Assembly: GCA_945897955.1 (NCBI GenBank) | Contig: CAMDGQ010000001.1 | Coordinates: 49,373-73,372, forward strand | Direction: 5' to 3' | Source: Tepidiphilus sp. J10 | GTDB lineage: Bacteria > Pseudomonadota > Gammaproteobacteria > Burkholderiales > Thiobacillaceae | Length of the DNA stretch: 24,000 nucleotides | Part shown: positions 1-24,000 of the stretch, piece after piece | Numbering within the stretch: the stretch's first letter is position 1 | Layout of the letters: the number at the start of each line of letters is the position of its first letter | Made by a program: the position numbers and the translations under genes | The notes under the pieces: model-generated | Told to the model about the DNA's origin: nothing | Database searches by the model: none | Seen by the model: only the letters and a program-made list of their open reading frames with translations

Positions 1-1514
1 GGCGCATCGTCCAGCCGCAGCCGACGGGAAAACTCGGCCAGTGTCATCAGCGCGTTGTACCAGAGCGCATTCAGTTCCACCGGCTTGCCGATGCGCGGCG
101 TCACCGGTCGGCCATCGACACGCGCATCCATCCAGGTCAGTTGGGTCGCTTGTTTGGCATCCACCTCGGCAGCTTCCACCTCTCCGGCGCGCAGTAGGCC
201 ATCGGCCGGGTCGACGCCGATGCCGTAACGCGTGCCATTGGCGTAGTGATCGAGCAGCGCCGCCAAAGCCGGGTAATGCCGCGCCAGCGCGACCAAGTCA
301 CCGCCGGCTTCAACATAAGCGCGCCAGGCCTCGATGTACCAGAGCGGCGCATCGGCGGCGTTGTACTCCGGCGCCGCGCCGTCTTCCGGGAAGTGGTTGG
401 GCAGCAGGCCGTTTTCCAGAAACCCTGCCCAACTTTCCAGCAAGCGGCGCGCGTCATCGTGGCGATGCGCCGGCAAGGTCAGGCCGGGCAACGCGATGAA
501 GCTGTCGCGGCCCCAATCGCCAAACCAGGGATAGCCGGCGATCACCGACACGCCGTCTGCGGTGCTGTTGGGCAAGGCGCGGCGCACCAGAAAGCTGTCG
601 GCGGCCAGCACCAACTGGTCGATCCAGGCCGGTGCGGCGGCCAGCGCCGGGCTTTGCACTTTCGCCTGGCGCAGCAGGCTGGCGTCGTGATGCAGGCGCT
701 GCCGTAACGATTCGCCCAGATAAGGCGCGGCATCGGCCTGCATCGAAGCGGTGAAGCCGACCCATTCGCCAGCATGCAAGGGCAGTTCCAGTACACCGAC
801 GCAGAGATGGTTGTCCCGGTCCGGCAGGCCGCGCGCGCGTTCGGCCGGGAGATCGAAGCGTTCGACCCAGTGGTATTGCGCCTGAAAGCGCCCGCAACGG
901 CTGCGGAATGACAGCGGGACGCCTTGCGGCAGCACAACCCGGAGTGCGTCTTCACCCAACTCGATGTGTGGGGCGAAGCCTCCTGCTTCGGTCTGGCCGT
1001 GATGATCGCGTGCATTGACCAGCAAGCGCACCGCAAGCCGTGGGCGCCGCGATTCATCGTGCTCGGACAGCAAACGCCAGGCCAGGCAGGTGGTATTCGC
1101 CCCCGCCTGCATCCAGATGCGCGCCTCCAGCCGCACGTCGCCGATGGCGTAGCGCCAGACCGGCTGGCGACCGTCGAGATGAAATGATTCAAGCTGCAAA
1201 TAACCGCGCGGCTCGATCGCGCCGCCCTGCCAGCGGTTGCTGTGCAACGGGAAGGTGCGATCGCCGACGATCAAGTCTGCATCAGCCTTGGCGAACACCA
1301 AGGTTCGCCCCAAAGGTGGTTGCATCGGCGCGAACAAAAGCCCGTGATAACGCCGCGTCAGCGTACCGGCGATAGTGCCCGCCGCGTAACCGCCAAGGCC
1401 GTTGGACAGCCACCATTCACGCCGCTCGGCCTGATCGAGATCATTGCAGACCTCGCGGCCGAAGCGAATGAATTGGGGTAAGGCCTGTTCCACGGTGCGC
1501 TCCCGCCCCGGCAT
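1..1514 (-). CDS. Glycogen debranching enzyme, archaeal-type / amylo-alpha-1,6-glucosidase family (first ~504 codons; 3' end lies beyond the left edge)
   Basis: Absent from the ORF track because it runs off the window. My minus-strand translation from ATG 1514-1512 stays open to position 3. It reads MPGRERTVEQ..REWWLSNGLGGYAAGTIAGTLTRRYHGLL..VIAGYPWFGDWGRDSFIALPGL..LPNHFPEDGAAPEYNAADAPLWYIEAW..TWMDARVDGRPVTPRIGKPVELNALWYNAL, which are hallmark GDE N-terminal and GDE_C motifs. The ATG overlaps the stop of the upstream DUF2934 gene (ATGA). Track ORFs 41..499, 246..707, 137..457, 454..897 and 542..1192 are other frames of this gene. Confidence 0.8.
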   Translation of the reverse strand, partial: MPGRERTVEQALPQFIRFGREVCNDLDQAERREWWLSNGLGGYAAGTIAGTLTRRYHGLLFAPMQPPLGRTLVFAKADADLIVGDRTFPLHSNRWQGGAIEPRGYLQLESFHLDGRQPVWRYAIGDVRLEARIWMQAGANTTCLAWRLLSEHDESRRPRLAVRLLVNARDHHGQTEAGGFAPHIELGEDALRVVLPQGVPLSFRSRCGRFQAQYHWVERFDLPAERARGLPDRDNHLCVGVLELPLHAGEWVGFTASMQADAAPYLGESLRQRLHHDASLLRQAKVQSPALAAAPAWIDQLVLAADSFLVRRALPNSTADGVSVIAGYPWFGDWGRDSFIALPGLTLPAHRHDDARRLLESWAGFLENGLLPNHFPEDGAAPEYNAADAPLWYIEAWRAYVEAGGDLVALARHYPALAALLDHYANGTRYGIGVDPADGLLRAGEVEAAEVDAKQATQLTWMDARVDGRPVTPRIGKPVELNALWYNALMTLAEFSRRLRLDDA

Positions 1515-1729
1515 CAGCCGCGATCCTGCTGTGCGCGCAATTCCGCTTCGGCAGATAGCCAGTCTTGCATCTCGAAGCCAGGTGCAAATCCGCGTTGCTC
1601 AGCCAGGAAATAGGCTGCTTTGGCAACGGCCCCAATGAATTCATCCTGCCACGGGGCACGTTGCGGCGCTTCAGTGGCGCTGGCGGAAGACCCGGTTTTC
1701 ACACTTTCTCGCTTGTTGGGCGTTTTCAT
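1514..1729 (-). CDS. DUF2934 family small protein
   Basis: The C-terminal AAYFLAEQRGFAPGFEMQDWLSAEAEL is the DUF2934 signature. Start is placed at ATG 1729 (MKTPNK..) because GAGGAG lies 6 nt upstream. The track start at 1771 sits only about 5 nt from the predicted transcription start of the promoter at 1784-1809. Confidence 0.75.
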   Translation of the reverse strand: MKTPNKRESVKTGSSASATEAPQRAPWQDEFIGAVAKAAYFLAEQRGFAPGFEMQDWLSAEAELRAQQDRG

Positions 1730-1783
1730 CACCATCTCCTCGATTGTTGCGTGCGCTGATCGAAATGCCATTGCTGCAAGTAG

Positions 1784-1809
1784 GTCGGCCGAGCATCCAA
1801 TTCCTGACA
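1784..1809 (-). promoter_or_regulatory. ECF-type promoter copy 1 (TGTCAGGAAT-N12-CGAC), reads leftward toward DUF2934 / debranching enzyme
   Basis: Minus strand 1809->1784 = TGTCAGGAAT tggatgctcggc CGAC. An A/T-rich stretch lies upstream. CGAC ends 55 nt before ATG 1729. Confidence 0.65.
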
Positions 1810-1857
1810 GTAATTTTTCTGGATACAGGCGTTATTGCTCCCGACTTGGTCACTTCA

Positions 1858-2295
1858 TCACGCGCTGAATCGGCCAAGCAGACTGTTCCACCAGCGTTTG
1901 CGATTACCAGGCAGAAGAGTGTCCGTATCGATAGCTTCGGGAGGATCAAGGCTCAATACCCAGCCTGGCTGCACTTTGAAACCACTACTGCCGCAGGTGG
2001 CCCCGAGATTGTTCGGATCGTAGATCTTGACCAGGCTGGGGCCATCCGGCTTGTCGACATAAACAATGCCCAGATAGGCTTCGTCATGCTCCCGGCGCAG
2101 CAAATCGTCGATTTCGAATAGGGTCGCGCGAAAAGCTTCCGGTGCCAACGGCTCACAAGGCACTTCCGCACCCACGGCGTAGGCGTACCAACGACTCTCG
2201 TTTTGCCTCTTCAACTGTCCCAGCAAGGCGTCCCAGTCCGACCAGCGCAACACCCCGAACAGTGGTCCGTTCAATTTGGCGCTAAAGGTATTCAT
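1858..2295 (-). CDS. Hypothetical protein (145 aa), last gene of the thioredoxin operon
   Basis: Complete ORF. Its ATG overlaps the stop of the upstream thioredoxin gene (ATGA at 2292-2295), implying translational coupling. I recognise no family. Confidence 0.6.
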   Translation of the reverse strand: MNTFSAKLNGPLFGVLRWSDWDALLGQLKRQNESRWYAYAVGAEVPCEPLAPEAFRATLFEIDDLLRREHDEAYLGIVYVDKPDGPSLVKIYDPNNLGATCGSSGFKVQPGWVLSLDPPEAIDTDTLLPGNRKRWWNSLLGRFSA

Positions 2296-2690
2296 TGAGC
2301 TTCTCCCCGTAACAGACCCAGAAGCTTGCGCTCGCTCTGGCCGCCCAGTTCCACCCGGCGAATCACCTCCGCCTCCACCAGCACAAAGCTGGGCGTGGCG
2401 GCGATGCTGAAGCCGTGTGCGATCTCGGGTGCTTCAGCGATGTTGATCTTGATCAGGTTGCGATGCGTTGCCCTCAGCCTGTCCACCAGCGGGGTCATGG
2501 CTTTGCAAGGGCCGCAATGAGGCGTGTAAAAATAGTACAACCGGCGCGGGTCGGCGTGCGCATTTCCGTCCACCGCCGAGGTGTCCGGTACCGCCCGACC
2601 TTCAGCCCTCACCGCACGTCGCTCGATGAGAAACTGAATCAGGAAAATCAGAGCAAACAGCACAACAAGAAATGTCAGCGGCCAGGTCAT
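2292..2690 (-). CDS. Membrane-anchored thioredoxin-family protein (CGPC active site)
   Basis: MTWPLTFLVVLFALIFLIQFLI is an N-terminal TM helix. YYFYTPHCGPCKAMTPLVD is a thioredoxin fold with a CGPC motif. Start is moved to ATG 2690 (GGAGAT 4 nt upstream). The track extension to 2870 overlaps the 116-aa gene and looks like a shadow frame. Confidence 0.8.
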   Translation of the reverse strand: MTWPLTFLVVLFALIFLIQFLIERRAVRAEGRAVPDTSAVDGNAHADPRRLYYFYTPHCGPCKAMTPLVDRLRATHRNLIKINIAEAPEIAHGFSIAATPSFVLVEAEVIRRVELGGQSERKLLGLLRGEAQ

Positions 2691-2739
2691 GGCAATCTCC
2701 AAAATGCGTTGCAACTCATTGAGTTCGGATGGCGTGAAT

Positions 2740-3090
2740 TCAATAGCCAAATTCGCCCAGCCACTCGCCCCGGTGGTAGTCGATGGACAGCCAGTGCGGA
2801 ACATAGGGGCGGGGATTGGCGATCGGAAAATCATCCATGGGGGGACTGCCAGGTAGATCGGAAATGGCACAGACCCGGGTCATCACCGGGCGAAAGCGGA
2901 CCGAGAGGCGGTCGGAGACCGATGTTGCTGTCTCCTTGCCCAGCTCCCTGAAGCGCACTCGCTTACGAATCAGGCAGGAAAACAACAGCTCCATTTCGGC
3001 CAACAGCGGCGACTCGCGTTCGGCAAGGGCTCGCGTCGCCCGCGAGCTGAGGCGGATTTCGACGGTTTTGTCGGCAAGTGTGATGTGCAT
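2740..3090 (-). CDS. Hypothetical protein (116 aa), first gene of the thioredoxin operon
   Basis: Complete ORF starting 47 nt downstream of ECF-type promoter copy 2. I recognise no family. Confidence 0.6.
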   Translation of the reverse strand: MHITLADKTVEIRLSSRATRALAERESPLLAEMELLFSCLIRKRVRFRELGKETATSVSDRLSVRFRPVMTRVCAISDLPGSPPMDDFPIANPRPYVPHWLSIDYHRGEWLGEFGY

Positions 3091-3136
3091 CGCGGTTTCC
3101 AGTTCAGACAGTCAGACATCAATTTCACGATGATTG

Positions 3137-3162
3137 GTCGTTCAGAAACTGGATTCCTGACA
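3137..3162 (-). promoter_or_regulatory. ECF-type promoter copy 2, reads leftward toward the 116aa-thioredoxin-145aa operon
   Basis: Minus strand 3162->3137 = TGTCAGGAAT ccagtttctgaa CGAC (then caat). Confidence 0.65.
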
Positions 3163-3262
3163 CTCAGGTATTGGTTTATCTGGTGAATTCAAAAACGTGT
3201 GGCACTTGCGGCCATCAATATCGGCCGGTCCATAATGCGAACCCCGCCCCCTTGGATGCGCC

Positions 3263-5116
3263 ATGCACCTGCCAGCAAGATTCAGCGGCATTTCCGCGCG
3301 ACTCTATTTCGCCTTTCTTGCGGCTGCCGCGATTCCAGTTGCCATCGCCGGGCTGGTGGGCATTCATTATTCGATTCAGGCCCTGCGCGACCAGACCCTG
3401 ACGCACCTGGACCAGGAGGTCGCCAGCCGGGCGGAAACAGTCGCCCGCTTCATGGAACAACTGGCCAGCGAAGTGTTGTACCTGAGCGCCTCGCCCGCGC
3501 TGGACGAGTGGGTGGAACAGCCGTCCGAAAGTGCCCGGCTGCGTCTGGAGCGCGATCTATCGGTCTTTGCAACGGCGTATCCGTATATCTATCAGGCGCG
3601 TTATCTCGATGTCTCGGGCCGCGAGCGGGTGCGCGTCGACCGTGTCGATCATGCGGTCAATGCTGTCCCCAGCCCGGCTTTGCAGGACAAATCCGACCGC
3701 TATTACTTTCGCGATGCAATGACACTGGCGGCGGGTCAGATTTATGTTTCCCCGCTTGATCTGAACATCGAACATGGCCGGGTGGAAACGCCGGAACGGC
3801 CGGTGATTCGGGTTGCCACGCCGGTCGCCGATGCCAGCGGGGTCAAACGTGGTCTGCTTATCATCAACCTGCACGCGGAACTGTTTCTACGTCAGGTCCA
3901 GCAAATGGCCGAAAGCCATGGCGGCACCGCGTACCTGTTCGATCGGGCCGGTTTTTTCCTGTCGCGATCCGGCCAATCCGCAGTCGAGTCATTCAGGATG
4001 CAGGCCGTCGACGCGCTCGACAGCGCCGTGCCCGGCGCGCTGCTGGCCGAGATTCTGTCAGGCAAACGCGGCGTGGTGGCGGAAGACAGCCAGGTTGTCG
4101 CCTACGCTCCGGTCAGCATGCAACCGATCGCCGGTCACCTGAATTCGCCGCCGCGCGCCTGGGCGCTGGCATTGGCTTACCCGCAAAGCCGCTTTTTCTC
4201 CGCCGTGTTCAATCTATACCTGCTGTATTCCGTCCTGGTCGCCGCGCTGGCGGCAACTGCCATCGCAGGCTGGCTGGTATCGCGCAGTCTGTTGCGGCGA
4301 CTGGTGGACGAACGGCGGGAACAGGATCGGCAATTGTTTCAGCGCGAAAAGATGAACACGTTGGGTGAACTCTCGATGGGCCTGGCGCATGAAATCGGCA
4401 ATCCACTGGCGGGCATGAAAGCGGTGGTGCAGGTGTTGCAGCAGGACGATGCGCCGGATGGATCGTCCAACGCGACGATGCACAAATACCTGCCGAAACT
4501 GGAGAATGAAATCGACCGGCTTTCCAGCTTCCTGCGCACCTTCAATGGTTTCGCCGCCCCCCAGGCGCACCAGCCGATACCTTGCCGATTGGAAGACGTG
4601 CTGGACGATGTGCTGCTCTGGACGCGTAAGGAAGCGCGCGAAAAGGGGATCGAGATTCAGTATCGCCGCTGTGGCAAGGACATCCCGCCGCTACTGGCGG
4701 ACCCGAATCAATTGAAGCAGTTGCTGCTGAATCTGGTCATCAATGCCATCCATGCGATAGACGGGCCCGGCCGTATCACGCTGTCGATGTGCAATTCGCC
4801 ACTCGGCCAGCCCGCCGCGATCTCACAACGGCGGCACATTCACTTTTGCGTCGAGGACGACGGGCCGGGTATCGCCGCTGAAGCCTTGCCGAAAATTTTC
4901 GAACCGTTCTTCACCACACGCCCGAATGGGACAGGTCTGGGATTGGCCGTGGTGAAGAAAATTGCCGATCAGCATGGCGCCACGATCCAGGTGCATACCG
5001 GTCCCAGCGGGCGCGGCAGCCGTTTCGAGCTGGCCTGGCCGGCGGCGGGTATGGACGCGCAGCAACCCGAAGCCGAAGCCTGTGCCGCGAGGCCGACCAT
5101 GAAGGACACCGCATGA
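3263..5116 (+). CDS. Sensor histidine kinase with a large periplasmic Cache-like domain (NtrB/AtoS-type transmitter)
   Basis: Two TM segments (LYFAFLAAAAIPVAIAGLVGI and LYLLYSVLVAALAATAIAGWLV) flank a region of about 270 aa. H-box ELSMGLAHEIGNPL; N-box LLLNLVINAIHA; G1 VEDDGPGI; F IFEPFFTT; G2 GTGLGLAV. The stop overlaps the response-regulator ATG (ATGA). Confidence 0.9.
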   Translation: MHLPARFSGISARLYFAFLAAAAIPVAIAGLVGIHYSIQALRDQTLTHLDQEVASRAETVARFMEQLASEVLYLSASPALDEWVEQPSESARLRLERDLSVFATAYPYIYQARYLDVSGRERVRVDRVDHAVNAVPSPALQDKSDRYYFRDAMTLAAGQIYVSPLDLNIEHGRVETPERPVIRVATPVADASGVKRGLLIINLHAELFLRQVQQMAESHGGTAYLFDRAGFFLSRSGQSAVESFRMQAVDALDSAVPGALLAEILSGKRGVVAEDSQVVAYAPVSMQPIAGHLNSPPRAWALALAYPQSRFFSAVFNLYLLYSVLVAALAATAIAGWLVSRSLLRRLVDERREQDRQLFQREKMNTLGELSMGLAHEIGNPLAGMKAVVQVLQQDDAPDGSSNATMHKYLPKLENEIDRLSSFLRTFNGFAAPQAHQPIPCRLEDVLDDVLLWTRKEAREKGIEIQYRRCGKDIPPLLADPNQLKQLLLNLVINAIHAIDGPGRITLSMCNSPLGQPAAISQRRHIHFCVEDDGPGIAAEALPKIFEPFFTTRPNGTGLGLAVVKKIADQHGATIQVHTGPSGRGSRFELAWPAAGMDAQQPEAEACAARPTMKDTA

Positions 5117-6486
5117 GCAACCGCATCCTGATCGTCGATGACGACGATACCCTGCGCGAAACCCTGGCCGACGTGCTGGCCCGCCACTACGAGGTGGATC
5201 AGGCGGCGGACGCGGCGAGCGCCTTGGCCATCGCCCGCAGTCGTTCATTCGATCTGGTGTTGCTGGATTTGCGCCTGCCCGACGGCAACGGCCTGGAAGT
5301 GTTGCAGCAACTGCACGAAATCGACGAGCGCCTGCTGGTAGTGGTGATGACCGCCTACCCGGAAATTCGCACCGCGGTGACCGCCCTCAAGGCGGGCGCT
5401 TACGATTATCTGAACAAGCCGTTCGATCTGGATGATTTGCGCGGCCTGGTGCGACGCGCGTTGGAAACCCAGCAACTGCGTACCGAGGTGGAGCGGCTGC
5501 GCGCCGCCGTGCCGCCGCTGGCCAATCTGGAAGGCATGATCGGCGCCAGTCCGGCCTTTCTGAGCATGGTGGAAGTCACCCGCCGGATTGCCGCCGCCGC
5601 CCGCACGCCGGTGTTGATCAGCGGCGAATCCGGCACCGGCAAGGAGCGCATCGCGCAGACCATCCACAATCTGTCGAGCCGCGCCGCCGGCCCCTGGGTG
5701 ACATTGAACTGTTCGGCCATCGCCGAAGGTTTGCTGGAATCGGAAATGTTCGGCCACGAAAAGGGCGCGTTCACGCATGCCGTCGCCAGCAAGCGAGGCC
5801 TGCTCGAACTGGCCGACGGCGGCACGTTGTTCCTGGACGAGATCGGCGACCTGTCACCGACGCTGCAACCCAAGCTGCTGCGCGTGATCGAGACCCAGTC
5901 GTTCCGCCGCGTAGGCGGTCAGCGCGAATTGCACGTCGACGTGCGTTTTGTCGCCGCCAGCAACCGTGACTTGAACGAACGCATTCGTCAGGGCCTTTTC
6001 CGTGAAGACTTGTATTACCGCCTGAATGTCGCCGGCATCGACGTGCCGCCCCTGCGCGAGCGGCGCGAGGATATTCCGCAACTGGCGCGGCATTTCCTGG
6101 CCCAGGCCGCCGCAGTGATGGGACTGCAAGTCGTTGATATCGCGCCGCTCGCCGAGACGCGGCTTGCCGCCTATGTCTGGCCTGGCAACGTGCGGGAATT
6201 GCGTAACGTGATGGAGCGCGCCCTGATTCTTTCCGGCGGCGCCAGGATCGAGGCGGAACACTTGCCGAAGGAACTCTGCACCAACGCCGCCTGCCGGTCG
6301 CAGGACGGATCGGCGCTGCCGTTCGCGCTGGCGGACATGGAAAAACTCCATATCGGACGCGTGCTGCGGCATTGCCGCGGCAACAAGACGCATGCCGCCG
6401 CATTGCTGGGCATCACACGGCTGACGTTGCGCAACAAGATTGCGCAGTACGAATTGCTGGAAGGGGCCGAGGAAGGCGAAGCGTAG
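5113..6486 (+). CDS. Sigma-54-dependent response regulator (NtrC family: REC + AAA+ + Fis-type HTH)
   Basis: REC domain (ILIVDDDD..DLVLLDLRLPDGNG..KP). Walker A GESGTGKE; GAFTHA loop; DGGTLFLDEIGDL; WPGNVRELRN; C-terminal HTH AAALLGITRLTLRNKI. Confidence 0.95.
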   Translation: MSNRILIVDDDDTLRETLADVLARHYEVDQAADAASALAIARSRSFDLVLLDLRLPDGNGLEVLQQLHEIDERLLVVVMTAYPEIRTAVTALKAGAYDYLNKPFDLDDLRGLVRRALETQQLRTEVERLRAAVPPLANLEGMIGASPAFLSMVEVTRRIAAAARTPVLISGESGTGKERIAQTIHNLSSRAAGPWVTLNCSAIAEGLLESEMFGHEKGAFTHAVASKRGLLELADGGTLFLDEIGDLSPTLQPKLLRVIETQSFRRVGGQRELHVDVRFVAASNRDLNERIRQGLFREDLYYRLNVAGIDVPPLRERREDIPQLARHFLAQAAAVMGLQVVDIAPLAETRLAAYVWPGNVRELRNVMERALILSGGARIEAEHLPKELCTNAACRSQDGSALPFALADMEKLHIGRVLRHCRGNKTHAAALLGITRLTLRNKIAQYELLEGAEEGEA

Positions 6487-6644
6487 ACCGGTATTCAACC
6501 CGCAAGGGCGTTGCCCTGGCGAAAACCAACCGGCCAGTAATTGACCATTCCGGTTAGTTTCTGACCGGCGCGGACGGCTATTTCATCGCAACGAAAAACG
6601 CTGTGCCTATTTGAAAACAAGGTGTTGGATCAGTTTTTCTCGAT

Positions 6645-6660
6645 TGGCATGCTTGCTGCT
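6645..6660 (+). promoter_or_regulatory. Candidate sigma-54 (-24/-12) promoter for the multiheme cytochrome gene
   Basis: TGGCATgcttgCTGCT compared with the consensus TGGCAC-N5-TTGCW. GG and GC have the correct 12-nt register, with two mismatches. It lies 39 nt upstream of ATG 6699 and directly downstream of a sigma-54 activator gene. Confidence 0.55.
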
Positions 6661-6698
6661 GTTGTCTCGTTGTTTTTTTACGCAGCGAGGGGAATGCC

Positions 6699-8576
6699 AT
6701 GAAGTTTCGTAGCTGGATGTTCAGGTTGATCGGGCTGATTGGTTTGCCCCTGTTTTGCCTCCCCCTGTCCGCCTCGGCGGCCTGGGACGACGACAAGGGC
6801 TGTCTGGCCTGCCACGAGGGTATCGAACGCATCGCCGATACGCCGACCATGAAGGAGTTGTCCTGCACCTTCTGCCACAAGGGCAATGGCGAGGAAGCCA
6901 AGGATGCCAAGGTGGCGCACAAGGGCATGTTCGCCAATCCGGCCGACTTCCGCGTTGCTGACCAGACCTGCGGCATCTGTCACGCCGAGCACTTGGCCAA
7001 CGGCAAGAAATCGCTGCACGCCACCATGGCTGGCATGATCTCCGGTACCCGCTACGGTTTCGGCGCGCAGGATCGCAAGTCCAAGTACGCCACCTATGCC
7101 GTGGACGGCGGCGTCGCCGACCGGCCCGGCGCGCTGCTGAGCCTACTGCAGGTTCCCAAATATGATCCGAAGAAACCGGATAGCGAGACCAACTCCCCCG
7201 GCGACGATTACCTGCGTAACCAGTGCCTGCGCTGCCACCTGTGGAGCGGCGGCGCGCAACAGACCGGCGACGCCCGCGCCAGCGGCTGCGCGGCCTGCCA
7301 CATGGTGTATTCCGACGCCGGCAAGTACACGGGCGGCGACAAGGCCATCGACAAGACCAAGGTCGGTCGGCCCAAGATGCACAAGATCACCACCAAGGTA
7401 CCCGAATATCAGTGTCTGCACTGCCACAACCGGGGCGGTCGCACCGGCGTCTCCTTCATCGGCACCATGGAGAGCGACAACTACGGTTCGCCCTACAAGG
7501 ACGACGGCAGCAAGCAGGGCAGCCTGCACGGCAAGCAATACAACCACCTGACCAAGGACGTGCACTACGAGAAGGGCATGAGTTGCGTCGATTGCCATAC
7601 TTCCCACGATCTGCACGGCGACGGCCGCATCTACGAGAAGAAGGAAAACGCCGTCGAGATTCGCTGCGAGACCTGTCACGGCGACACCAAGAAAGCGGCC
7701 ACCTTCACCACCCTCTGGGGCAACAAGCTGAACAACATCAGCATGAAGAATGGCAAGCCGGTGCTCACGGCCAAACTCACTGGCAAGGAACATCCGGTAC
7801 CGCAGTTGAAGGGCGCCAAGCTGAGCCAGGAAGGCCACACCGCCATGGTCGCCATCCCGAAGCACATGGAGAAACTGGAGTGCTACAGCTGCCACGCCAA
7901 GTGGGCGCCGCAGTGCTATGGATGCCATACCGACCATGACACCGGCAAACCGTCGCGCGACTGGCTGGCGGACGGCAACAATGAAGACCCGTCGAAGAAC
8001 GGCACCATGGGCGCAGTGGGCAATTCCGCCTTCACCTGGAACGAATCGCGCTCCTACCTGCGTTGGGAAACCCCGGTGCTGGGCATTAACGCCAAGGGCA
8101 AGGTGTCGCCGTTCATCCCCGGTTGCCAGGTGGTCTACACCCAGCATGACAGCAAGGAGAAGACCAAGACGGTGAGCAACAAGGTATTCACCACCGTACA
8201 CGGCACCAGCGGCTGGATGCAGAACCCGATCCAGCCCCACACCATTAGCCGATCCGCCCGCACCTGCGCCGATTGCCACATGAGCCGCAAGGCTATCGGC
8301 CTGGGCACCGGCACCTATGACGTCAAGCGCAACTTCCCGGATGGCGGCGGGCCTGACTTCGAGCCGGAACGCATCGTCGATGAGGAAGGCCGCCAACTAC
8401 AGGGCACTACCCACGAAGGCGCGCGGCCCTTCAACAAGGCCGAGCAGCAGCGCATCAGCCGGGTTGGCGCCTGTATCGCCTGCCATGGTTCCGGCAAGGT
8501 GACGCTGCAGAACAAGGCACCGACGGACGAACTGCATACCAAGGCGATCCGTTCTTACCTGAACAAGAAGAAGTGA
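6699..8576 (+). CDS. Secreted multiheme c-type cytochrome (12 CXXCH motifs)
   Basis: Signal peptide MKFRSWMFRLIGLIGLPLFCLPLSASA/AW. CXXCH sites: CLACH, CTFCH, CGICH, CLRCH, CAACH, CLHCH, CVDCH, CETCH, CYSCH, CYGCH, CADCH, CIACH. RBS GAGGGG lies 6 nt upstream. Confidence 0.9.
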   Translation: MKFRSWMFRLIGLIGLPLFCLPLSASAAWDDDKGCLACHEGIERIADTPTMKELSCTFCHKGNGEEAKDAKVAHKGMFANPADFRVADQTCGICHAEHLANGKKSLHATMAGMISGTRYGFGAQDRKSKYATYAVDGGVADRPGALLSLLQVPKYDPKKPDSETNSPGDDYLRNQCLRCHLWSGGAQQTGDARASGCAACHMVYSDAGKYTGGDKAIDKTKVGRPKMHKITTKVPEYQCLHCHNRGGRTGVSFIGTMESDNYGSPYKDDGSKQGSLHGKQYNHLTKDVHYEKGMSCVDCHTSHDLHGDGRIYEKKENAVEIRCETCHGDTKKAATFTTLWGNKLNNISMKNGKPVLTAKLTGKEHPVPQLKGAKLSQEGHTAMVAIPKHMEKLECYSCHAKWAPQCYGCHTDHDTGKPSRDWLADGNNEDPSKNGTMGAVGNSAFTWNESRSYLRWETPVLGINAKGKVSPFIPGCQVVYTQHDSKEKTKTVSNKVFTTVHGTSGWMQNPIQPHTISRSARTCADCHMSRKAIGLGTGTYDVKRNFPDGGGPDFEPERIVDEEGRQLQGTTHEGARPFNKAEQQRISRVGACIACHGSGKVTLQNKAPTDELHTKAIRSYLNKKK

Positions 8577-8591
8577 TGTTTGACTGAAACC

Positions 8592-8617
8592 GGGGCGGGC
8601 CTTGCGCCCGCCCTTTT
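8592..8617 (+). terminator. Rho-independent terminator after the cytochrome gene
   Basis: GGGCGGGC cttgc GCCCGCCC is an 8-bp GC stem (8593-8613) followed by TTTT (8614-8617). Confidence 0.7.
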
Positions 8618-8632
8618 CAATGGAGCAATGCA

Positions 8633-9169
8633 ATGCATGCATTCAATCGTTGGGCCGTGGCGTTGTTGCTGGTTGTCCTGCCCGCGCTGGCAGCCTGTGA
8701 CAAAGCCGGCGGCAAGATGGGAGGCCGCGCCGCCAACAGCGGCGATATCGCCACCGTGCACTTCACCGGCAAAACCGCCGATGGCAAGGTGTTCGAGACC
8801 ACAGAAGGCGGCAAGCCGCGCCAGGTGCATATCGGCGCCAACCTGATTCTGCCGGCTTTCGAACGCGCACTGATCGGCATGAAGCAAGGCGAGAAAAAGA
8901 CCTTCAGCGTGAAATCCGCGCAGGCCTACGGCCCGCGTTTCGAAGATGAAACGATGATTCAGGTCAGCTACAAGTCGAATCAGGCGCATGCGATGGATTA
9001 CCAGGTCGGACAGGTACTGGAAGCCAATATCGAGTATCCCGACGGGCGCAAGGCGAAACGCGAGGTGCGCATCATCGCCTCCGACGAGAAAACCTTTACC
9101 GTCGATGCCAATCACCCCCTGGCCGGCAAGGATCTGACGTTCGAGGTCACGCTGGTTGAACTGCGTTGA
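8633..9169 (+). CDS. FKBP-type peptidyl-prolyl cis-trans isomerase (SlyD-like, insert-in-flap), predicted lipoprotein
   Basis: Lipobox LAAC with Asp at +2 (..VLPALAAC/DKAGG). FKBP motifs VHFTGKTADGKVFETT, ILPAFERALIGMKQGEKK, AYGP and DANHPLAGKDLTFEVTLVEL. Confidence 0.85.
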   Translation: MHAFNRWAVALLLVVLPALAACDKAGGKMGGRAANSGDIATVHFTGKTADGKVFETTEGGKPRQVHIGANLILPAFERALIGMKQGEKKTFSVKSAQAYGPRFEDETMIQVSYKSNQAHAMDYQVGQVLEANIEYPDGRKAKREVRIIASDEKTFTVDANHPLAGKDLTFEVTLVELR

Positions 9170-9194
9170 AGCGTTGCCTCATCAGCGTAGCCGG

Positions 9195-9704
9195 TCAGAT
9201 GTAAAGGCAGATATCCGATTCCCCCGCGAACTCGAAGAACGTGGCCGCGCCGCCGTATTCGATGCCTTCGATGAACTCGGCATGATCGAAGCCGAACAGT
9301 TCTACCGTCATCTGGCAGCCGATGAATTTCACATCGGCTTCAAAACAGAGTTCGCGCAACTCCGGGATGCTGGCCACACCGTTGTTGCGGATGGTCTGCT
9401 TCATCAACACGGTGGCCAGGTTTTCGTAACCGGGCACCAGCGACTGCACGGCATTGGGGATGTTCCAGTTGATGTCCTTGAACCATTTCGGCCCGAACGG
9501 CATTTTCATCGGCATGCCGGGGTTGCCGAGCGGGCTGACCTTGAGGTGGCTCAAGTCCTTTTTCAGTAGTTGCAGGCCGTAGAAGGTGAAGAACATCTGC
9601 ACCTGATAGCCCAGCGCAGCGGCGGTGGAGGCCAGGATGAAGGGCGGATAGGCCCAGTCCAGCGTGCCTTTGGTGGCGATGATCGCCATTTTCTTTTCGT
9701 CCAT
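9195..9704 (-). CDS. DsrE/DsrF/DsrH-like family protein (putative sulfur-carrier)
   Basis: IIATKGTLDWAYPPFILASTAAALG..FFTFYGL..KFIGCQMTVELFG matches my memory of the DsrE2/3-like family with a conserved Cys. Confidence 0.7.
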   Translation of the reverse strand: MDEKKMAIIATKGTLDWAYPPFILASTAAALGYQVQMFFTFYGLQLLKKDLSHLKVSPLGNPGMPMKMPFGPKWFKDINWNIPNAVQSLVPGYENLATVLMKQTIRNNGVASIPELRELCFEADVKFIGCQMTVELFGFDHAEFIEGIEYGGAATFFEFAGESDICLYI

Positions 9705-9732
9705 GATGCGACTCCTTCAGTTTGTCAGTGGC

Positions 9733-10302
9733 TCAGTCCGTCCAGACGCGGCCGGCGAAAACGCTGTCCAGCGGGGTGTGGAACAGGTGGTTGGCATAAT
9801 TGCTCAAGGTCTTCACCGATATCGCCAGCACCACTTCGAGCATCTGGCTTTCGCTGAAGCCGGCGGCGAGGAAGGCCTGAACATCGGCCTGATTAGGCAG
9901 ACCACGCTGGGTCACCATGTTGCGGGTGAAATCGTGCAGCGCGGCTAGCTTGGCATCTGGAATCGGTGTGCCATTGCGGATTGCATCGGTCACCGCAGCC
10001 GGCACGCCGGACATCTGGTCGGCCAGGAAACTGTGCGCGGCGACGCAATAGGTACAGCCGTTCTCGCGGCTGATGGCGAGAAACACGACTTCCTGTTCCG
10101 CCGGCGTAAACCCGGAAAGTTCGCGGAAACGGTTGTAGCCGTCGATGTAGGTTGCCAACAGACCGGGCGAGTTGGCCATGACACGGTACATGTTGGGAAC
10201 AAAGCCGAGTTTGCTTTGCGCGTCGTCGAGCAGGGCTTTTGCCAGCGGCGCGGCCTGATCCGGATCGAGGGCAGGCAAAGTGAGTTTGTATTCGGATTGC
10301 AT
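9733..10302 (-). CDS. Carboxymuconolactone decarboxylase / AhpD-like alkylhydroperoxidase family protein
   Basis: The CTYCVAAH (CxxCxxxH) motif sits in a context typical of the AhpD-like fold (VPNMYRVMANSP.., EVVFLAISRENGCTYCV). Confidence 0.85.
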   Translation of the reverse strand: MQSEYKLTLPALDPDQAAPLAKALLDDAQSKLGFVPNMYRVMANSPGLLATYIDGYNRFRELSGFTPAEQEVVFLAISRENGCTYCVAAHSFLADQMSGVPAAVTDAIRNGTPIPDAKLAALHDFTRNMVTQRGLPNQADVQAFLAAGFSESQMLEVVLAISVKTLSNYANHLFHTPLDSVFAGRVWTD

Positions 10303-10359
10303 GGGAAATCTCCTGTTGAGTAATGAACCGTTCGTTCCAGATTGGCTAAAAAAAGGGGG

Positions 10360-10587
10360 TTACACCCCGACCAACTGCGCTGAATAACCCGATGCCCTGA
10401 CCGCGCCCAGCAACGCGGCTGCGCTGGCCTTGTCCGAGTTGAAGGCAACCAGCAGCAGATGTTCCTTGCCGGAATTGAAGCGCGGCGCTACGACGCCTTC
10501 GATCTGGCGCATGCGCTCTTCCATCGCCAATCGCGCTTCGGTGTTCAGGCTTTGATCAATGTGAATCATGATGTCGCTGATACTCAT
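10360..10587 (-). CDS. Hypothetical small protein (75 aa)
   Basis: Complete ORF with GGAGAT 4 nt upstream of the ATG. No motif recognised. Confidence 0.5.
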   Translation of the reverse strand: MSISDIMIHIDQSLNTEARLAMEERMRQIEGVVAPRFNSGKEHLLLVAFNSDKASAAALLGAVRASGYSAQLVGV

Positions 10588-10671
10588 GGCAATCTCCTTG
10601 TTACAACGTGGCGGGCGAGGCCCGAATGCTGCGGTTTATTGGACCGCATGTTCCATAACAGAGCAAAAAAA

Positions 10672-11265
10672 TCAGTCCAGCGCCTTCAGCACCATGCTGA
10701 TGATCCCCTGCAGCGTGGCCGCATCAGCGCCGGCCTTGGCTTGGGTTTTCAAGCCACTCATGCTGCTGACCAGGAAGTTGGCCAGCATTTGCGCATCGCG
10801 TTCTGGCGGGATGTCGCCTTCTCGCTGGGCGCGTTCAACCGCAGCCCGCAACACGTTGCGGAAGCGTTCGATGCTGTGCGCCACATCCTGTGCGATCTCG
10901 GGATCGCTCTGGGCGAATTCACTGGCGGTATTCATCACCAGACAGCCGCGCGGTTGCGCCTGGCCGCTGACATCGTTCAGCACCGAATTGAGGAAGCCCT
11001 CAATGAATTTGCGGCCGCTGGGCGCGCCGGACAATCCATCGCGCAGCATCTGGGTGAATTGATCGGCGTAACGCGCCACACATTGCCTGAACAATTGCTG
11101 CTTGCCGCCGAACGCCTGATACAGGCTGCTTTTGGACAGATTCATCGTCGCCAGCAAGTCCTGCATCGAAGTGGATTCATAGCCTTTCGACCAGAATTGA
11201 TGCATCGCGGCATCAAGCGCGAGGTCGGGGTCGAATTCGAGAGGTCGTCCAATGTTTGCAGCCAT
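10672..11265 (-). CDS. TetR/AcrR family transcriptional regulator
   Basis: GRPLEFDPDLALDAAMHQFWSKGYESTSMQDLLATMNLSKSSLYQAFGGK is a TetR N-terminal HTH. Start is chosen at ATG 11265 (MAANIGRP), the usual distance from the HTH. The track start at 11370 (ATGA with the cytochrome c stop) remains possible. Confidence 0.85.
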   Translation of the reverse strand: MAANIGRPLEFDPDLALDAAMHQFWSKGYESTSMQDLLATMNLSKSSLYQAFGGKQQLFRQCVARYADQFTQMLRDGLSGAPSGRKFIEGFLNSVLNDVSGQAQPRGCLVMNTASEFAQSDPEIAQDVAHSIERFRNVLRAAVERAQREGDIPPERDAQMLANFLVSSMSGLKTQAKAGADAATLQGIISMVLKALD

Positions 11266-11271
11266 AAGGTA

Positions 11272-11295
11272 TTTGTGGACCATACGGTTCACAAA
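11272..11295. promoter_or_regulatory. 24-bp near-perfect palindrome, candidate TetR operator
   Basis: TTTGTGGACCAT|ACGGTTCACAAA has 10 of 12 positions symmetric. It lies 7 nt upstream of the preferred TetR start. Confidence 0.4.
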
Positions 11296-11366
11296 GTCAA
11301 AGAAAATCTGGCGGCTTGCAACAGGCATGGCTTGTGTCGCAGCACAGTGGGCGGCATCCGACAGCA

Positions 11367-11978
11367 TCAAGGCTGGCGCCTGAAGCTGCCGACGTAATAG
11401 GTCAGATCCGCCGCTTCCCGGGTCCCCGTGGCCAGCGGTTTGCCCTTGAGGAACATTGCCACGCAGTTGTTCTGCATCTCGGTCTGGGTGATGACCCGGC
11501 CGTTGAGCGGCTTGTAGCTCGGGTAACGTTGCGCCACGTCGAGCAACGATGGGATGGCGACCTCATGTTCGCCGATACCGACCTTGCCGCCTGCCGTGCC
11601 GCCATTGGGATGGCAAGCCGCGCAATTGAGGCCGCTGGTGCCCAGACGCGAATCGTTGAACAACGCTTGGCCGCGCGCCAGGGCGTTTTGCTCTCCCTGG
11701 CGCATGGCTGTCATGCGTTCGCTTTCGTTCAACTTCATGAAGCGATCCATGTTGGCCAGCATGTCCGGCGATGCCGCATCGCTGAAATTGTGAACACTAG
11801 CGCCACTGCCATAGTGGGTGGGATAGTTCAGCCAGGGGTTGTTGGTGGGGTTGGCAGGGCGTGGTGTCGGCGTTCCAGGGCCATTGACGATGAATCCGGC
11901 GCTGAACGCCGGTAGCCCGACCATAGCGAGCACGACACAAAGCAGGCGTTGCGAAAAAATTTTGGCATAGGTTGGCAT
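11367..11978 (-). CDS. Secreted monoheme c-type cytochrome
   Basis: Signal peptide MPTYAKIFSQRLLCVVLAMVGLPAFSA and a single CAACH site. Start is moved to ATG 11978 (GGAGAT 5 nt upstream), because the track start at 12113 lies upstream of promoter copy 3. Confidence 0.8.
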   Translation of the reverse strand: MPTYAKIFSQRLLCVVLAMVGLPAFSAGFIVNGPGTPTPRPANPTNNPWLNYPTHYGSGASVHNFSDAASPDMLANMDRFMKLNESERMTAMRQGEQNALARGQALFNDSRLGTSGLNCAACHPNGGTAGGKVGIGEHEVAIPSLLDVAQRYPSYKPLNGRVITQTEMQNNCVAMFLKGKPLATGTREAADLTYYVGSFRRQP

Positions 11979-12027
11979 GATTGATCTCCATCGGTTTCGC
12001 CCAGGAAAAATCAGGCGCTGATGTTGA

Positions 12028-12053
12028 GTCGTCGCTCGCTTGAATTCCTGACA
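12028..12053 (-). promoter_or_regulatory. ECF-type promoter copy 3, reads leftward toward the cytochrome c gene
   Basis: Minus strand 12053->12028 = TGTCAGGAAT tcaagcgagcga CGAC (then tcaa). CGAC ends 50 nt before ATG 11978. Confidence 0.65.
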
Positions 12054-12162
12054 AATCATTTCGGGAACAAAACGCCCTCGTTCAGGACCGATTGGTTCAT
12101 AATCGCAGCGCACCGCGTACCGAATTCACTTGAAGAATCTTCCGCGCGAGAGGAGAAGGCTT

Positions 12163-12759
12163 ATGAGCGACAGCATTCTGGGTTCACCGGAGACCTGGTT
12201 GGATGAGCATGGCGCCGCGCTCTACAAATATGCGCTGGTGCATACCCGCGACCAGCACAAGGCCGAGGAAGCGGTGCAGGAAACCTTGCTCGCCGCTTTG
12301 CAGGCACGCGACCGATTTTCCGGTGGCGCATCCGCACGCACCTGGCTGATCGGCATCCTCAAGCACAAGATCATCGATATGTTCCGGCACGACGCGCGCG
12401 AGGTACAACTGGACGACCCGGACGAACTAGCCGATGCGGATGAAATGCAGGATACCGACAACTTTGCGTCTGACGGACACTGGCAACACAAGTTGTCCGA
12501 TTGGGGCAATCCGCAAGAATTGCTGGAACGCGGCCAATTCATGATCATCCTGCAACGCTGCATGGATGCCTTGCCACCGCGACTGGCGCGACTTTTCCTG
12601 TTGCGCGAGGTGATGGAAGAAAATACTGAAAACATTTGTCAGGAATTGGCGATAACGCCGACCAACCTGTGGACGATGCTGTATCGGGCCCGTTTGGGGC
12701 TCCGGCAGTGTCTCGACAGAAATTGGGTTGGCAACGCAATGCAGGCTGCCCGGAGGTGA
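12163..12759 (+). CDS. ECF (sigma-70 group IV) RNA polymerase sigma factor
   Basis: Region 2 EEAVQETLLAALQARDRF..TWLIGILKHKIIDMFRH. Region 4 LPPRLARLFLLREVMEENTENICQELAITPTNLWTMLYRARLGLRQCL. Start is at ATG 12163 (GAGGAG 7 nt upstream); the track start at 12130 is a TTG. Confidence 0.9.
   Translation: MSDSILGSPETWLDEHGAALYKYALVHTRDQHKAEEAVQETLLAALQARDRFSGGASARTWLIGILKHKIIDMFRHDAREVQLDDPDELADADEMQDTDNFASDGHWQHKLSDWGNPQELLERGQFMIILQRCMDALPPRLARLFLLREVMEENTENICQELAITPTNLWTMLYRARLGLRQCLDRNWVGNAMQAARR
12637..12662 (+). promoter_or_regulatory. ECF-type promoter copy 4, internal to the sigma gene, reads rightward toward the anti-sigma and GGDEF/EAL genes
   Basis: TGTCAGGAAT tggcgataacgc CGAC (then caac), embedded in the codons for ICQELAITPTN. 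CGAC ends 104 nt before ATG 12766. Confidence 0.6.
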
Positions 12760-12765
12760 ATGAAG

Positions 12766-13041
12766 ATGCTGACATGCAAGGATGCAAGCCACTTGATCTC
12801 GGAGAGTCAGGAACGCCGATTGGGTTTCCGGGAACGCTGGGGTTTGCGGATGCATCTCTGGATGTGCGTCAGTTGCAGTCGCTTCGAGCGGCAGATGGCC
12901 TTCATGCGGCAAGCTCTGCGGATGCTGGGCAAGCGTGCCGAGGACGAGACTGACAGCAGCGGATTCCCCCCCGAGTCGCGTGAACGTATCCGCAAGGCGT
13001 TGGCTGAGCGGGACAAGCAAACCCACGATCATCCCCATTGA
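12766..13041 (+). CDS. Soluble zinc-finger (ZAS-type, HxxxCxxC) anti-sigma factor
   Basis: HLWMCVSC is an H-x3-C-x2-C motif, and there is an upstream Cys (MLTCKD). No TM segment is present. The gene directly follows the ECF sigma gene, with GGAGG 9 nt upstream of ATG 12766 (12760 is also possible). Confidence 0.8.
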   Translation: MLTCKDASHLISESQERRLGFRERWGLRMHLWMCVSCSRFERQMAFMRQALRMLGKRAEDETDSSGFPPESRERIRKALAERDKQTHDHPH

Positions 13042-13108
13042 GCCCTCGCCGGCTTCAATGCCGGCCAGGTCTACCGAAAATCCGTGTAGCTCAAGGAGCC
13101 CGTTTGTG

Positions 13109-15382
13109 ATGCCCAGGCGGAATCGTTATTACATCCTCGGCGTATATGCCTTGTTGCTGGCATTGAGCGCCGGATTCTCGATCAAGATATACCACGACAG
13201 CCGTGCGCTTTACGGCGAAACCGTGGCGTTGATCGAGCAGGATCTACCCATCCTTGGCAGCCTTTCCAACCTGCGTGCCAACGTCGTGGCGCAGGAGCCC
13301 ATTCTTTACGAGTACTACGCCACCACCGACCGCGCGCGTTTTCGCCAGCGCTGGCAAGGCAATCGGCAGCTTGTTGCCGAACTGGGCACCAAGATTCGCC
13401 GGGACTTCCCGGGGCATCCGCGTTTGCTCGTGGTCGATGACCTCAACCGAGAGGTCGATGCCCTTTCTCTGGAGCTGGATCGATTACTCGGCGCCAAGCC
13501 GGTCGATTGGGATGAGGCGCGCGCCCTGCTGGAGGAAATCAGCCTGCACGCGGTGGAGATCAACGCCAACCTGGACAGGCTGGCCGAGGATGTGCACGGT
13601 CGCGTCGACAGCAAGGCTAGCGCCGCACAAATGCGCGTCGACACGATCAACTGGACGGCGCTTTTCTATAGCGGCGCAATGTTTCTGCTGGCCATCGCCG
13701 CCGGCTACTTGATCAATAGTTATCTTGCCGGCGCGCGTGAGCGCCGGCGTCTGGCCATGTTCGCCGAGCGTAACCCGAACCCCGTCATGAATCTCGACGC
13801 CGCAGGTGGCGTGCTGTATGCCAACCCGGCCGCACATTCGACGCTGGCCACCTTGGGATACAACGCTGGCCCGCTTACTCTGTTGTTGCCATCGGACATG
13901 CCTGCGCGGCTGGAGAGCATGCTCACCGAGGGGCTGGCAACCCGCCAATGGAATTACACCGCACTGGGGCGGGAATACGAAACGACGCTCCAATATCTGC
14001 AGGATTTCGAGTACTTCAATGCCTATCTGGTCGATGTCAGCGGACGCAAGGAAGCTGAACGGCGCATGGAATATCTGGCCGAACACGATCCCTTGACCGA
14101 TCTGCCCAACCGCCGCCGTTTTATCGAGGATATCCGCCGGGAAATCGCCAATGGAAGGTTGGGGGCTGTCGTTTTGCTCAGCATCGACCGTCTGCGGGCC
14201 ATTGTCGATGGTGTCGGTCATGGCGTCGCGGATCAACTTTTGCAGGCTGTTGCCCAGCGTTTGCTGCGTTCGCTGGCGGATTGCACCGACCAATGCTCGA
14301 ACGCGCATCTTTACCGATTCGAGGGCGCGGTATTTGGTCTGTTGCTGCCCTGTCTGGAAACGGAACAGACACCGGAACAGATCACGCGAAAGATCGCGCG
14401 TGATTTCGAGTCACCCATCCATGCAGATAACCAGGCTTTCTTTCTCGGGGTGAGCATCGGTGCCAGTTTGTTCCCCACCGATGATGGCGACGCGGTCAAT
14501 CTGATCAGCCATGCCGACCGCGCATTGCAACAGGTCAAACAACGCGGTGGCGGCGGGTATCGTGCCTATGACCGGGACTTGTCGATCCAGGCCGCCGAGC
14601 GGCTTGCGCTGGAAGGCGATCTCCGCCACGCGCTTGAACGTAAGGAACTGTTCATTCAGTACCAACCGCAGGTGGAGGTGGCGAGCATGCGCATCGTCGG
14701 CGTGGAGGCTTTGCTGCGCTGGCGGCATCCAACCCGGGGACTGATCTCGCCGGCCCAATTCATCCCGCTCGCCGAAGCGTCCGGCCTCATCGTGCCGATC
14801 GGTGCCTGGGTGCTGGAAACGGCGTGTGCCCAAGCGCAAGCCTGGCATACGACAGGTCTGCCCCGCATCACCATGGCAATCAATCTTTCCGCCCGCCAGT
14901 TCGCCACCGAAGATTTGGCAAGGGACATTGCGCAAGTCCTGAGCCAAACTGGGCTGCCGCCGCAATTCCTGGAACTTGAAGTCACCGAAAGCATGGCGAT
15001 GGATGATGTGGAACGCTCAATCAGGATATTGCGTGCAATGAAAGACCTCGGCGCTTGTATCTCGATCGACGATTTCGGTACCGGTTATTCCTCACTGGCT
15101 TACCTGCGCCGTCTGCCCATCGACAAGCTCAAGGTGGACCAGTCCTTTGTGAGGAATCTGGAAAACGATCCCGGTGATGCGGCCCTGGTTCTCAGCGTGG
15201 TGCAACTGGGGCATAGCCTGAACCTGAGCGTCATCGCCGAAGGCGTCGAGACGCTGGGGCAACTGGAATTCCTGCGCGGTACGGGGTGCGAAGAAATCCA
15301 GGGCTATTACTTCAGCCGCCCACTCGACAGTGCTGCACTGGAAACCCTGCTTGGCAGCGGCATCGCGGCATTTCAAGCGTGA
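13109..15382 (+). CDS. Membrane sensor protein: periplasmic helical domain - PAS - degenerate GGDEF - EAL (probable c-di-GMP phosphodiesterase)
   Basis: TM helices YYILGVYALLLALSAGFSI and LFYSGAMFLLAIAAGYLI. In the GGDEF domain the signature reads RFEGAVFGLLL (GGDEF replaced by EGAVF). The EAL domain appears intact (VEALLRW, DDFGTGYSSL, KVDQSF, AEGVET, QGYYFSRP). Start is ATG 13109 or GTG 13106, after AAGGAG. The track extension to 12935 overlaps the anti-sigma gene. Confidence 0.9.
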   Translation: MPRRNRYYILGVYALLLALSAGFSIKIYHDSRALYGETVALIEQDLPILGSLSNLRANVVAQEPILYEYYATTDRARFRQRWQGNRQLVAELGTKIRRDFPGHPRLLVVDDLNREVDALSLELDRLLGAKPVDWDEARALLEEISLHAVEINANLDRLAEDVHGRVDSKASAAQMRVDTINWTALFYSGAMFLLAIAAGYLINSYLAGARERRRLAMFAERNPNPVMNLDAAGGVLYANPAAHSTLATLGYNAGPLTLLLPSDMPARLESMLTEGLATRQWNYTALGREYETTLQYLQDFEYFNAYLVDVSGRKEAERRMEYLAEHDPLTDLPNRRRFIEDIRREIANGRLGAVVLLSIDRLRAIVDGVGHGVADQLLQAVAQRLLRSLADCTDQCSNAHLYRFEGAVFGLLLPCLETEQTPEQITRKIARDFESPIHADNQAFFLGVSIGASLFPTDDGDAVNLISHADRALQQVKQRGGGGYRAYDRDLSIQAAERLALEGDLRHALERKELFIQYQPQVEVASMRIVGVEALLRWRHPTRGLISPAQFIPLAEASGLIVPIGAWVLETACAQAQAWHTTGLPRITMAINLSARQFATEDLARDIAQVLSQTGLPPQFLELEVTESMAMDDVERSIRILRAMKDLGACISIDDFGTGYSSLAYLRRLPIDKLKVDQSFVRNLENDPGDAALVLSVVQLGHSLNLSVIAEGVETLGQLEFLRGTGCEEIQGYYFSRPLDSAALETLLGSGIAAFQA

Positions 15383-15393
15383 ATTGGGCTCGA

Positions 15394-16131
15394 TTACGTT
15401 GGCCGTGAAACCAGGTGCAGGTGCTGGGTCGTAGATTGCATCGCAGGCGAAATCTCTGTTTGTGGCTGATAGCTGAAGCGAACGCTCTGCCGTTCGCGCG
15501 ACATCTCGATGCGGGCAATGCTGTGGGTGCAGGCGTCCGGACGTGACATGCGGATGCCGGCGGCGGCATTGTCGCCACGGTGTTCATGGAAGGTAGCCAG
15601 TTGTTCGACGCTGGCCGACGCCATGTCGCCCACATCCCGGGCAAATGTGGCCAAACGCTGGCTGGCGATGACCTCGGGTTGATATGACGAGGTGGTCAGC
15701 AGGCAGCCCTCGGCGGCCAATTGTGTCGAAGTGGCATCGATGCCGTCCCAGGTCAGCAGGCTGGCCTGCGACGCATCGGCGGCAATCAGATGAAACGGCG
15801 GCACATCGTCCAGCCGTCGCGTTGCAATACGCTTGATCGCCGTCTCTACATCCAGGCAGTCGGCAGCGTGATGCGGCAACCAGCCGCGTGAGGCGGGATG
15901 AGTTGGGGCCAGACGCATTGCCGTTGCATGGTTGAGCAGAGCCAGGCTGAGCCCGTGTTCATTGACCAGCAGCCAGGTGCCGCCGCGCGCAGTATCGGTC
16001 GGTGCCAGATAGCGCACGCCGTTCGCTTCGAACGCGCGCGGTGGTAGCGCGACGGGCCGGCTGCGCTGTTCGTCGCGATTGAAGAACAGCACATAGCCGG
16101 TATCCAGGGGCTTCCAGGTCAGCGTACACAT
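15394..16131 (-). CDS. NRDE family (TANGO2-like) protein
   Basis: N-terminal MCT..FFNRDE signature. The start overlaps the end of the upstream DinB-like gene by 13 nt. Confidence 0.75.
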   Translation of the reverse strand: MCTLTWKPLDTGYVLFFNRDEQRSRPVALPPRAFEANGVRYLAPTDTARGGTWLLVNEHGLSLALLNHATAMRLAPTHPASRGWLPHHAADCLDVETAIKRIATRRLDDVPPFHLIAADASQASLLTWDGIDATSTQLAAEGCLLTTSSYQPEVIASQRLATFARDVGDMASASVEQLATFHEHRGDNAAAGIRMSRPDACTHSIARIEMSRERQSVRFSYQPQTEISPAMQSTTQHLHLVSRPT

Positions 16132-16649
16132 GTTGACGCTTTCACGGCAGTGTCGATTTCCTTGCGGAAAACCAGCGTGGAAGGCGCGACACCAAACGTC
16201 GCATCGACGTCAATGCCCTGTATGCGACAGAGAATCGCGATGATGGCGTAGTGATGGACGCTATGGCTGCAGAGAAAGCCCAGCTCGCGTTCCGGCGAGG
16301 TGGCGGTTTCGATTGCATCGCTCGAATCATCGATACGCGTGCGCAACGGACCGATGTCGCCGGGTGTAATGGCAGTCAGTTCCTGCCGCAGTCGCTTGAA
16401 CAAATCGAGCGCCGCGTCACGCTGCTGCTCGATGCGCGGATCGCGTAGCCGCGCGGCGTAATCGATGCAACCGCTTTGCAGTCCATCGAGAAAACTGGCG
16501 TAGTGATCGAGATTGTGTCGGATATGGGCGCCGATGCTGCCGCCGAATACAAGCGCTACGTTGCGTGTGTAATCGGCATCGCTGATGCGCTGTAGTAGTG
16601 CTTCGCCCTGTTGCAGGGTAACGATGTTGCGCTGGATCAAATCGAACAT
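16119..16649 (-). CDS. DinB-like (four-helix-bundle metal-binding) superfamily protein
   Basis: His-rich motifs IRHNLDHY and HSVHHYA. Start is at ATG 16649 (MFDLIQ..), which overlaps the stop of the acyltransferase gene by 13 nt. The track extension to 16937 is a shadow frame inside the upstream gene. Confidence 0.65.
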   Translation of the reverse strand: MFDLIQRNIVTLQQGEALLQRISDADYTRNVALVFGGSIGAHIRHNLDHYASFLDGLQSGCIDYAARLRDPRIEQQRDAALDLFKRLRQELTAITPGDIGPLRTRIDDSSDAIETATSPERELGFLCSHSVHHYAIIAILCRIQGIDVDATFGVAPSTLVFRKEIDTAVKASTCVR

Positions 16650-18433
16650 GACTGCGCCGCCGTCCTGGAAGTATTGAAGGCAGCGTAGGCTGCAGCGCCT
16701 TCGCCGAGAAAGGTGGCCAACTGCTTTTCCGGCAGCGCATCCATGTCCACCGAAAGCAGCAGGCCGGGCGTGGCGTTGAAGTTGGGGTCGACGCCGACGC
16801 AATGAAAGCGGGCGCCGAGCTTGTGATAGTGCTTCAGCAACACTGGCGTATCTTTGCCTTCGGCATCCAGTCCACGCACACAGGCGGACAGCGTCTGCAA
16901 ATCGAAACGCCCTTTTCCGGCGCGATAGTCGAGCCATTCCGGATGCGGCACATGCTGCAGCGGATGCCGTGGGCGCACATGCGGCGAAGGTTCGATCAGC
17001 GCATCGCAGATCAGCGCGATCACTGCTTCGTCATATTGCCGCGACAACGATACCGTGCCGTACAGACGGCGATATTGCGGATGCGCTACCAGATAGCGGC
17101 CGATGCCCTGCCACAGCAGGTAAAGCGCATGAAAACTCTTCTGGTGCTCCGGCACGACGAAAGAACGTCCGAGTTCCAGGGCGGGCGGCATTTCATCGTA
17201 GAAGGCGGCATCGAATTCGAACATCTGGGCGAGATACATACCGCGCGGACCATTTTCCTGGCGCAAGCGGTCGGACTGGCCCAAACGATAAGCGCCGACC
17301 AGTGACTGCGCCACGTTGTCCCAGACGAAAAGCTGGACGTAGCTGTGGTCGTAAGCGTCGCCGTCGCGCGGCTGGCCGCTGCCTTCGTCATAGAGCCGGA
17401 AGACCCGCTCGCGTTCGCGGGCGATATCGTCCTGCAGCAGCGGGATCTGCGCAGCGCGGGCGTGGAAAACGGAGAAATGCTTGAAGTCGAGCAGCCGCTG
17501 TGCGGCGGGCAACGTGGCGATCTCGCCGACGATGCGCTCGCGCTGGCCAAGCGTCGCCAGCGGTAGCAGATTGCCGGCCAGCGTGGGCGGTGCCATGTGC
17601 GGTTCTGCGTGGTGTGCAGCAAGCGAAGGTTCCAGCAGGTAAGTCATCAGGCGCGCATAACGTGTTAGCGCCGCCGCATCCATGCCGCGCCAGACCTCCG
17701 GCGCAATTGCATGGCCGACATGGAATTCGATTCGTCGACCGCGCATGCGCAGGAACTCGCGCGGCAACATCAGCAGCTTGGAGCGATCCCAGATTTTGCC
17801 CAGCGTCTGGAACAGGCGGCTGTTCGCGCCTTCAAAGAACACCGGCAAAATCGCCGCCTCATGCCGCAGCGCAAGGTGTCCGACCAGCCGATTCCAGGCC
17901 GCGTCGCGAATGCGATCTTCGCCACGCGGGCTGAACGACACCTTGCCGGCCGGGAAGATCACCAGCACGCCTCCGCTGCCGAGATGGGCTGAGCAGGCCC
18001 GAATCGAAACGAGATTTTTCTGGCTGGTCTTGAGCGGATTGGTGGCGATGAACAGTGGCGCCAATTCAGCAAATACGTTCAATCCTGCATTGGCGAGAAT
18101 TTTGATGTCAGTGCGGATGCCTCGCAGACTTTGCGCCAGCGCCAGCGCCTCGACGCCGCCGAGCGGGTGATTGCAGACCACGATCAGCGGCCCCCGCACC
18201 GGGATTTGCTTGGCAAGATCACCCGGTTCATGCGCGATGGTCAAAGCCAGCGCCGAAAGCGTGCGTTCGACGAAGTCGAACGGCGGCAACGCGCGCAATC
18301 GATTCTGCCGGTAAAGCCGGTTCAAGCGATGGATGCCGAGCAAGCGGTCGAATAGTGGCGCGACAAACCCAAACCAGGCTGGGGCGTGTTTGGGAACAGC
18401 TGCGCGCAGGCTGATGCTGGATTCATTCAACAT
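16637..18433 (-). CDS. Bifunctional acyltransferase: N-terminal PlsC/OlsA-like O-acyltransferase + C-terminal OlsB/hemolysin-like N-acyltransferase (OlsF-like aminolipid synthase)
   Basis: The N-terminal half has the lysophospholipid-acyltransferase block VVCNHPLGGVEAL (HX4-acidic) and VIFPAGKVS. The C-terminal half (YDHSYVQLFVWDN..LVGAYRLGQ..LELGRSFV..YLLWQGI) resembles OlsB-type GNAT-like N-acyltransferases. Start is ATG 18433 or GTG 18448. Confidence 0.75.
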   Translation of the reverse strand: MLNESSISLRAAVPKHAPAWFGFVAPLFDRLLGIHRLNRLYRQNRLRALPPFDFVERTLSALALTIAHEPGDLAKQIPVRGPLIVVCNHPLGGVEALALAQSLRGIRTDIKILANAGLNVFAELAPLFIATNPLKTSQKNLVSIRACSAHLGSGGVLVIFPAGKVSFSPRGEDRIRDAAWNRLVGHLALRHEAAILPVFFEGANSRLFQTLGKIWDRSKLLMLPREFLRMRGRRIEFHVGHAIAPEVWRGMDAAALTRYARLMTYLLEPSLAAHHAEPHMAPPTLAGNLLPLATLGQRERIVGEIATLPAAQRLLDFKHFSVFHARAAQIPLLQDDIARERERVFRLYDEGSGQPRDGDAYDHSYVQLFVWDNVAQSLVGAYRLGQSDRLRQENGPRGMYLAQMFEFDAAFYDEMPPALELGRSFVVPEHQKSFHALYLLWQGIGRYLVAHPQYRRLYGTVSLSRQYDEAVIALICDALIEPSPHVRPRHPLQHVPHPEWLDYRAGKGRFDLQTLSACVRGLDAEGKDTPVLLKHYHKLGARFHCVGVDPNFNATPGLLLSVDMDALPEKQLATFLGEGAAAYAAFNTSRTAAQSCSI

Positions 18434-18563
18434 GTTGCACAACACCAAGCCGGCGGCATCGGTACTTCACCATCGTATCCGCATTTTTTTGCTTGTTTGG
18501 CGATTTCATCGCTATCTCCAGGGACGTTGATTGCACAGACCGAGTTTTCGTCAGTGCAAATTA

Positions 18564-18589
18564 GTCGCTGCACACGCGGATTCCTGACA
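18564..18589 (-). promoter_or_regulatory. ECF-type promoter copy 5, reads leftward toward the acyltransferase operon
   Basis: Minus strand 18589->18564 = TGTCAGGAAT ccgcgtgtgcag CGAC (then taat). Confidence 0.65.
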
Positions 18590-18683
18590 CCTATTTATTC
18601 CTTGAACTGCAAGGACTCGCACAAGACGCCATCGAGTTGAAGAGAGGCCTTCAAACAGGGATGAAAAATTTCTTGAAAATTAT

Positions 18684-18709
18684 TGTCAGGAATTGACGTG
18701 TGCGCCGAC
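18684..18709 (+). promoter_or_regulatory. ECF-type promoter copy 6, reads rightward toward the RiPP precursor operon
   Basis: TGTCAGGAAT tgacgtgtgcgc CGAC (then caaa). CGAC ends 100 nt before ATG 18809. Confidence 0.65.
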
Positions 18710-18808
18710 CAAATGCTGAGCGATGCTGAATCAGGCCATTTTCGGACATGGGCAGCATCGACATGAACCGCCCATCCGGGCTTATGAAATGACTTTTGGA
18801 GACATACC

Positions 18809-19225
18809 ATGAACGCACGTAAAACCCACCTGACCATCGCCCTTGCCGCAACCATTGGCGCCGCTGCCGGCCTCGCCGGCTATGCCCAGGCTGCGAGCAG
18901 CAACCCCTTCGCCATGCAAAGCCTGAACAGCGGCTACATGGTCGCCGCCGCCGAAGCCAAGGCCAAAGAGGGAAAATGCGGTGAAGGTAAATGTGGCGGC
19001 AGCAAGGCCAAGGCCAAGGAAGGCAAGTGTGGCGAAGGCAAATGCGGCGGCGATAAGGCCAAAGCCAAGGAAGGCAAGTGTGGCGAGGGCAAATGCGGTG
19101 GCGATAAGGCCAAATCCGATGCCAAGGCCAAGGAAGGCAAGTGTGGTGAAGGAAAATGTGGTGGCAGCAAGGCCAAAGCCAAGGAAGGCAAATGTGGCGA
19201 GGGCAAGTGCGGCGGCAAGAAGTAA
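18809..19225 (+). CDS. hvfA: RiPP precursor, HvfA-like: Sec signal peptide + five KEGKCGEGKCGG repeats (10 EGKCG motifs)
   Basis: MNARKTHLTIALAATIGAAAGLAGYAQA/ASS is a signal peptide. It is followed by 5 x AKAKEGKCGEGKCGG(S/D/K)K. RBS GGAG lies 7 nt upstream. The gene directly precedes a DUF692 gene. Confidence 0.85.
   Translation: MNARKTHLTIALAATIGAAAGLAGYAQAASSNPFAMQSLNSGYMVAAAEAKAKEGKCGEGKCGGSKAKAKEGKCGEGKCGGDKAKAKEGKCGEGKCGGDKAKSDAKAKEGKCGEGKCGGSKAKAKEGKCGEGKCGGKK
18956..19222 (+). repeat. Five in-frame tandem repeats (51, 51, 51, 63, 51 nt) encoding the EGKCG-EGKCG units
   Basis: Units start at 18956, 19007, 19058, 19109 and 19172. The 36-nt cores differ only at synonymous third positions. 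Confidence 0.9.
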
Positions 19226-19243
19226 GCCTGCGGCAGACCGACC

Positions 19244-20086
19244 ATGCGTACATCCACACTGCATGGCGCGGGTCTCGGCCTGAGGCGGGAACTCATCCCC
19301 GACCTTAGGACCGACCTCCCGAGCGCCATAGACTTCTTCGAACTCGCCCCGGAAAACTGGCTGGAAATGGGCGGCTCGCGACGCCGCGATCTGCGCCACT
19401 TCGCCGAGCGCCGGTCCATCGTTGCGCACGGCCTGTCGCTCAACCTGGGCGGCCCGACGCCGCTGGACGAACTGTTTTTGCAACGCGTGAAGCGTTTTCT
19501 GGACGAATACCGTATCGATCTGTTTACCGAACACCTGTCCTGGTGCGGCGACGACGGCCACCTCTACGACCTGCTGCCGATTCCGTTTACCGGCGATGCG
19601 GTGCGTCATGTCGCGGCGCGCATCCGGCGCACGCAGGACATTCTCGAACGCCGCATCGCCATTGAAAACGCCTCCTACTATGTCTCGCCGGCGATTGCCG
19701 AGATGAGCGAGATCGACTTCATCCGCGCCGTGCTGAGCGAGGCCGATTGCGATCTGCACCTCGACGTCAACAACGTCTATGTCAACAGCGTCAACCACCG
19801 CTTCGACCCGCGCGCCTTCATCGACGCGATGCCGGCCGAGCGCATCGTTTATCTGCATATGGCCGGGCATTACCAGGAAGCCGAAGATCTGATTATCGAC
19901 ACCCACGGTGCGCCGGTGATCGATCCGGTGTGGCAACTGCTCGACCACACCTACGCCCGCATCGGCACACGGCCGACGCTGTTGGAACGTGATTTCAATA
20001 TTCCGCCGTTGGTGGAATTGCTGCCGGAAGTGACGCGCATCCGTGAACTTCAACAACAATACCCCGGATTGCGCCATGCCGCCTGA
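19244..20086 (+). CDS. hvfB: DUF692 / MNIO (multinuclear non-heme iron oxidase) RiPP-modifying enzyme, MbnB/HvfB-like
   Basis: GAGLGLRRELIPDL..IDFFELAPENW..VAHGLSLNLGG..FTEHLSW..IAIENASYY..LHLDVNNVYVNSVNHRFDP..VYLHMAGH..IIDTHGAPV..PTLLERDFNIPP is the full DUF692/UPF0276 signature. Confidence 0.9.
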   Translation: MRTSTLHGAGLGLRRELIPDLRTDLPSAIDFFELAPENWLEMGGSRRRDLRHFAERRSIVAHGLSLNLGGPTPLDELFLQRVKRFLDEYRIDLFTEHLSWCGDDGHLYDLLPIPFTGDAVRHVAARIRRTQDILERRIAIENASYYVSPAIAEMSEIDFIRAVLSEADCDLHLDVNNVYVNSVNHRFDPRAFIDAMPAERIVYLHMAGHYQEAEDLIIDTHGAPVIDPVWQLLDHTYARIGTRPTLLERDFNIPPLVELLPEVTRIRELQQQYPGLRHAA

Positions 20087-20870
20087 AGCCCTGCATTTCA
20101 CCGCGATGCTTTTCACAGACTATCAGGCTGCTTTCGGTGCCCGCATCCGCGACCCGAAACAGGCTGCGCGGCCGCCTGGCGTGCCGGCCAAACGTATGCG
20201 GGTGTATGAAGAACTGCTGTTCAACAATCTGGAAGGCTTTCTGCTGAGCTGCTATCCGGTCACCCGCAAACTGCTCGGCAAGCGTCTGTGGCGGCAGACC
20301 GTGCGGCGTTTCTTCGTCGAGCACCGTAGCCACTCGCCGCTGTTTCGAGATATCCCGAAAGCCTTTCTCGACTGGATGGCCAGCGGTGCGGCGCAATTCG
20401 CAACCCTGCCATTTCTGCCCGAATTCATGCATTACGAATGGCTGGAGCTGAGTGTCTCGATCACGCCGGAAGAAGTCGATCCGGCTGCCATCGATGCTCA
20501 CGGCGATCTGCTGCGTGGCCGTCCTGCGCTGCACCCGACCGCCCGCCTGGCCTGTTACGCCTATCCGGTGCATCAAATCAGCCCACGTTTCAAGCCAACA
20601 GCGGCGGATGGCCAAACCTGGTGTTATCTGTTGTTCCGCGATGAAGATGAAGCCGGACAGGATGATGTGCGCTTCATTTTGCTGAACCCGCTCTCCGCCC
20701 AATTGATTGCCCTGATGTGCGATCACCAACCGAGCGGACAAGAAGCGCTGGCGCATCTGGCAGGACAGAACAATCCAACTCAATACGAAGCTTTCCTTCA
20801 ACTCGGTGGCGAACTGCTGCGCGACCTGCGCAAACAAGGCGCCCTTCTTGGAACCTGGAGAAATCAATGA
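20076..20870 (+). CDS. hvfC: DUF2063-family partner protein (HvfC/BufC/MbnC-like)
   Basis: The N-terminal region (FTDYQAAFGARIRDP..RMRVYEELLFNNLEGFLLSCYPVTRKLLG..W..FFVEHRSHSPLFRDIP..F) is typical of DUF2063. ATG 20076 overlaps the end of hvfB by 11 nt; the track start at 20043 is a GTG. Confidence 0.8.
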   Translation: MPPEALHFTAMLFTDYQAAFGARIRDPKQAARPPGVPAKRMRVYEELLFNNLEGFLLSCYPVTRKLLGKRLWRQTVRRFFVEHRSHSPLFRDIPKAFLDWMASGAAQFATLPFLPEFMHYEWLELSVSITPEEVDPAAIDAHGDLLRGRPALHPTARLACYAYPVHQISPRFKPTAADGQTWCYLLFRDEDEAGQDDVRFILLNPLSAQLIALMCDHQPSGQEALAHLAGQNNPTQYEAFLQLGGELLRDLRKQGALLGTWRNQ

Positions 20871-21340
20871 ACCTGATCGCAAATCTCACCGGTCTGACCC
20901 AAACCACCTTCGGCGGCCTGAGCAAAATCGGCGAATGGATCGCACCACTAGGCCTGCGGCTGCTGCTGGCTTATGAATTCTGGCAAGCCGGGGTGGAGAA
21001 ATTCAACGGCGAGAACTGGTTCGCCGACATTCAGGAGCAATTCCCCTTTCCGTTCAATGTCGTACCTGTGGAAATCAGCTGGCAAATATCGACCTGGACC
21101 GAATTGATCGGACCAGTCATGCTGGTGCTCGGCCTCGGCACCCGTTTCGCCAGCGTGTCGCTAATCATCCTGACCATCGTCGCTTGGGTCAGCGTACATG
21201 CCGGCAACGGCTACAACGTGTCTGACAACGGCTTCAAGTTGCCGTTGATCTACTTGGTTATGTTTGTGCCACTTCTGCTCTCAGGCCCAGGCAAGTTGAG
21301 TCTGGATCACTGGATAGCCAATAGGCTGTCGCATAGATAA
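20867..21340 (+). CDS. DoxX-family integral membrane protein
   Basis: LGLRLLLAYEFWQAGVEKF.., followed by several hydrophobic helices. ATG 20867 is ATGA-coupled to the hvfC stop, with GGAGAA upstream. The track extension to 20717 is a shadow frame inside hvfC. Confidence 0.85.
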   Translation: MNLIANLTGLTQTTFGGLSKIGEWIAPLGLRLLLAYEFWQAGVEKFNGENWFADIQEQFPFPFNVVPVEISWQISTWTELIGPVMLVLGLGTRFASVSLIILTIVAWVSVHAGNGYNVSDNGFKLPLIYLVMFVPLLLSGPGKLSLDHWIANRLSHR

Positions 21341-21765
21341 CAGACCTGGATTGCTCAGTACGCCCGCCATCGGCAGCTCCGGTCGAGTTGTGTGAGTTGG
21401 CATTCCGGCTGGTTTCGAAGCGCTGCAGTCGTTCGATTGGCTGCTTTCCGGGGTCATCGAACGGCAAATCCAGGCTGAAAGAGTGAATTCAACCGATTCC
21501 CACTATGCGGACATTCAACGGGAATTCCTCTGCGGCACTGAATGGCAGTTCTGGCCGAAGGGGGGCCAGTTAGTTGCTGCTCTGTACGACCGCTCTAATC
21601 GGTTACCTGCCTGAGAACCGCCAAAGCGGCGAATGACTGCAAGGGTTCGAATATCCTCCCGCTAGCCTCCACGTAAGCAGCCCTCCAAGACCACAAAGTC
21701 TGTTCACGATGCCAGCAGTGTCGATGAGATCGAGCGTGTCTCGCCGCCATTCAGGCACCGGCATG

Positions 21766-21797
21766 AGAAAACCCCCGGCATCAGCGATGCGCGGGGG
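21766..21797 (-). terminator. Rho-independent terminator of the leftward phage-like genes
   Basis: Minus strand reads CCCCCGcgcatcgctgatgcCGGGGG followed by TTTTCTC. Confidence 0.6.
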
Positions 21798-21805
21798 TGG
21801 GTTCG

Positions 21806-22009
21806 TTACCTGGGTGCGTTGTAGAGCCTGCTGGCCATCCGGTTGTTGATCTGGGCAAGCCGATGGAACTGGCTTGAATCGTTGCAGTGTCTATTCCTGC
21901 GTGGGATGTGTTCAAAGCGCTTCGGGTCAGAAAGGTGTTTCGGCCTGATTCGCCAGCTCATCTCATACTCGGCATAGCCATAGGGTGCCCAATGGATGGT
22001 TTTTGACAT
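21806..22009 (-). CDS. Hypothetical small phage-like protein (67 aa)
   Basis: Track ORF 21806..22060 trimmed to ATG 22009 (MSKTIHW..), which lies 11 nt after the stop of the upstream small ORF and is preceded by GGGGA. Confidence 0.4.
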   Translation of the reverse strand: MSKTIHWAPYGYAEYEMSWRIRPKHLSDPKRFEHIPRRNRHCNDSSQFHRLAQINNRMASRLYNAPR

Positions 22010-22020
22010 CGTTGTCCCCA

Positions 22021-22182
22021 TCAAGCTGGCGTCCATGTGCCCAGAAACATGGCCTGGCACGCATCGTCGAACTTCCAGTAGTACTCCTCCGATACTCGGT
22101 GGAATGCCCGCAGCGCTTCGTCGAACTGCGCGATGTAATAACCCTGTGGTGCTGGCAGTACTTCATATTGCATGACTTCCAT
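22021..22182 (-). CDS. Hypothetical small protein (53 aa), below the ORF-track length cutoff
   Basis: My translation is MEVMQYEVLPAPQGYYIAQFDEALRAFHRVSEEYYWKFDDACQAMFLGTWTPA*. GAGGAG lies 7 nt upstream of ATG 22182. The track ORF 21963..22166 is another frame. Confidence 0.35.
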   Translation of the reverse strand: MEVMQYEVLPAPQGYYIAQFDEALRAFHRVSEEYYWKFDDACQAMFLGTWTPA

Positions 22183-22254
22183 GATTGCTCTCCTCAAAAA
22201 TGCGTCCTCACGGGCGCGGTTGAATTCATGAGGAGTAGGAAGAACAGCAGACGA

Positions 22255-22286
22255 TAAAAACCCCGCTGACCAGAGGCCGAGCGGGG
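22255..22286 (-). terminator. Rho-independent terminator after the 82-aa gene
   Basis: Minus strand reads CCCCGCT cggcctctggtc AGCGGGG followed by TTTTTAT. Confidence 0.6.
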
Positions 22287-22293
22287 TGGGGTA

Positions 22294-22542
22294 CTACATC
22301 GCGAATTTGCCTTTGCCGTACTGGACCCGAGCCTGGATCCAGTTGGCAAGTTCGGATGGGTCGGAGAAACTGACCACCGATTTTGCGCCATCCGGGAAGT
22401 GCGCGTTGAGCAGGATGCCTTTCTGGACCAGCCTGGTCGGCCCGAGAGAAGCGAGACCCTTGGCATGTTCCTGAATCACGTGCAGGCCTTTTCCTTCCCT
22501 GACGGTGATGCCGCGCAGGGTGACTCGGACGCGATTCATCAC
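22294..22542 (-). CDS. Hypothetical phage-like protein (82 aa)
   Basis: Complete ORF. The start is ATGA-coupled to the stop of the upstream annealing-protein gene. Confidence 0.5.
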   Translation of the reverse strand: MMNRVRVTLRGITVREGKGLHVIQEHAKGLASLGPTRLVQKGILLNAHFPDGAKSVVSFSDPSELANWIQARVQYGKGKFAM

Positions 22543-23258
22543 GCGGCCTCCCGTTGTTTGAGTACGCTGATTGCGCGCTCGTACTCGGGCAGGGTCAGTT
22601 CCTCGACCGTCCTGGCCTTGGACTTGAGCCAGGCAATAAGGCTTTCGGACGTGCGCTTGGAGGCCGCGAGCAGGTCACTCACTTCCTTGGCCTGGCTGGG
22701 CGAGAGGGTGTTGCCACCCGTCTTGCCAGCCTCCTCGCGTTTGCCTTCCGGTTTGCTCCCCGACTTGACGTTCTTGTCCGTGCCGAATTCCTTTCGAAGA
22801 TCGGCGACGTACTTGTTGTCGTCATACAACCCCAGATGGACATCGGCGCTGAAACCAATGAGCGACAGGCATTTGCTCATGGCATCCGTCATGGACTTCT
22901 TGGGTGCTTCTTCATCGGTGAAGAAGCCGTTCTTGTTGCGGCCGACAAAGATTGTCTGGCCGAAGTGGATCACCTCGCCACGCTTGCCCTGGTAGACATA
23001 CCAGAGATTGACGCGCAGGACGTGGATCACTTCCTTGCCAACCACTGCGCCATCCAGGATCAAGGGTGCGCCATCCTGATATCGCTCTTCCAGGATATCG
23101 ATGCCCCAGCCGATGCCGCAGGGTCCGAAGGTTTCAGTGGCTTTCTGCGCCTGGTAGGTCGCATTGATGGCCGTGCCCGAGAAACCACCACTACGAGTAA
23201 AGCCCTTGACGAAGTTGGGGTTGGTTACAGCGACTGCATTCCACAGTTCCATGCTCAT
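22539..23258 (-). CDS. Putative phage single-strand annealing protein (Rad52/Sak-like)
   Basis: The central block FFTDEEAPKKSMTDAMSKCLSLIGFSADVHLGLYDD resembles the conserved Rad52/Sak motif (K..TDA..K.L...G....LY), with a basic/acidic low-complexity tail. Start is at ATG 23258 (AAGGAG 7 nt upstream). Confidence 0.55.
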   Translation of the reverse strand: MSMELWNAVAVTNPNFVKGFTRSGGFSGTAINATYQAQKATETFGPCGIGWGIDILEERYQDGAPLILDGAVVGKEVIHVLRVNLWYVYQGKRGEVIHFGQTIFVGRNKNGFFTDEEAPKKSMTDAMSKCLSLIGFSADVHLGLYDDNKYVADLRKEFGTDKNVKSGSKPEGKREEAGKTGGNTLSPSQAKEVSDLLAASKRTSESLIAWLKSKARTVEELTLPEYERAISVLKQREAA

Positions 23259-23363
23259 GGTGCTTCTCCTTGATGTGCGCCCCACGGCGCGTTGATGAAG
23301 GCCCGACGGATGCCGGGCACAGGTTTCAAGGAGGAGTAGTGAATTCGTGGTGTGATAAATGAA

Positions 23364-23390
23364 TTGTCAAGACGTGCAACGGTATATAAT
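23364..23390 (+). promoter_or_regulatory. Sigma-70-like promoter with a perfect -10
   Basis: TATAAT at 23385-23390. The upstream -35-like TTGTCA at 23364-23369 gives a short 15-nt spacer; shifting the hexamer (ATTGTC or AATTGT) gives 16-17 nt. The promoter faces the DsbC-like gene. Confidence 0.4.
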
Positions 23391-23506
23391 ATGCTTGTAA
23401 TGATTTAACTATGAAGGCGTTGCATGAATTCATACCAACAGCTCATGGCCGTCGGCTATGCCGGCGCAGATGTGGATTGCTCCTCGTTTTCAGGCGACAT
23501 CTCGCT

Positions 23507-24000
23507 ATGAGGATTGCCACACGCGGATCGTCATTTCTCCTGGCTGCCCTGTTGGCGGTCTCCAGTCATGCGGGCGATGCACCAGCCGATCCCGCCAAAA
23601 CCATCGCGGAACGACTCAAGCAGCGTTATCCGGCCACGCGTATCGACCAGGTACTGCCGTCTCCCCTGCCAGGCCTCTACGAGGTGGTCATGGGGCGCAA
23701 TGTGGCATTCAGCGATGCCGAGGGGCGCTACTTCATCTTCGGCCACCTCTACGACATGCTTAGCCAGCGTGACATCACCGCCGAGCGCAAGGAAGCGCTG
23801 GCCAAAATCGATTGGTCGGTCCTGCCCCTGGAAAACAGCATCAAGTTCGTGAGCGGCAAGGGTGAGCGCGTTCTGGCGGTGTTCTCCGACCCGGATTGCC
23901 CCTATTGCAAAAAGGTCGAATCGGAACTGGCCAAGCTGGATAACGCGACCCTCTATCTCTTCCCGTTCCCGATCCAGTCACTGCATCCGAATGCGGTGGC
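23507..24000 (+). CDS. DsbC/DsbG-family periplasmic thiol:disulfide interchange protein (5' part; continues beyond the window)
   Basis: Absent from the ORF track because it runs off the right edge. My translation is MRIATRGSSFLLAALLAVSSHA/GDAP..LPGLYEVVMGRNVAFSDAEGRYFIFGHLYD..ERVLAVFSDPDCPYCKKVESEL: a signal peptide, a DsbC N-terminal dimerisation motif and a CPYC active site. An in-frame ATG at 23411 is an alternative start. Confidence 0.8.
   Translation, partial: MRIATRGSSFLLAALLAVSSHAGDAPADPAKTIAERLKQRYPATRIDQVLPSPLPGLYEVVMGRNVAFSDAEGRYFIFGHLYDMLSQRDITAERKEALAKIDWSVLPLENSIKFVSGKGERVLAVFSDPDCPYCKKVESELAKLDNATLYLFPFPIQSLHPNAV

Follow-up and report, generated by a model that had tools for sequence, protein, structure and literature searches.

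The closest described model for the locus analysed here is the ECF sigma factor sigmaE of Neisseria meningitidis and N. gonorrhoeae (Ecf, NMB2144/NGO1944), together with RpoE2 of Haemophilus influenzae, both of them sigma factors of the response to oxidative stress. The published H. influenzae work places RpoE2 in ECF group 13 with Neisseria SigE (a group later merged into ECF293), both acting with a small ZAS peptide as anti-sigma. The published Neisseria sigmaE promoter is GTMAGBWTT-N12/13-CGTCTAAH, and the hvf/DoxX cluster depends on sigmaE in Neisseria and on RpoE2 in H. influenzae. In Neisseria the regulon is very small, with this operon plus msrAB; the promoter of the operon lies upstream of doxX, the sigma and anti-sigma (MseR, NMB2145) genes are the last of the operon, and the sigma is positively autoregulated. 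By its published description, RpoE2 is paired with the small ZAS anti-sigma HrsE, is required for the induction of the DoxX/DUF692/DUF2063 (hvf) genes and activates its own promoter weakly; among its targets are msrAB, a DMT transporter and mtsZ, the inducer is hypochlorite and no promoter motif has been defined.

In Caulobacter crescentus, SigF with NrsF (ECF16) also controls metal-binding RiPP (bufferin) operons of the DUF2282/DUF692/DUF2063/DoxX type, and its sensor is cysteine-dependent as well. However, NrsF is a DUF1109 protein with six membrane helices, against a soluble ZAS protein of 93 aa here, and both promoter and precursor type are different, the likeness being a functional analogy from another family. 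The soluble ZAS anti-sigma RsrA of Streptomyces coelicolor SigR (ECF12) works as a redox switch through its thiols, and SigR targets include thioredoxin-type genes, but this is another ECF group from another phylum, with the promoter GGAAT-N18-GTT and, unlike the sigma described here, a SigR-dependent promoter upstream of sigR. Finally, for RpoE6/EcfR6 (ECF26) of Sinorhizobium meliloti a sigma-dependent promoter has been reported within the sigma ORF, from which the downstream anti-sigma gene is transcribed. It belongs to an unrelated ECF group, with a membrane-bound anti-sigma and the motif GGAATA...GT.

The sigma/anti-sigma pair and its neighbourhood

The window (the whole stretch of DNA analysed, 24,000 nt) had been proposed in a first-pass annotation to carry an ECF regulon modelled on Bacillus SigW and Caulobacter SigF. 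The SigF consensus quoted there (GTAACC-N16-CGAA) is correct and the ECF promoter layout stands, but neither is the closest model. The sigma scores 201.7 against TIGR02943 (cutoff 162.2) and shares 39% identity with Neisseria sigmaE (E=6e-34). The start codon of the anti-sigma directly abuts the sigma stop codon, an order (sigma, then a homologous small cytoplasmic zinc anti-sigma) that is also found in Neisseria. This protein scores 75.5 against NF052368 "antisigmaE" (cutoff 50), is 31% identical to MseR (E=1e-9), its Cys and His residues aligning with those of MseR, and appears to be soluble, no membrane segment being evident. No other sigma-like sequence was found within the window, as had been claimed. 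The genes and proposed promoter sites are as follows, with predicted starts according to a rule taken from Neisseria.

1..1729, minus strand: DUF2934 (1729-1514) and glycogen debranching enzyme (from 1514, beyond the window edge); Pfam
1780..1809, minus strand: promoter site 1 (exact motif match 1784-1809); -35 TGTCAGGAAT 1809-1800, 12-nt spacer, -10 CGACCTAC 1787-1780; predicted start ~1774; would drive DUF2934 and the debranching enzyme
1858..3090, minus strand: 116-aa protein, thioredoxin-like protein and 145-aa protein; Pfam Thioredoxin
3133..3162, minus strand: promoter site 2 (exact match 3137-3162); -35 3162-3153, -10 CGACCAAT 3140-3133; predicted start ~3127; would drive the 116-aa, thioredoxin-like and 145-aa genes
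10672..11978, minus strand: c-type cytochrome (weak SoxA/TsdA-like match) and TetR-family regulator; Pfam, NCBIfam
12024..12053, minus strand: promoter site 3 (exact match 12028-12053); -35 12053-12044, -10 CGACTCAA 12031-12024; predicted start ~12018; would drive the cytochrome and the overlapping TetR gene
12163..12759, plus strand: ECF sigma factor, 198 aa, proposed reader of the six sites; Pfam Sigma70_r2 and r4_2
12637..12666, plus strand: promoter site 4 (exact match 12637-12662); -35 12637-12646, -10 CGACCAAC 12659-12666; predicted start ~12672; would drive the anti-sigma and probably GGDEF-EAL (the hvf operon in relatives)
12760..13041, plus strand: small zinc-binding (ZAS) anti-sigma, 93 aa, C6...H32-x3-C36-x2-C39; Pfam zf-HC2
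13109..15382, plus strand: GGDEF-EAL protein; Pfam, start backed by the gene call in orthologous locus L121
15394..18510, minus strand: 28-aa upstream ORF, OlsF-like bifunctional acyltransferase, DinB_2 and TANGO2; Pfam
18560..18589, minus strand: promoter site 5 (exact match 18564-18589); -35 18589-18580, -10 CGACTAAT 18567-18560; predicted start ~18554; would drive the 28-aa ORF, OlsF-like acyltransferase, DinB_2 and TANGO2
18684..18713, plus strand: promoter site 6 (exact match 18684-18709); -35 18684-18693, -10 CGACCAAA 18706-18713; predicted start ~18719; would drive hvfA-hvfB-hvfC-doxX
18809..21340, plus strand: hvfA operon, with EGKCG-repeat precursor, hvfB (MNIO), hvfC (DUF2063) and doxX; NCBIfam, Pfam

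The six units named earlier as targets were all retained, the cytochrome unit now including TetR and the OlsF-like unit DinB_2 and TANGO2. Stop and start codons overlap (TGATG) between DUF2934 and the debranching enzyme and between the cytochrome and TetR. The 116-aa and 145-aa proteins have no family match in Pfam or NCBIfam, and the synteny of the trio is kept in L067. The acyltransferase scores 321 with the OlsF model, under its cutoff of 620, and GGDEF-EAL, as a possible downstream member of the site-4 unit, may be co-transcribed with the anti-sigma. HvfA, HvfB and HvfC each pass the cutoff of their NCBIfam equivalogs, doxX matches Pfam DoxX, and HvfC also matches PDB 3DEE (E=1.8e-9). The conserved core of the proposed targets is this hvfA-MNIO-DUF2063-DoxX copper-peptide operon, which recurs as a target in Neisseria (DoxX, precursor peptide, MNIO or DUF692, and DUF2063) and in H. 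influenzae. Six units in this window alone contrast with the tiny Neisseria regulon, and no msrAB gene was seen in the window.

Six copies of one motif

A pattern scan of the two strands found TGTCAGGAAT-N12-CGAC at exactly six places in the window, those already noted in the first reading, and at none in 100 dinucleotide-preserving shuffles. Allowing up to three mismatches added one 3-mismatch match (7653-7678, minus strand; shuffle mean 1.86), and a relaxed scan with spacers of 11-13 and an extended -10 gave no further site. Conservation stops at the motif edges, except that CGAC is mostly followed by C/T-A-A, bases that lie outside the search pattern; a more fitting notation for the elements is a -35 of GTCAGGAAT and a -10 of CGACCAA, with 12 nt between them. 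The sites are asymmetric and strictly spaced, five of them intergenic and the sixth (12637-12662) within the sigma gene. All six are oriented toward a start codon, with 46-99 nt from CGAC to the next one, or 130 nt for the OlsF-like start, in agreement with the 47-131 nt claimed before. The A/T-rich stretch described ahead of the copies is borne out by an A+T content of 69% in the 15 nt before the five intergenic sites vs 40% in the window.

Re-reading Neisseria loci gave GTCAGTTTT-N12-CGTCTAA upstream of doxX, a layout equal to that of GTCAGGAAT-N12-CGACCAA here. Shared are a 9-nt -35 starting with GTCAG/GTAAG, a spacer of 12-13 nt and a -10 of the form CG(T/A)C(T/C)AA, whereas the -10 differs at two positions (CGACCAA here, CGTCTAA in Neisseria) and the -35 has GGAAT in place of GTTTT/GGTT.

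In other genomes it is the motif that is kept. Site 1 has orthologues before DUF2934/GDE in L067, L122 and L124, with randomised flanks, and site 2 one in L067 that preserves 14/14 motif bases, 2/12 of the spacer and 17/46 of the flanks; over the orthologous promoters of L067 and L124 the figures are 14/14, 1-3/12 and 13-17/46. Orthologues of site 3 are present in L121 and L124, and of site 6 in L121. The hvf/DoxX cluster adjoins the sigma/anti-sigma pair in most relatives, and the hvf operon follows it directly in at least eight. From an unbiased sample of 120 exact motif matches elsewhere, several lay within or next to hvf genes or homologous sigma genes (Ralstonia, Burkholderiaceae, Ignavibacteriae, Planctomycetota), although matches found via a motif search provide no independent conservation statistic.

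We believe that RNA polymerase with the ECF sigma encoded at 12163-12759 very probably uses the six sequences as promoters, as had been proposed. From the oriented, asymmetric sites, their conservation before orthologous targets, the homology to Neisseria sigmaE/MseR and the equal promoter layout, we infer both transcription initiation at the sites and their pairing with this sigma. Six sites identical at 14 positions are a stricter match than promoters usually show, which ancient duplication (pairs 4/6 and 1/5) explains only in part.

The copy inside the sigma gene

The site reported ahead of the anti-sigma gene does point at its start, 97 nt away, but it sits within the sigma coding sequence, at codons C159-N168 of the region-4 helix-turn-helix. 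A copy is found at identical codons in sigma orthologues of 54-95% identity. It is unlikely, in our opinion, that the other five sites are real promoters while the motif at site 4 merely follows from the helix-turn-helix peptide ICQELAITPTN and is unused as one. The peptide is indeed conserved and most motif bases fall at non-synonymous positions, the Neisseria sigmaE gene has no internal copy, and some of the synonymous conservation could have another cause. However, the synonymous sites of the motif are the least variable of the gene (minor-codon fraction 0.045 vs 0.283, permutation p=3e-4), in contrast to the freely varying spacer codons, the motif employs the minority codons TGT and TTG, and residue 166 may be P, S, A or T among orthologues, yet its codon is always NCG. 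Moreover, in most relatives the in-gene copy is the only one, upstream of anti-sigma-hvfABC-doxX, and at least eight have no other copy before these genes; relatives without it have one elsewhere, which precedes the sigma gene in L143, L144, L101 and Neisseria and follows the anti-sigma gene in L131. Judged by this synonymous pattern, site 4 is under selection at the DNA level. The only precedent that we found is S. meliloti RpoE6, where the in-gene copy was reported without the analysis of conservation and selection carried out here.

Other readers, origin of the copies and proposed regulation

There is only a slight chance that the sites, while of ECF type, serve another sigma whose gene lies outside the window, such as a same-family paralogue, with the local one as a bystander or one reader among several. 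Neither the exact nor the relaxed window scans found the motif upstream of the sigma gene, so that the sigma is apparently not positively autoregulated (the weak activation by RpoE2 of its own promoter is similar, the Neisseria arrangement is not) and the classic self-promoter argument for pairing sigma and sites is unavailable here. In addition, the analysis covers a 24-kb window of the genome, and ECF paralogues with overlapping specificity do exist, e.g., in the S. meliloti ECF26 group. Against this, the pair is syntenic with motif-bearing targets across many genomes, the motif is selected at the DNA level within this very gene, and the homologous Neisseria sigma uses a promoter of equal layout.

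Still less credible is a role of the motif as operator for a DNA-binding regulator other than a sigma, for instance the TetR protein, whose gene keeps its place next to the sigma gene in relatives; a contiguous block of 10 bp is also long for a -35 element. Palindromes are typical of TetR-type operators, whereas this motif is bipartite and non-palindromic, with a constant orientation to the downstream gene at promoter distance. In Neisseria this layout belongs to the mapped or predicted sigmaE promoter, at a locus without a TetR gene, and motif copies occur in other loci that lack one (e.g., L094 and L101).

As judged from their flanks, two of the six sites came from the duplication of promoter-bearing segments. 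Flank identity is 56% for sites 4/6 and 47% for sites 1/5, against a background of 22-36% for the other pairs; site 6 thus goes back to a duplication of the sigma gene's 3' end, and site 5 to one of the DUF2934 promoter and 5' end. Some copies did therefore arise by duplication, but it is scarcely conceivable that they lack a regulatory role and are simply recent segmental duplications or a dispersed repeat of REP, MITE or similar kind, since flanks are unrelated outside these pairs (REP/MITE identity was rejected on this ground), spacers differ, comparison of the six flanks revealed neither terminal inverted repeats nor an extended conserved unit, and orthologous sites elsewhere retain the motif only. 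Even between the two members of a duplicated pair, ~45-50% of the flanks has diverged but all 14 motif bases are intact, which indicates selection.

Returning to promoters read by the local sigma, its region 4 would bind the -35 block GTCAGGAAT and its region 2 the -10 block CGAC(C/T)AA 12 bp downstream, with transcription predicted to begin ~6 nt past the 8-nt -10 block (about 5-8 nt downstream of CGACCAAN). The sigma would normally be held by the small cytoplasmic zinc-binding anti-sigma encoded directly downstream, until a thiol-reactive oxidant (possibly a hypochlorite-type or metal stress) inactivates the latter, by analogy with MseR, HrsE and RsrA. Free sigma would then turn on the HvfA copper-binding peptide operon, the thioredoxin-like operon, the cytochrome-TetR unit, DUF2934 with the debranching enzyme and the OlsF-like lipid-remodelling unit. 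From the in-gene promoter it would also yield extra anti-sigma (and GGDEF-EAL). The position of this copy upstream of anti-sigma-hvfABC-doxX implies a feedback that raises the anti-sigma without raising the sigma, that is, negative feedback only. The new part is the probable promoter copy within the sigma gene itself, an unusual feature in an otherwise known kind of system.

Motif copies and the genes they face

The claim of the first-pass annotation that six exact copies of one motif are scattered over the window was borne out in full by a pattern scan: TGTCAGGAAT-N12-CGAC matches exactly six times, each time with a 12-nt spacer and facing a start codon, and not once in 100 dinucleotide-preserving shuffles. 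With three mismatches allowed, one extra match was found, at 7653-7678 (-), carrying all three mismatches, and the shuffles give a mean of 1.86 such matches. No additional site emerged when the spacer was allowed to vary from 11 to 13 nt and the -10 block was extended, and a full-text literature search for TGTCAGGAAT returned unrelated primers and oligonucleotides only. In an alignment of the six copies that took in 70 nt of upstream and 100 nt of downstream sequence, conservation ended at the motif edges, save that C/T-A-A tends to follow CGAC. The five intergenic copies are preceded by A/T-rich DNA, as had been noticed before (69% A+T in the adjoining 15 nt vs. 40% window-wide). Gene calls were annotated by Pfam and NCBIfam searches and by inspection of the gene junctions, which gave five units on both strands.

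Copies of the motif (sites 1-6) and the genes associated with them
1784-1809 (-), site 1: DUF2934 protein and glycogen debranching enzyme, stop and start codons overlapping
3137-3162 (-), site 2: 116-aa protein (2740-3090), thioredoxin-like protein and 145-aa protein (1858-2295)
12028-12053 (-), site 3: c-type cytochrome and overlapping TetR gene (10672-11978)
12637-12662 (+), site 4: within the ECF sigma gene, codons 159-168; the anti-sigma gene starts 97 nt on, followed by a GGDEF-EAL gene
18564-18589 (-), site 5: 28-aa upstream ORF, OlsF-like acyltransferase (under the equivalog cutoff), DinB_2 and TANGO2
18684-18709 (+), site 6: hvfA (EGKCG-repeat precursor), hvfB (MNIO), hvfC (DUF2063) and doxX

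The unit behind site 6 has the composition of an HvfA/oxazolin RiPP operon, namely an EGKCG-repeat precursor with a signal peptide, HvfB (MNIO) and HvfC (DUF2063). All three exceed the NCBIfam cutoffs (HvfA, NF050188, score 120 vs. 95; HvfB, NF003818, 421 vs. 360; HvfC, NF050145, 253 vs. 142), and HvfC also resembles PDB entry 3DEE (E=1.8e-9). In the precursor (18809-19225, +) the signal peptide is followed by five double EGKCG repeats (KAKEGKCGEGKCGG...), by which it is recognizable as a putative long precursor of an oxazolin-type copper-binding peptide. The motif lies 99 nt upstream of hvfA, and in relatives the hvf cluster adjoins the sigma and anti-sigma genes. At site 3, the start of the TetR gene overlaps the stop of the motif-driven cytochrome gene (TGATG), so that a second regulator is probably included in the regulon. 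In relatives, a TetR gene as well as CMD/AhpD-like and DsrE_2 genes keep synteny with the sigma gene. No Pfam or NCBIfam family matched the 116-aa and 145-aa proteins; their genes flank the thioredoxin-like gene, and the trio is kept together with its promoter in a Thiobacillaceae MAG (L067).

Other parts of the window carry no motif. Between motif-driven units, at 3263-8576 (+), there are genes for a dCache histidine kinase, a sigma-54-dependent response regulator and a 625-aa multihaem cytochrome, which seem to form a separate regulatory module. The stretch 21400-23400 is gene-poor and contains a phage-type exonuclease gene (22539-23285, -; phrog_7838, E=8e-64) beside small ORFs without a family; it may be a prophage remnant adjoining the hvf operon. 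A DsbC/DsbG-like disulfide isomerase gene (23411-23998, +) runs off the right end and fits the envelope-redox theme, though no motif precedes it. A consensus scan of the window for sigma-70 promoters and terminators gave nothing exceeding the shuffles, and a tRNA scan found no tRNA gene.

The six sites are supported as candidate promoters of an ECF regulon read by the local sigma factor (gene at 12163-12759, +), the only one of the window, as had been said, since no other sigma-like sequence was found in it. Other readings of the motif fared worse. GGAAT could be taken as an AAC-type -35 core, but it lies just 12 nt from CGAC, closer than ECF spacing usually allows, and by the Neisseria logo the -35 element is the whole 9-nt block. 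A dispersed REP/MITE-like repeat is excluded: the conserved part is limited to 14 (+3) positions, the copies all face start codons and, outside two site pairs that go back to ancient duplications, neither spacers nor flanks are related. A palindromic operator was rejected, the motif being bipartite and asymmetric.

Relationship to the Neisseria and Haemophilus systems

The ECF-regulon reading had been put forward with SigW and SigF as examples; the reading itself is supported, but the closest model is neither of these but the Neisseria sigmaE/H. influenzae RpoE2 family. The sigma factor has Pfam regions r2 and r4_2 only (TIGR02943 score 201.7, cutoff 162.2) and is homologous to its counterpart in a Neisseria locus (L205), with 39% identity across 163 aa (BLASTP, E=6e-34). 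A PDB search retrieved only distant ECF sigmas, e.g., SigL, and no family member with a solved structure. Directly downstream, with its start codon abutting the sigma stop codon, is encoded a small anti-sigma of 93 aa in which C6-x25-H32-x3-C36-x2-C39 fits the ZAS motif C/H-x23-26-H-x3-C-x2-C. It is a zf-HC2 protein in Pfam and scores 75.5 against NF052368 ("antisigmaE", cutoff 50). It also matches the Neisseria anti-sigma MseR (E=1e-9), its Cys and His-x3-Cys-x2-Cys residues falling opposite those of MseR, and, judged by eye, has no membrane helix, all of which agrees with a cytoplasmic ZAS anti-sigma.

In Neisseria, NMB2140-2145 encode a DoxX-like protein, three hypothetical proteins, RpoE and the ZAS anti-sigma MseR, and the sigmaE promoter consists of a -35 element GTMAGBWTT, a spacer of 12-13 nt and a -10 element CGTCTAAH, with an A/T-rich region upstream and transcription starting at an A six nucleotides past the -10 (Hopman et al., 2010; PMC2893595). 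The part of NGO1945 contained in PDB entry 3DEE was used as a query for the Neisseria protein, and the corresponding contigs were fetched. Their gene order is DoxX, a 102-aa precursor, MNIO, DUF2063, sigma and anti-sigma, and upstream of doxX we found GTCAGTTTT-N12-CGTCTAA, the same layout as GTCAGGAAT-N12-CGACCAA of the window. GTCAGGAAT agrees with GTMAGBWTT at 8/9 positions and CGACCAAN with CGTCTAAH at 6/8; the likeness extends to the layout and most bases, not to identity. In these contigs the NGO1945/HvfC gene is called in two pieces (L205, 6503-7248, 158 + 71 aa; L207, 6052-6731, 100 + 125 aa), which may be due to true frameshifts or to artefacts of assembly and gene calling.

One difference is that the Neisseria sigmaE operon is positively autoregulated from an upstream promoter, whereas the sigma gene of the window, like those of relatives of 54-95% identity (examined with 10-kb flanks), is not preceded by the motif. 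This kind of autoregulation does not define the family, because RpoE2 of Haemophilus influenzae barely autoregulates (PMC7907618). There, RpoE2/HrsE is needed for the hypochlorite induction of msrAB and of a DoxX/DUF692/DUF2063 cluster, and the group was named ECF13 (PMC7907618), since merged into ECF293 (PMC7826278). No msrAB gene lies within the window. ECF16 SigF/NrsF likewise controls analogous bufferin operons, but its anti-sigma is a DUF1109 (NrsF) membrane protein and its promoter is GTAACC-N16-CGAA, in contrast to the zf-HC2 protein and the motif found here. We place the system in the Neisseria sigmaE/H. influenzae RpoE2 family, with what is predicted to be a larger local regulon.

Comparison loci were collected around sigma orthologues of 44-95% identity, and genome contigs (596 Gb) were scanned for the exact pattern. 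Most of the matches listed in the scan were chance singletons, as expected for 14 bases, and a minority were informative. Orthologous targets carry the motif in several loci: the cytochrome and hvfA in L121, the debranching enzyme gene in L122, a cytochrome-like gene and DUF2934 (with a 13-nt spacer) in L124, and the 116-aa gene and DUF2934 in L067, which came from the pattern scan. Comparing the window with L067 or L124, the motif is kept at 14/14 positions, while the spacer (1-3/12) and the remaining flank (13-17/46) are at random level. Among the matches listed, exact copies also precede genes for HvfA-like cysteine-rich peptides adjoining hvfB (L055), for a pair of small secreted peptides of which one contains cysteine (L024), and for a protein judged DUF1223-like by eye (L031). 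More distant relatives (L143, L144) have GTAAGG...CG(A/T)CTAA upstream of the sigma gene and L131 has GTAAGGTTT-N12-CGACCAA at 10711, after the anti-sigma gene, sequences that bridge the window motif to the Neisseria form. In L131 (sigma 63% identical) this promoter stands between two anti-sigma-like genes (10182-11096) and the sigma gene has no copy; the matches to hvfB fall into three unconnected parts, suggestive of frameshifts or decay. An Ignavibacteriae MAG (L094) carries the exact motif at 3322 (-) and 3748 (-), one copy within its sigma homologue and the other between the anti-sigma gene and one for a Met-rich membrane protein. Since this DNA, from another phylum, is A/T-rich, conservation of the promoter sequence spans phyla as well as base compositions.

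A probable promoter inside the sigma gene and the probable origin of the copies

What appears to distinguish this system is a promoter under selection inside the sigma gene. Site 4 is not intergenic; it falls in the codons for the region-4 helix-turn-helix (peptide ICQELAITPTN), through which the sigma factor recognizes the -35 element. The motif occupies the same codons in orthologues from 95% down to 54% identity and is exact in several. In a codon alignment of 17 sigma orthologues, the least variable synonymous positions of the gene are those in the motif (TGT, CAG, GAA and the third base of codon 166), with a minor-codon fraction of 0.045 against a gene mean of 0.283 (permutation p=3e-4), and the two lowest four-codon runs of the gene are found in codons 159-163. 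Codons 164-165, which make up the spacer, vary freely. Residue 166 may be Pro, Ser, Ala or Thr, and its codon is always NCG, so that CGAC is preserved despite the change of residue. TGT and TTG are minority codons in the genes of the window (32 and 20%). The orthologues were collected by protein similarity and the variability test is thus unbiased by the motif. Exact copies within sigma homologues of Ralstonia and of Burkholderiaceae, Proteobacteria and Ignavibacteriae MAGs (among the matches listed) were found by motif search and are no independent statistical evidence.

Most often, relatives have the gene order sigma, anti-sigma, hvfA, hvfB, hvfC and doxX, with the copy in the sigma gene as the sole one (L122, L126, L127, L130, L133, L135, L136 and L137). 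Relatives without it (L143, L144, L101, L131 and Neisseria) have another, which either precedes the sigma gene or the operon or follows the anti-sigma gene. There is a precedent for such an arrangement in Sinorhizobium meliloti, where an RpoE6-dependent promoter within rpoE6 was reported to drive ecfR6 (PMC6180224).

The flanks also bear on how the copies arose. Excluding the 14 specified positions, most pairs of sites are 22-36% identical, and two stand out, site 4 vs. 6 (56%) and site 1 vs. 5 (47%), both with heavily diverged flanks and a perfect motif. For ca. 110 nt, the sequence preceding hvfA can be aligned with the 3' end of the sigma gene, both here and in L121; the alignment (in the window 18647-18790 (+) with 12600-12745 (+), 56% ungapped flank identity) extends well past the motif. 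The hvfA promoter thus appears to be a decayed duplicate of the one inside the sigma gene, which fits a duplicated fragment of that gene having carried the promoter along as the GGDEF-EAL and OlsF-like genes separated hvf from sigma and anti-sigma. In the second pair, the likeness is between the OlsF-like promoter with its 28-aa upstream ORF (MKSPNKQKNADT...) on one side and the promoter and N-terminus of DUF2934 on the other, and we lean towards regarding the OlsF-like promoter as what is left of a duplicated DUF2934 promoter and 5' end. The ORF (MKSPNKQKNADTMVKYRCRRLGVVQHVE, 18427-18510, -) lies between site 5 and the OlsF-like gene, whose start it overlaps; in its first codons and ribosome-binding site it is very similar to the DUF2934 gene at 1729, and it may be a relic of that duplicated 5' end or a leader peptide.

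On balance we favour a common reading for the clade, in which the sigma factor would have its own promoter written into the codons of its region-4 helix-turn-helix and held there by synonymous-site selection. This would be the primary and often the only promoter of anti-sigma and the HvfA operon, feedback would be negative only, and the regulon would have grown by duplication of promoter-carrying fragments.

A predicted circuit and its significance

We propose that the sigma holoenzyme would bind GTCAGGAAT via region 4 and CGAC(C/T)AA via region 2, and that transcription would start about six bases past the 8-nt -10 block, i.e., near 1774 (-), 3127 (-), 12018 (-), 12672 (+), 18554 (-) and 18719 (+). 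The soluble ZAS anti-sigma would hold sigma until inactivated by a thiol-reactive oxidant or a metal. Free sigma would then induce the five target units and, via site 4, extra anti-sigma and not extra sigma, a negative feedback without the positive loop of Neisseria.

For a widespread and little-studied ECF family this predicts a precise and testable regulon in environmental Betaproteobacteria of the sulfur-oxidizer type. Regulation of the HvfA/oxazolin copper-binding peptides would thereby depend on the same sigma/anti-sigma module as in Neisseria and Haemophilus. The candidate added members (the thioredoxin-like operon, the cytochrome-TetR unit, DUF2934 with the debranching enzyme, the OlsF-like lipid synthase and the c-di-GMP enzyme) suggest that the response couples envelope redox or metal defence to the remodelling of membrane lipids and carbon storage. 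The copy in the sigma gene is a clean example of dual-selected coding sequence and, as predicted here, of an ECF circuit without positive feedback; the embedded promoter would have to be taken into account in any recoding or transplanting of such genes for synthetic circuits.

Follow-up and report, generated by a model that had tools for sequence, protein, structure and literature searches.

A candidate accessory module in Tepidiphilus sp. J10 that joins a sensor kinase, a sigma-54 activator, and an FKBP lipoprotein to a 12-heme cytochrome of the ExtM superfamily

A 24-kb stretch of DNA from Tepidiphilus sp. J10 (GCA_945897955.1 CAMDGQ010000001.1:49373-73372; hereafter the window) carries, at positions 3263 to 9169 and all on the plus strand, genes for a dCache sensor kinase, a sigma-54 activator, an exported 12-heme cytochrome, and an FKBP lipoprotein. 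We propose, with a probability of roughly 0.6, that these four genes are a self-contained accessory module that moves between genomes and that the cytochrome is a likely sulfur or selenium redox enzyme built around Cys476. The host is a sulfur-oxidizing bacterium, with a genome that encodes SoxB, DsrA, and RuBisCO. An earlier note on this DNA had described an ATGA-coupled kinase and regulator, a sensor domain of roughly 270 aa, a -24/-12 promoter in a 212-bp intergenic region, a 625-aa cytochrome with a signal peptide and 12 CXXCH motifs, a strong terminator, a SlyD-like FKBP with a lipobox, and the lack of any adjacent partner gene; all of these features were recovered, with the terminator better described as a terminator or an attenuator.

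The sensor histidine kinase (3263-5116; 617 aa) consists of TM1, dCache_1, TM2, HisKA (H376), and HATPase_c, the domains being Pfam matches. Its hydrophobic segments at residues 10 to 38 and 311 to 344 enclose a periplasmic dCache_1/HK_sensor_dom_bact domain of ~270 aa, and no HAMP domain is found in this kinase. The kinase stop codon (5116) is overlapped by the start of the regulator gene (5113-6486) in an ATGA. The regulator is of the NtrC type, combining REC (D52 and K102; 99.9 bits), Sigma54_activat (218.7 bits), AAA_lid_14, and HTH_8 (46.5 bits), and its AAA+ loop reads GAFTHA, compared with GAFTDA in cytochrome-linked orthologues and GAFTGA in most other activators of the genome. Since GAFTGA is the loop by which such regulators contact sigma-54, the GAFTHA variant counts against the regulatory reading. 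The pair shares its domain order, tandem upstream sites, IHF-like site, and -24/-12 promoter with the NtrC-class, sigma-54-dependent systems AtoSC, ZraSR, and NtrBC; it differs from them in the dCache sensor and the GAFTHA/GAFTDA loop, and the regulator scores below every equivalog cutoff (AtoC, 470 versus 714; ZraR, 379 versus 760).

A predicted sigma-54 promoter occupies the region between the regulator and cytochrome genes (6487-6698). Its -24/-12 element, TGGCATGCTTGCTGCT (6645-6660), lies 54 nt before the ATG, contains the GG-N10-GC core within a match to TGGCAC-N5-TTGCW, and is unique in the window as a match to TGGCAY-N5-YTGCT (0.08 expected); rpoN is present in the genome. Farther upstream are two dyads 20 bp apart, GGCCAG-TAA-TTGACC (6532-6546) and GGTTAG-TTT-CTGACC (6552-6566), the first a putative regulator-binding site; elsewhere in the 3.9-Mb genome, no two such dyads are spaced more closely than 43 bp. 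Between the dyads and the promoter is an IHF-like site, AAACAAGGTGTTG (6615-6627), which corresponds to WATCAANNNNTTR with one mismatch, and the ribosome-binding site AGGGGAA (6688-6694) follows. All of these elements are on the plus strand. The entire layout, with both the dyad spacing and the ribosome-binding site preserved, is common to the window and three further loci (L004, L120, and L121). Across these four promoters the -24/-12 element stands 54 to 56 nt from the ATG and the ribosome-binding site is invariant; in the three other loci dyad 1 is kept and the IHF-like site matches the consensus exactly.

These three loci lie in genomic contexts unrelated to that of the window. L121 has the window's gene order behind a nuo operon; L120 is rearranged, with the cytochrome and FKBP genes followed by three small genes and then by the kinase and regulator; and L004 presents the kinase, regulator, and cytochrome genes before a contig end cuts the locus. 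The kinase orthologues in L120 and L121 share 66 to 78% sensor identity with that of the window and adjoin the same cytochrome family. A sensor-homologous kinase with a sigma-54 regulator adjoins this family in two distant lineages, one beta-proteobacterial (the window, L004, L120, and L121) and one of Desulfuromonadia type (L001, L024, and L044), in which the order is cytochrome, kinase, regulator and the identities are 32 to 36% for the sensor and 48 to 49% for the regulator. Sigma-54 sites precede the cytochrome gene in 3 of 78 scanned loci, only where the kinase/regulator pair is adjacent, against a background of 0.048 per locus; L120 and L121 contribute two additional sites.

The earlier note suggested that the kinase and regulator are dedicated to the cytochrome, and the recurrence of the pair beside the family, the sigma-54 sites, the promoter layout, and the unique dyad pair all favor that claim. 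One could argue instead that the pair controls other genes and that its place upstream of the cytochrome is incidental, as paralogous sensors (50 to 59% identical, with HAMP) and sigma-54 regulators adjoin another operon, whose products are a CydA-like protein, c-type cytochromes, and an EB_dh domain protein. That reading is already disfavored, and we regard it as very improbable: it is contradicted by the sigma-54 sites, the unique dyad pair, and the aligned layout, as well as by L120 and L121.

The module is not a fixed accompaniment of the cytochrome. Approximately 90% of the loci of the cytochrome family are without the kinase/regulator pair and without the FKBP, so that both are dispensable for the cytochrome as such; because most members of the family are orphan genes, we consider these genes lineage-specific add-ons. 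In L005, a close relative whose cytochrome is 78% identical, the FKBP is present, and a scan of the locus gave neither a sigma-54 site nor a sensor orthologue. A search of 150 other genomes of the order did not recover the cytochrome. Within the window, neither a porin nor a quinol dehydrogenase nor an Fe-S partner adjoins it, and none of these recurs across 83 loci of the cytochrome family.

The cytochrome and FKBP genes are separated by a 56-nt spacer that folds at -28 kcal/mol and contains, on the plus strand, a G+C-rich hairpin with a T-run (8592-8617), which may act as a terminator or an attenuator. The hairpin (8592-8614) has a G+C-rich stem of 9 bp, and its T-run is TTTT; a simple terminator scan misses it only because that scan requires five T's. 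The FKBP gene itself (8633-9169) encodes a 178-aa SlpA/SlyD-type prolyl isomerase (FKBP_C, 70.5 bits). As the SlpA structure 4dt4 and SlyD chains match over residues 32 to 177, the protein includes the insert-in-flap part. It is a predicted lipoprotein whose lipobox, LAAC (Cys22), fits [LVI][ASTVI][GAS]C after a hydrophobic segment, and its lipoprotein signal with Asp at +2 suggests that it faces the periplasm. An FKBP gene lies directly 3' of the cytochrome gene in 11 loci of differing surroundings, with cytochrome identity as low as 47%; in all 11 the FKBP carries an export signal and is preceded by an equivalent hairpin and T-run at the same place.

This co-inheritance supports the earlier view of the FKBP as a dedicated folding helper, for which the cytochrome would be the client. 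If the hairpin is a full terminator, the FKBP gene could be a separate unit, and the product might then be a general periplasmic chaperone that has its own transcription and happens to adjoin the cytochrome gene, as most members of the cytochrome family do without such a neighbor. We judge this improbable: the FKBP follows the cytochrome directly in those 11 loci, the genome has no second copy of it, and no homologue above 35% identity was found in the 150 genomes of the same order, in which the cytochrome was not found either. A comparable arrangement is presumably seen in the Wolinella mcc sulfite-reductase cluster, where we take the prolyl isomerase MccB, encoded beside a large multiheme cytochrome, to be a maturation aid. 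In the Uet complex, the gene for the prolyl isomerase UetB likewise adjoins a large multiheme cytochrome, with a presumed role in maturation (PMC10734462). The likeness to UetB and MccB is one of gene neighborhood; their cytochromes belong to other families, and the present module has no porin or membrane partner.

The cytochrome (6699-8576; 625 aa) is predicted to be periplasmic, with a Sec-type signal peptide at residues 1 to 27 (...SASA|AW) and exactly 12 CXXCH motifs. Its family shows a median identity of 58% across phyla, and 185 of 194 sequences contain 12 such motifs; those 194 sequences conserve only 11 histidines outside the motifs and no methionine, which favors an enzyme. Counting against an enzyme, all 12 motifs are CXXCH, and none of the 12 hemes could be singled out as having an open coordination site. 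Sequence comparisons place it in the ExtM superfamily: over residues 31 to 617 it is 28 to 29% identical to ExtM (GSU2935) of Geobacter (E = 1e-60 to 1e-71), and all 12 heme motifs of the two proteins are in one-to-one register. Judged by its sequence, it is a full-length but distant ExtM homologue and not an equivalog, scoring 278 bits with the NCBIfam model NF040943 against a cutoff of 800 and 938 to 1104 for true ExtM proteins. The window encodes no ExtN, Rieske protein ExtO, or cytochrome b ExtP, and in the remainder of the genome no ExtN was found, the cytochrome itself being the only match. ExtM, from the extHIJKLMNOPQS cluster of Geobacter sulfurreducens, is of similar size and shares the 12 hemes, the P-G-C-Q cysteine, and Arg245, Arg248, and Arg576. 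At the axial positions 107 and 306, however, ExtM has Met where this protein has His, and H241, Y262, H277, K279, Y281, R451, R521, K531, and H572 are invariant in the module's family only. Other identities were rejected. A Mtr/Mto/DmsE porin-cytochrome conduit, which pairs a DmsE-family decaheme with a beta-barrel porin, fails on TIGR03508 (22 bits versus a cutoff of 192) and on the absence of an adjacent porin. MccA sulfite reductase has eight hemes, a CX15CH site, and MccC/MccD, whereas all 12 motifs of this cytochrome are plain CXXCH, with none extended; MccA is absent among the family matches, and there is no neighboring Fe-S or NrfD gene. No solved structure resembles the model of the cytochrome (Foldseek; pLDDT, 88).

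The earlier note had left the electron-transfer context open, and membership in the ExtM superfamily together with one conserved residue narrows it. Cys476, of the P-G-C-Q motif (codon at 8124-8126), is present in 194 of 194 family sequences, and cysteine also occupies the position in all four ExtM proteins. In each of the 11 TGA-bearing relatives examined, the codon at exactly this aligned position is an in-frame TGA, interpreted as selenocysteine, giving P-G-[C/U]-Q. A hairpin begins ~16 to 21 nt after the TGA in every one of the 11, RNAalifold found no common SECIS structure among the TGA forms, and selB is present in all five of the tested genomes of these relatives; TGA forms of the cytochrome occur in 20 of 401 Desulfobacterota genomes. 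Because relatives carry selenocysteine at its invariant cysteine, the cytochrome is probably an enzyme, and this position points to a redox enzyme rather than a passive electron wire. MccSep (ExtKL; GSU2937-2936), whose gene immediately precedes that of ExtM in Geobacter, offers a parallel: this periplasmic pentaheme protein reduces polysulfide by means of Sec, carried by a loop of its beta-rich C-terminal domain, beside a Cys-ligated heme (PMC13510729). The Cys/Sec position of our periplasmic cytochrome likewise belongs to a loop in a beta-rich domain, a likeness of site with no claim of sequence homology; the cytochrome has 12 hemes instead of 5, and the window protein carries Cys instead of Sec. 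Being the counterpart of selenocysteine in relatives, and itself probably active at a heme as in MccSep, Cys476 indicates that the substrates are probably sulfur or selenium compounds.

Two other functions must be weighed against catalysis on such compounds. A nitrogen-oxide enzyme of the NrfA or octaheme nitrite reductase type, acting on nitrite, hydroxylamine, or NO, would account for a local match between the family profile and Escherichia coli NrfA (residues 261 to 359; E = 9e-5), for collinear stretches with TvNiR (28 to 98 and 271 to 334; E = 1.4e-3), and for Y204, which lies three residues past a heme histidine like the catalytic Tyr of NrfA; some hosts of the family, such as Nitrospira and Methylomirabilis, are nitrogen-cycle organisms. 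Membership in that group is rejected on the lack of a CXXCK motif, which there binds the catalytic heme, and on an NCBIfam NrfA score of 17 bits against a cutoff of 595. Furthermore, the heme correspondences drawn from the NrfA alignment conflict with those from TvNiR, neither ExtM nor the Sec forms retain H277 and Y204, and Foldseek found no NrfA-like fold, so we give this function little chance.

Unlikely, yet deserving more weight, is the proposal that the cytochrome has no catalytic site and only carries or stores electrons, as a periplasmic wire or capacitor that links membrane quinol dehydrogenases to other redox proteins. The gene for the homologous ExtM accompanies those for a Rieske/cytochrome b set and a 10-heme protein (PMC5877670), all motifs are CXXCH with most hemes apparently bis-His, and the host's other multiheme cytochromes would need connecting. 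A mere carrier, however, would hardly call for such high conservation across phyla, with many invariant polar residues that bind no heme, or for an unpaired invariant periplasmic Cys that is selenocysteine in relatives, as is typical of catalytic residues. Nor does it have a fixed partner gene, and induction by a dedicated sensor fits a substrate-specific function.

For the sulfur or selenium redox enzyme that we prefer, the following scheme can be envisaged. The periplasmic dCache domain would bind a small molecule, and the kinase would phosphorylate the regulator, which would bind the two dyads ~90 to 110 bp upstream of the sigma-54 promoter and, through a DNA bend at the IHF-like site, activate transcription of the cytochrome gene. 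The hairpin would pass only part of this transcription into the FKBP gene or, alternatively, separate the latter from the cytochrome transcript. The FKBP would keep the long, proline-containing apoprotein competent while 12 hemes are attached to the Sec-exported, soluble product. Cys476, on its loop, would probably act at or on a heme, in the manner of Sec and Cys in MccSep, and electrons would go to or come from the general periplasmic cytochrome pool.

More tentatively, and with rather less confidence than in the reading of this module, the whole ExtM superfamily might consist of 12-heme sulfur/selenium oxidoreductases that rely on the Cys or Sec of a heme-adjacent P-G-[C/U]-Q loop, as a larger analogue of MccSep. 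Were this true, the present branch would represent, in sulfur oxidizers, a periplasmic enzyme for sulfur compounds that is self-sufficient and induced by its substrate. The compound detected by the dCache kinase would then be the one on which the enzyme acts, and the FKBP, a private periplasmic partner, would serve in the maturation of a c-type cytochrome. Elsewhere in the host genome, many further multiheme cytochromes are encoded.

The ORF list, translations, and Pfam/NCBIfam scans of the window confirm the four co-directional genes described in an earlier note. The sensor kinase (3263-5116) carries hydrophobic segments at residues 10-38 and 311-344 that flank a dCache_1/HK_sensor_dom_bact domain, followed by HisKA (H376) and HATPase_c, and its stop codon overlaps the start of the regulator gene (5113-6486; REC, Sigma54_activat at 218.7 bits, AAA_lid_14, and HTH_8) as ATGA. 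A spacer of 212 bp separates the regulator gene from the cytochrome gene (6699-8576), whose 625-residue product starts with a Sec-type signal peptide and contains exactly 12 CXXCH motifs, and a further 56 nt, containing a 9-bp G+C-rich hairpin and TTTT, lead to the FKBP gene (8633-9169). The FKBP has a lipobox (LAAC, with Asp at +2) and, because its residues 32-177 match SlpA/SlyD structures, includes the insert-in-flap chaperone part. No electron transfer partner genes were found around the module in the window, where the other genes encode a glycogen debranching enzyme, DUF2934, thioredoxin-like, DsrE-like, and CMD-family proteins, an ECF sigma factor, and a GGDEF-EAL protein. The claim that no porin, quinol dehydrogenase, or other partner lies adjacent thus held, as these neighbors are unrelated to such partners and no partner of that kind recurs across the loci of the cytochrome family. 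To locate an empty insertion site, the window was compared with a same-genus genome; the DsrE-like and ECF sigma genes alone were recognizable there, on different contigs.

The window cytochrome is one of a very widespread group of ExtM-like 12-heme cytochromes without an assigned activity or solved structure. A homology search returned more than 2000 homologues, 48 to 60% identical and all unnamed, that extend from Proteobacteria to Nitrospirota and beyond; those from Shewanella, Ferrimonas, Marinobacter, Halomonas, Desulfuromonas, Geobacter, and cable bacteria, along with Nitrospirota, Methylomirabilis, Binatia, Lentisphaerota, and others, share 55 to 60% identity with the window cytochrome. 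The genes are mostly orphans, and the family loci have no recurrent porin, Fe-S, or quinol dehydrogenase partner. Local neighborhoods do exist: in five loci of Thermodesulfobacteriota (L049, L057, L058, L062, and L074), the cytochrome gene is preceded by two others, one for a conserved protein of 463 aa whose match to porins is faint and one for a 339-aa protein, with a comparable neighbor in no other lineage. Small conserved ORFs with no Pfam match flank the gene in seven Shewanella loci (L002, L015, L022, L026, L027, L045, and L080), a 95-aa family lying upstream (L002, L015, and L027) and a 144-aa family downstream (L022, L026, L045, and L080); L002 has a called 130-aa gene immediately downstream.

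Among NCBIfam models, the best for the window cytochrome is ExtM, at 278 bits. True ExtM genes, taken for comparison from relatives of Geobacter argillaceus, align over the full length at 28 to 29% identity with 12 of 12 heme motifs in register. ExtM (GSU2935) is a 12-heme, 68-kDa cytochrome whose gene is grouped with those for a 10-heme protein, a Rieske protein, and a cytochrome b (PMC5877670). ExtN is absent from the window's genome, and the score falls far below the model's cut-off of 800 bits, so we rejected ExtM equivalog status. A PDB search with the single cytochrome sequence gave nothing useful, and a profile search gave local matches only, to NrfA over residues 261-359 (E = 9e-5) and to the octaheme nitrite reductase TvNiR over residues 28-98 and 271-334 (E = 1.4e-3). 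Membership in the NrfA family was rejected as well, given that CXXCK is absent and that the NrfA and TvNiR alignments imply conflicting heme correspondences. An Mtr-type conduit was rejected for the lack of an adjacent or recurring porin, and MccA for the 12 plain CXXCH motifs. An AlphaFold2 model built from 134 sequences (pLDDT, 88.3; pTM, 0.87) contains a beta-rich domain at approximately residues 403-510; Foldseek found no match to this model in the PDB.

A clue to function comes from a single residue. When 194 family sequences were aligned, 12 CXXCH motifs were present in 185. The conserved His residues outside these motifs number only 11 (one of these within a heme motif), no Met is conserved, and Cys476 is 100% conserved and is kept in ExtM too. 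We searched 401 Desulfobacterota genomes, reading through stop codons, and found in 20 of them a homologue, 33 to 39% identical, with exactly one in-frame TGA. In all 11 of these Sec forms that were fetched (L277-L287), the TGA aligns with Cys476 inside the motif P-G-[C/U]-Q, and a 5- to 9-bp hairpin begins ~16 to 21 nt past it. RNAalifold found no consensus hairpin (SECIS) across the Sec forms because their stems sit in different registers, and an Rfam scan returned tRNAs only; selB is present in all five Sec-form genomes tested. The 12 heme motifs and Arg245, Arg248, and Arg576 are common to the window family, ExtM, and the Sec forms. Several Sec-form genomes also carry a Cys-type copy, 51 to 55% identical to the window cytochrome. 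In a metagenome scan for TGA at the Cys476 motif, a relative was encoded by 0 of 80 among the matches listed; the pattern is too degenerate.

Catalytic redox residues are typically marked by the exchange of Cys and Sec at a single invariant position, and the position argues for catalysis in this family. Mechanistically, the nearest precedent is MccSep (ExtKL), a pentaheme polysulfide reductase whose gene lies immediately upstream of that for ExtM in Geobacter; in this enzyme, a Sec on a loop of a beta-rich domain acts beside a His/Cys-ligated heme (PMC13510729). The window's genome contains SoxB, DsrA, and RuBisCO, which mark the host as a sulfur-oxidizing autotroph. Considering the Cys/Sec position, the MccSep precedent, and the sulfur-oxidizing host together, we favor a reading in which the window cytochrome would be a periplasmic enzyme with a sulfur or selenium compound as substrate. 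This finding may extend the periplasmic sulfur chemistry of sulfur oxidizers and reducers by one step, and the Cys/Sec equivalence offers a concrete single-residue target for mutation. Residues 107 and 306, which are His in the window family and Met in ExtM and the Sec forms, are marked as axial ligands by these His-to-Met exchanges; two hemes are therefore probably His/His ligated in the window family and His/Met ligated in ExtM and the Sec forms, and His/His in place of His/Met would lower the potentials of those two hemes in the window's branch.

The regulatory logic of the module is ordinary. The window contains a single match to the sigma-54 pattern TGGCAY-N5-YTGCT, TGGCATGCTTGCTGCT at 6645-6660, against 0.08 expected. 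Our comparison drew on 80 cytochrome-family loci from species-representative genomes and 3 found by exact look-up; in the 78 where 150 nt or more of sequence precedes the matched region, we scanned up to 350 nt upstream, allowing no more than two mismatches. A sigma-54 site occurs in only three (the window, the beta-proteobacterial L004, and the Desulfuromonadia-type L001; background, 0.048 per locus), and all three have an adjacent kinase and sigma-54 regulator. A reverse test, begun from the kinase sensor domain, recovered two further beta-proteobacterial loci: L121 has the window's order of kinase, regulator, cytochrome, and FKBP, but after a nuo operon, and in L120 the cytochrome and FKBP genes are followed by three small genes and then the kinase and regulator. 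Alignment of the promoters of the window, L004, L121, and L120 reveals five conserved blocks, namely two copies of a dyad akin to GGTCAG-N3-CTGACC that lie 20 bp apart (window 6532-6546 and 6552-6566; perfect copy in L121), an IHF-type site, WATCAANNNNTTR (window 6615-6627, with one mismatch), a -24/-12 element 54 to 56 nt upstream of the ATG in all four, and a ribosome-binding site, AGGGGAA. The module's dyad pair is the only one spaced less than 43 bp apart in the 3.9-Mb genome, which also contains rpoN, and the cytochrome-linked regulators have an unusual GAFTDA/GAFTHA loop in common. As read from sequence, promoters of the NtrC class are classically laid out in this way. We regard it as a well-supported prediction that the module's kinase/regulator pair directly controls the cytochrome gene: the sites track the pair and the layout is kept in four loci, as expected of the dedicated pair that the earlier note proposed. 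Six exact copies of TGTCAGGAAT-N12-CGAC also occur in the window (0.02 expected), at 1784-1809(-), 3137-3162(-), 12028-12053(-), 12637-12662(+), 18564-18589(-), and 18684-18709(+). These copies resemble ECF sigma regulon promoters, and the ECF sigma gene of the window is at 12130-12759. The cytochrome module is driven by none of them, and the 3137-3162 copy faces away from the kinase gene.

The kinase and regulator are carried by only ~6% of the sampled cytochrome loci. The cytochrome of L005 is 78% identical to that of the window, yet its gene lacks a sigma-54 site, and no orthologous sensor was found in that genome (best match 33% identical, on another contig). The Desulfuromonadia-type loci L001, L024, and L044 have the order cytochrome-kinase-regulator, with sensors 32 to 36% and regulators 48 to 49% identical to those of the window. 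Among known structures, the kinase sensor matches generic dCache structures only. Paralogous sensors with HAMP, 50 to 59% identical, lie beside a sigma-54 regulator in Rhodocyclales and Burkholderiales MAGs (L122, L123, and L124), where the neighboring operon encodes a CydA-like membrane protein, two c-type cytochromes, a multi-c plus EB_dh protein, and two PCP_red proteins; by analogy, this operon hints at a respiratory cue, which it does not name. An ECF sigma gene just upstream of the cytochrome gene in five loci of Nitrospirota and Lentisphaerota (L030, L039, L040, L042, and L073) suggests that the same cytochrome family is regulated in another way there.

The FKBP gene lies directly 3' of the cytochrome gene in 11 loci (the window, L005, L007-L011, L013, L078, L120, and L121). 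All copies carry a signal for export, which is a lipobox in some and a Sec-type signal peptide in others, and every such locus has a G+C-rich hairpin and T-run between the two genes. The window's genome has one FKBP copy; neither the cytochrome nor an FKBP more than 35% identical was found in 150 other genomes of the same order, and a complete same-genus genome gave no FKBP match at E ≤ 1e-10. Adjacency in 11 loci and absence from same-order genomes therefore indicate that the two genes are co-inherited, which supports the FKBP as a dedicated helper of the cytochrome and, with the evidence for the kinase/regulator pair, the overall interpretation advanced earlier. Prolyl isomerases are also found within other multiheme clusters, as is MccB in the mcc cluster of Wolinella. 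UetB is a further precedent (PMC10734462). With its link to a single cytochrome, the periplasmic FKBP offers a case in which client-specific help during cytochrome c maturation can be tested.

The interest of the module lies in a widespread, unstudied cytochrome family, in the Cys/Sec argument, and in a sensor, promoter, and helper that provide a route to function; because the sensor and promoter are dedicated, an inducer screen could expose the substrate of the whole family. The window's genome (G000) is rich in other multiheme cytochromes. An 862-aa 11-heme protein lies beside tri- and tetraheme proteins (C61:1-6888) in a set that resembles a Uet- or Mto-like cluster; 11- and 9-heme proteins are encoded at C54:19822-27727, a 600-aa NrfA-like protein with seven CXXCH (98 bits) at C26:5444-7243, and an ExtKL-like pentaheme protein at C7:7810-9333.

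Follow-up and report, generated by a model that had tools for sequence, protein, structure and literature searches.

Background

Autoregulation is commonly taken for granted in ECF sigma factors, and the pipelines used for regulon prediction depend on it. The locus described here, from a 24-kb stretch of DNA (24,000 nt, referred to throughout as the window), raises the question of whether a sigma factor of this kind can act back on its own expression system through its inhibitor alone. The initial annotation of the window identified multiple copies of a promoter-like motif, one of which falls within the region 4 codons of an ECF sigma gene and is directed towards the neighbouring anti-sigma gene, while none was seen to face the start of the sigma gene. 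It was proposed that, if the motif is the cognate promoter, the sigma factor would induce its inhibitor and not itself, and that the DNA encoding this part of the protein must be under dual constraint. Architectures of this type are already known, in the forms of the rseA P3 promoter of E. coli and PrshA within sigH of C. glutamicum. The proposal was followed up here through comparison of the motif with other copies in the same genome, with orthologous loci at genus and family level, and with published systems.

Results and discussion

Sigma and anti-sigma genes

The sigma factor matches TIGR02943 with a score of 201.7 bits, relative to a cut-off of 162.2, and is encoded by the only gene in the genome to exceed this threshold. 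The anti-sigma gene begins 6 nt past the sigma stop codon, with a Shine-Dalgarno sequence, GGAGG, lying within the last sigma codons. Its product scores 75.5 bits against NF052368 (antisigmaE; cut-off 50) and carries an H-x3-C-x2-C motif, present in the sequence as HLWMCVSC; it is a short, cytoplasmic anti-sigma factor of the ZAS type. The ATG at 12766 was taken as its start because an earlier ATG runs into a stop codon in two orthologues, and because NF052368 aligns from residue 1. Both proteins belong to the same families, TIGR02943 and NF052368, as their homologues in the N. meningitidis sigmaE/MseR and H. influenzae RpoE2/HrsE systems. The only group assignment found for these sigma factors was 'ECF group 13', given in PMC7907618; in the main text of the ECF re-classification paper, neither DUF692 nor Neisseria is mentioned. 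Features of the locus, including the components of the putative internal promoter, are listed in Table 1.

Table 1. Location of genes, motif copies and regulatory features in the window
Feature	Position	Strand	Description
Motif copy	1809-1784	(-)	
Motif copy	3162-3137	(-)	
TetR-family gene	10672-11265	(-)	TetR_N + TetR_C_13; palindrome at 11277 just upstream
Cytochrome c gene	11367-11981	(-)	Divergent from sigma gene; own motif copy
Motif copy, sigma upstream region	12053-12028	(-)	Faces cytochrome c gene
TetR-operator-like palindrome, GGACC-N4-GGTTCATAAT	12085..12103	(+)	Spacer gatt; right arm with CATAAT
Conserved -10-like CATAAT	12098-12103	(+)	Candidate non-cognate promoter of sigma gene
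ECF sigma factor gene	12163..12759	(+)	198 aa; TIGR02943; Pfam Sigma70_r2 + Sigma70_r4_2
A/T-rich stretch, UP-element-like	12615..12636	(+)	Encoded by Glu/Asn/Thr codons (MEENTENI)
Motif copy, internal to sigma gene	12637-12662	(+)	Faces anti-sigma gene
-35 box, TGTCAGGAATT (core GTMAGGAAT)	12637..12647	(+)	Codons Ile158-Cys-Gln-Glu-Leu162; exact match to other copies
Spacer	12648..12658	(+)	12 nt from GGAAT to CGAC
-10 box, CGACCAAC	12659..12666	(+)	Codons Pro166-Thr-Asn168
Predicted transcription start	12672..12673	(+)	From Neisseria spacing
Anti-sigma gene	12766..13041	(+)	91 aa; zinc-binding, MseR/HrsE type; Pfam zf-HC2
Hairpin, GCCGGC-ttcaat-GCCGGC	13048..13065	(+)	After anti-sigma stop, no U tract; absent from terminator scan
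GGDEF/EAL protein gene	13109..15382	(+)	Pfam GGDEF + EAL
Motif copy	18589-18564	(-)	
Motif copy	18684-18709	(+)	5' of hvfA, hvfB, hvfC, hvfX (18809-21340)

A promoter motif repeated across the genome

The motif, TGTCAGGAAT(T/C)-N11-CGAC(C/T), which is equivalent to TGTCAGGAAT-N12-CGAC, is present in six copies in the window. Its 11-mer TGTCAGGAATT occurs exactly four times and twice more with a single mismatch, and in all six copies CGAC is found at identical spacing and an A/T-rich stretch precedes the motif. Each of the five copies outside the sigma gene is followed by genes in its own orientation, and wherever the first of these is evident, the predicted leader is approximately 35-100 nt long. 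The genes downstream of these copies comprise the hvfABCX metallophore operon, an OlsF-like lipid synthase, the cytochrome c gene and a thioredoxin-like gene; the copy at 18684 brings hvf-type DUF692 metallophore genes within the regulon. The whole 3.9-Mb assembly, which has a G+C content of 60.7%, contains 15 TGTCAGGAAT sites, and in nine a correctly spaced CGAC completes the motif. When a matrix was trained on the eight whole-motif copies other than the internal one, the ninth, internal copy scored 38.9 bits, making it the top match in 3.9 Mb outside the training set (the runner-up scored 23.1); at all specified positions, it is identical to the other copies.

For the homologous sigmaE/MseR system of Neisseria, a consensus promoter has been published consisting of a -35 sequence GTMAGBWTT, a spacer of 12-13 nt, a -10 sequence CGTCTAAH and an UP element (PMC2893595). 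The -35 sequence GTCAGGAAT and 12 nt spacer found here fit this consensus, the -10 sequence in the genus being CGACyAA rather than CGTCTAA. The match supports the original supposition that the motif is of the cognate promoter type.

The internal site consists of TGTCAGGAATT, an 11 nt spacer and CGAC, in frame with the sigma open reading frame, such that it spans the ten codons from Ile158 to Thr167 (ICQELAITPT; codons 158-167) and falls inside the Pfam Sigma70_r4_2 match (residues 129-177). Its location within the region 4 codons, and its orientation towards the anti-sigma ATG at 12766, were therefore correctly described in position, frame and strand. The distance from CGAC to this ATG is 104 nt. 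Immediately upstream of the -35 box, the A/T-rich stretch probably acts as an UP element: a comparable stretch is found at all other motif copies, and each of the three Glu codons within it is GAA in 17 of 18 orthologues. As transcription in Neisseria starts 6 nt past the 8 nt -10 motif (PMC2893595), we infer a start at the equivalent position here, which would give a leader of around 93 nt before the anti-sigma ATG. A candidate 5' stem-loop lies at 12672-12714; a search of Rfam with the region 11900-13200 returned only a chance-level match to Xoo8, far under the gathering score.

Nucleotide constraint within the genus

The sigma gene was found in 18 of the 47 genomes in the genus sample, with the encoded proteins sharing 68-95% amino-acid identity, and the internal site was kept at the same codons in all 18 orthologues. 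Synonymous codon identity was calculated among those pairs having the same residue, across the 18 orthologues and also in a run with eight sequences. Across the 18 it was 0.93 in the -35 box (codons 158-162), 0.70 in the spacer (codons 163-165) and 0.92 in the -10 box (codons 166-168), as compared with 0.646 for all codons of the gene and 0.606 for the part upstream (codons 1-151). Three codons of the -35 box have been retained though rare in the genome: ATT is used at a frequency of 0.22, TGT at 0.22 and TTG at 0.14. Within the site, the spacer codon for Ile164 varies (ATA, ATT or ATC), as does the degenerate y that ends CGACy. Additionally, seven orthologues encode Lys160, with the sequence TGTAAGG (TGCAAGG in one case), the change falling where the published consensus has its degenerate M; C and A are also both present at this position among the regulon promoters of the genus. 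The possibility that the Gln160/Lys160 (C/A) variant co-varies with the regulon promoters of each genome, and hence constitutes a specificity switch, was considered and dropped, because the genus scan found each of the two bases in genomes of either kind, and because the Neisseria consensus is itself degenerate (M) here.

The conserved protein segment means that part of this nucleotide conservation stems from the amino-acid sequence. Nevertheless, the dual constraint suggested in the initial annotation is real, as synonymous positions within the two boxes proved not to drift among the orthologues. An alternative source of such constraint would be a feature of the mRNA or its translation, for instance pausing at rare codons within the helix-turn-helix, or a structure required to couple translation to that of the anti-sigma gene, with the likeness to a promoter being secondary. 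This would accommodate the clustering of rare codons at the site, the synonymous conservation that is still raised 3' of it as far as approximately codon 190 (0.71-0.79) and the candidate stem-loop that comes next downstream. However, it leaves unexplained the exact match of two blocks, correctly spaced, to eight other sites in the genome; moreover, the only variation tolerated in the -35 box (C/A, Gln/Lys) is that of the published degenerate M, and the spacer codons are able to drift. Hence we give hardly any credence to this explanation relative to that of a promoter.

Conservation across the family

A wider sample, taking one genome per species, provided 80 named loci from the Betaproteobacteria, the Gammaproteobacteria and a few other phyla, which together with 10 order-level loci yielded 79 distinct sequences of the region. 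GTMAGG is found at the Cys-Lys/Gln codons in 51 of these. Every one of the 51 sequences with this -35 box has NCG at codon 166 (CCG in 24, GCG in 15, ACG in six and TCG in six), and in each the next codon begins with A or T. As the residue at 166 varies between Pro, Ala, Thr and Ser while NCG is invariably present, it is the CG of the -10 box that is fixed and the residue that is free. By comparison, third-base G has a baseline frequency of 0.373 in such codons over the rest of these genes. A quick maximum-likelihood tree implies a minimum of 16 changes at residue 166, and NCG is present in 20 of 20 clusters at 60% identity or less (p ~3e-9). When clusters are compared with one another, shared fourfold codons have the same third base at a rate of 0.395, versus 0.316 at random, indicating that these sites are nearly saturated.

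Similarly, TGT encodes the Cys in 55 of the 61 sequences in which Lys or Gln follows, and in five of 18 otherwise. Among the 28 sequences without the -35 box, 18 also have no CG[AT] at the -10 position. Fisher's test of the co-occurrence of the two boxes gives p = 5e-11, which treats relatives as independent and consequently overstates the association; with phylogenetically independent pairs there are only six pairs and no power (p = 0.5).

These patterns bear on whether the codons for ICQELAITPTN merely resemble a promoter, as a by-product of protein conservation, with the site not firing. The segment is indeed the conserved helix-turn-helix of region 4.2, and both Cys-Lys/Gln-Glu-Leu and Thr-x-Thr-Asn are common across the family. 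Selection on the protein alone is, however, at odds with the alternation of high, low and high synonymous conservation over the -35 box, spacer and -10 box within the genus, and with the keeping of rare codons there. It is equally at odds with the fixation of CG at codon 166 beneath four different amino acids, in all -35-box sequences and all deep clusters, and with the Cys codon being mostly TGC where Lys or Gln is missing at 160, the -10 CG[AT] frequently being absent along with the -35 box. That the site is no more than such a by-product consequently appears very improbable, and a functional promoter is the preferred reading.

The -10 variant of the internal site (CGTC, CGAA or CGAC) was also compared with that of regulon sites in distant genomes. 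In one of these (G035), the regulon sites outside the sigma gene have the -10 sequence CGTCTAA, like its internal site; the internal -10 is likewise CGTCTAA in G033 and G063. Identity between the internal site and the local regulon promoters is, on the available sequences, displayed by the genus and G035 only. In G033, G063 and G066-G070, all distant genomes, the internal site is the sole strict match in the genome.

Downstream genes and gene order

The initial annotation noted that the internal site also faces the GGDEF/EAL gene. That gene is indeed downstream in this genome, but it does not hold as a member of a conserved unit: among the 18 orthologous loci, it is found 3' of the anti-sigma gene only here and in the closest relative (L036), and this restriction shows it to be no conserved part of the unit. 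The hairpin that follows the anti-sigma stop codon is devoid of a U tract and was not listed by the terminator scan, hence read-through into the GGDEF/EAL gene is possible, and in this genome it may be co-transcribed with the anti-sigma gene.

The hvf operon is 6 kb away in this genome and is preceded by a separate motif copy. Several relatives, L052, L055 and L070 among them, have sigma, anti-sigma, hvfA, hvfB and hvfC arranged in that order on one strand, and in those loci no full (12 of 12) motif match exists apart from the internal site. In such genomes, this site may promote transcription of the entire anti-sigma-hvf operon. In the relatives L014, L088 and L115, where hvfB is instead located 5' of the sigma gene (the Neisseria-type order), the internal site is absent.

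A further possibility is that the site binds the sigma holoenzyme without giving rise to much anti-sigma mRNA, either hindering elongation from upstream or titrating the sigma factor. As the site lies within a gene and on its sense strand, polymerase that is bound there, or slow to escape, could obstruct read-through, and sequence data do not separate binding from productive initiation. Against this, the full architecture of A/T-rich stretch, -35 box, 12 nt spacer and -10 box has been kept, and is indistinguishable from that of the intergenic copies found before genes. In the relatives described above, the site heads an anti-sigma-hvfABC string in which there is no other strong site, and in both E. 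coli and C. glutamicum, transcripts from the equivalent promoters have been mapped. A role mainly as roadblock or sink therefore seems unlikely, and productive transcription of the anti-sigma gene from the internal promoter better accounts for these observations.

The region upstream of the sigma gene

No plus-strand copy of the motif facing the sigma start was found in this genome, and none is present upstream in any of the 18 genus orthologues. The best plus-strand candidate in the interval 11940-12200, TTTCGGGAAC-N10-CGTTCAG at 12059, scores 0.6 bits over the two motif blocks, versus 31.7 for the internal site. The initial report that no copy is directed towards the sigma start was hence borne out, as was that of the copy at 12028-12053 pointing to the cytochrome c gene, on the minus strand. 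The latter copy is exact in five of the 18 orthologues (the window included), with a near-match in a sixth, and those that keep it are those with the cytochrome c neighbour. As this upstream gene is divergent, read-through from it into the sigma gene is excluded.

The sigma gene might yet be autoregulated through a diverged or differently spaced upstream site, such as that at 12059, of which the GGAAC and CGTT elements resemble generic ECF boxes. Neisserial sigmaE is autoregulated (PMC2893595), and in H. influenzae, reporter fusions of the region upstream of rpoE2 have been found to have activities from baseline to slightly RpoE2-dependent, the slight effect being that of an 865-bp fragment (PMC7907618). 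Yet, besides its low score, the candidate at 12059 has a spacing 2 nt too short, its CGTT has been lost even in the closest orthologue (L036), and the absence of a plus-strand motif extends to all 18 upstream regions. The Neisseria case, furthermore, arises from gene order, the sigma gene there coming last in the hvf-type operon, and the loci noted above that share this order are without the internal site. Direct positive autoregulation of this kind is accordingly judged decidedly improbable, and the reading that the sigma gene has no cognate promoter is retained.

What may serve in its place is suggested by a hexamer resembling CATAAT, which lies 5' of the sigma start in 17 of the 18 orthologues (CATAAT in 13, GATAAT in three and CATTAC in one). 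It is located 35-184 nt, and mostly 35-77 nt, before the start, and is usually followed by CGC. In this genome it overlaps the TetR-operator-like palindrome, and related palindromes are found nearby at 11277, in the promoter region of the TetR-family gene, and at 10641. In two orthologues (L004 and L037), the TetR gene and the sigma gene are immediate, divergent neighbours; in five others, this genome included, nothing but the cytochrome c gene lies between them. Tentatively, therefore, the sigma gene may be read from a housekeeping-type promoter that is perhaps gated by a TetR-family repressor. A simple sigma-70 consensus scan of 11900-13200 found no canonical -35/-10 pair, such that the assignment of the sigma gene's own promoter is tentative.

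Comparison with known systems

In C. glutamicum, the SigH-dependent promoter PrshA inside sigH produces a separate rshA transcript that starts 62 nt 5' of rshA, sigH itself being read from SigA promoters, and the arrangement has been proposed to enable rapid shut-off (PMC3489674). The present locus resembles sigH-rshA (Busche et al. 2012, PMC3489674) in combining an ECF sigma factor and a zinc-binding cytoplasmic anti-sigma factor with an intragenic promoter, and also, so far as can be judged from the sequence, in having no cognate promoter 5' of the sigma gene. It differs in that SigH is from the SigH/SigR-type ECF group, recognises GGAA-N16-19-GTT and belongs to another phylum; neither family-wide conservation nor codon-level constraint has been reported there, whereas the transcript was mapped in C. 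glutamicum and is predicted from sequence here.

For E. coli rpoE-rseABC, PMC8595263 describes, citing Rhodius et al. 2006, a sigmaE-dependent promoter, rseA P3, inside the rpoE coding region and 228 nt 5' of rseA, so that there too a promoter within the sigma gene drives the anti-sigma operon. A sigmaE-dependent promoter is also found 5' of rpoE, meaning positive and negative loops coexist, unlike the arrangement proposed here; the leader is longer, at 228 nt, and the anti-sigma factor, RseA, is a membrane protein under proteolytic control.

With the Neisseria and Haemophilus systems, the locus shares not only homologous proteins but also the type of promoter (GTMAGG..., a 12-13 nt spacer, CG[AT]C..AA and an UP element) and the association with DUF692/hvf-type genes. 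The region 5' of rpoE2 in H. influenzae, moreover, has next to no RpoE2 dependence (PMC7907618), which agrees with the lack of a cognate promoter upstream of the sigma gene here. In Neisseria, by contrast, the sigma gene ends the regulated operon and is autoregulated (PMC2893595). No mention of an internal promoter was found in either the Neisseria (PMC2893595) or the Haemophilus (PMC7907618) study, and a literature search found no description of one for the TIGR02943 sigma family. What these comparisons suggest to be new here is the depth of the conservation, along with the clear imprint of a promoter on helix-turn-helix codons.

A model of feedback through the inhibitor

On the strength of these comparisons, we conclude that 12637-12662 is a genuine promoter, and probably a functional one. 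It is likely, in our estimation, that it is sigma-dependent and operates in a circuit without direct positive autoregulation of the sigma gene. The 26-bp element would be of the promoter type recognised by the very sigma factor that the same DNA encodes, being formed from its region 4.2 codons. When free, the sigma factor would direct RNA polymerase to initiate near 12672, producing a transcript in which the last 29 sigma codons serve as leader to the anti-sigma gene, and perhaps, in this genome, the GGDEF/EAL gene. The sigma gene, lacking a cognate promoter, would be transcribed from a housekeeping-type promoter with CATAAT as its -10 sequence, superimposed on the palindrome, and this transcript would also include the anti-sigma gene. 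The net result would be basal synthesis of sigma and anti-sigma factors at approximately 1:1, to which the active sigma factor adds extra inhibitor only. Such direct negative feedback, unaccompanied by direct positive autoregulation, would favour a rapid return to the off state after the oxidant or metal signal responsible for inactivating the anti-sigma factor has ceased. The earlier suggestion that this sigma factor induces its inhibitor and not itself is therefore supported by both sequence and evolution, in that the site has been kept and no upstream copy is present.

Conclusions

It is plausible, although we would place it a little short of an even chance, that the internal promoter is ancient in much of the TIGR02943 family, and that the DNA-binding domain of the sigma factor itself has been shaped by it. 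If so, the promoter boxes would have set which residues occupy positions 160 (Lys/Gln), 166 (Pro/Ala/Ser/Thr) and 167 (Thr/Ser/Asn), and the segment coding for the module that reads the -35 sequence would itself be a -35/-10 target. The type of feedback would then be set by gene order: sigma[promoter]-anti-sigma-(hvf) would provide the negative loop only, and the Neisseria-type order, hvf-sigma-anti-sigma, would provide both loops. Codon 166, with NCG preserved across four amino acids, represents an unusually clean natural case of a promoter constraining protein code.

The TIGR02943 family controls genes for copper-binding peptides (hvf) and, in studied relatives, those for oxidant defence, such as msrAB. 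This widespread proteobacterial family appears to feed back through its inhibitor alone, which would explain why the target motif is missed 5' of the sigma gene.

The internal promoter motif in related loci

In many relatives, the metallophore-type genes hvfA, hvfB and hvfC lie immediately 3' of the sigma and anti-sigma genes on the same strand, and in several loci with this order the ECF-type motif within the sigma gene is the only strong one. Three loci in which the hvf genes are instead found 5' of the sigma gene (L014, L088 and L115) do not have the internal site. A subgroup of Burkholderiales (loci L062, L063, L068, L082, L083, L089 and L112) encodes Thr-Ala-Asn-Asn at the codons overlapping the internal -10 box, which consequently reads CGAATAA or CGAACAA. 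When five of these seven genomes (those of L068, L082, L083, L089 and L112) were scanned in full, the internal site was the sole strict match to the motif in each; no regulon promoters were found in them.

Locations of features within the window and in related or additional sequences
Feature	Location	Strand
Palindrome, sigma gene upstream region	window 12085-12103	
Palindrome, TetR gene promoter	window 11277-11290	
Palindrome between TetR gene and AhpD/CMD-like and DsrE-like genes	window 10641-10654	
TetR gene	window 10672-11265	-
Candidate stem-loop, head of predicted internal transcript	window 12672-12714	
Hairpin between anti-sigma stop codon and GGDEF/EAL start	window 13048-13065	
85-residue ORF downstream of motif copy 1809-1784	window 1771-1514	-
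hvfA-hvfB-hvfC after sigma/anti-sigma	L070 2480-5376; also L049, L051, L052, L055, L067, L075, L077	
Regulon promoter sites outside the window (own genome)	C1:5619-5680, C11:38480-38540, C1:9561, C1:22025, C1:45143	

Additional putative regulon promoters

The Tepidiphilus sp. J10 genome harbours further putative regulon promoters beyond the window. Two are divergent, back-to-back pairs with -35 boxes approximately 10 nt from one another, and the -10 box of the plus-strand partner at C11:38515 is out of register; three weaker sites follow the pattern TGTMAGGA...CGACnAATCA. Within the window, the start predicted from motif copy 1809-1784 falls just a few nucleotides 5' of the ATG of an 85-residue ORF, which has no family match and may represent a leaderless small gene preceding that for glycogen debranching enzyme.

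Secondary structures and possible upstream control

The first 45 nt of the predicted internal transcript have a folding energy of -23.7 kcal/mol (z = -3.5 relative to mononucleotide shuffles). One pair of the candidate stem-loop is CG in some members of the genus and GC in others, with Ala176 to Gly matched by the third base of Gly179; because the structure is located in coding DNA, this evidence is weak. The hairpin following the anti-sigma gene is a perfect 6 bp G+C stem lacking a U tract, and the GGDEF/EAL gene neighbours the anti-sigma gene only in this genome and its closest relative.

The three palindromes are interrelated: in each, GGACC-N4 is followed by GGTTC or GTTCC, and the flanking sequence is T-rich or contains ATAA. 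In two orthologues the TetR gene directly and divergently adjoins the sigma gene. The palindromes, along with this gene arrangement, suggest that transcription of the sigma gene is gated by the TetR-family repressor.

Follow-up and report, generated by a model that had tools for sequence, protein, structure and literature searches.

Among the known systems closest to the locus described here is the oxazolin system, HvfABCX, of nontypeable Haemophilus influenzae (NTHi; Manley et al. 2024, PMC11252979; revised 2026), in which the precursor HvfA, with a Sec signal peptide and three AEGKCGEGKCG pairs (6 Cys), is accompanied by an MNIO, an RRE partner protein and HvfX. Two N-terminal cysteines that form a disulfide also help NTHi HvfA to be recognised. 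In homologues, the AEGKCGEGKCG repeats were found to carry six -4 Da modifications and to bind Cu(I), and EGKCG peptides are reported to bind copper with heterogeneous stoichiometry. Double-EGKCG repeats of 17 residues, differing in number between proteins, are described for about 2,000 members of the HvfA family, and RefSeq is reported to contain more than 20,000 such clusters. The captophorins fontiphorin (FonABC) and gonophorin (NgoABC) likewise derive from precursors with EGKCG repeats, on which an MNIO acts together with a PME1/DUF2063 partner. They contain multiple 5-thiooxazoles and bind copper (PMC12668002), and differ from the peptide described here in repeat number and spacers, FonA having 7 sites. 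The Neisseria cluster for gonophorin is, like the present locus, tied to a sigma-E/MseR pair. This regulon (NMB2140-2145) comprises an ECF sigma factor and a small cytoplasmic ZAS anti-sigma factor with Cys4/His30/Cys34/Cys37, and the sigma factor transcribes the orthologous NMB2140-2143, coding for DoxX, precursor, MNIO and DUF2063 proteins (PMC2893595, PMC3240639).

Two further systems are related. The bufferins, BufABC(D) of Caulobacter and Bordetella, combine MNIO, DUF2063 and DoxX genes with Sec-exported precursors, contain thiooxazoles and bind copper, and their Buf1 clusters are under ECF control. However, bufferin precursors belong to DUF2282 or Buf2, and the Buf1 anti-sigma factor is NrsF. 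In methanobactin biosynthesis (MbnABC) an MNIO also oxidizes cysteines of a ribosomally made peptide, creating a copper ligand, but the precursor has a leader peptide instead of a Sec signal, the product carries oxazolone/thioamide groups, and the system includes MbnC as the partner and transport genes of its own.

The locus lies in a 24-kb stretch of DNA from Tepidiphilus sp. J10, here called the window. It comprises, all on the + strand, hvfA (18809..19225), encoding a precursor of 138 aa; hvfB (19244..20086), encoding an MNIO (DUF692) iron oxidase of 280 aa; hvfC (20076..20870), encoding a DUF2063/RRE partner protein of 264 aa; and hvfX (20867..21340), encoding a DoxX-family membrane protein of 157 aa. 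The gene spacing given in a preliminary description was borne out by the coordinates: 18 nt separate the hvfA stop codon from the hvfB ATG (19244), hvfB and hvfC (ATG at 20076) overlap by 11 nt, and the hvfC stop codon overlaps the hvfX ATG (20867) in an ATGA. The DUF692, DUF2063 and DoxX models of Pfam all matched, and the curated, equivalog-level NCBIfam models of HvfA, HvfB, HvfC and HvfX all scored above their cut-offs. HvfB scored 421 with NF003818 (cut-off 360), HvfC 253 with NF050145 (cut-off 142) and HvfX 155 with NF050144 (cut-off 80), and HvfX also matched PF07681. With all four equivalog models passed, the core of the preliminary description, a Sec-exported EGKCG precursor with MNIO, DUF2063 and DoxX proteins making a copper-binding RiPP, holds, copper being assigned by analogy. 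Its label "oxazolin/bufferin-type" stands in its first half only: the enzyme is of the oxazolin/HvfB type and scored 274.5 with the BufB model, under the cut-off of 310, and the precursor lacks DUF2282. The locus is a further, previously uncharacterised example of the well-described and very common HvfABCX family. It very probably represents the Buf_EGKCG/oxazolin (captophorin) class of hvfABCX operons and directs ECF sigma-dependent synthesis of a thiooxazole copper peptide. It shows no essential difference from type 1 within the Buf_EGKCG/oxazolin family as surveyed by Leprevost et al. (2025, PMC12452194). Compared with NTHi, all four protein families are shared; hvfX is the last gene here, whereas another position is depicted for NTHI1440. 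No terminator on the + strand was found 3' of hvfX in a promoter/terminator scan.

The locus is associated with a regulator, whereas the NTHi literature describes none and the survey of Leprevost et al. (2025) does not count sigma factors among the typical genes of the subfamily. A 198-aa ECF sigma factor of the TIGR02943 family is encoded at 12163..12759 (+), matching Pfam Sigma70_r2/r4_2 and scoring 201.7 with TIGR02943 (cut-off 162.2). The adjoining gene, called at 12766..13041 (+), encodes a 91-aa MseR-like ZAS anti-sigma factor that scored 75.5 with NF052368 antisigmaE (cut-off 50) and has Cys4, His30, Cys34 and Cys37 (counted from MLTCKD...HLWMCVSC) at positions identical to those in NMB2145. 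The Neisseria sigma and anti-sigma genes stand at the 3' end of the operon; here they stand upstream, with 5.8 kb of inserted genes in between. The first of these, 3' of the anti-sigma gene, encodes a GGDEF-EAL protein (13109..15382, +), a recurrent neighbour of hvf operons. The window has the gene arrangement of a related locus, L002, plus a 3.2-kb insertion, and in another, L004, msrPQ is inserted at the same place. Upstream of the sigma gene a different, sigma-70-like conserved block, GGTTCATAATCGC, was found, and because of this difference autoregulation as in Neisseria is not evident; unlike its Neisseria counterpart, the sigma gene appears to have a sigma-70-like promoter. The block does not recur in the window (with ≤3 mismatches, 7 matches vs 5.9 expected), and a promoter common to the sigma gene upstream region and hvfA was rejected. 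A GGAAC-type -35 element upstream of the sigma gene was also rejected, its spacing being inconsistent among relatives.

A sigma-E-type motif, GTCAGGAAT-N12-CGAC, occurs in six exact copies in the window against 0.00 expected for the derived pattern, and each copy is correctly oriented. The predicted promoter of hvfA, GTCAGGAAT-N12-CGACCAAA (18685..18713, +), ends 96 nt 5' of the ATG. A divergent copy, GTCAGGAAT-N12-CGACTAAT (18560..18588, -), points toward OlsF-like, DinB-like and TANGO2-like genes extending from 18433 down to 15394. Three others on the - strand point toward a SoxA-like cytochrome c gene (12024..12052; gene 11978-11367), toward a 116-aa ORF (3090-2740) and a thioredoxin-like gene (2870-2292) (3133..3161), and toward a gene for a small DUF2934 protein (1780..1808; gene 1771-1514). 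The sixth (12638..12666, +) lies within the 3' end of the sigma gene and points toward the anti-sigma gene. This position is likewise occupied in about 19 related loci, a conservation that could come partly from coding constraint on region 4.2. The promoter scan detected no sigma-70-type promoter 5' of hvfA, and a candidate ECF promoter in the hvfA-proximal block, TGAACC-N16-GAC, was dropped once the GTCAGGAAT motif had been found further upstream. Between promoter and gene lies a conserved 5'-UTR block, CATCGACATGAACCGCCCATCCGGGC (18756..18790, +), with a small GCCC/GGGC hairpin; it occurs once in the window, and no covariation was found in the hairpin. Rfam gave no match at gathering thresholds, and ARAGORN detected no tRNA or tmRNA.

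By analogy with characterised homologues, HvfA would be synthesised in the cytoplasm, where a complex of HvfB, as a mixed-valent di-iron MNIO, and HvfC, as RRE partner, would carry out a four-electron oxidation of each KCG cysteine. Each of the 10 KCG cysteines would become a 5-thiooxazole, with a predicted change of -4 Da per cysteine and -40 Da in total. The peptide would then be exported via Sec and cut by signal peptidase after AQA28, and in the periplasm the mature lysine-rich peptide of 110 aa would use the N/S donors of its thiooxazoles to bind Cu(I), at about 1 Cu per heterocycle pair or about 5 Cu per mature HvfA. A role other than copper buffering, either chalkophore copper acquisition or protection against oxidants or hypochlorite by a periplasmic pool of sacrificial or redox-active thiols, is unlikely but is the alternative that survives best. 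It is favoured by the regulator being an MseR-type thiol-based anti-sigma factor, by a thioredoxin-like protein and a cytochrome c among the products of the predicted co-regulated genes, by msrPQ at the equivalent place in L004, by msrAB being under Neisseria sigma-E, and by an oxazolin literature that settles on no function. However, every characterised member of the family binds copper, excess metal induces several of them, and a methanobactin-type TonB receptor or exporter is absent from the window.

The ECF sigma factor encoded at 12163-12759 would be restrained by the adjoining MseR-like zinc/thiol anti-sigma factor, hvfA transcription would depend on it through the GTCAGGAAT-N12-CGAC promoter 96 nt upstream, and the same type of promoter would drive five or more further units of the window. 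It is improbable that control of hvfA lies outside this pair, which is encoded 6 kb away, and that the motif is a repeat without promoter function. Such a reading draws on the ancestry of two copies: in front of hvfA the 3' end of the sigma gene recurs in degenerate form (~72%; 18674..18768, +), as detected by blastn and alignment, this fragment contains the predicted hvfA promoter, and the copies at 12638 and 18685 are not independent because of this shared ancestry. The other four copies, however, have unrelated flanks and spacers and lie 43-127 nt from start codons. The motif also fits the consensus of the orthologous sigma factor, GTMAGBWTT-N12-13-CGTCTAAH, which was derived experimentally in Neisseria (PMC2893595, PMC3240639): the sites here, which read GTCAGGAAT-N12-CGAC(C/T)AA, are nearly the same and match it at 8/9 positions in the -35 and 5-7/8 in the -10 element, with a 12-nt spacer. 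Of the related loci, 45% have this consensus upstream of hvfA, among them loci with another gene order in which the sigma gene lies 3' of hvfX; of control segments, 3% have it. Furthermore, about 35 of 80 related loci have sigma/anti-sigma homologues directly next to hvfABCX. The synteny and the six-fold motif therefore support the cognate pair and wider regulon that the preliminary description had proposed. The local regulon is larger than that of Neisseria, with six predicted promoters in 24 kb, and differs from it in the predicted promoter inside the sigma gene 3' end and its duplication in front of hvfA.

HvfB matched PF05114 (E 3.7e-104) and PDB 3BWW (E 3.9e-83), and the alignment with 3BWW keeps HGLSL, (D/E)HLS, ENxSYY, HLDVNN, H(I/M)AGH, DTHG and LERD. 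In the HvfB studied by mutation, N175, D242 and H244 are essential, and the LDVNN and DTH ligand motifs hold these residues. HvfC matched PF09836 and PF22106, the N- and C-terminal HvfC domains, and PDB 3DEE (E 1.6e-9). It is very improbable that HvfBC installs oxazolone/thioamide pairs, as in methanobactin, instead of 5-thiooxazoles. The former was the original assignment for NTHi HvfA, was taken over in the preliminary description and persists in the wording of NCBIfam model names, but it is outdated: in papers of 2025-2026, two groups working independently used alkylation-assisted HMBC and a comparison with methanobactin to revise the assignment of oxazolin to 5-thiooxazole. Moreover, HvfB-type enzymes group with BufB and not with MbnB, and the enzyme studied here scored 29 bits with the MbnB model, under the cut-off of 325.

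The precursor itself has the organization described for it earlier. The 138-aa product consists of MNARKTHLTIALAATIGAAAGLAGYAQA, followed by ASSNPFAMQSLNSGYMVAAAE and five units of AKAKEGKCGEGKCGG(S/D/K)K, corresponding to a signal peptide (residues 1-28; 18809-18892), a conserved linker of 21 aa, earlier estimated at about 20 (residues 29-49; 18893-18955), and five double-EGKCG units (residues 50-138; 18956-19222), all on the + strand. The signal peptide was read straight from the sequence and has a K/R n-region, a 17-aa hydrophobic core with a mean Kyte-Doolittle hydropathy of 1.79, and a predicted cleavage site AQA|AS. There are 10 cysteines, every one within a KCG motif, and the EGKCG motifs start at residues 54, 59, 71, 76, 88, 93, 109, 114, 126 and 131; the repeat periods are 17, 17, 21 and 17 aa, so one unit has a 4-aa insert. 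The protein shares the Sec signal peptide and the AEGKCGEGKCG pair with NTHi HvfA, and has five pairs instead of three but lacks the two N-terminal disulfide cysteines. The features that had been considered unmappable onto characterised members, the five-fold paired arrangement among them, are canonical: NTHi HvfA has three such EGKCG pairs and a dedicated model, NF050137 KCGExKCG_twice, exists, with which HvfA scored 120 bits (cut-off 19.5) over five stretches. The number of pairs ranges from 0 to 6 among related loci, and five, though at the upper end, is shared with others.

At the DNA level, codon position 3 holds 71 of the 83 pairwise differences among the five hvfA units, and the other 12 all fall within the single variable codon. 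This third-position bias argues that the reading frame is real, and the precursor is under protein-level purifying selection. A ribosome-binding site, GGAG, lies 8 nt 5' of the ATG, no other ORF in the window is KCG-rich, and an independent gene call on an identical metagenome contig gave the same 138-aa gene. It is hardly credible that the ORF is a low-complexity artefact or encodes an unmodified metallothionein-like Cys-rich protein, as might be suggested by the absence of any Pfam match for HvfA (DUF2282 included) and by a cluster look-up that did not return its exact sequence, since the repeat differences sit at third codon positions, the signal peptide, NPFAMQSL linker and KCG units are kept in at least 70 loci, NCBIfam NF050188 HvfA scored 120 bits (cut-off 95), and hvfA is tightly coupled to the maturase genes.

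The HvfABCX class already has curated equivalog models and three biochemically characterised members. To these the locus adds a betaproteobacterial example with 10 cysteines, a clean natural case of ten sites per HvfBC complex and of the Cu(I) capacity of a five-pair peptide. With the six-promoter motif, the regulon of a sigma factor of the MseR type becomes testable outside Neisseria. Between the anti-sigma gene and hvfA is a gap that contains msrPQ in one relative, a GGDEF/EAL protein gene in another, and here a GGDEF/EAL gene together with an OlsF-like lipid synthase operon. It is quite possible, although we put it forward tentatively, that the promoter inside the sigma gene is functional, that its ~95-nt duplicate is a portable promoter cassette, and that this gap is an insertion hotspot recruiting stress-regulon cargo. 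If true, this would connect c-di-GMP signalling and the remodelling of membrane lipids with copper/thiol stress.

The four hvf genes lie closely coupled on the forward strand. The stop codon of hvfA (18809-19225) is separated by 18 nt from the start of hvfB (19244-20086), which overlaps hvfC (20076-20870) by 11 nt, and hvfC and hvfX (20867-21340) are joined by an ATGA overlap; the ORF map and the sequence thus agree with the spacings reported in the preliminary description. The profile searches suggested there were carried out with Pfam and NCBIfam models. HvfB matched PF05114 (MbnB_TglH_ChrH; E 3.7e-104), HvfC matched PF09836 and PF22106, and HvfX matched PF07681 (DoxX), while the Pfam search of the HvfA precursor returned zero matches. 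All four proteins scored above their NCBIfam cut-offs: HvfA with NF050188 (120 vs 95), HvfB with NF003818 (421 vs 360), HvfC with NF050145 (253 vs 142) and HvfX with NF050144 (155 vs 80). The HvfA repeat domain matched NF050137 'KCGExKCG_twice' in 5 stretches (120 vs 19.5). Identification of HvfB as MbnB (only 29 bits) or as the bufferin maturase BufB (274, below the cut-off of 310) was rejected. HvfB aligned with PDB 3BWW (E 3.9e-83) and keeps the LDVNN and DTH motifs, in which N175, D242 and H244, mutationally essential in H. influenzae HvfB, are located. HvfC matched 3DEE, a Neisseria protein.

The 138-aa HvfA starts with a signal-peptide-like N-terminus (residues 1-28, MNARKTHLTIALAATIGAAAGLAGYAQA; computed mean hydropathy of the core 1.79), followed by a linker (residues 29-49, ASSNPFAMQSLNSGYMVAAAE) and five tandem units, as described previously; the units read AKAKEGKCGEGKCGG(S/D/K)K, with periods of 17, 17, 21 and 17 residues. 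No other ORF in the window is KCG-rich, and an independent gene caller predicted the same 138-aa gene on a metagenome contig (L081) with 1 mismatch to the window in 12,757 bases. The repeat cannot be put down to chance composition: of the 83 pairwise differences among its five DNA units, 71 affect the third base of a codon, and the remaining 12 are all in one variable codon. The gene is under purifying selection.

HvfA of nontypeable H. influenzae (NTHi) has 95 aa, in which three AEGKCGEGKCG motifs accompany a signal peptide and an N-terminal region; it receives six -4 Da modifications by HvfB and HvfC jointly, and the product binds Cu(I) (Manley et al. 2024, PMC11252979, revised 2026). The paired EGKCG arrangement, previously considered unmappable onto a characterised member, is therefore the canonical unit. 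Unlike the NTHi protein, HvfA of the window has its cysteines confined to the repeats. Leprevost et al. (2025, PMC12452194) describe some 2,000 'Buf_EGKCG/oxazolin' precursors, 31-506 residues long and with 17-residue double-EGKCG repeats in variable number, encoded in clusters of RiPP, MNIO, DUF2063 and DoxX genes. The class has been named captophorins (PMC12668002), and over 20,000 clusters are reported in RefSeq. HvfB is active with a mixed-valent di-iron cofactor, whose formation requires HvfC. Two groups have reassigned the modification from oxazolone/thioamide to 5-thiooxazole. The family and operon reading of the preliminary description holds; its chemistry has been superseded.

Searching representative genomes with HvfB yielded 80 loci, the best being Hydrogenophilales-like betaproteobacterial MAGs, with a Tepidiphilus sp. 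MAG at 93% identity. In the 71 loci where they were counted, KCG motifs numbered 0 to 12 per locus, most often 6, and there were 0 to 6 paired units. Five pairs also occur in L001 and six in L026 and L039; the pair number of the window is therefore toward the upper end but unexceptional, and the five-fold amplification is not peculiar to this locus. The ORFs lying upstream were inspected for the 16 closest loci and show a conserved linker NPFAMQSL..GY.VA, which we infer to be the HvfC recognition segment.

An ECF sigma factor (12163-12759; TIGR02943, 201.7 vs cut-off 162.2) and an adjoining 91-aa anti-sigma factor (12766-13041; NF052368 'antisigmaE', 75.5 vs cut-off 50) are encoded 6 kb before hvfA. 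Cys4, His30, Cys34 and Cys37 of the latter (numbered from MLTCKD) occupy exactly the positions that they have in MseR of N. meningitidis (NMB2145), whose cysteines are required for its anti-sigma activity. Neisseria sigma-E transcribes NMB2140-2145, encoding DoxX, three proteins of then-unknown function, RpoE and MseR (PMC2893595, PMC3240639); later work identified this as the gonophorin cluster (PMC12668002). Homologues of the pair directly adjoin hvfABCX in ~35 of the 80 loci, and the order sigma, anti-sigma, hvfA, B, C, X is uninterrupted in L001, L006, L007 and L044. The 6-kb separation is secondary, since by blastn the window is collinear with L002 apart from a 3.2-kb segment (15419-18611) carrying three minus-strand genes, OlsF-like (resembling bifunctional ornithine/aminolipid synthases, score under the equivalog cut-off), DinB-like and TANGO2-like. 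What has been inserted into the interval from the anti-sigma gene to hvfA differs among loci: msrPQ in L004, a GGDEF/EAL gene in L002, and in the window GGDEF/EAL together with three further genes.

Upstream of hvfA, positions 18674-18768 form a degenerate, ~72% identical copy of the sigma-gene 3' end (12616-12706), and this copy bears a promoter motif; L002 (9471-9561) and L004 (3448-3498) have the same arrangement. A scan with the published Neisseria sigma-E consensus, GTMAGBWTT-N12-13-CGTCTAAH, showed that GTCAGGAAT-N12-CGACCAA is common to both copies. The window contains 6 exact occurrences of GTCAGGAAT-N12-CGAC, where 0.00 are expected, and every site has a start codon 43-127 nt ahead of it. 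Save for the 12638/18685 pair of common ancestry, the sites have unrelated flanks and spacers. The six sites define a predicted local, Neisseria sigma-E-like ECF regulon: 1780-1808 (-), before a DUF2934 protein; 3133-3161 (-), before a 116-aa ORF and a thioredoxin-like protein; 12024-12052 (-), before a SoxA-like cytochrome c; 12638-12666 (+), before the anti-sigma gene and GGDEF/EAL; 18560-18588 (-), before the OlsF-like operon; and 18685-18713 (+), before hvfABCX. Matches of at least 14/17 to the Neisseria consensus were found within 750 nt before hvfA in 45% of related loci vs 3% of control segments, and of at least 15/17 in 21% vs 0.4%. These include non-coding sites just upstream of hvfA in loci whose sigma gene follows hvfX; where sigma, anti-sigma and hvfA genes are contiguous, the motif is within the sigma-gene 3' end. 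No sigma-70-type promoter was predicted upstream of hvfA. Synteny, the six sites and the consensus enrichment lend computational support to the earlier proposal of a cognate sigma pair within a wider regulon; transcription itself is inferred.

Between promoter and hvfA ribosome-binding site lies a 5'-UTR block, CATCGnCATGAACCGCCCA(n3-4)GGGC / CATCGnCATGAACCGCCCAnnnnGGGC (18756-18790), occurring once in the window and in 11 loci (among them L001-L009 and L044), twice in L004. It has a short invariant hairpin, in which no covariation was detected, and an Rfam search gave no match for the block. Another conserved block, GGTTCATAATCGC (12094-12106), is located ~60 nt upstream of the sigma gene in at least 8 relatives and is probably a sigma-70 -10 element. 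Because this upstream block is different and sigma-70-like, the sequence suggests that the sigma gene is not under classical autoregulation.

With gene content, family membership, gene coupling, synteny and promoter motif established, a route can be proposed by analogy with characterised homologues. Each of the ten HvfA cysteines would be converted to 5-thiooxazole by HvfBC in the cytoplasm, after which the peptide would be exported by Sec, with cleavage after A28. The lysine-rich 110-aa product (computed mass 10,744 Da, ~10,704 Da once modified) may then sequester Cu(I) in the periplasm. Candidate roles of the product are copper buffering, copper acquisition and oxidant defence. That the anti-sigma factor is thiol-based and that the co-regulated genes have a redox flavour keeps the last of these alive; msrPQ in the equivalent slot of L004 also favours it.

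Synteny with relatives stops immediately after hvfX, and no tRNA was found at this junction. The region beyond (window 21320-24000; L081 10100-16843) resembles a mobile element, containing short ORFs and, on the minus strand at 22539-23285, an exonuclease of phage type (phrog_7838, E 8e-64). Past the window end it encodes DsbC, TraW, TraU, TrbC and TraN, which suggests an F-type conjugative element (ICE). On the other side, 3263-8576 encodes a sensor histidine kinase with a Cache domain, a sigma-54-dependent response regulator and then a 625-aa multihaem cytochrome. The latter is similar to ExtM, known from operons for selenite/tellurite reduction, but at 278 bits scores below the model cut-off (800); an FKBP-type isomerase is encoded downstream.

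A gene for a GGDEF-EAL protein whose N-terminal sensor region is membrane-anchored recurs next to the hvf operon in this clade, before hvfA or after hvfX/hvfC (window 13109-15382; L004 6121-8460; L014 1987-4260; L016 11635-13908), which hints at a stress regulon tied to c-di-GMP signalling. The hvf class itself is known and very common; modestly new here are only the duplicated promoter cassette and the predicted local six-promoter regulon.
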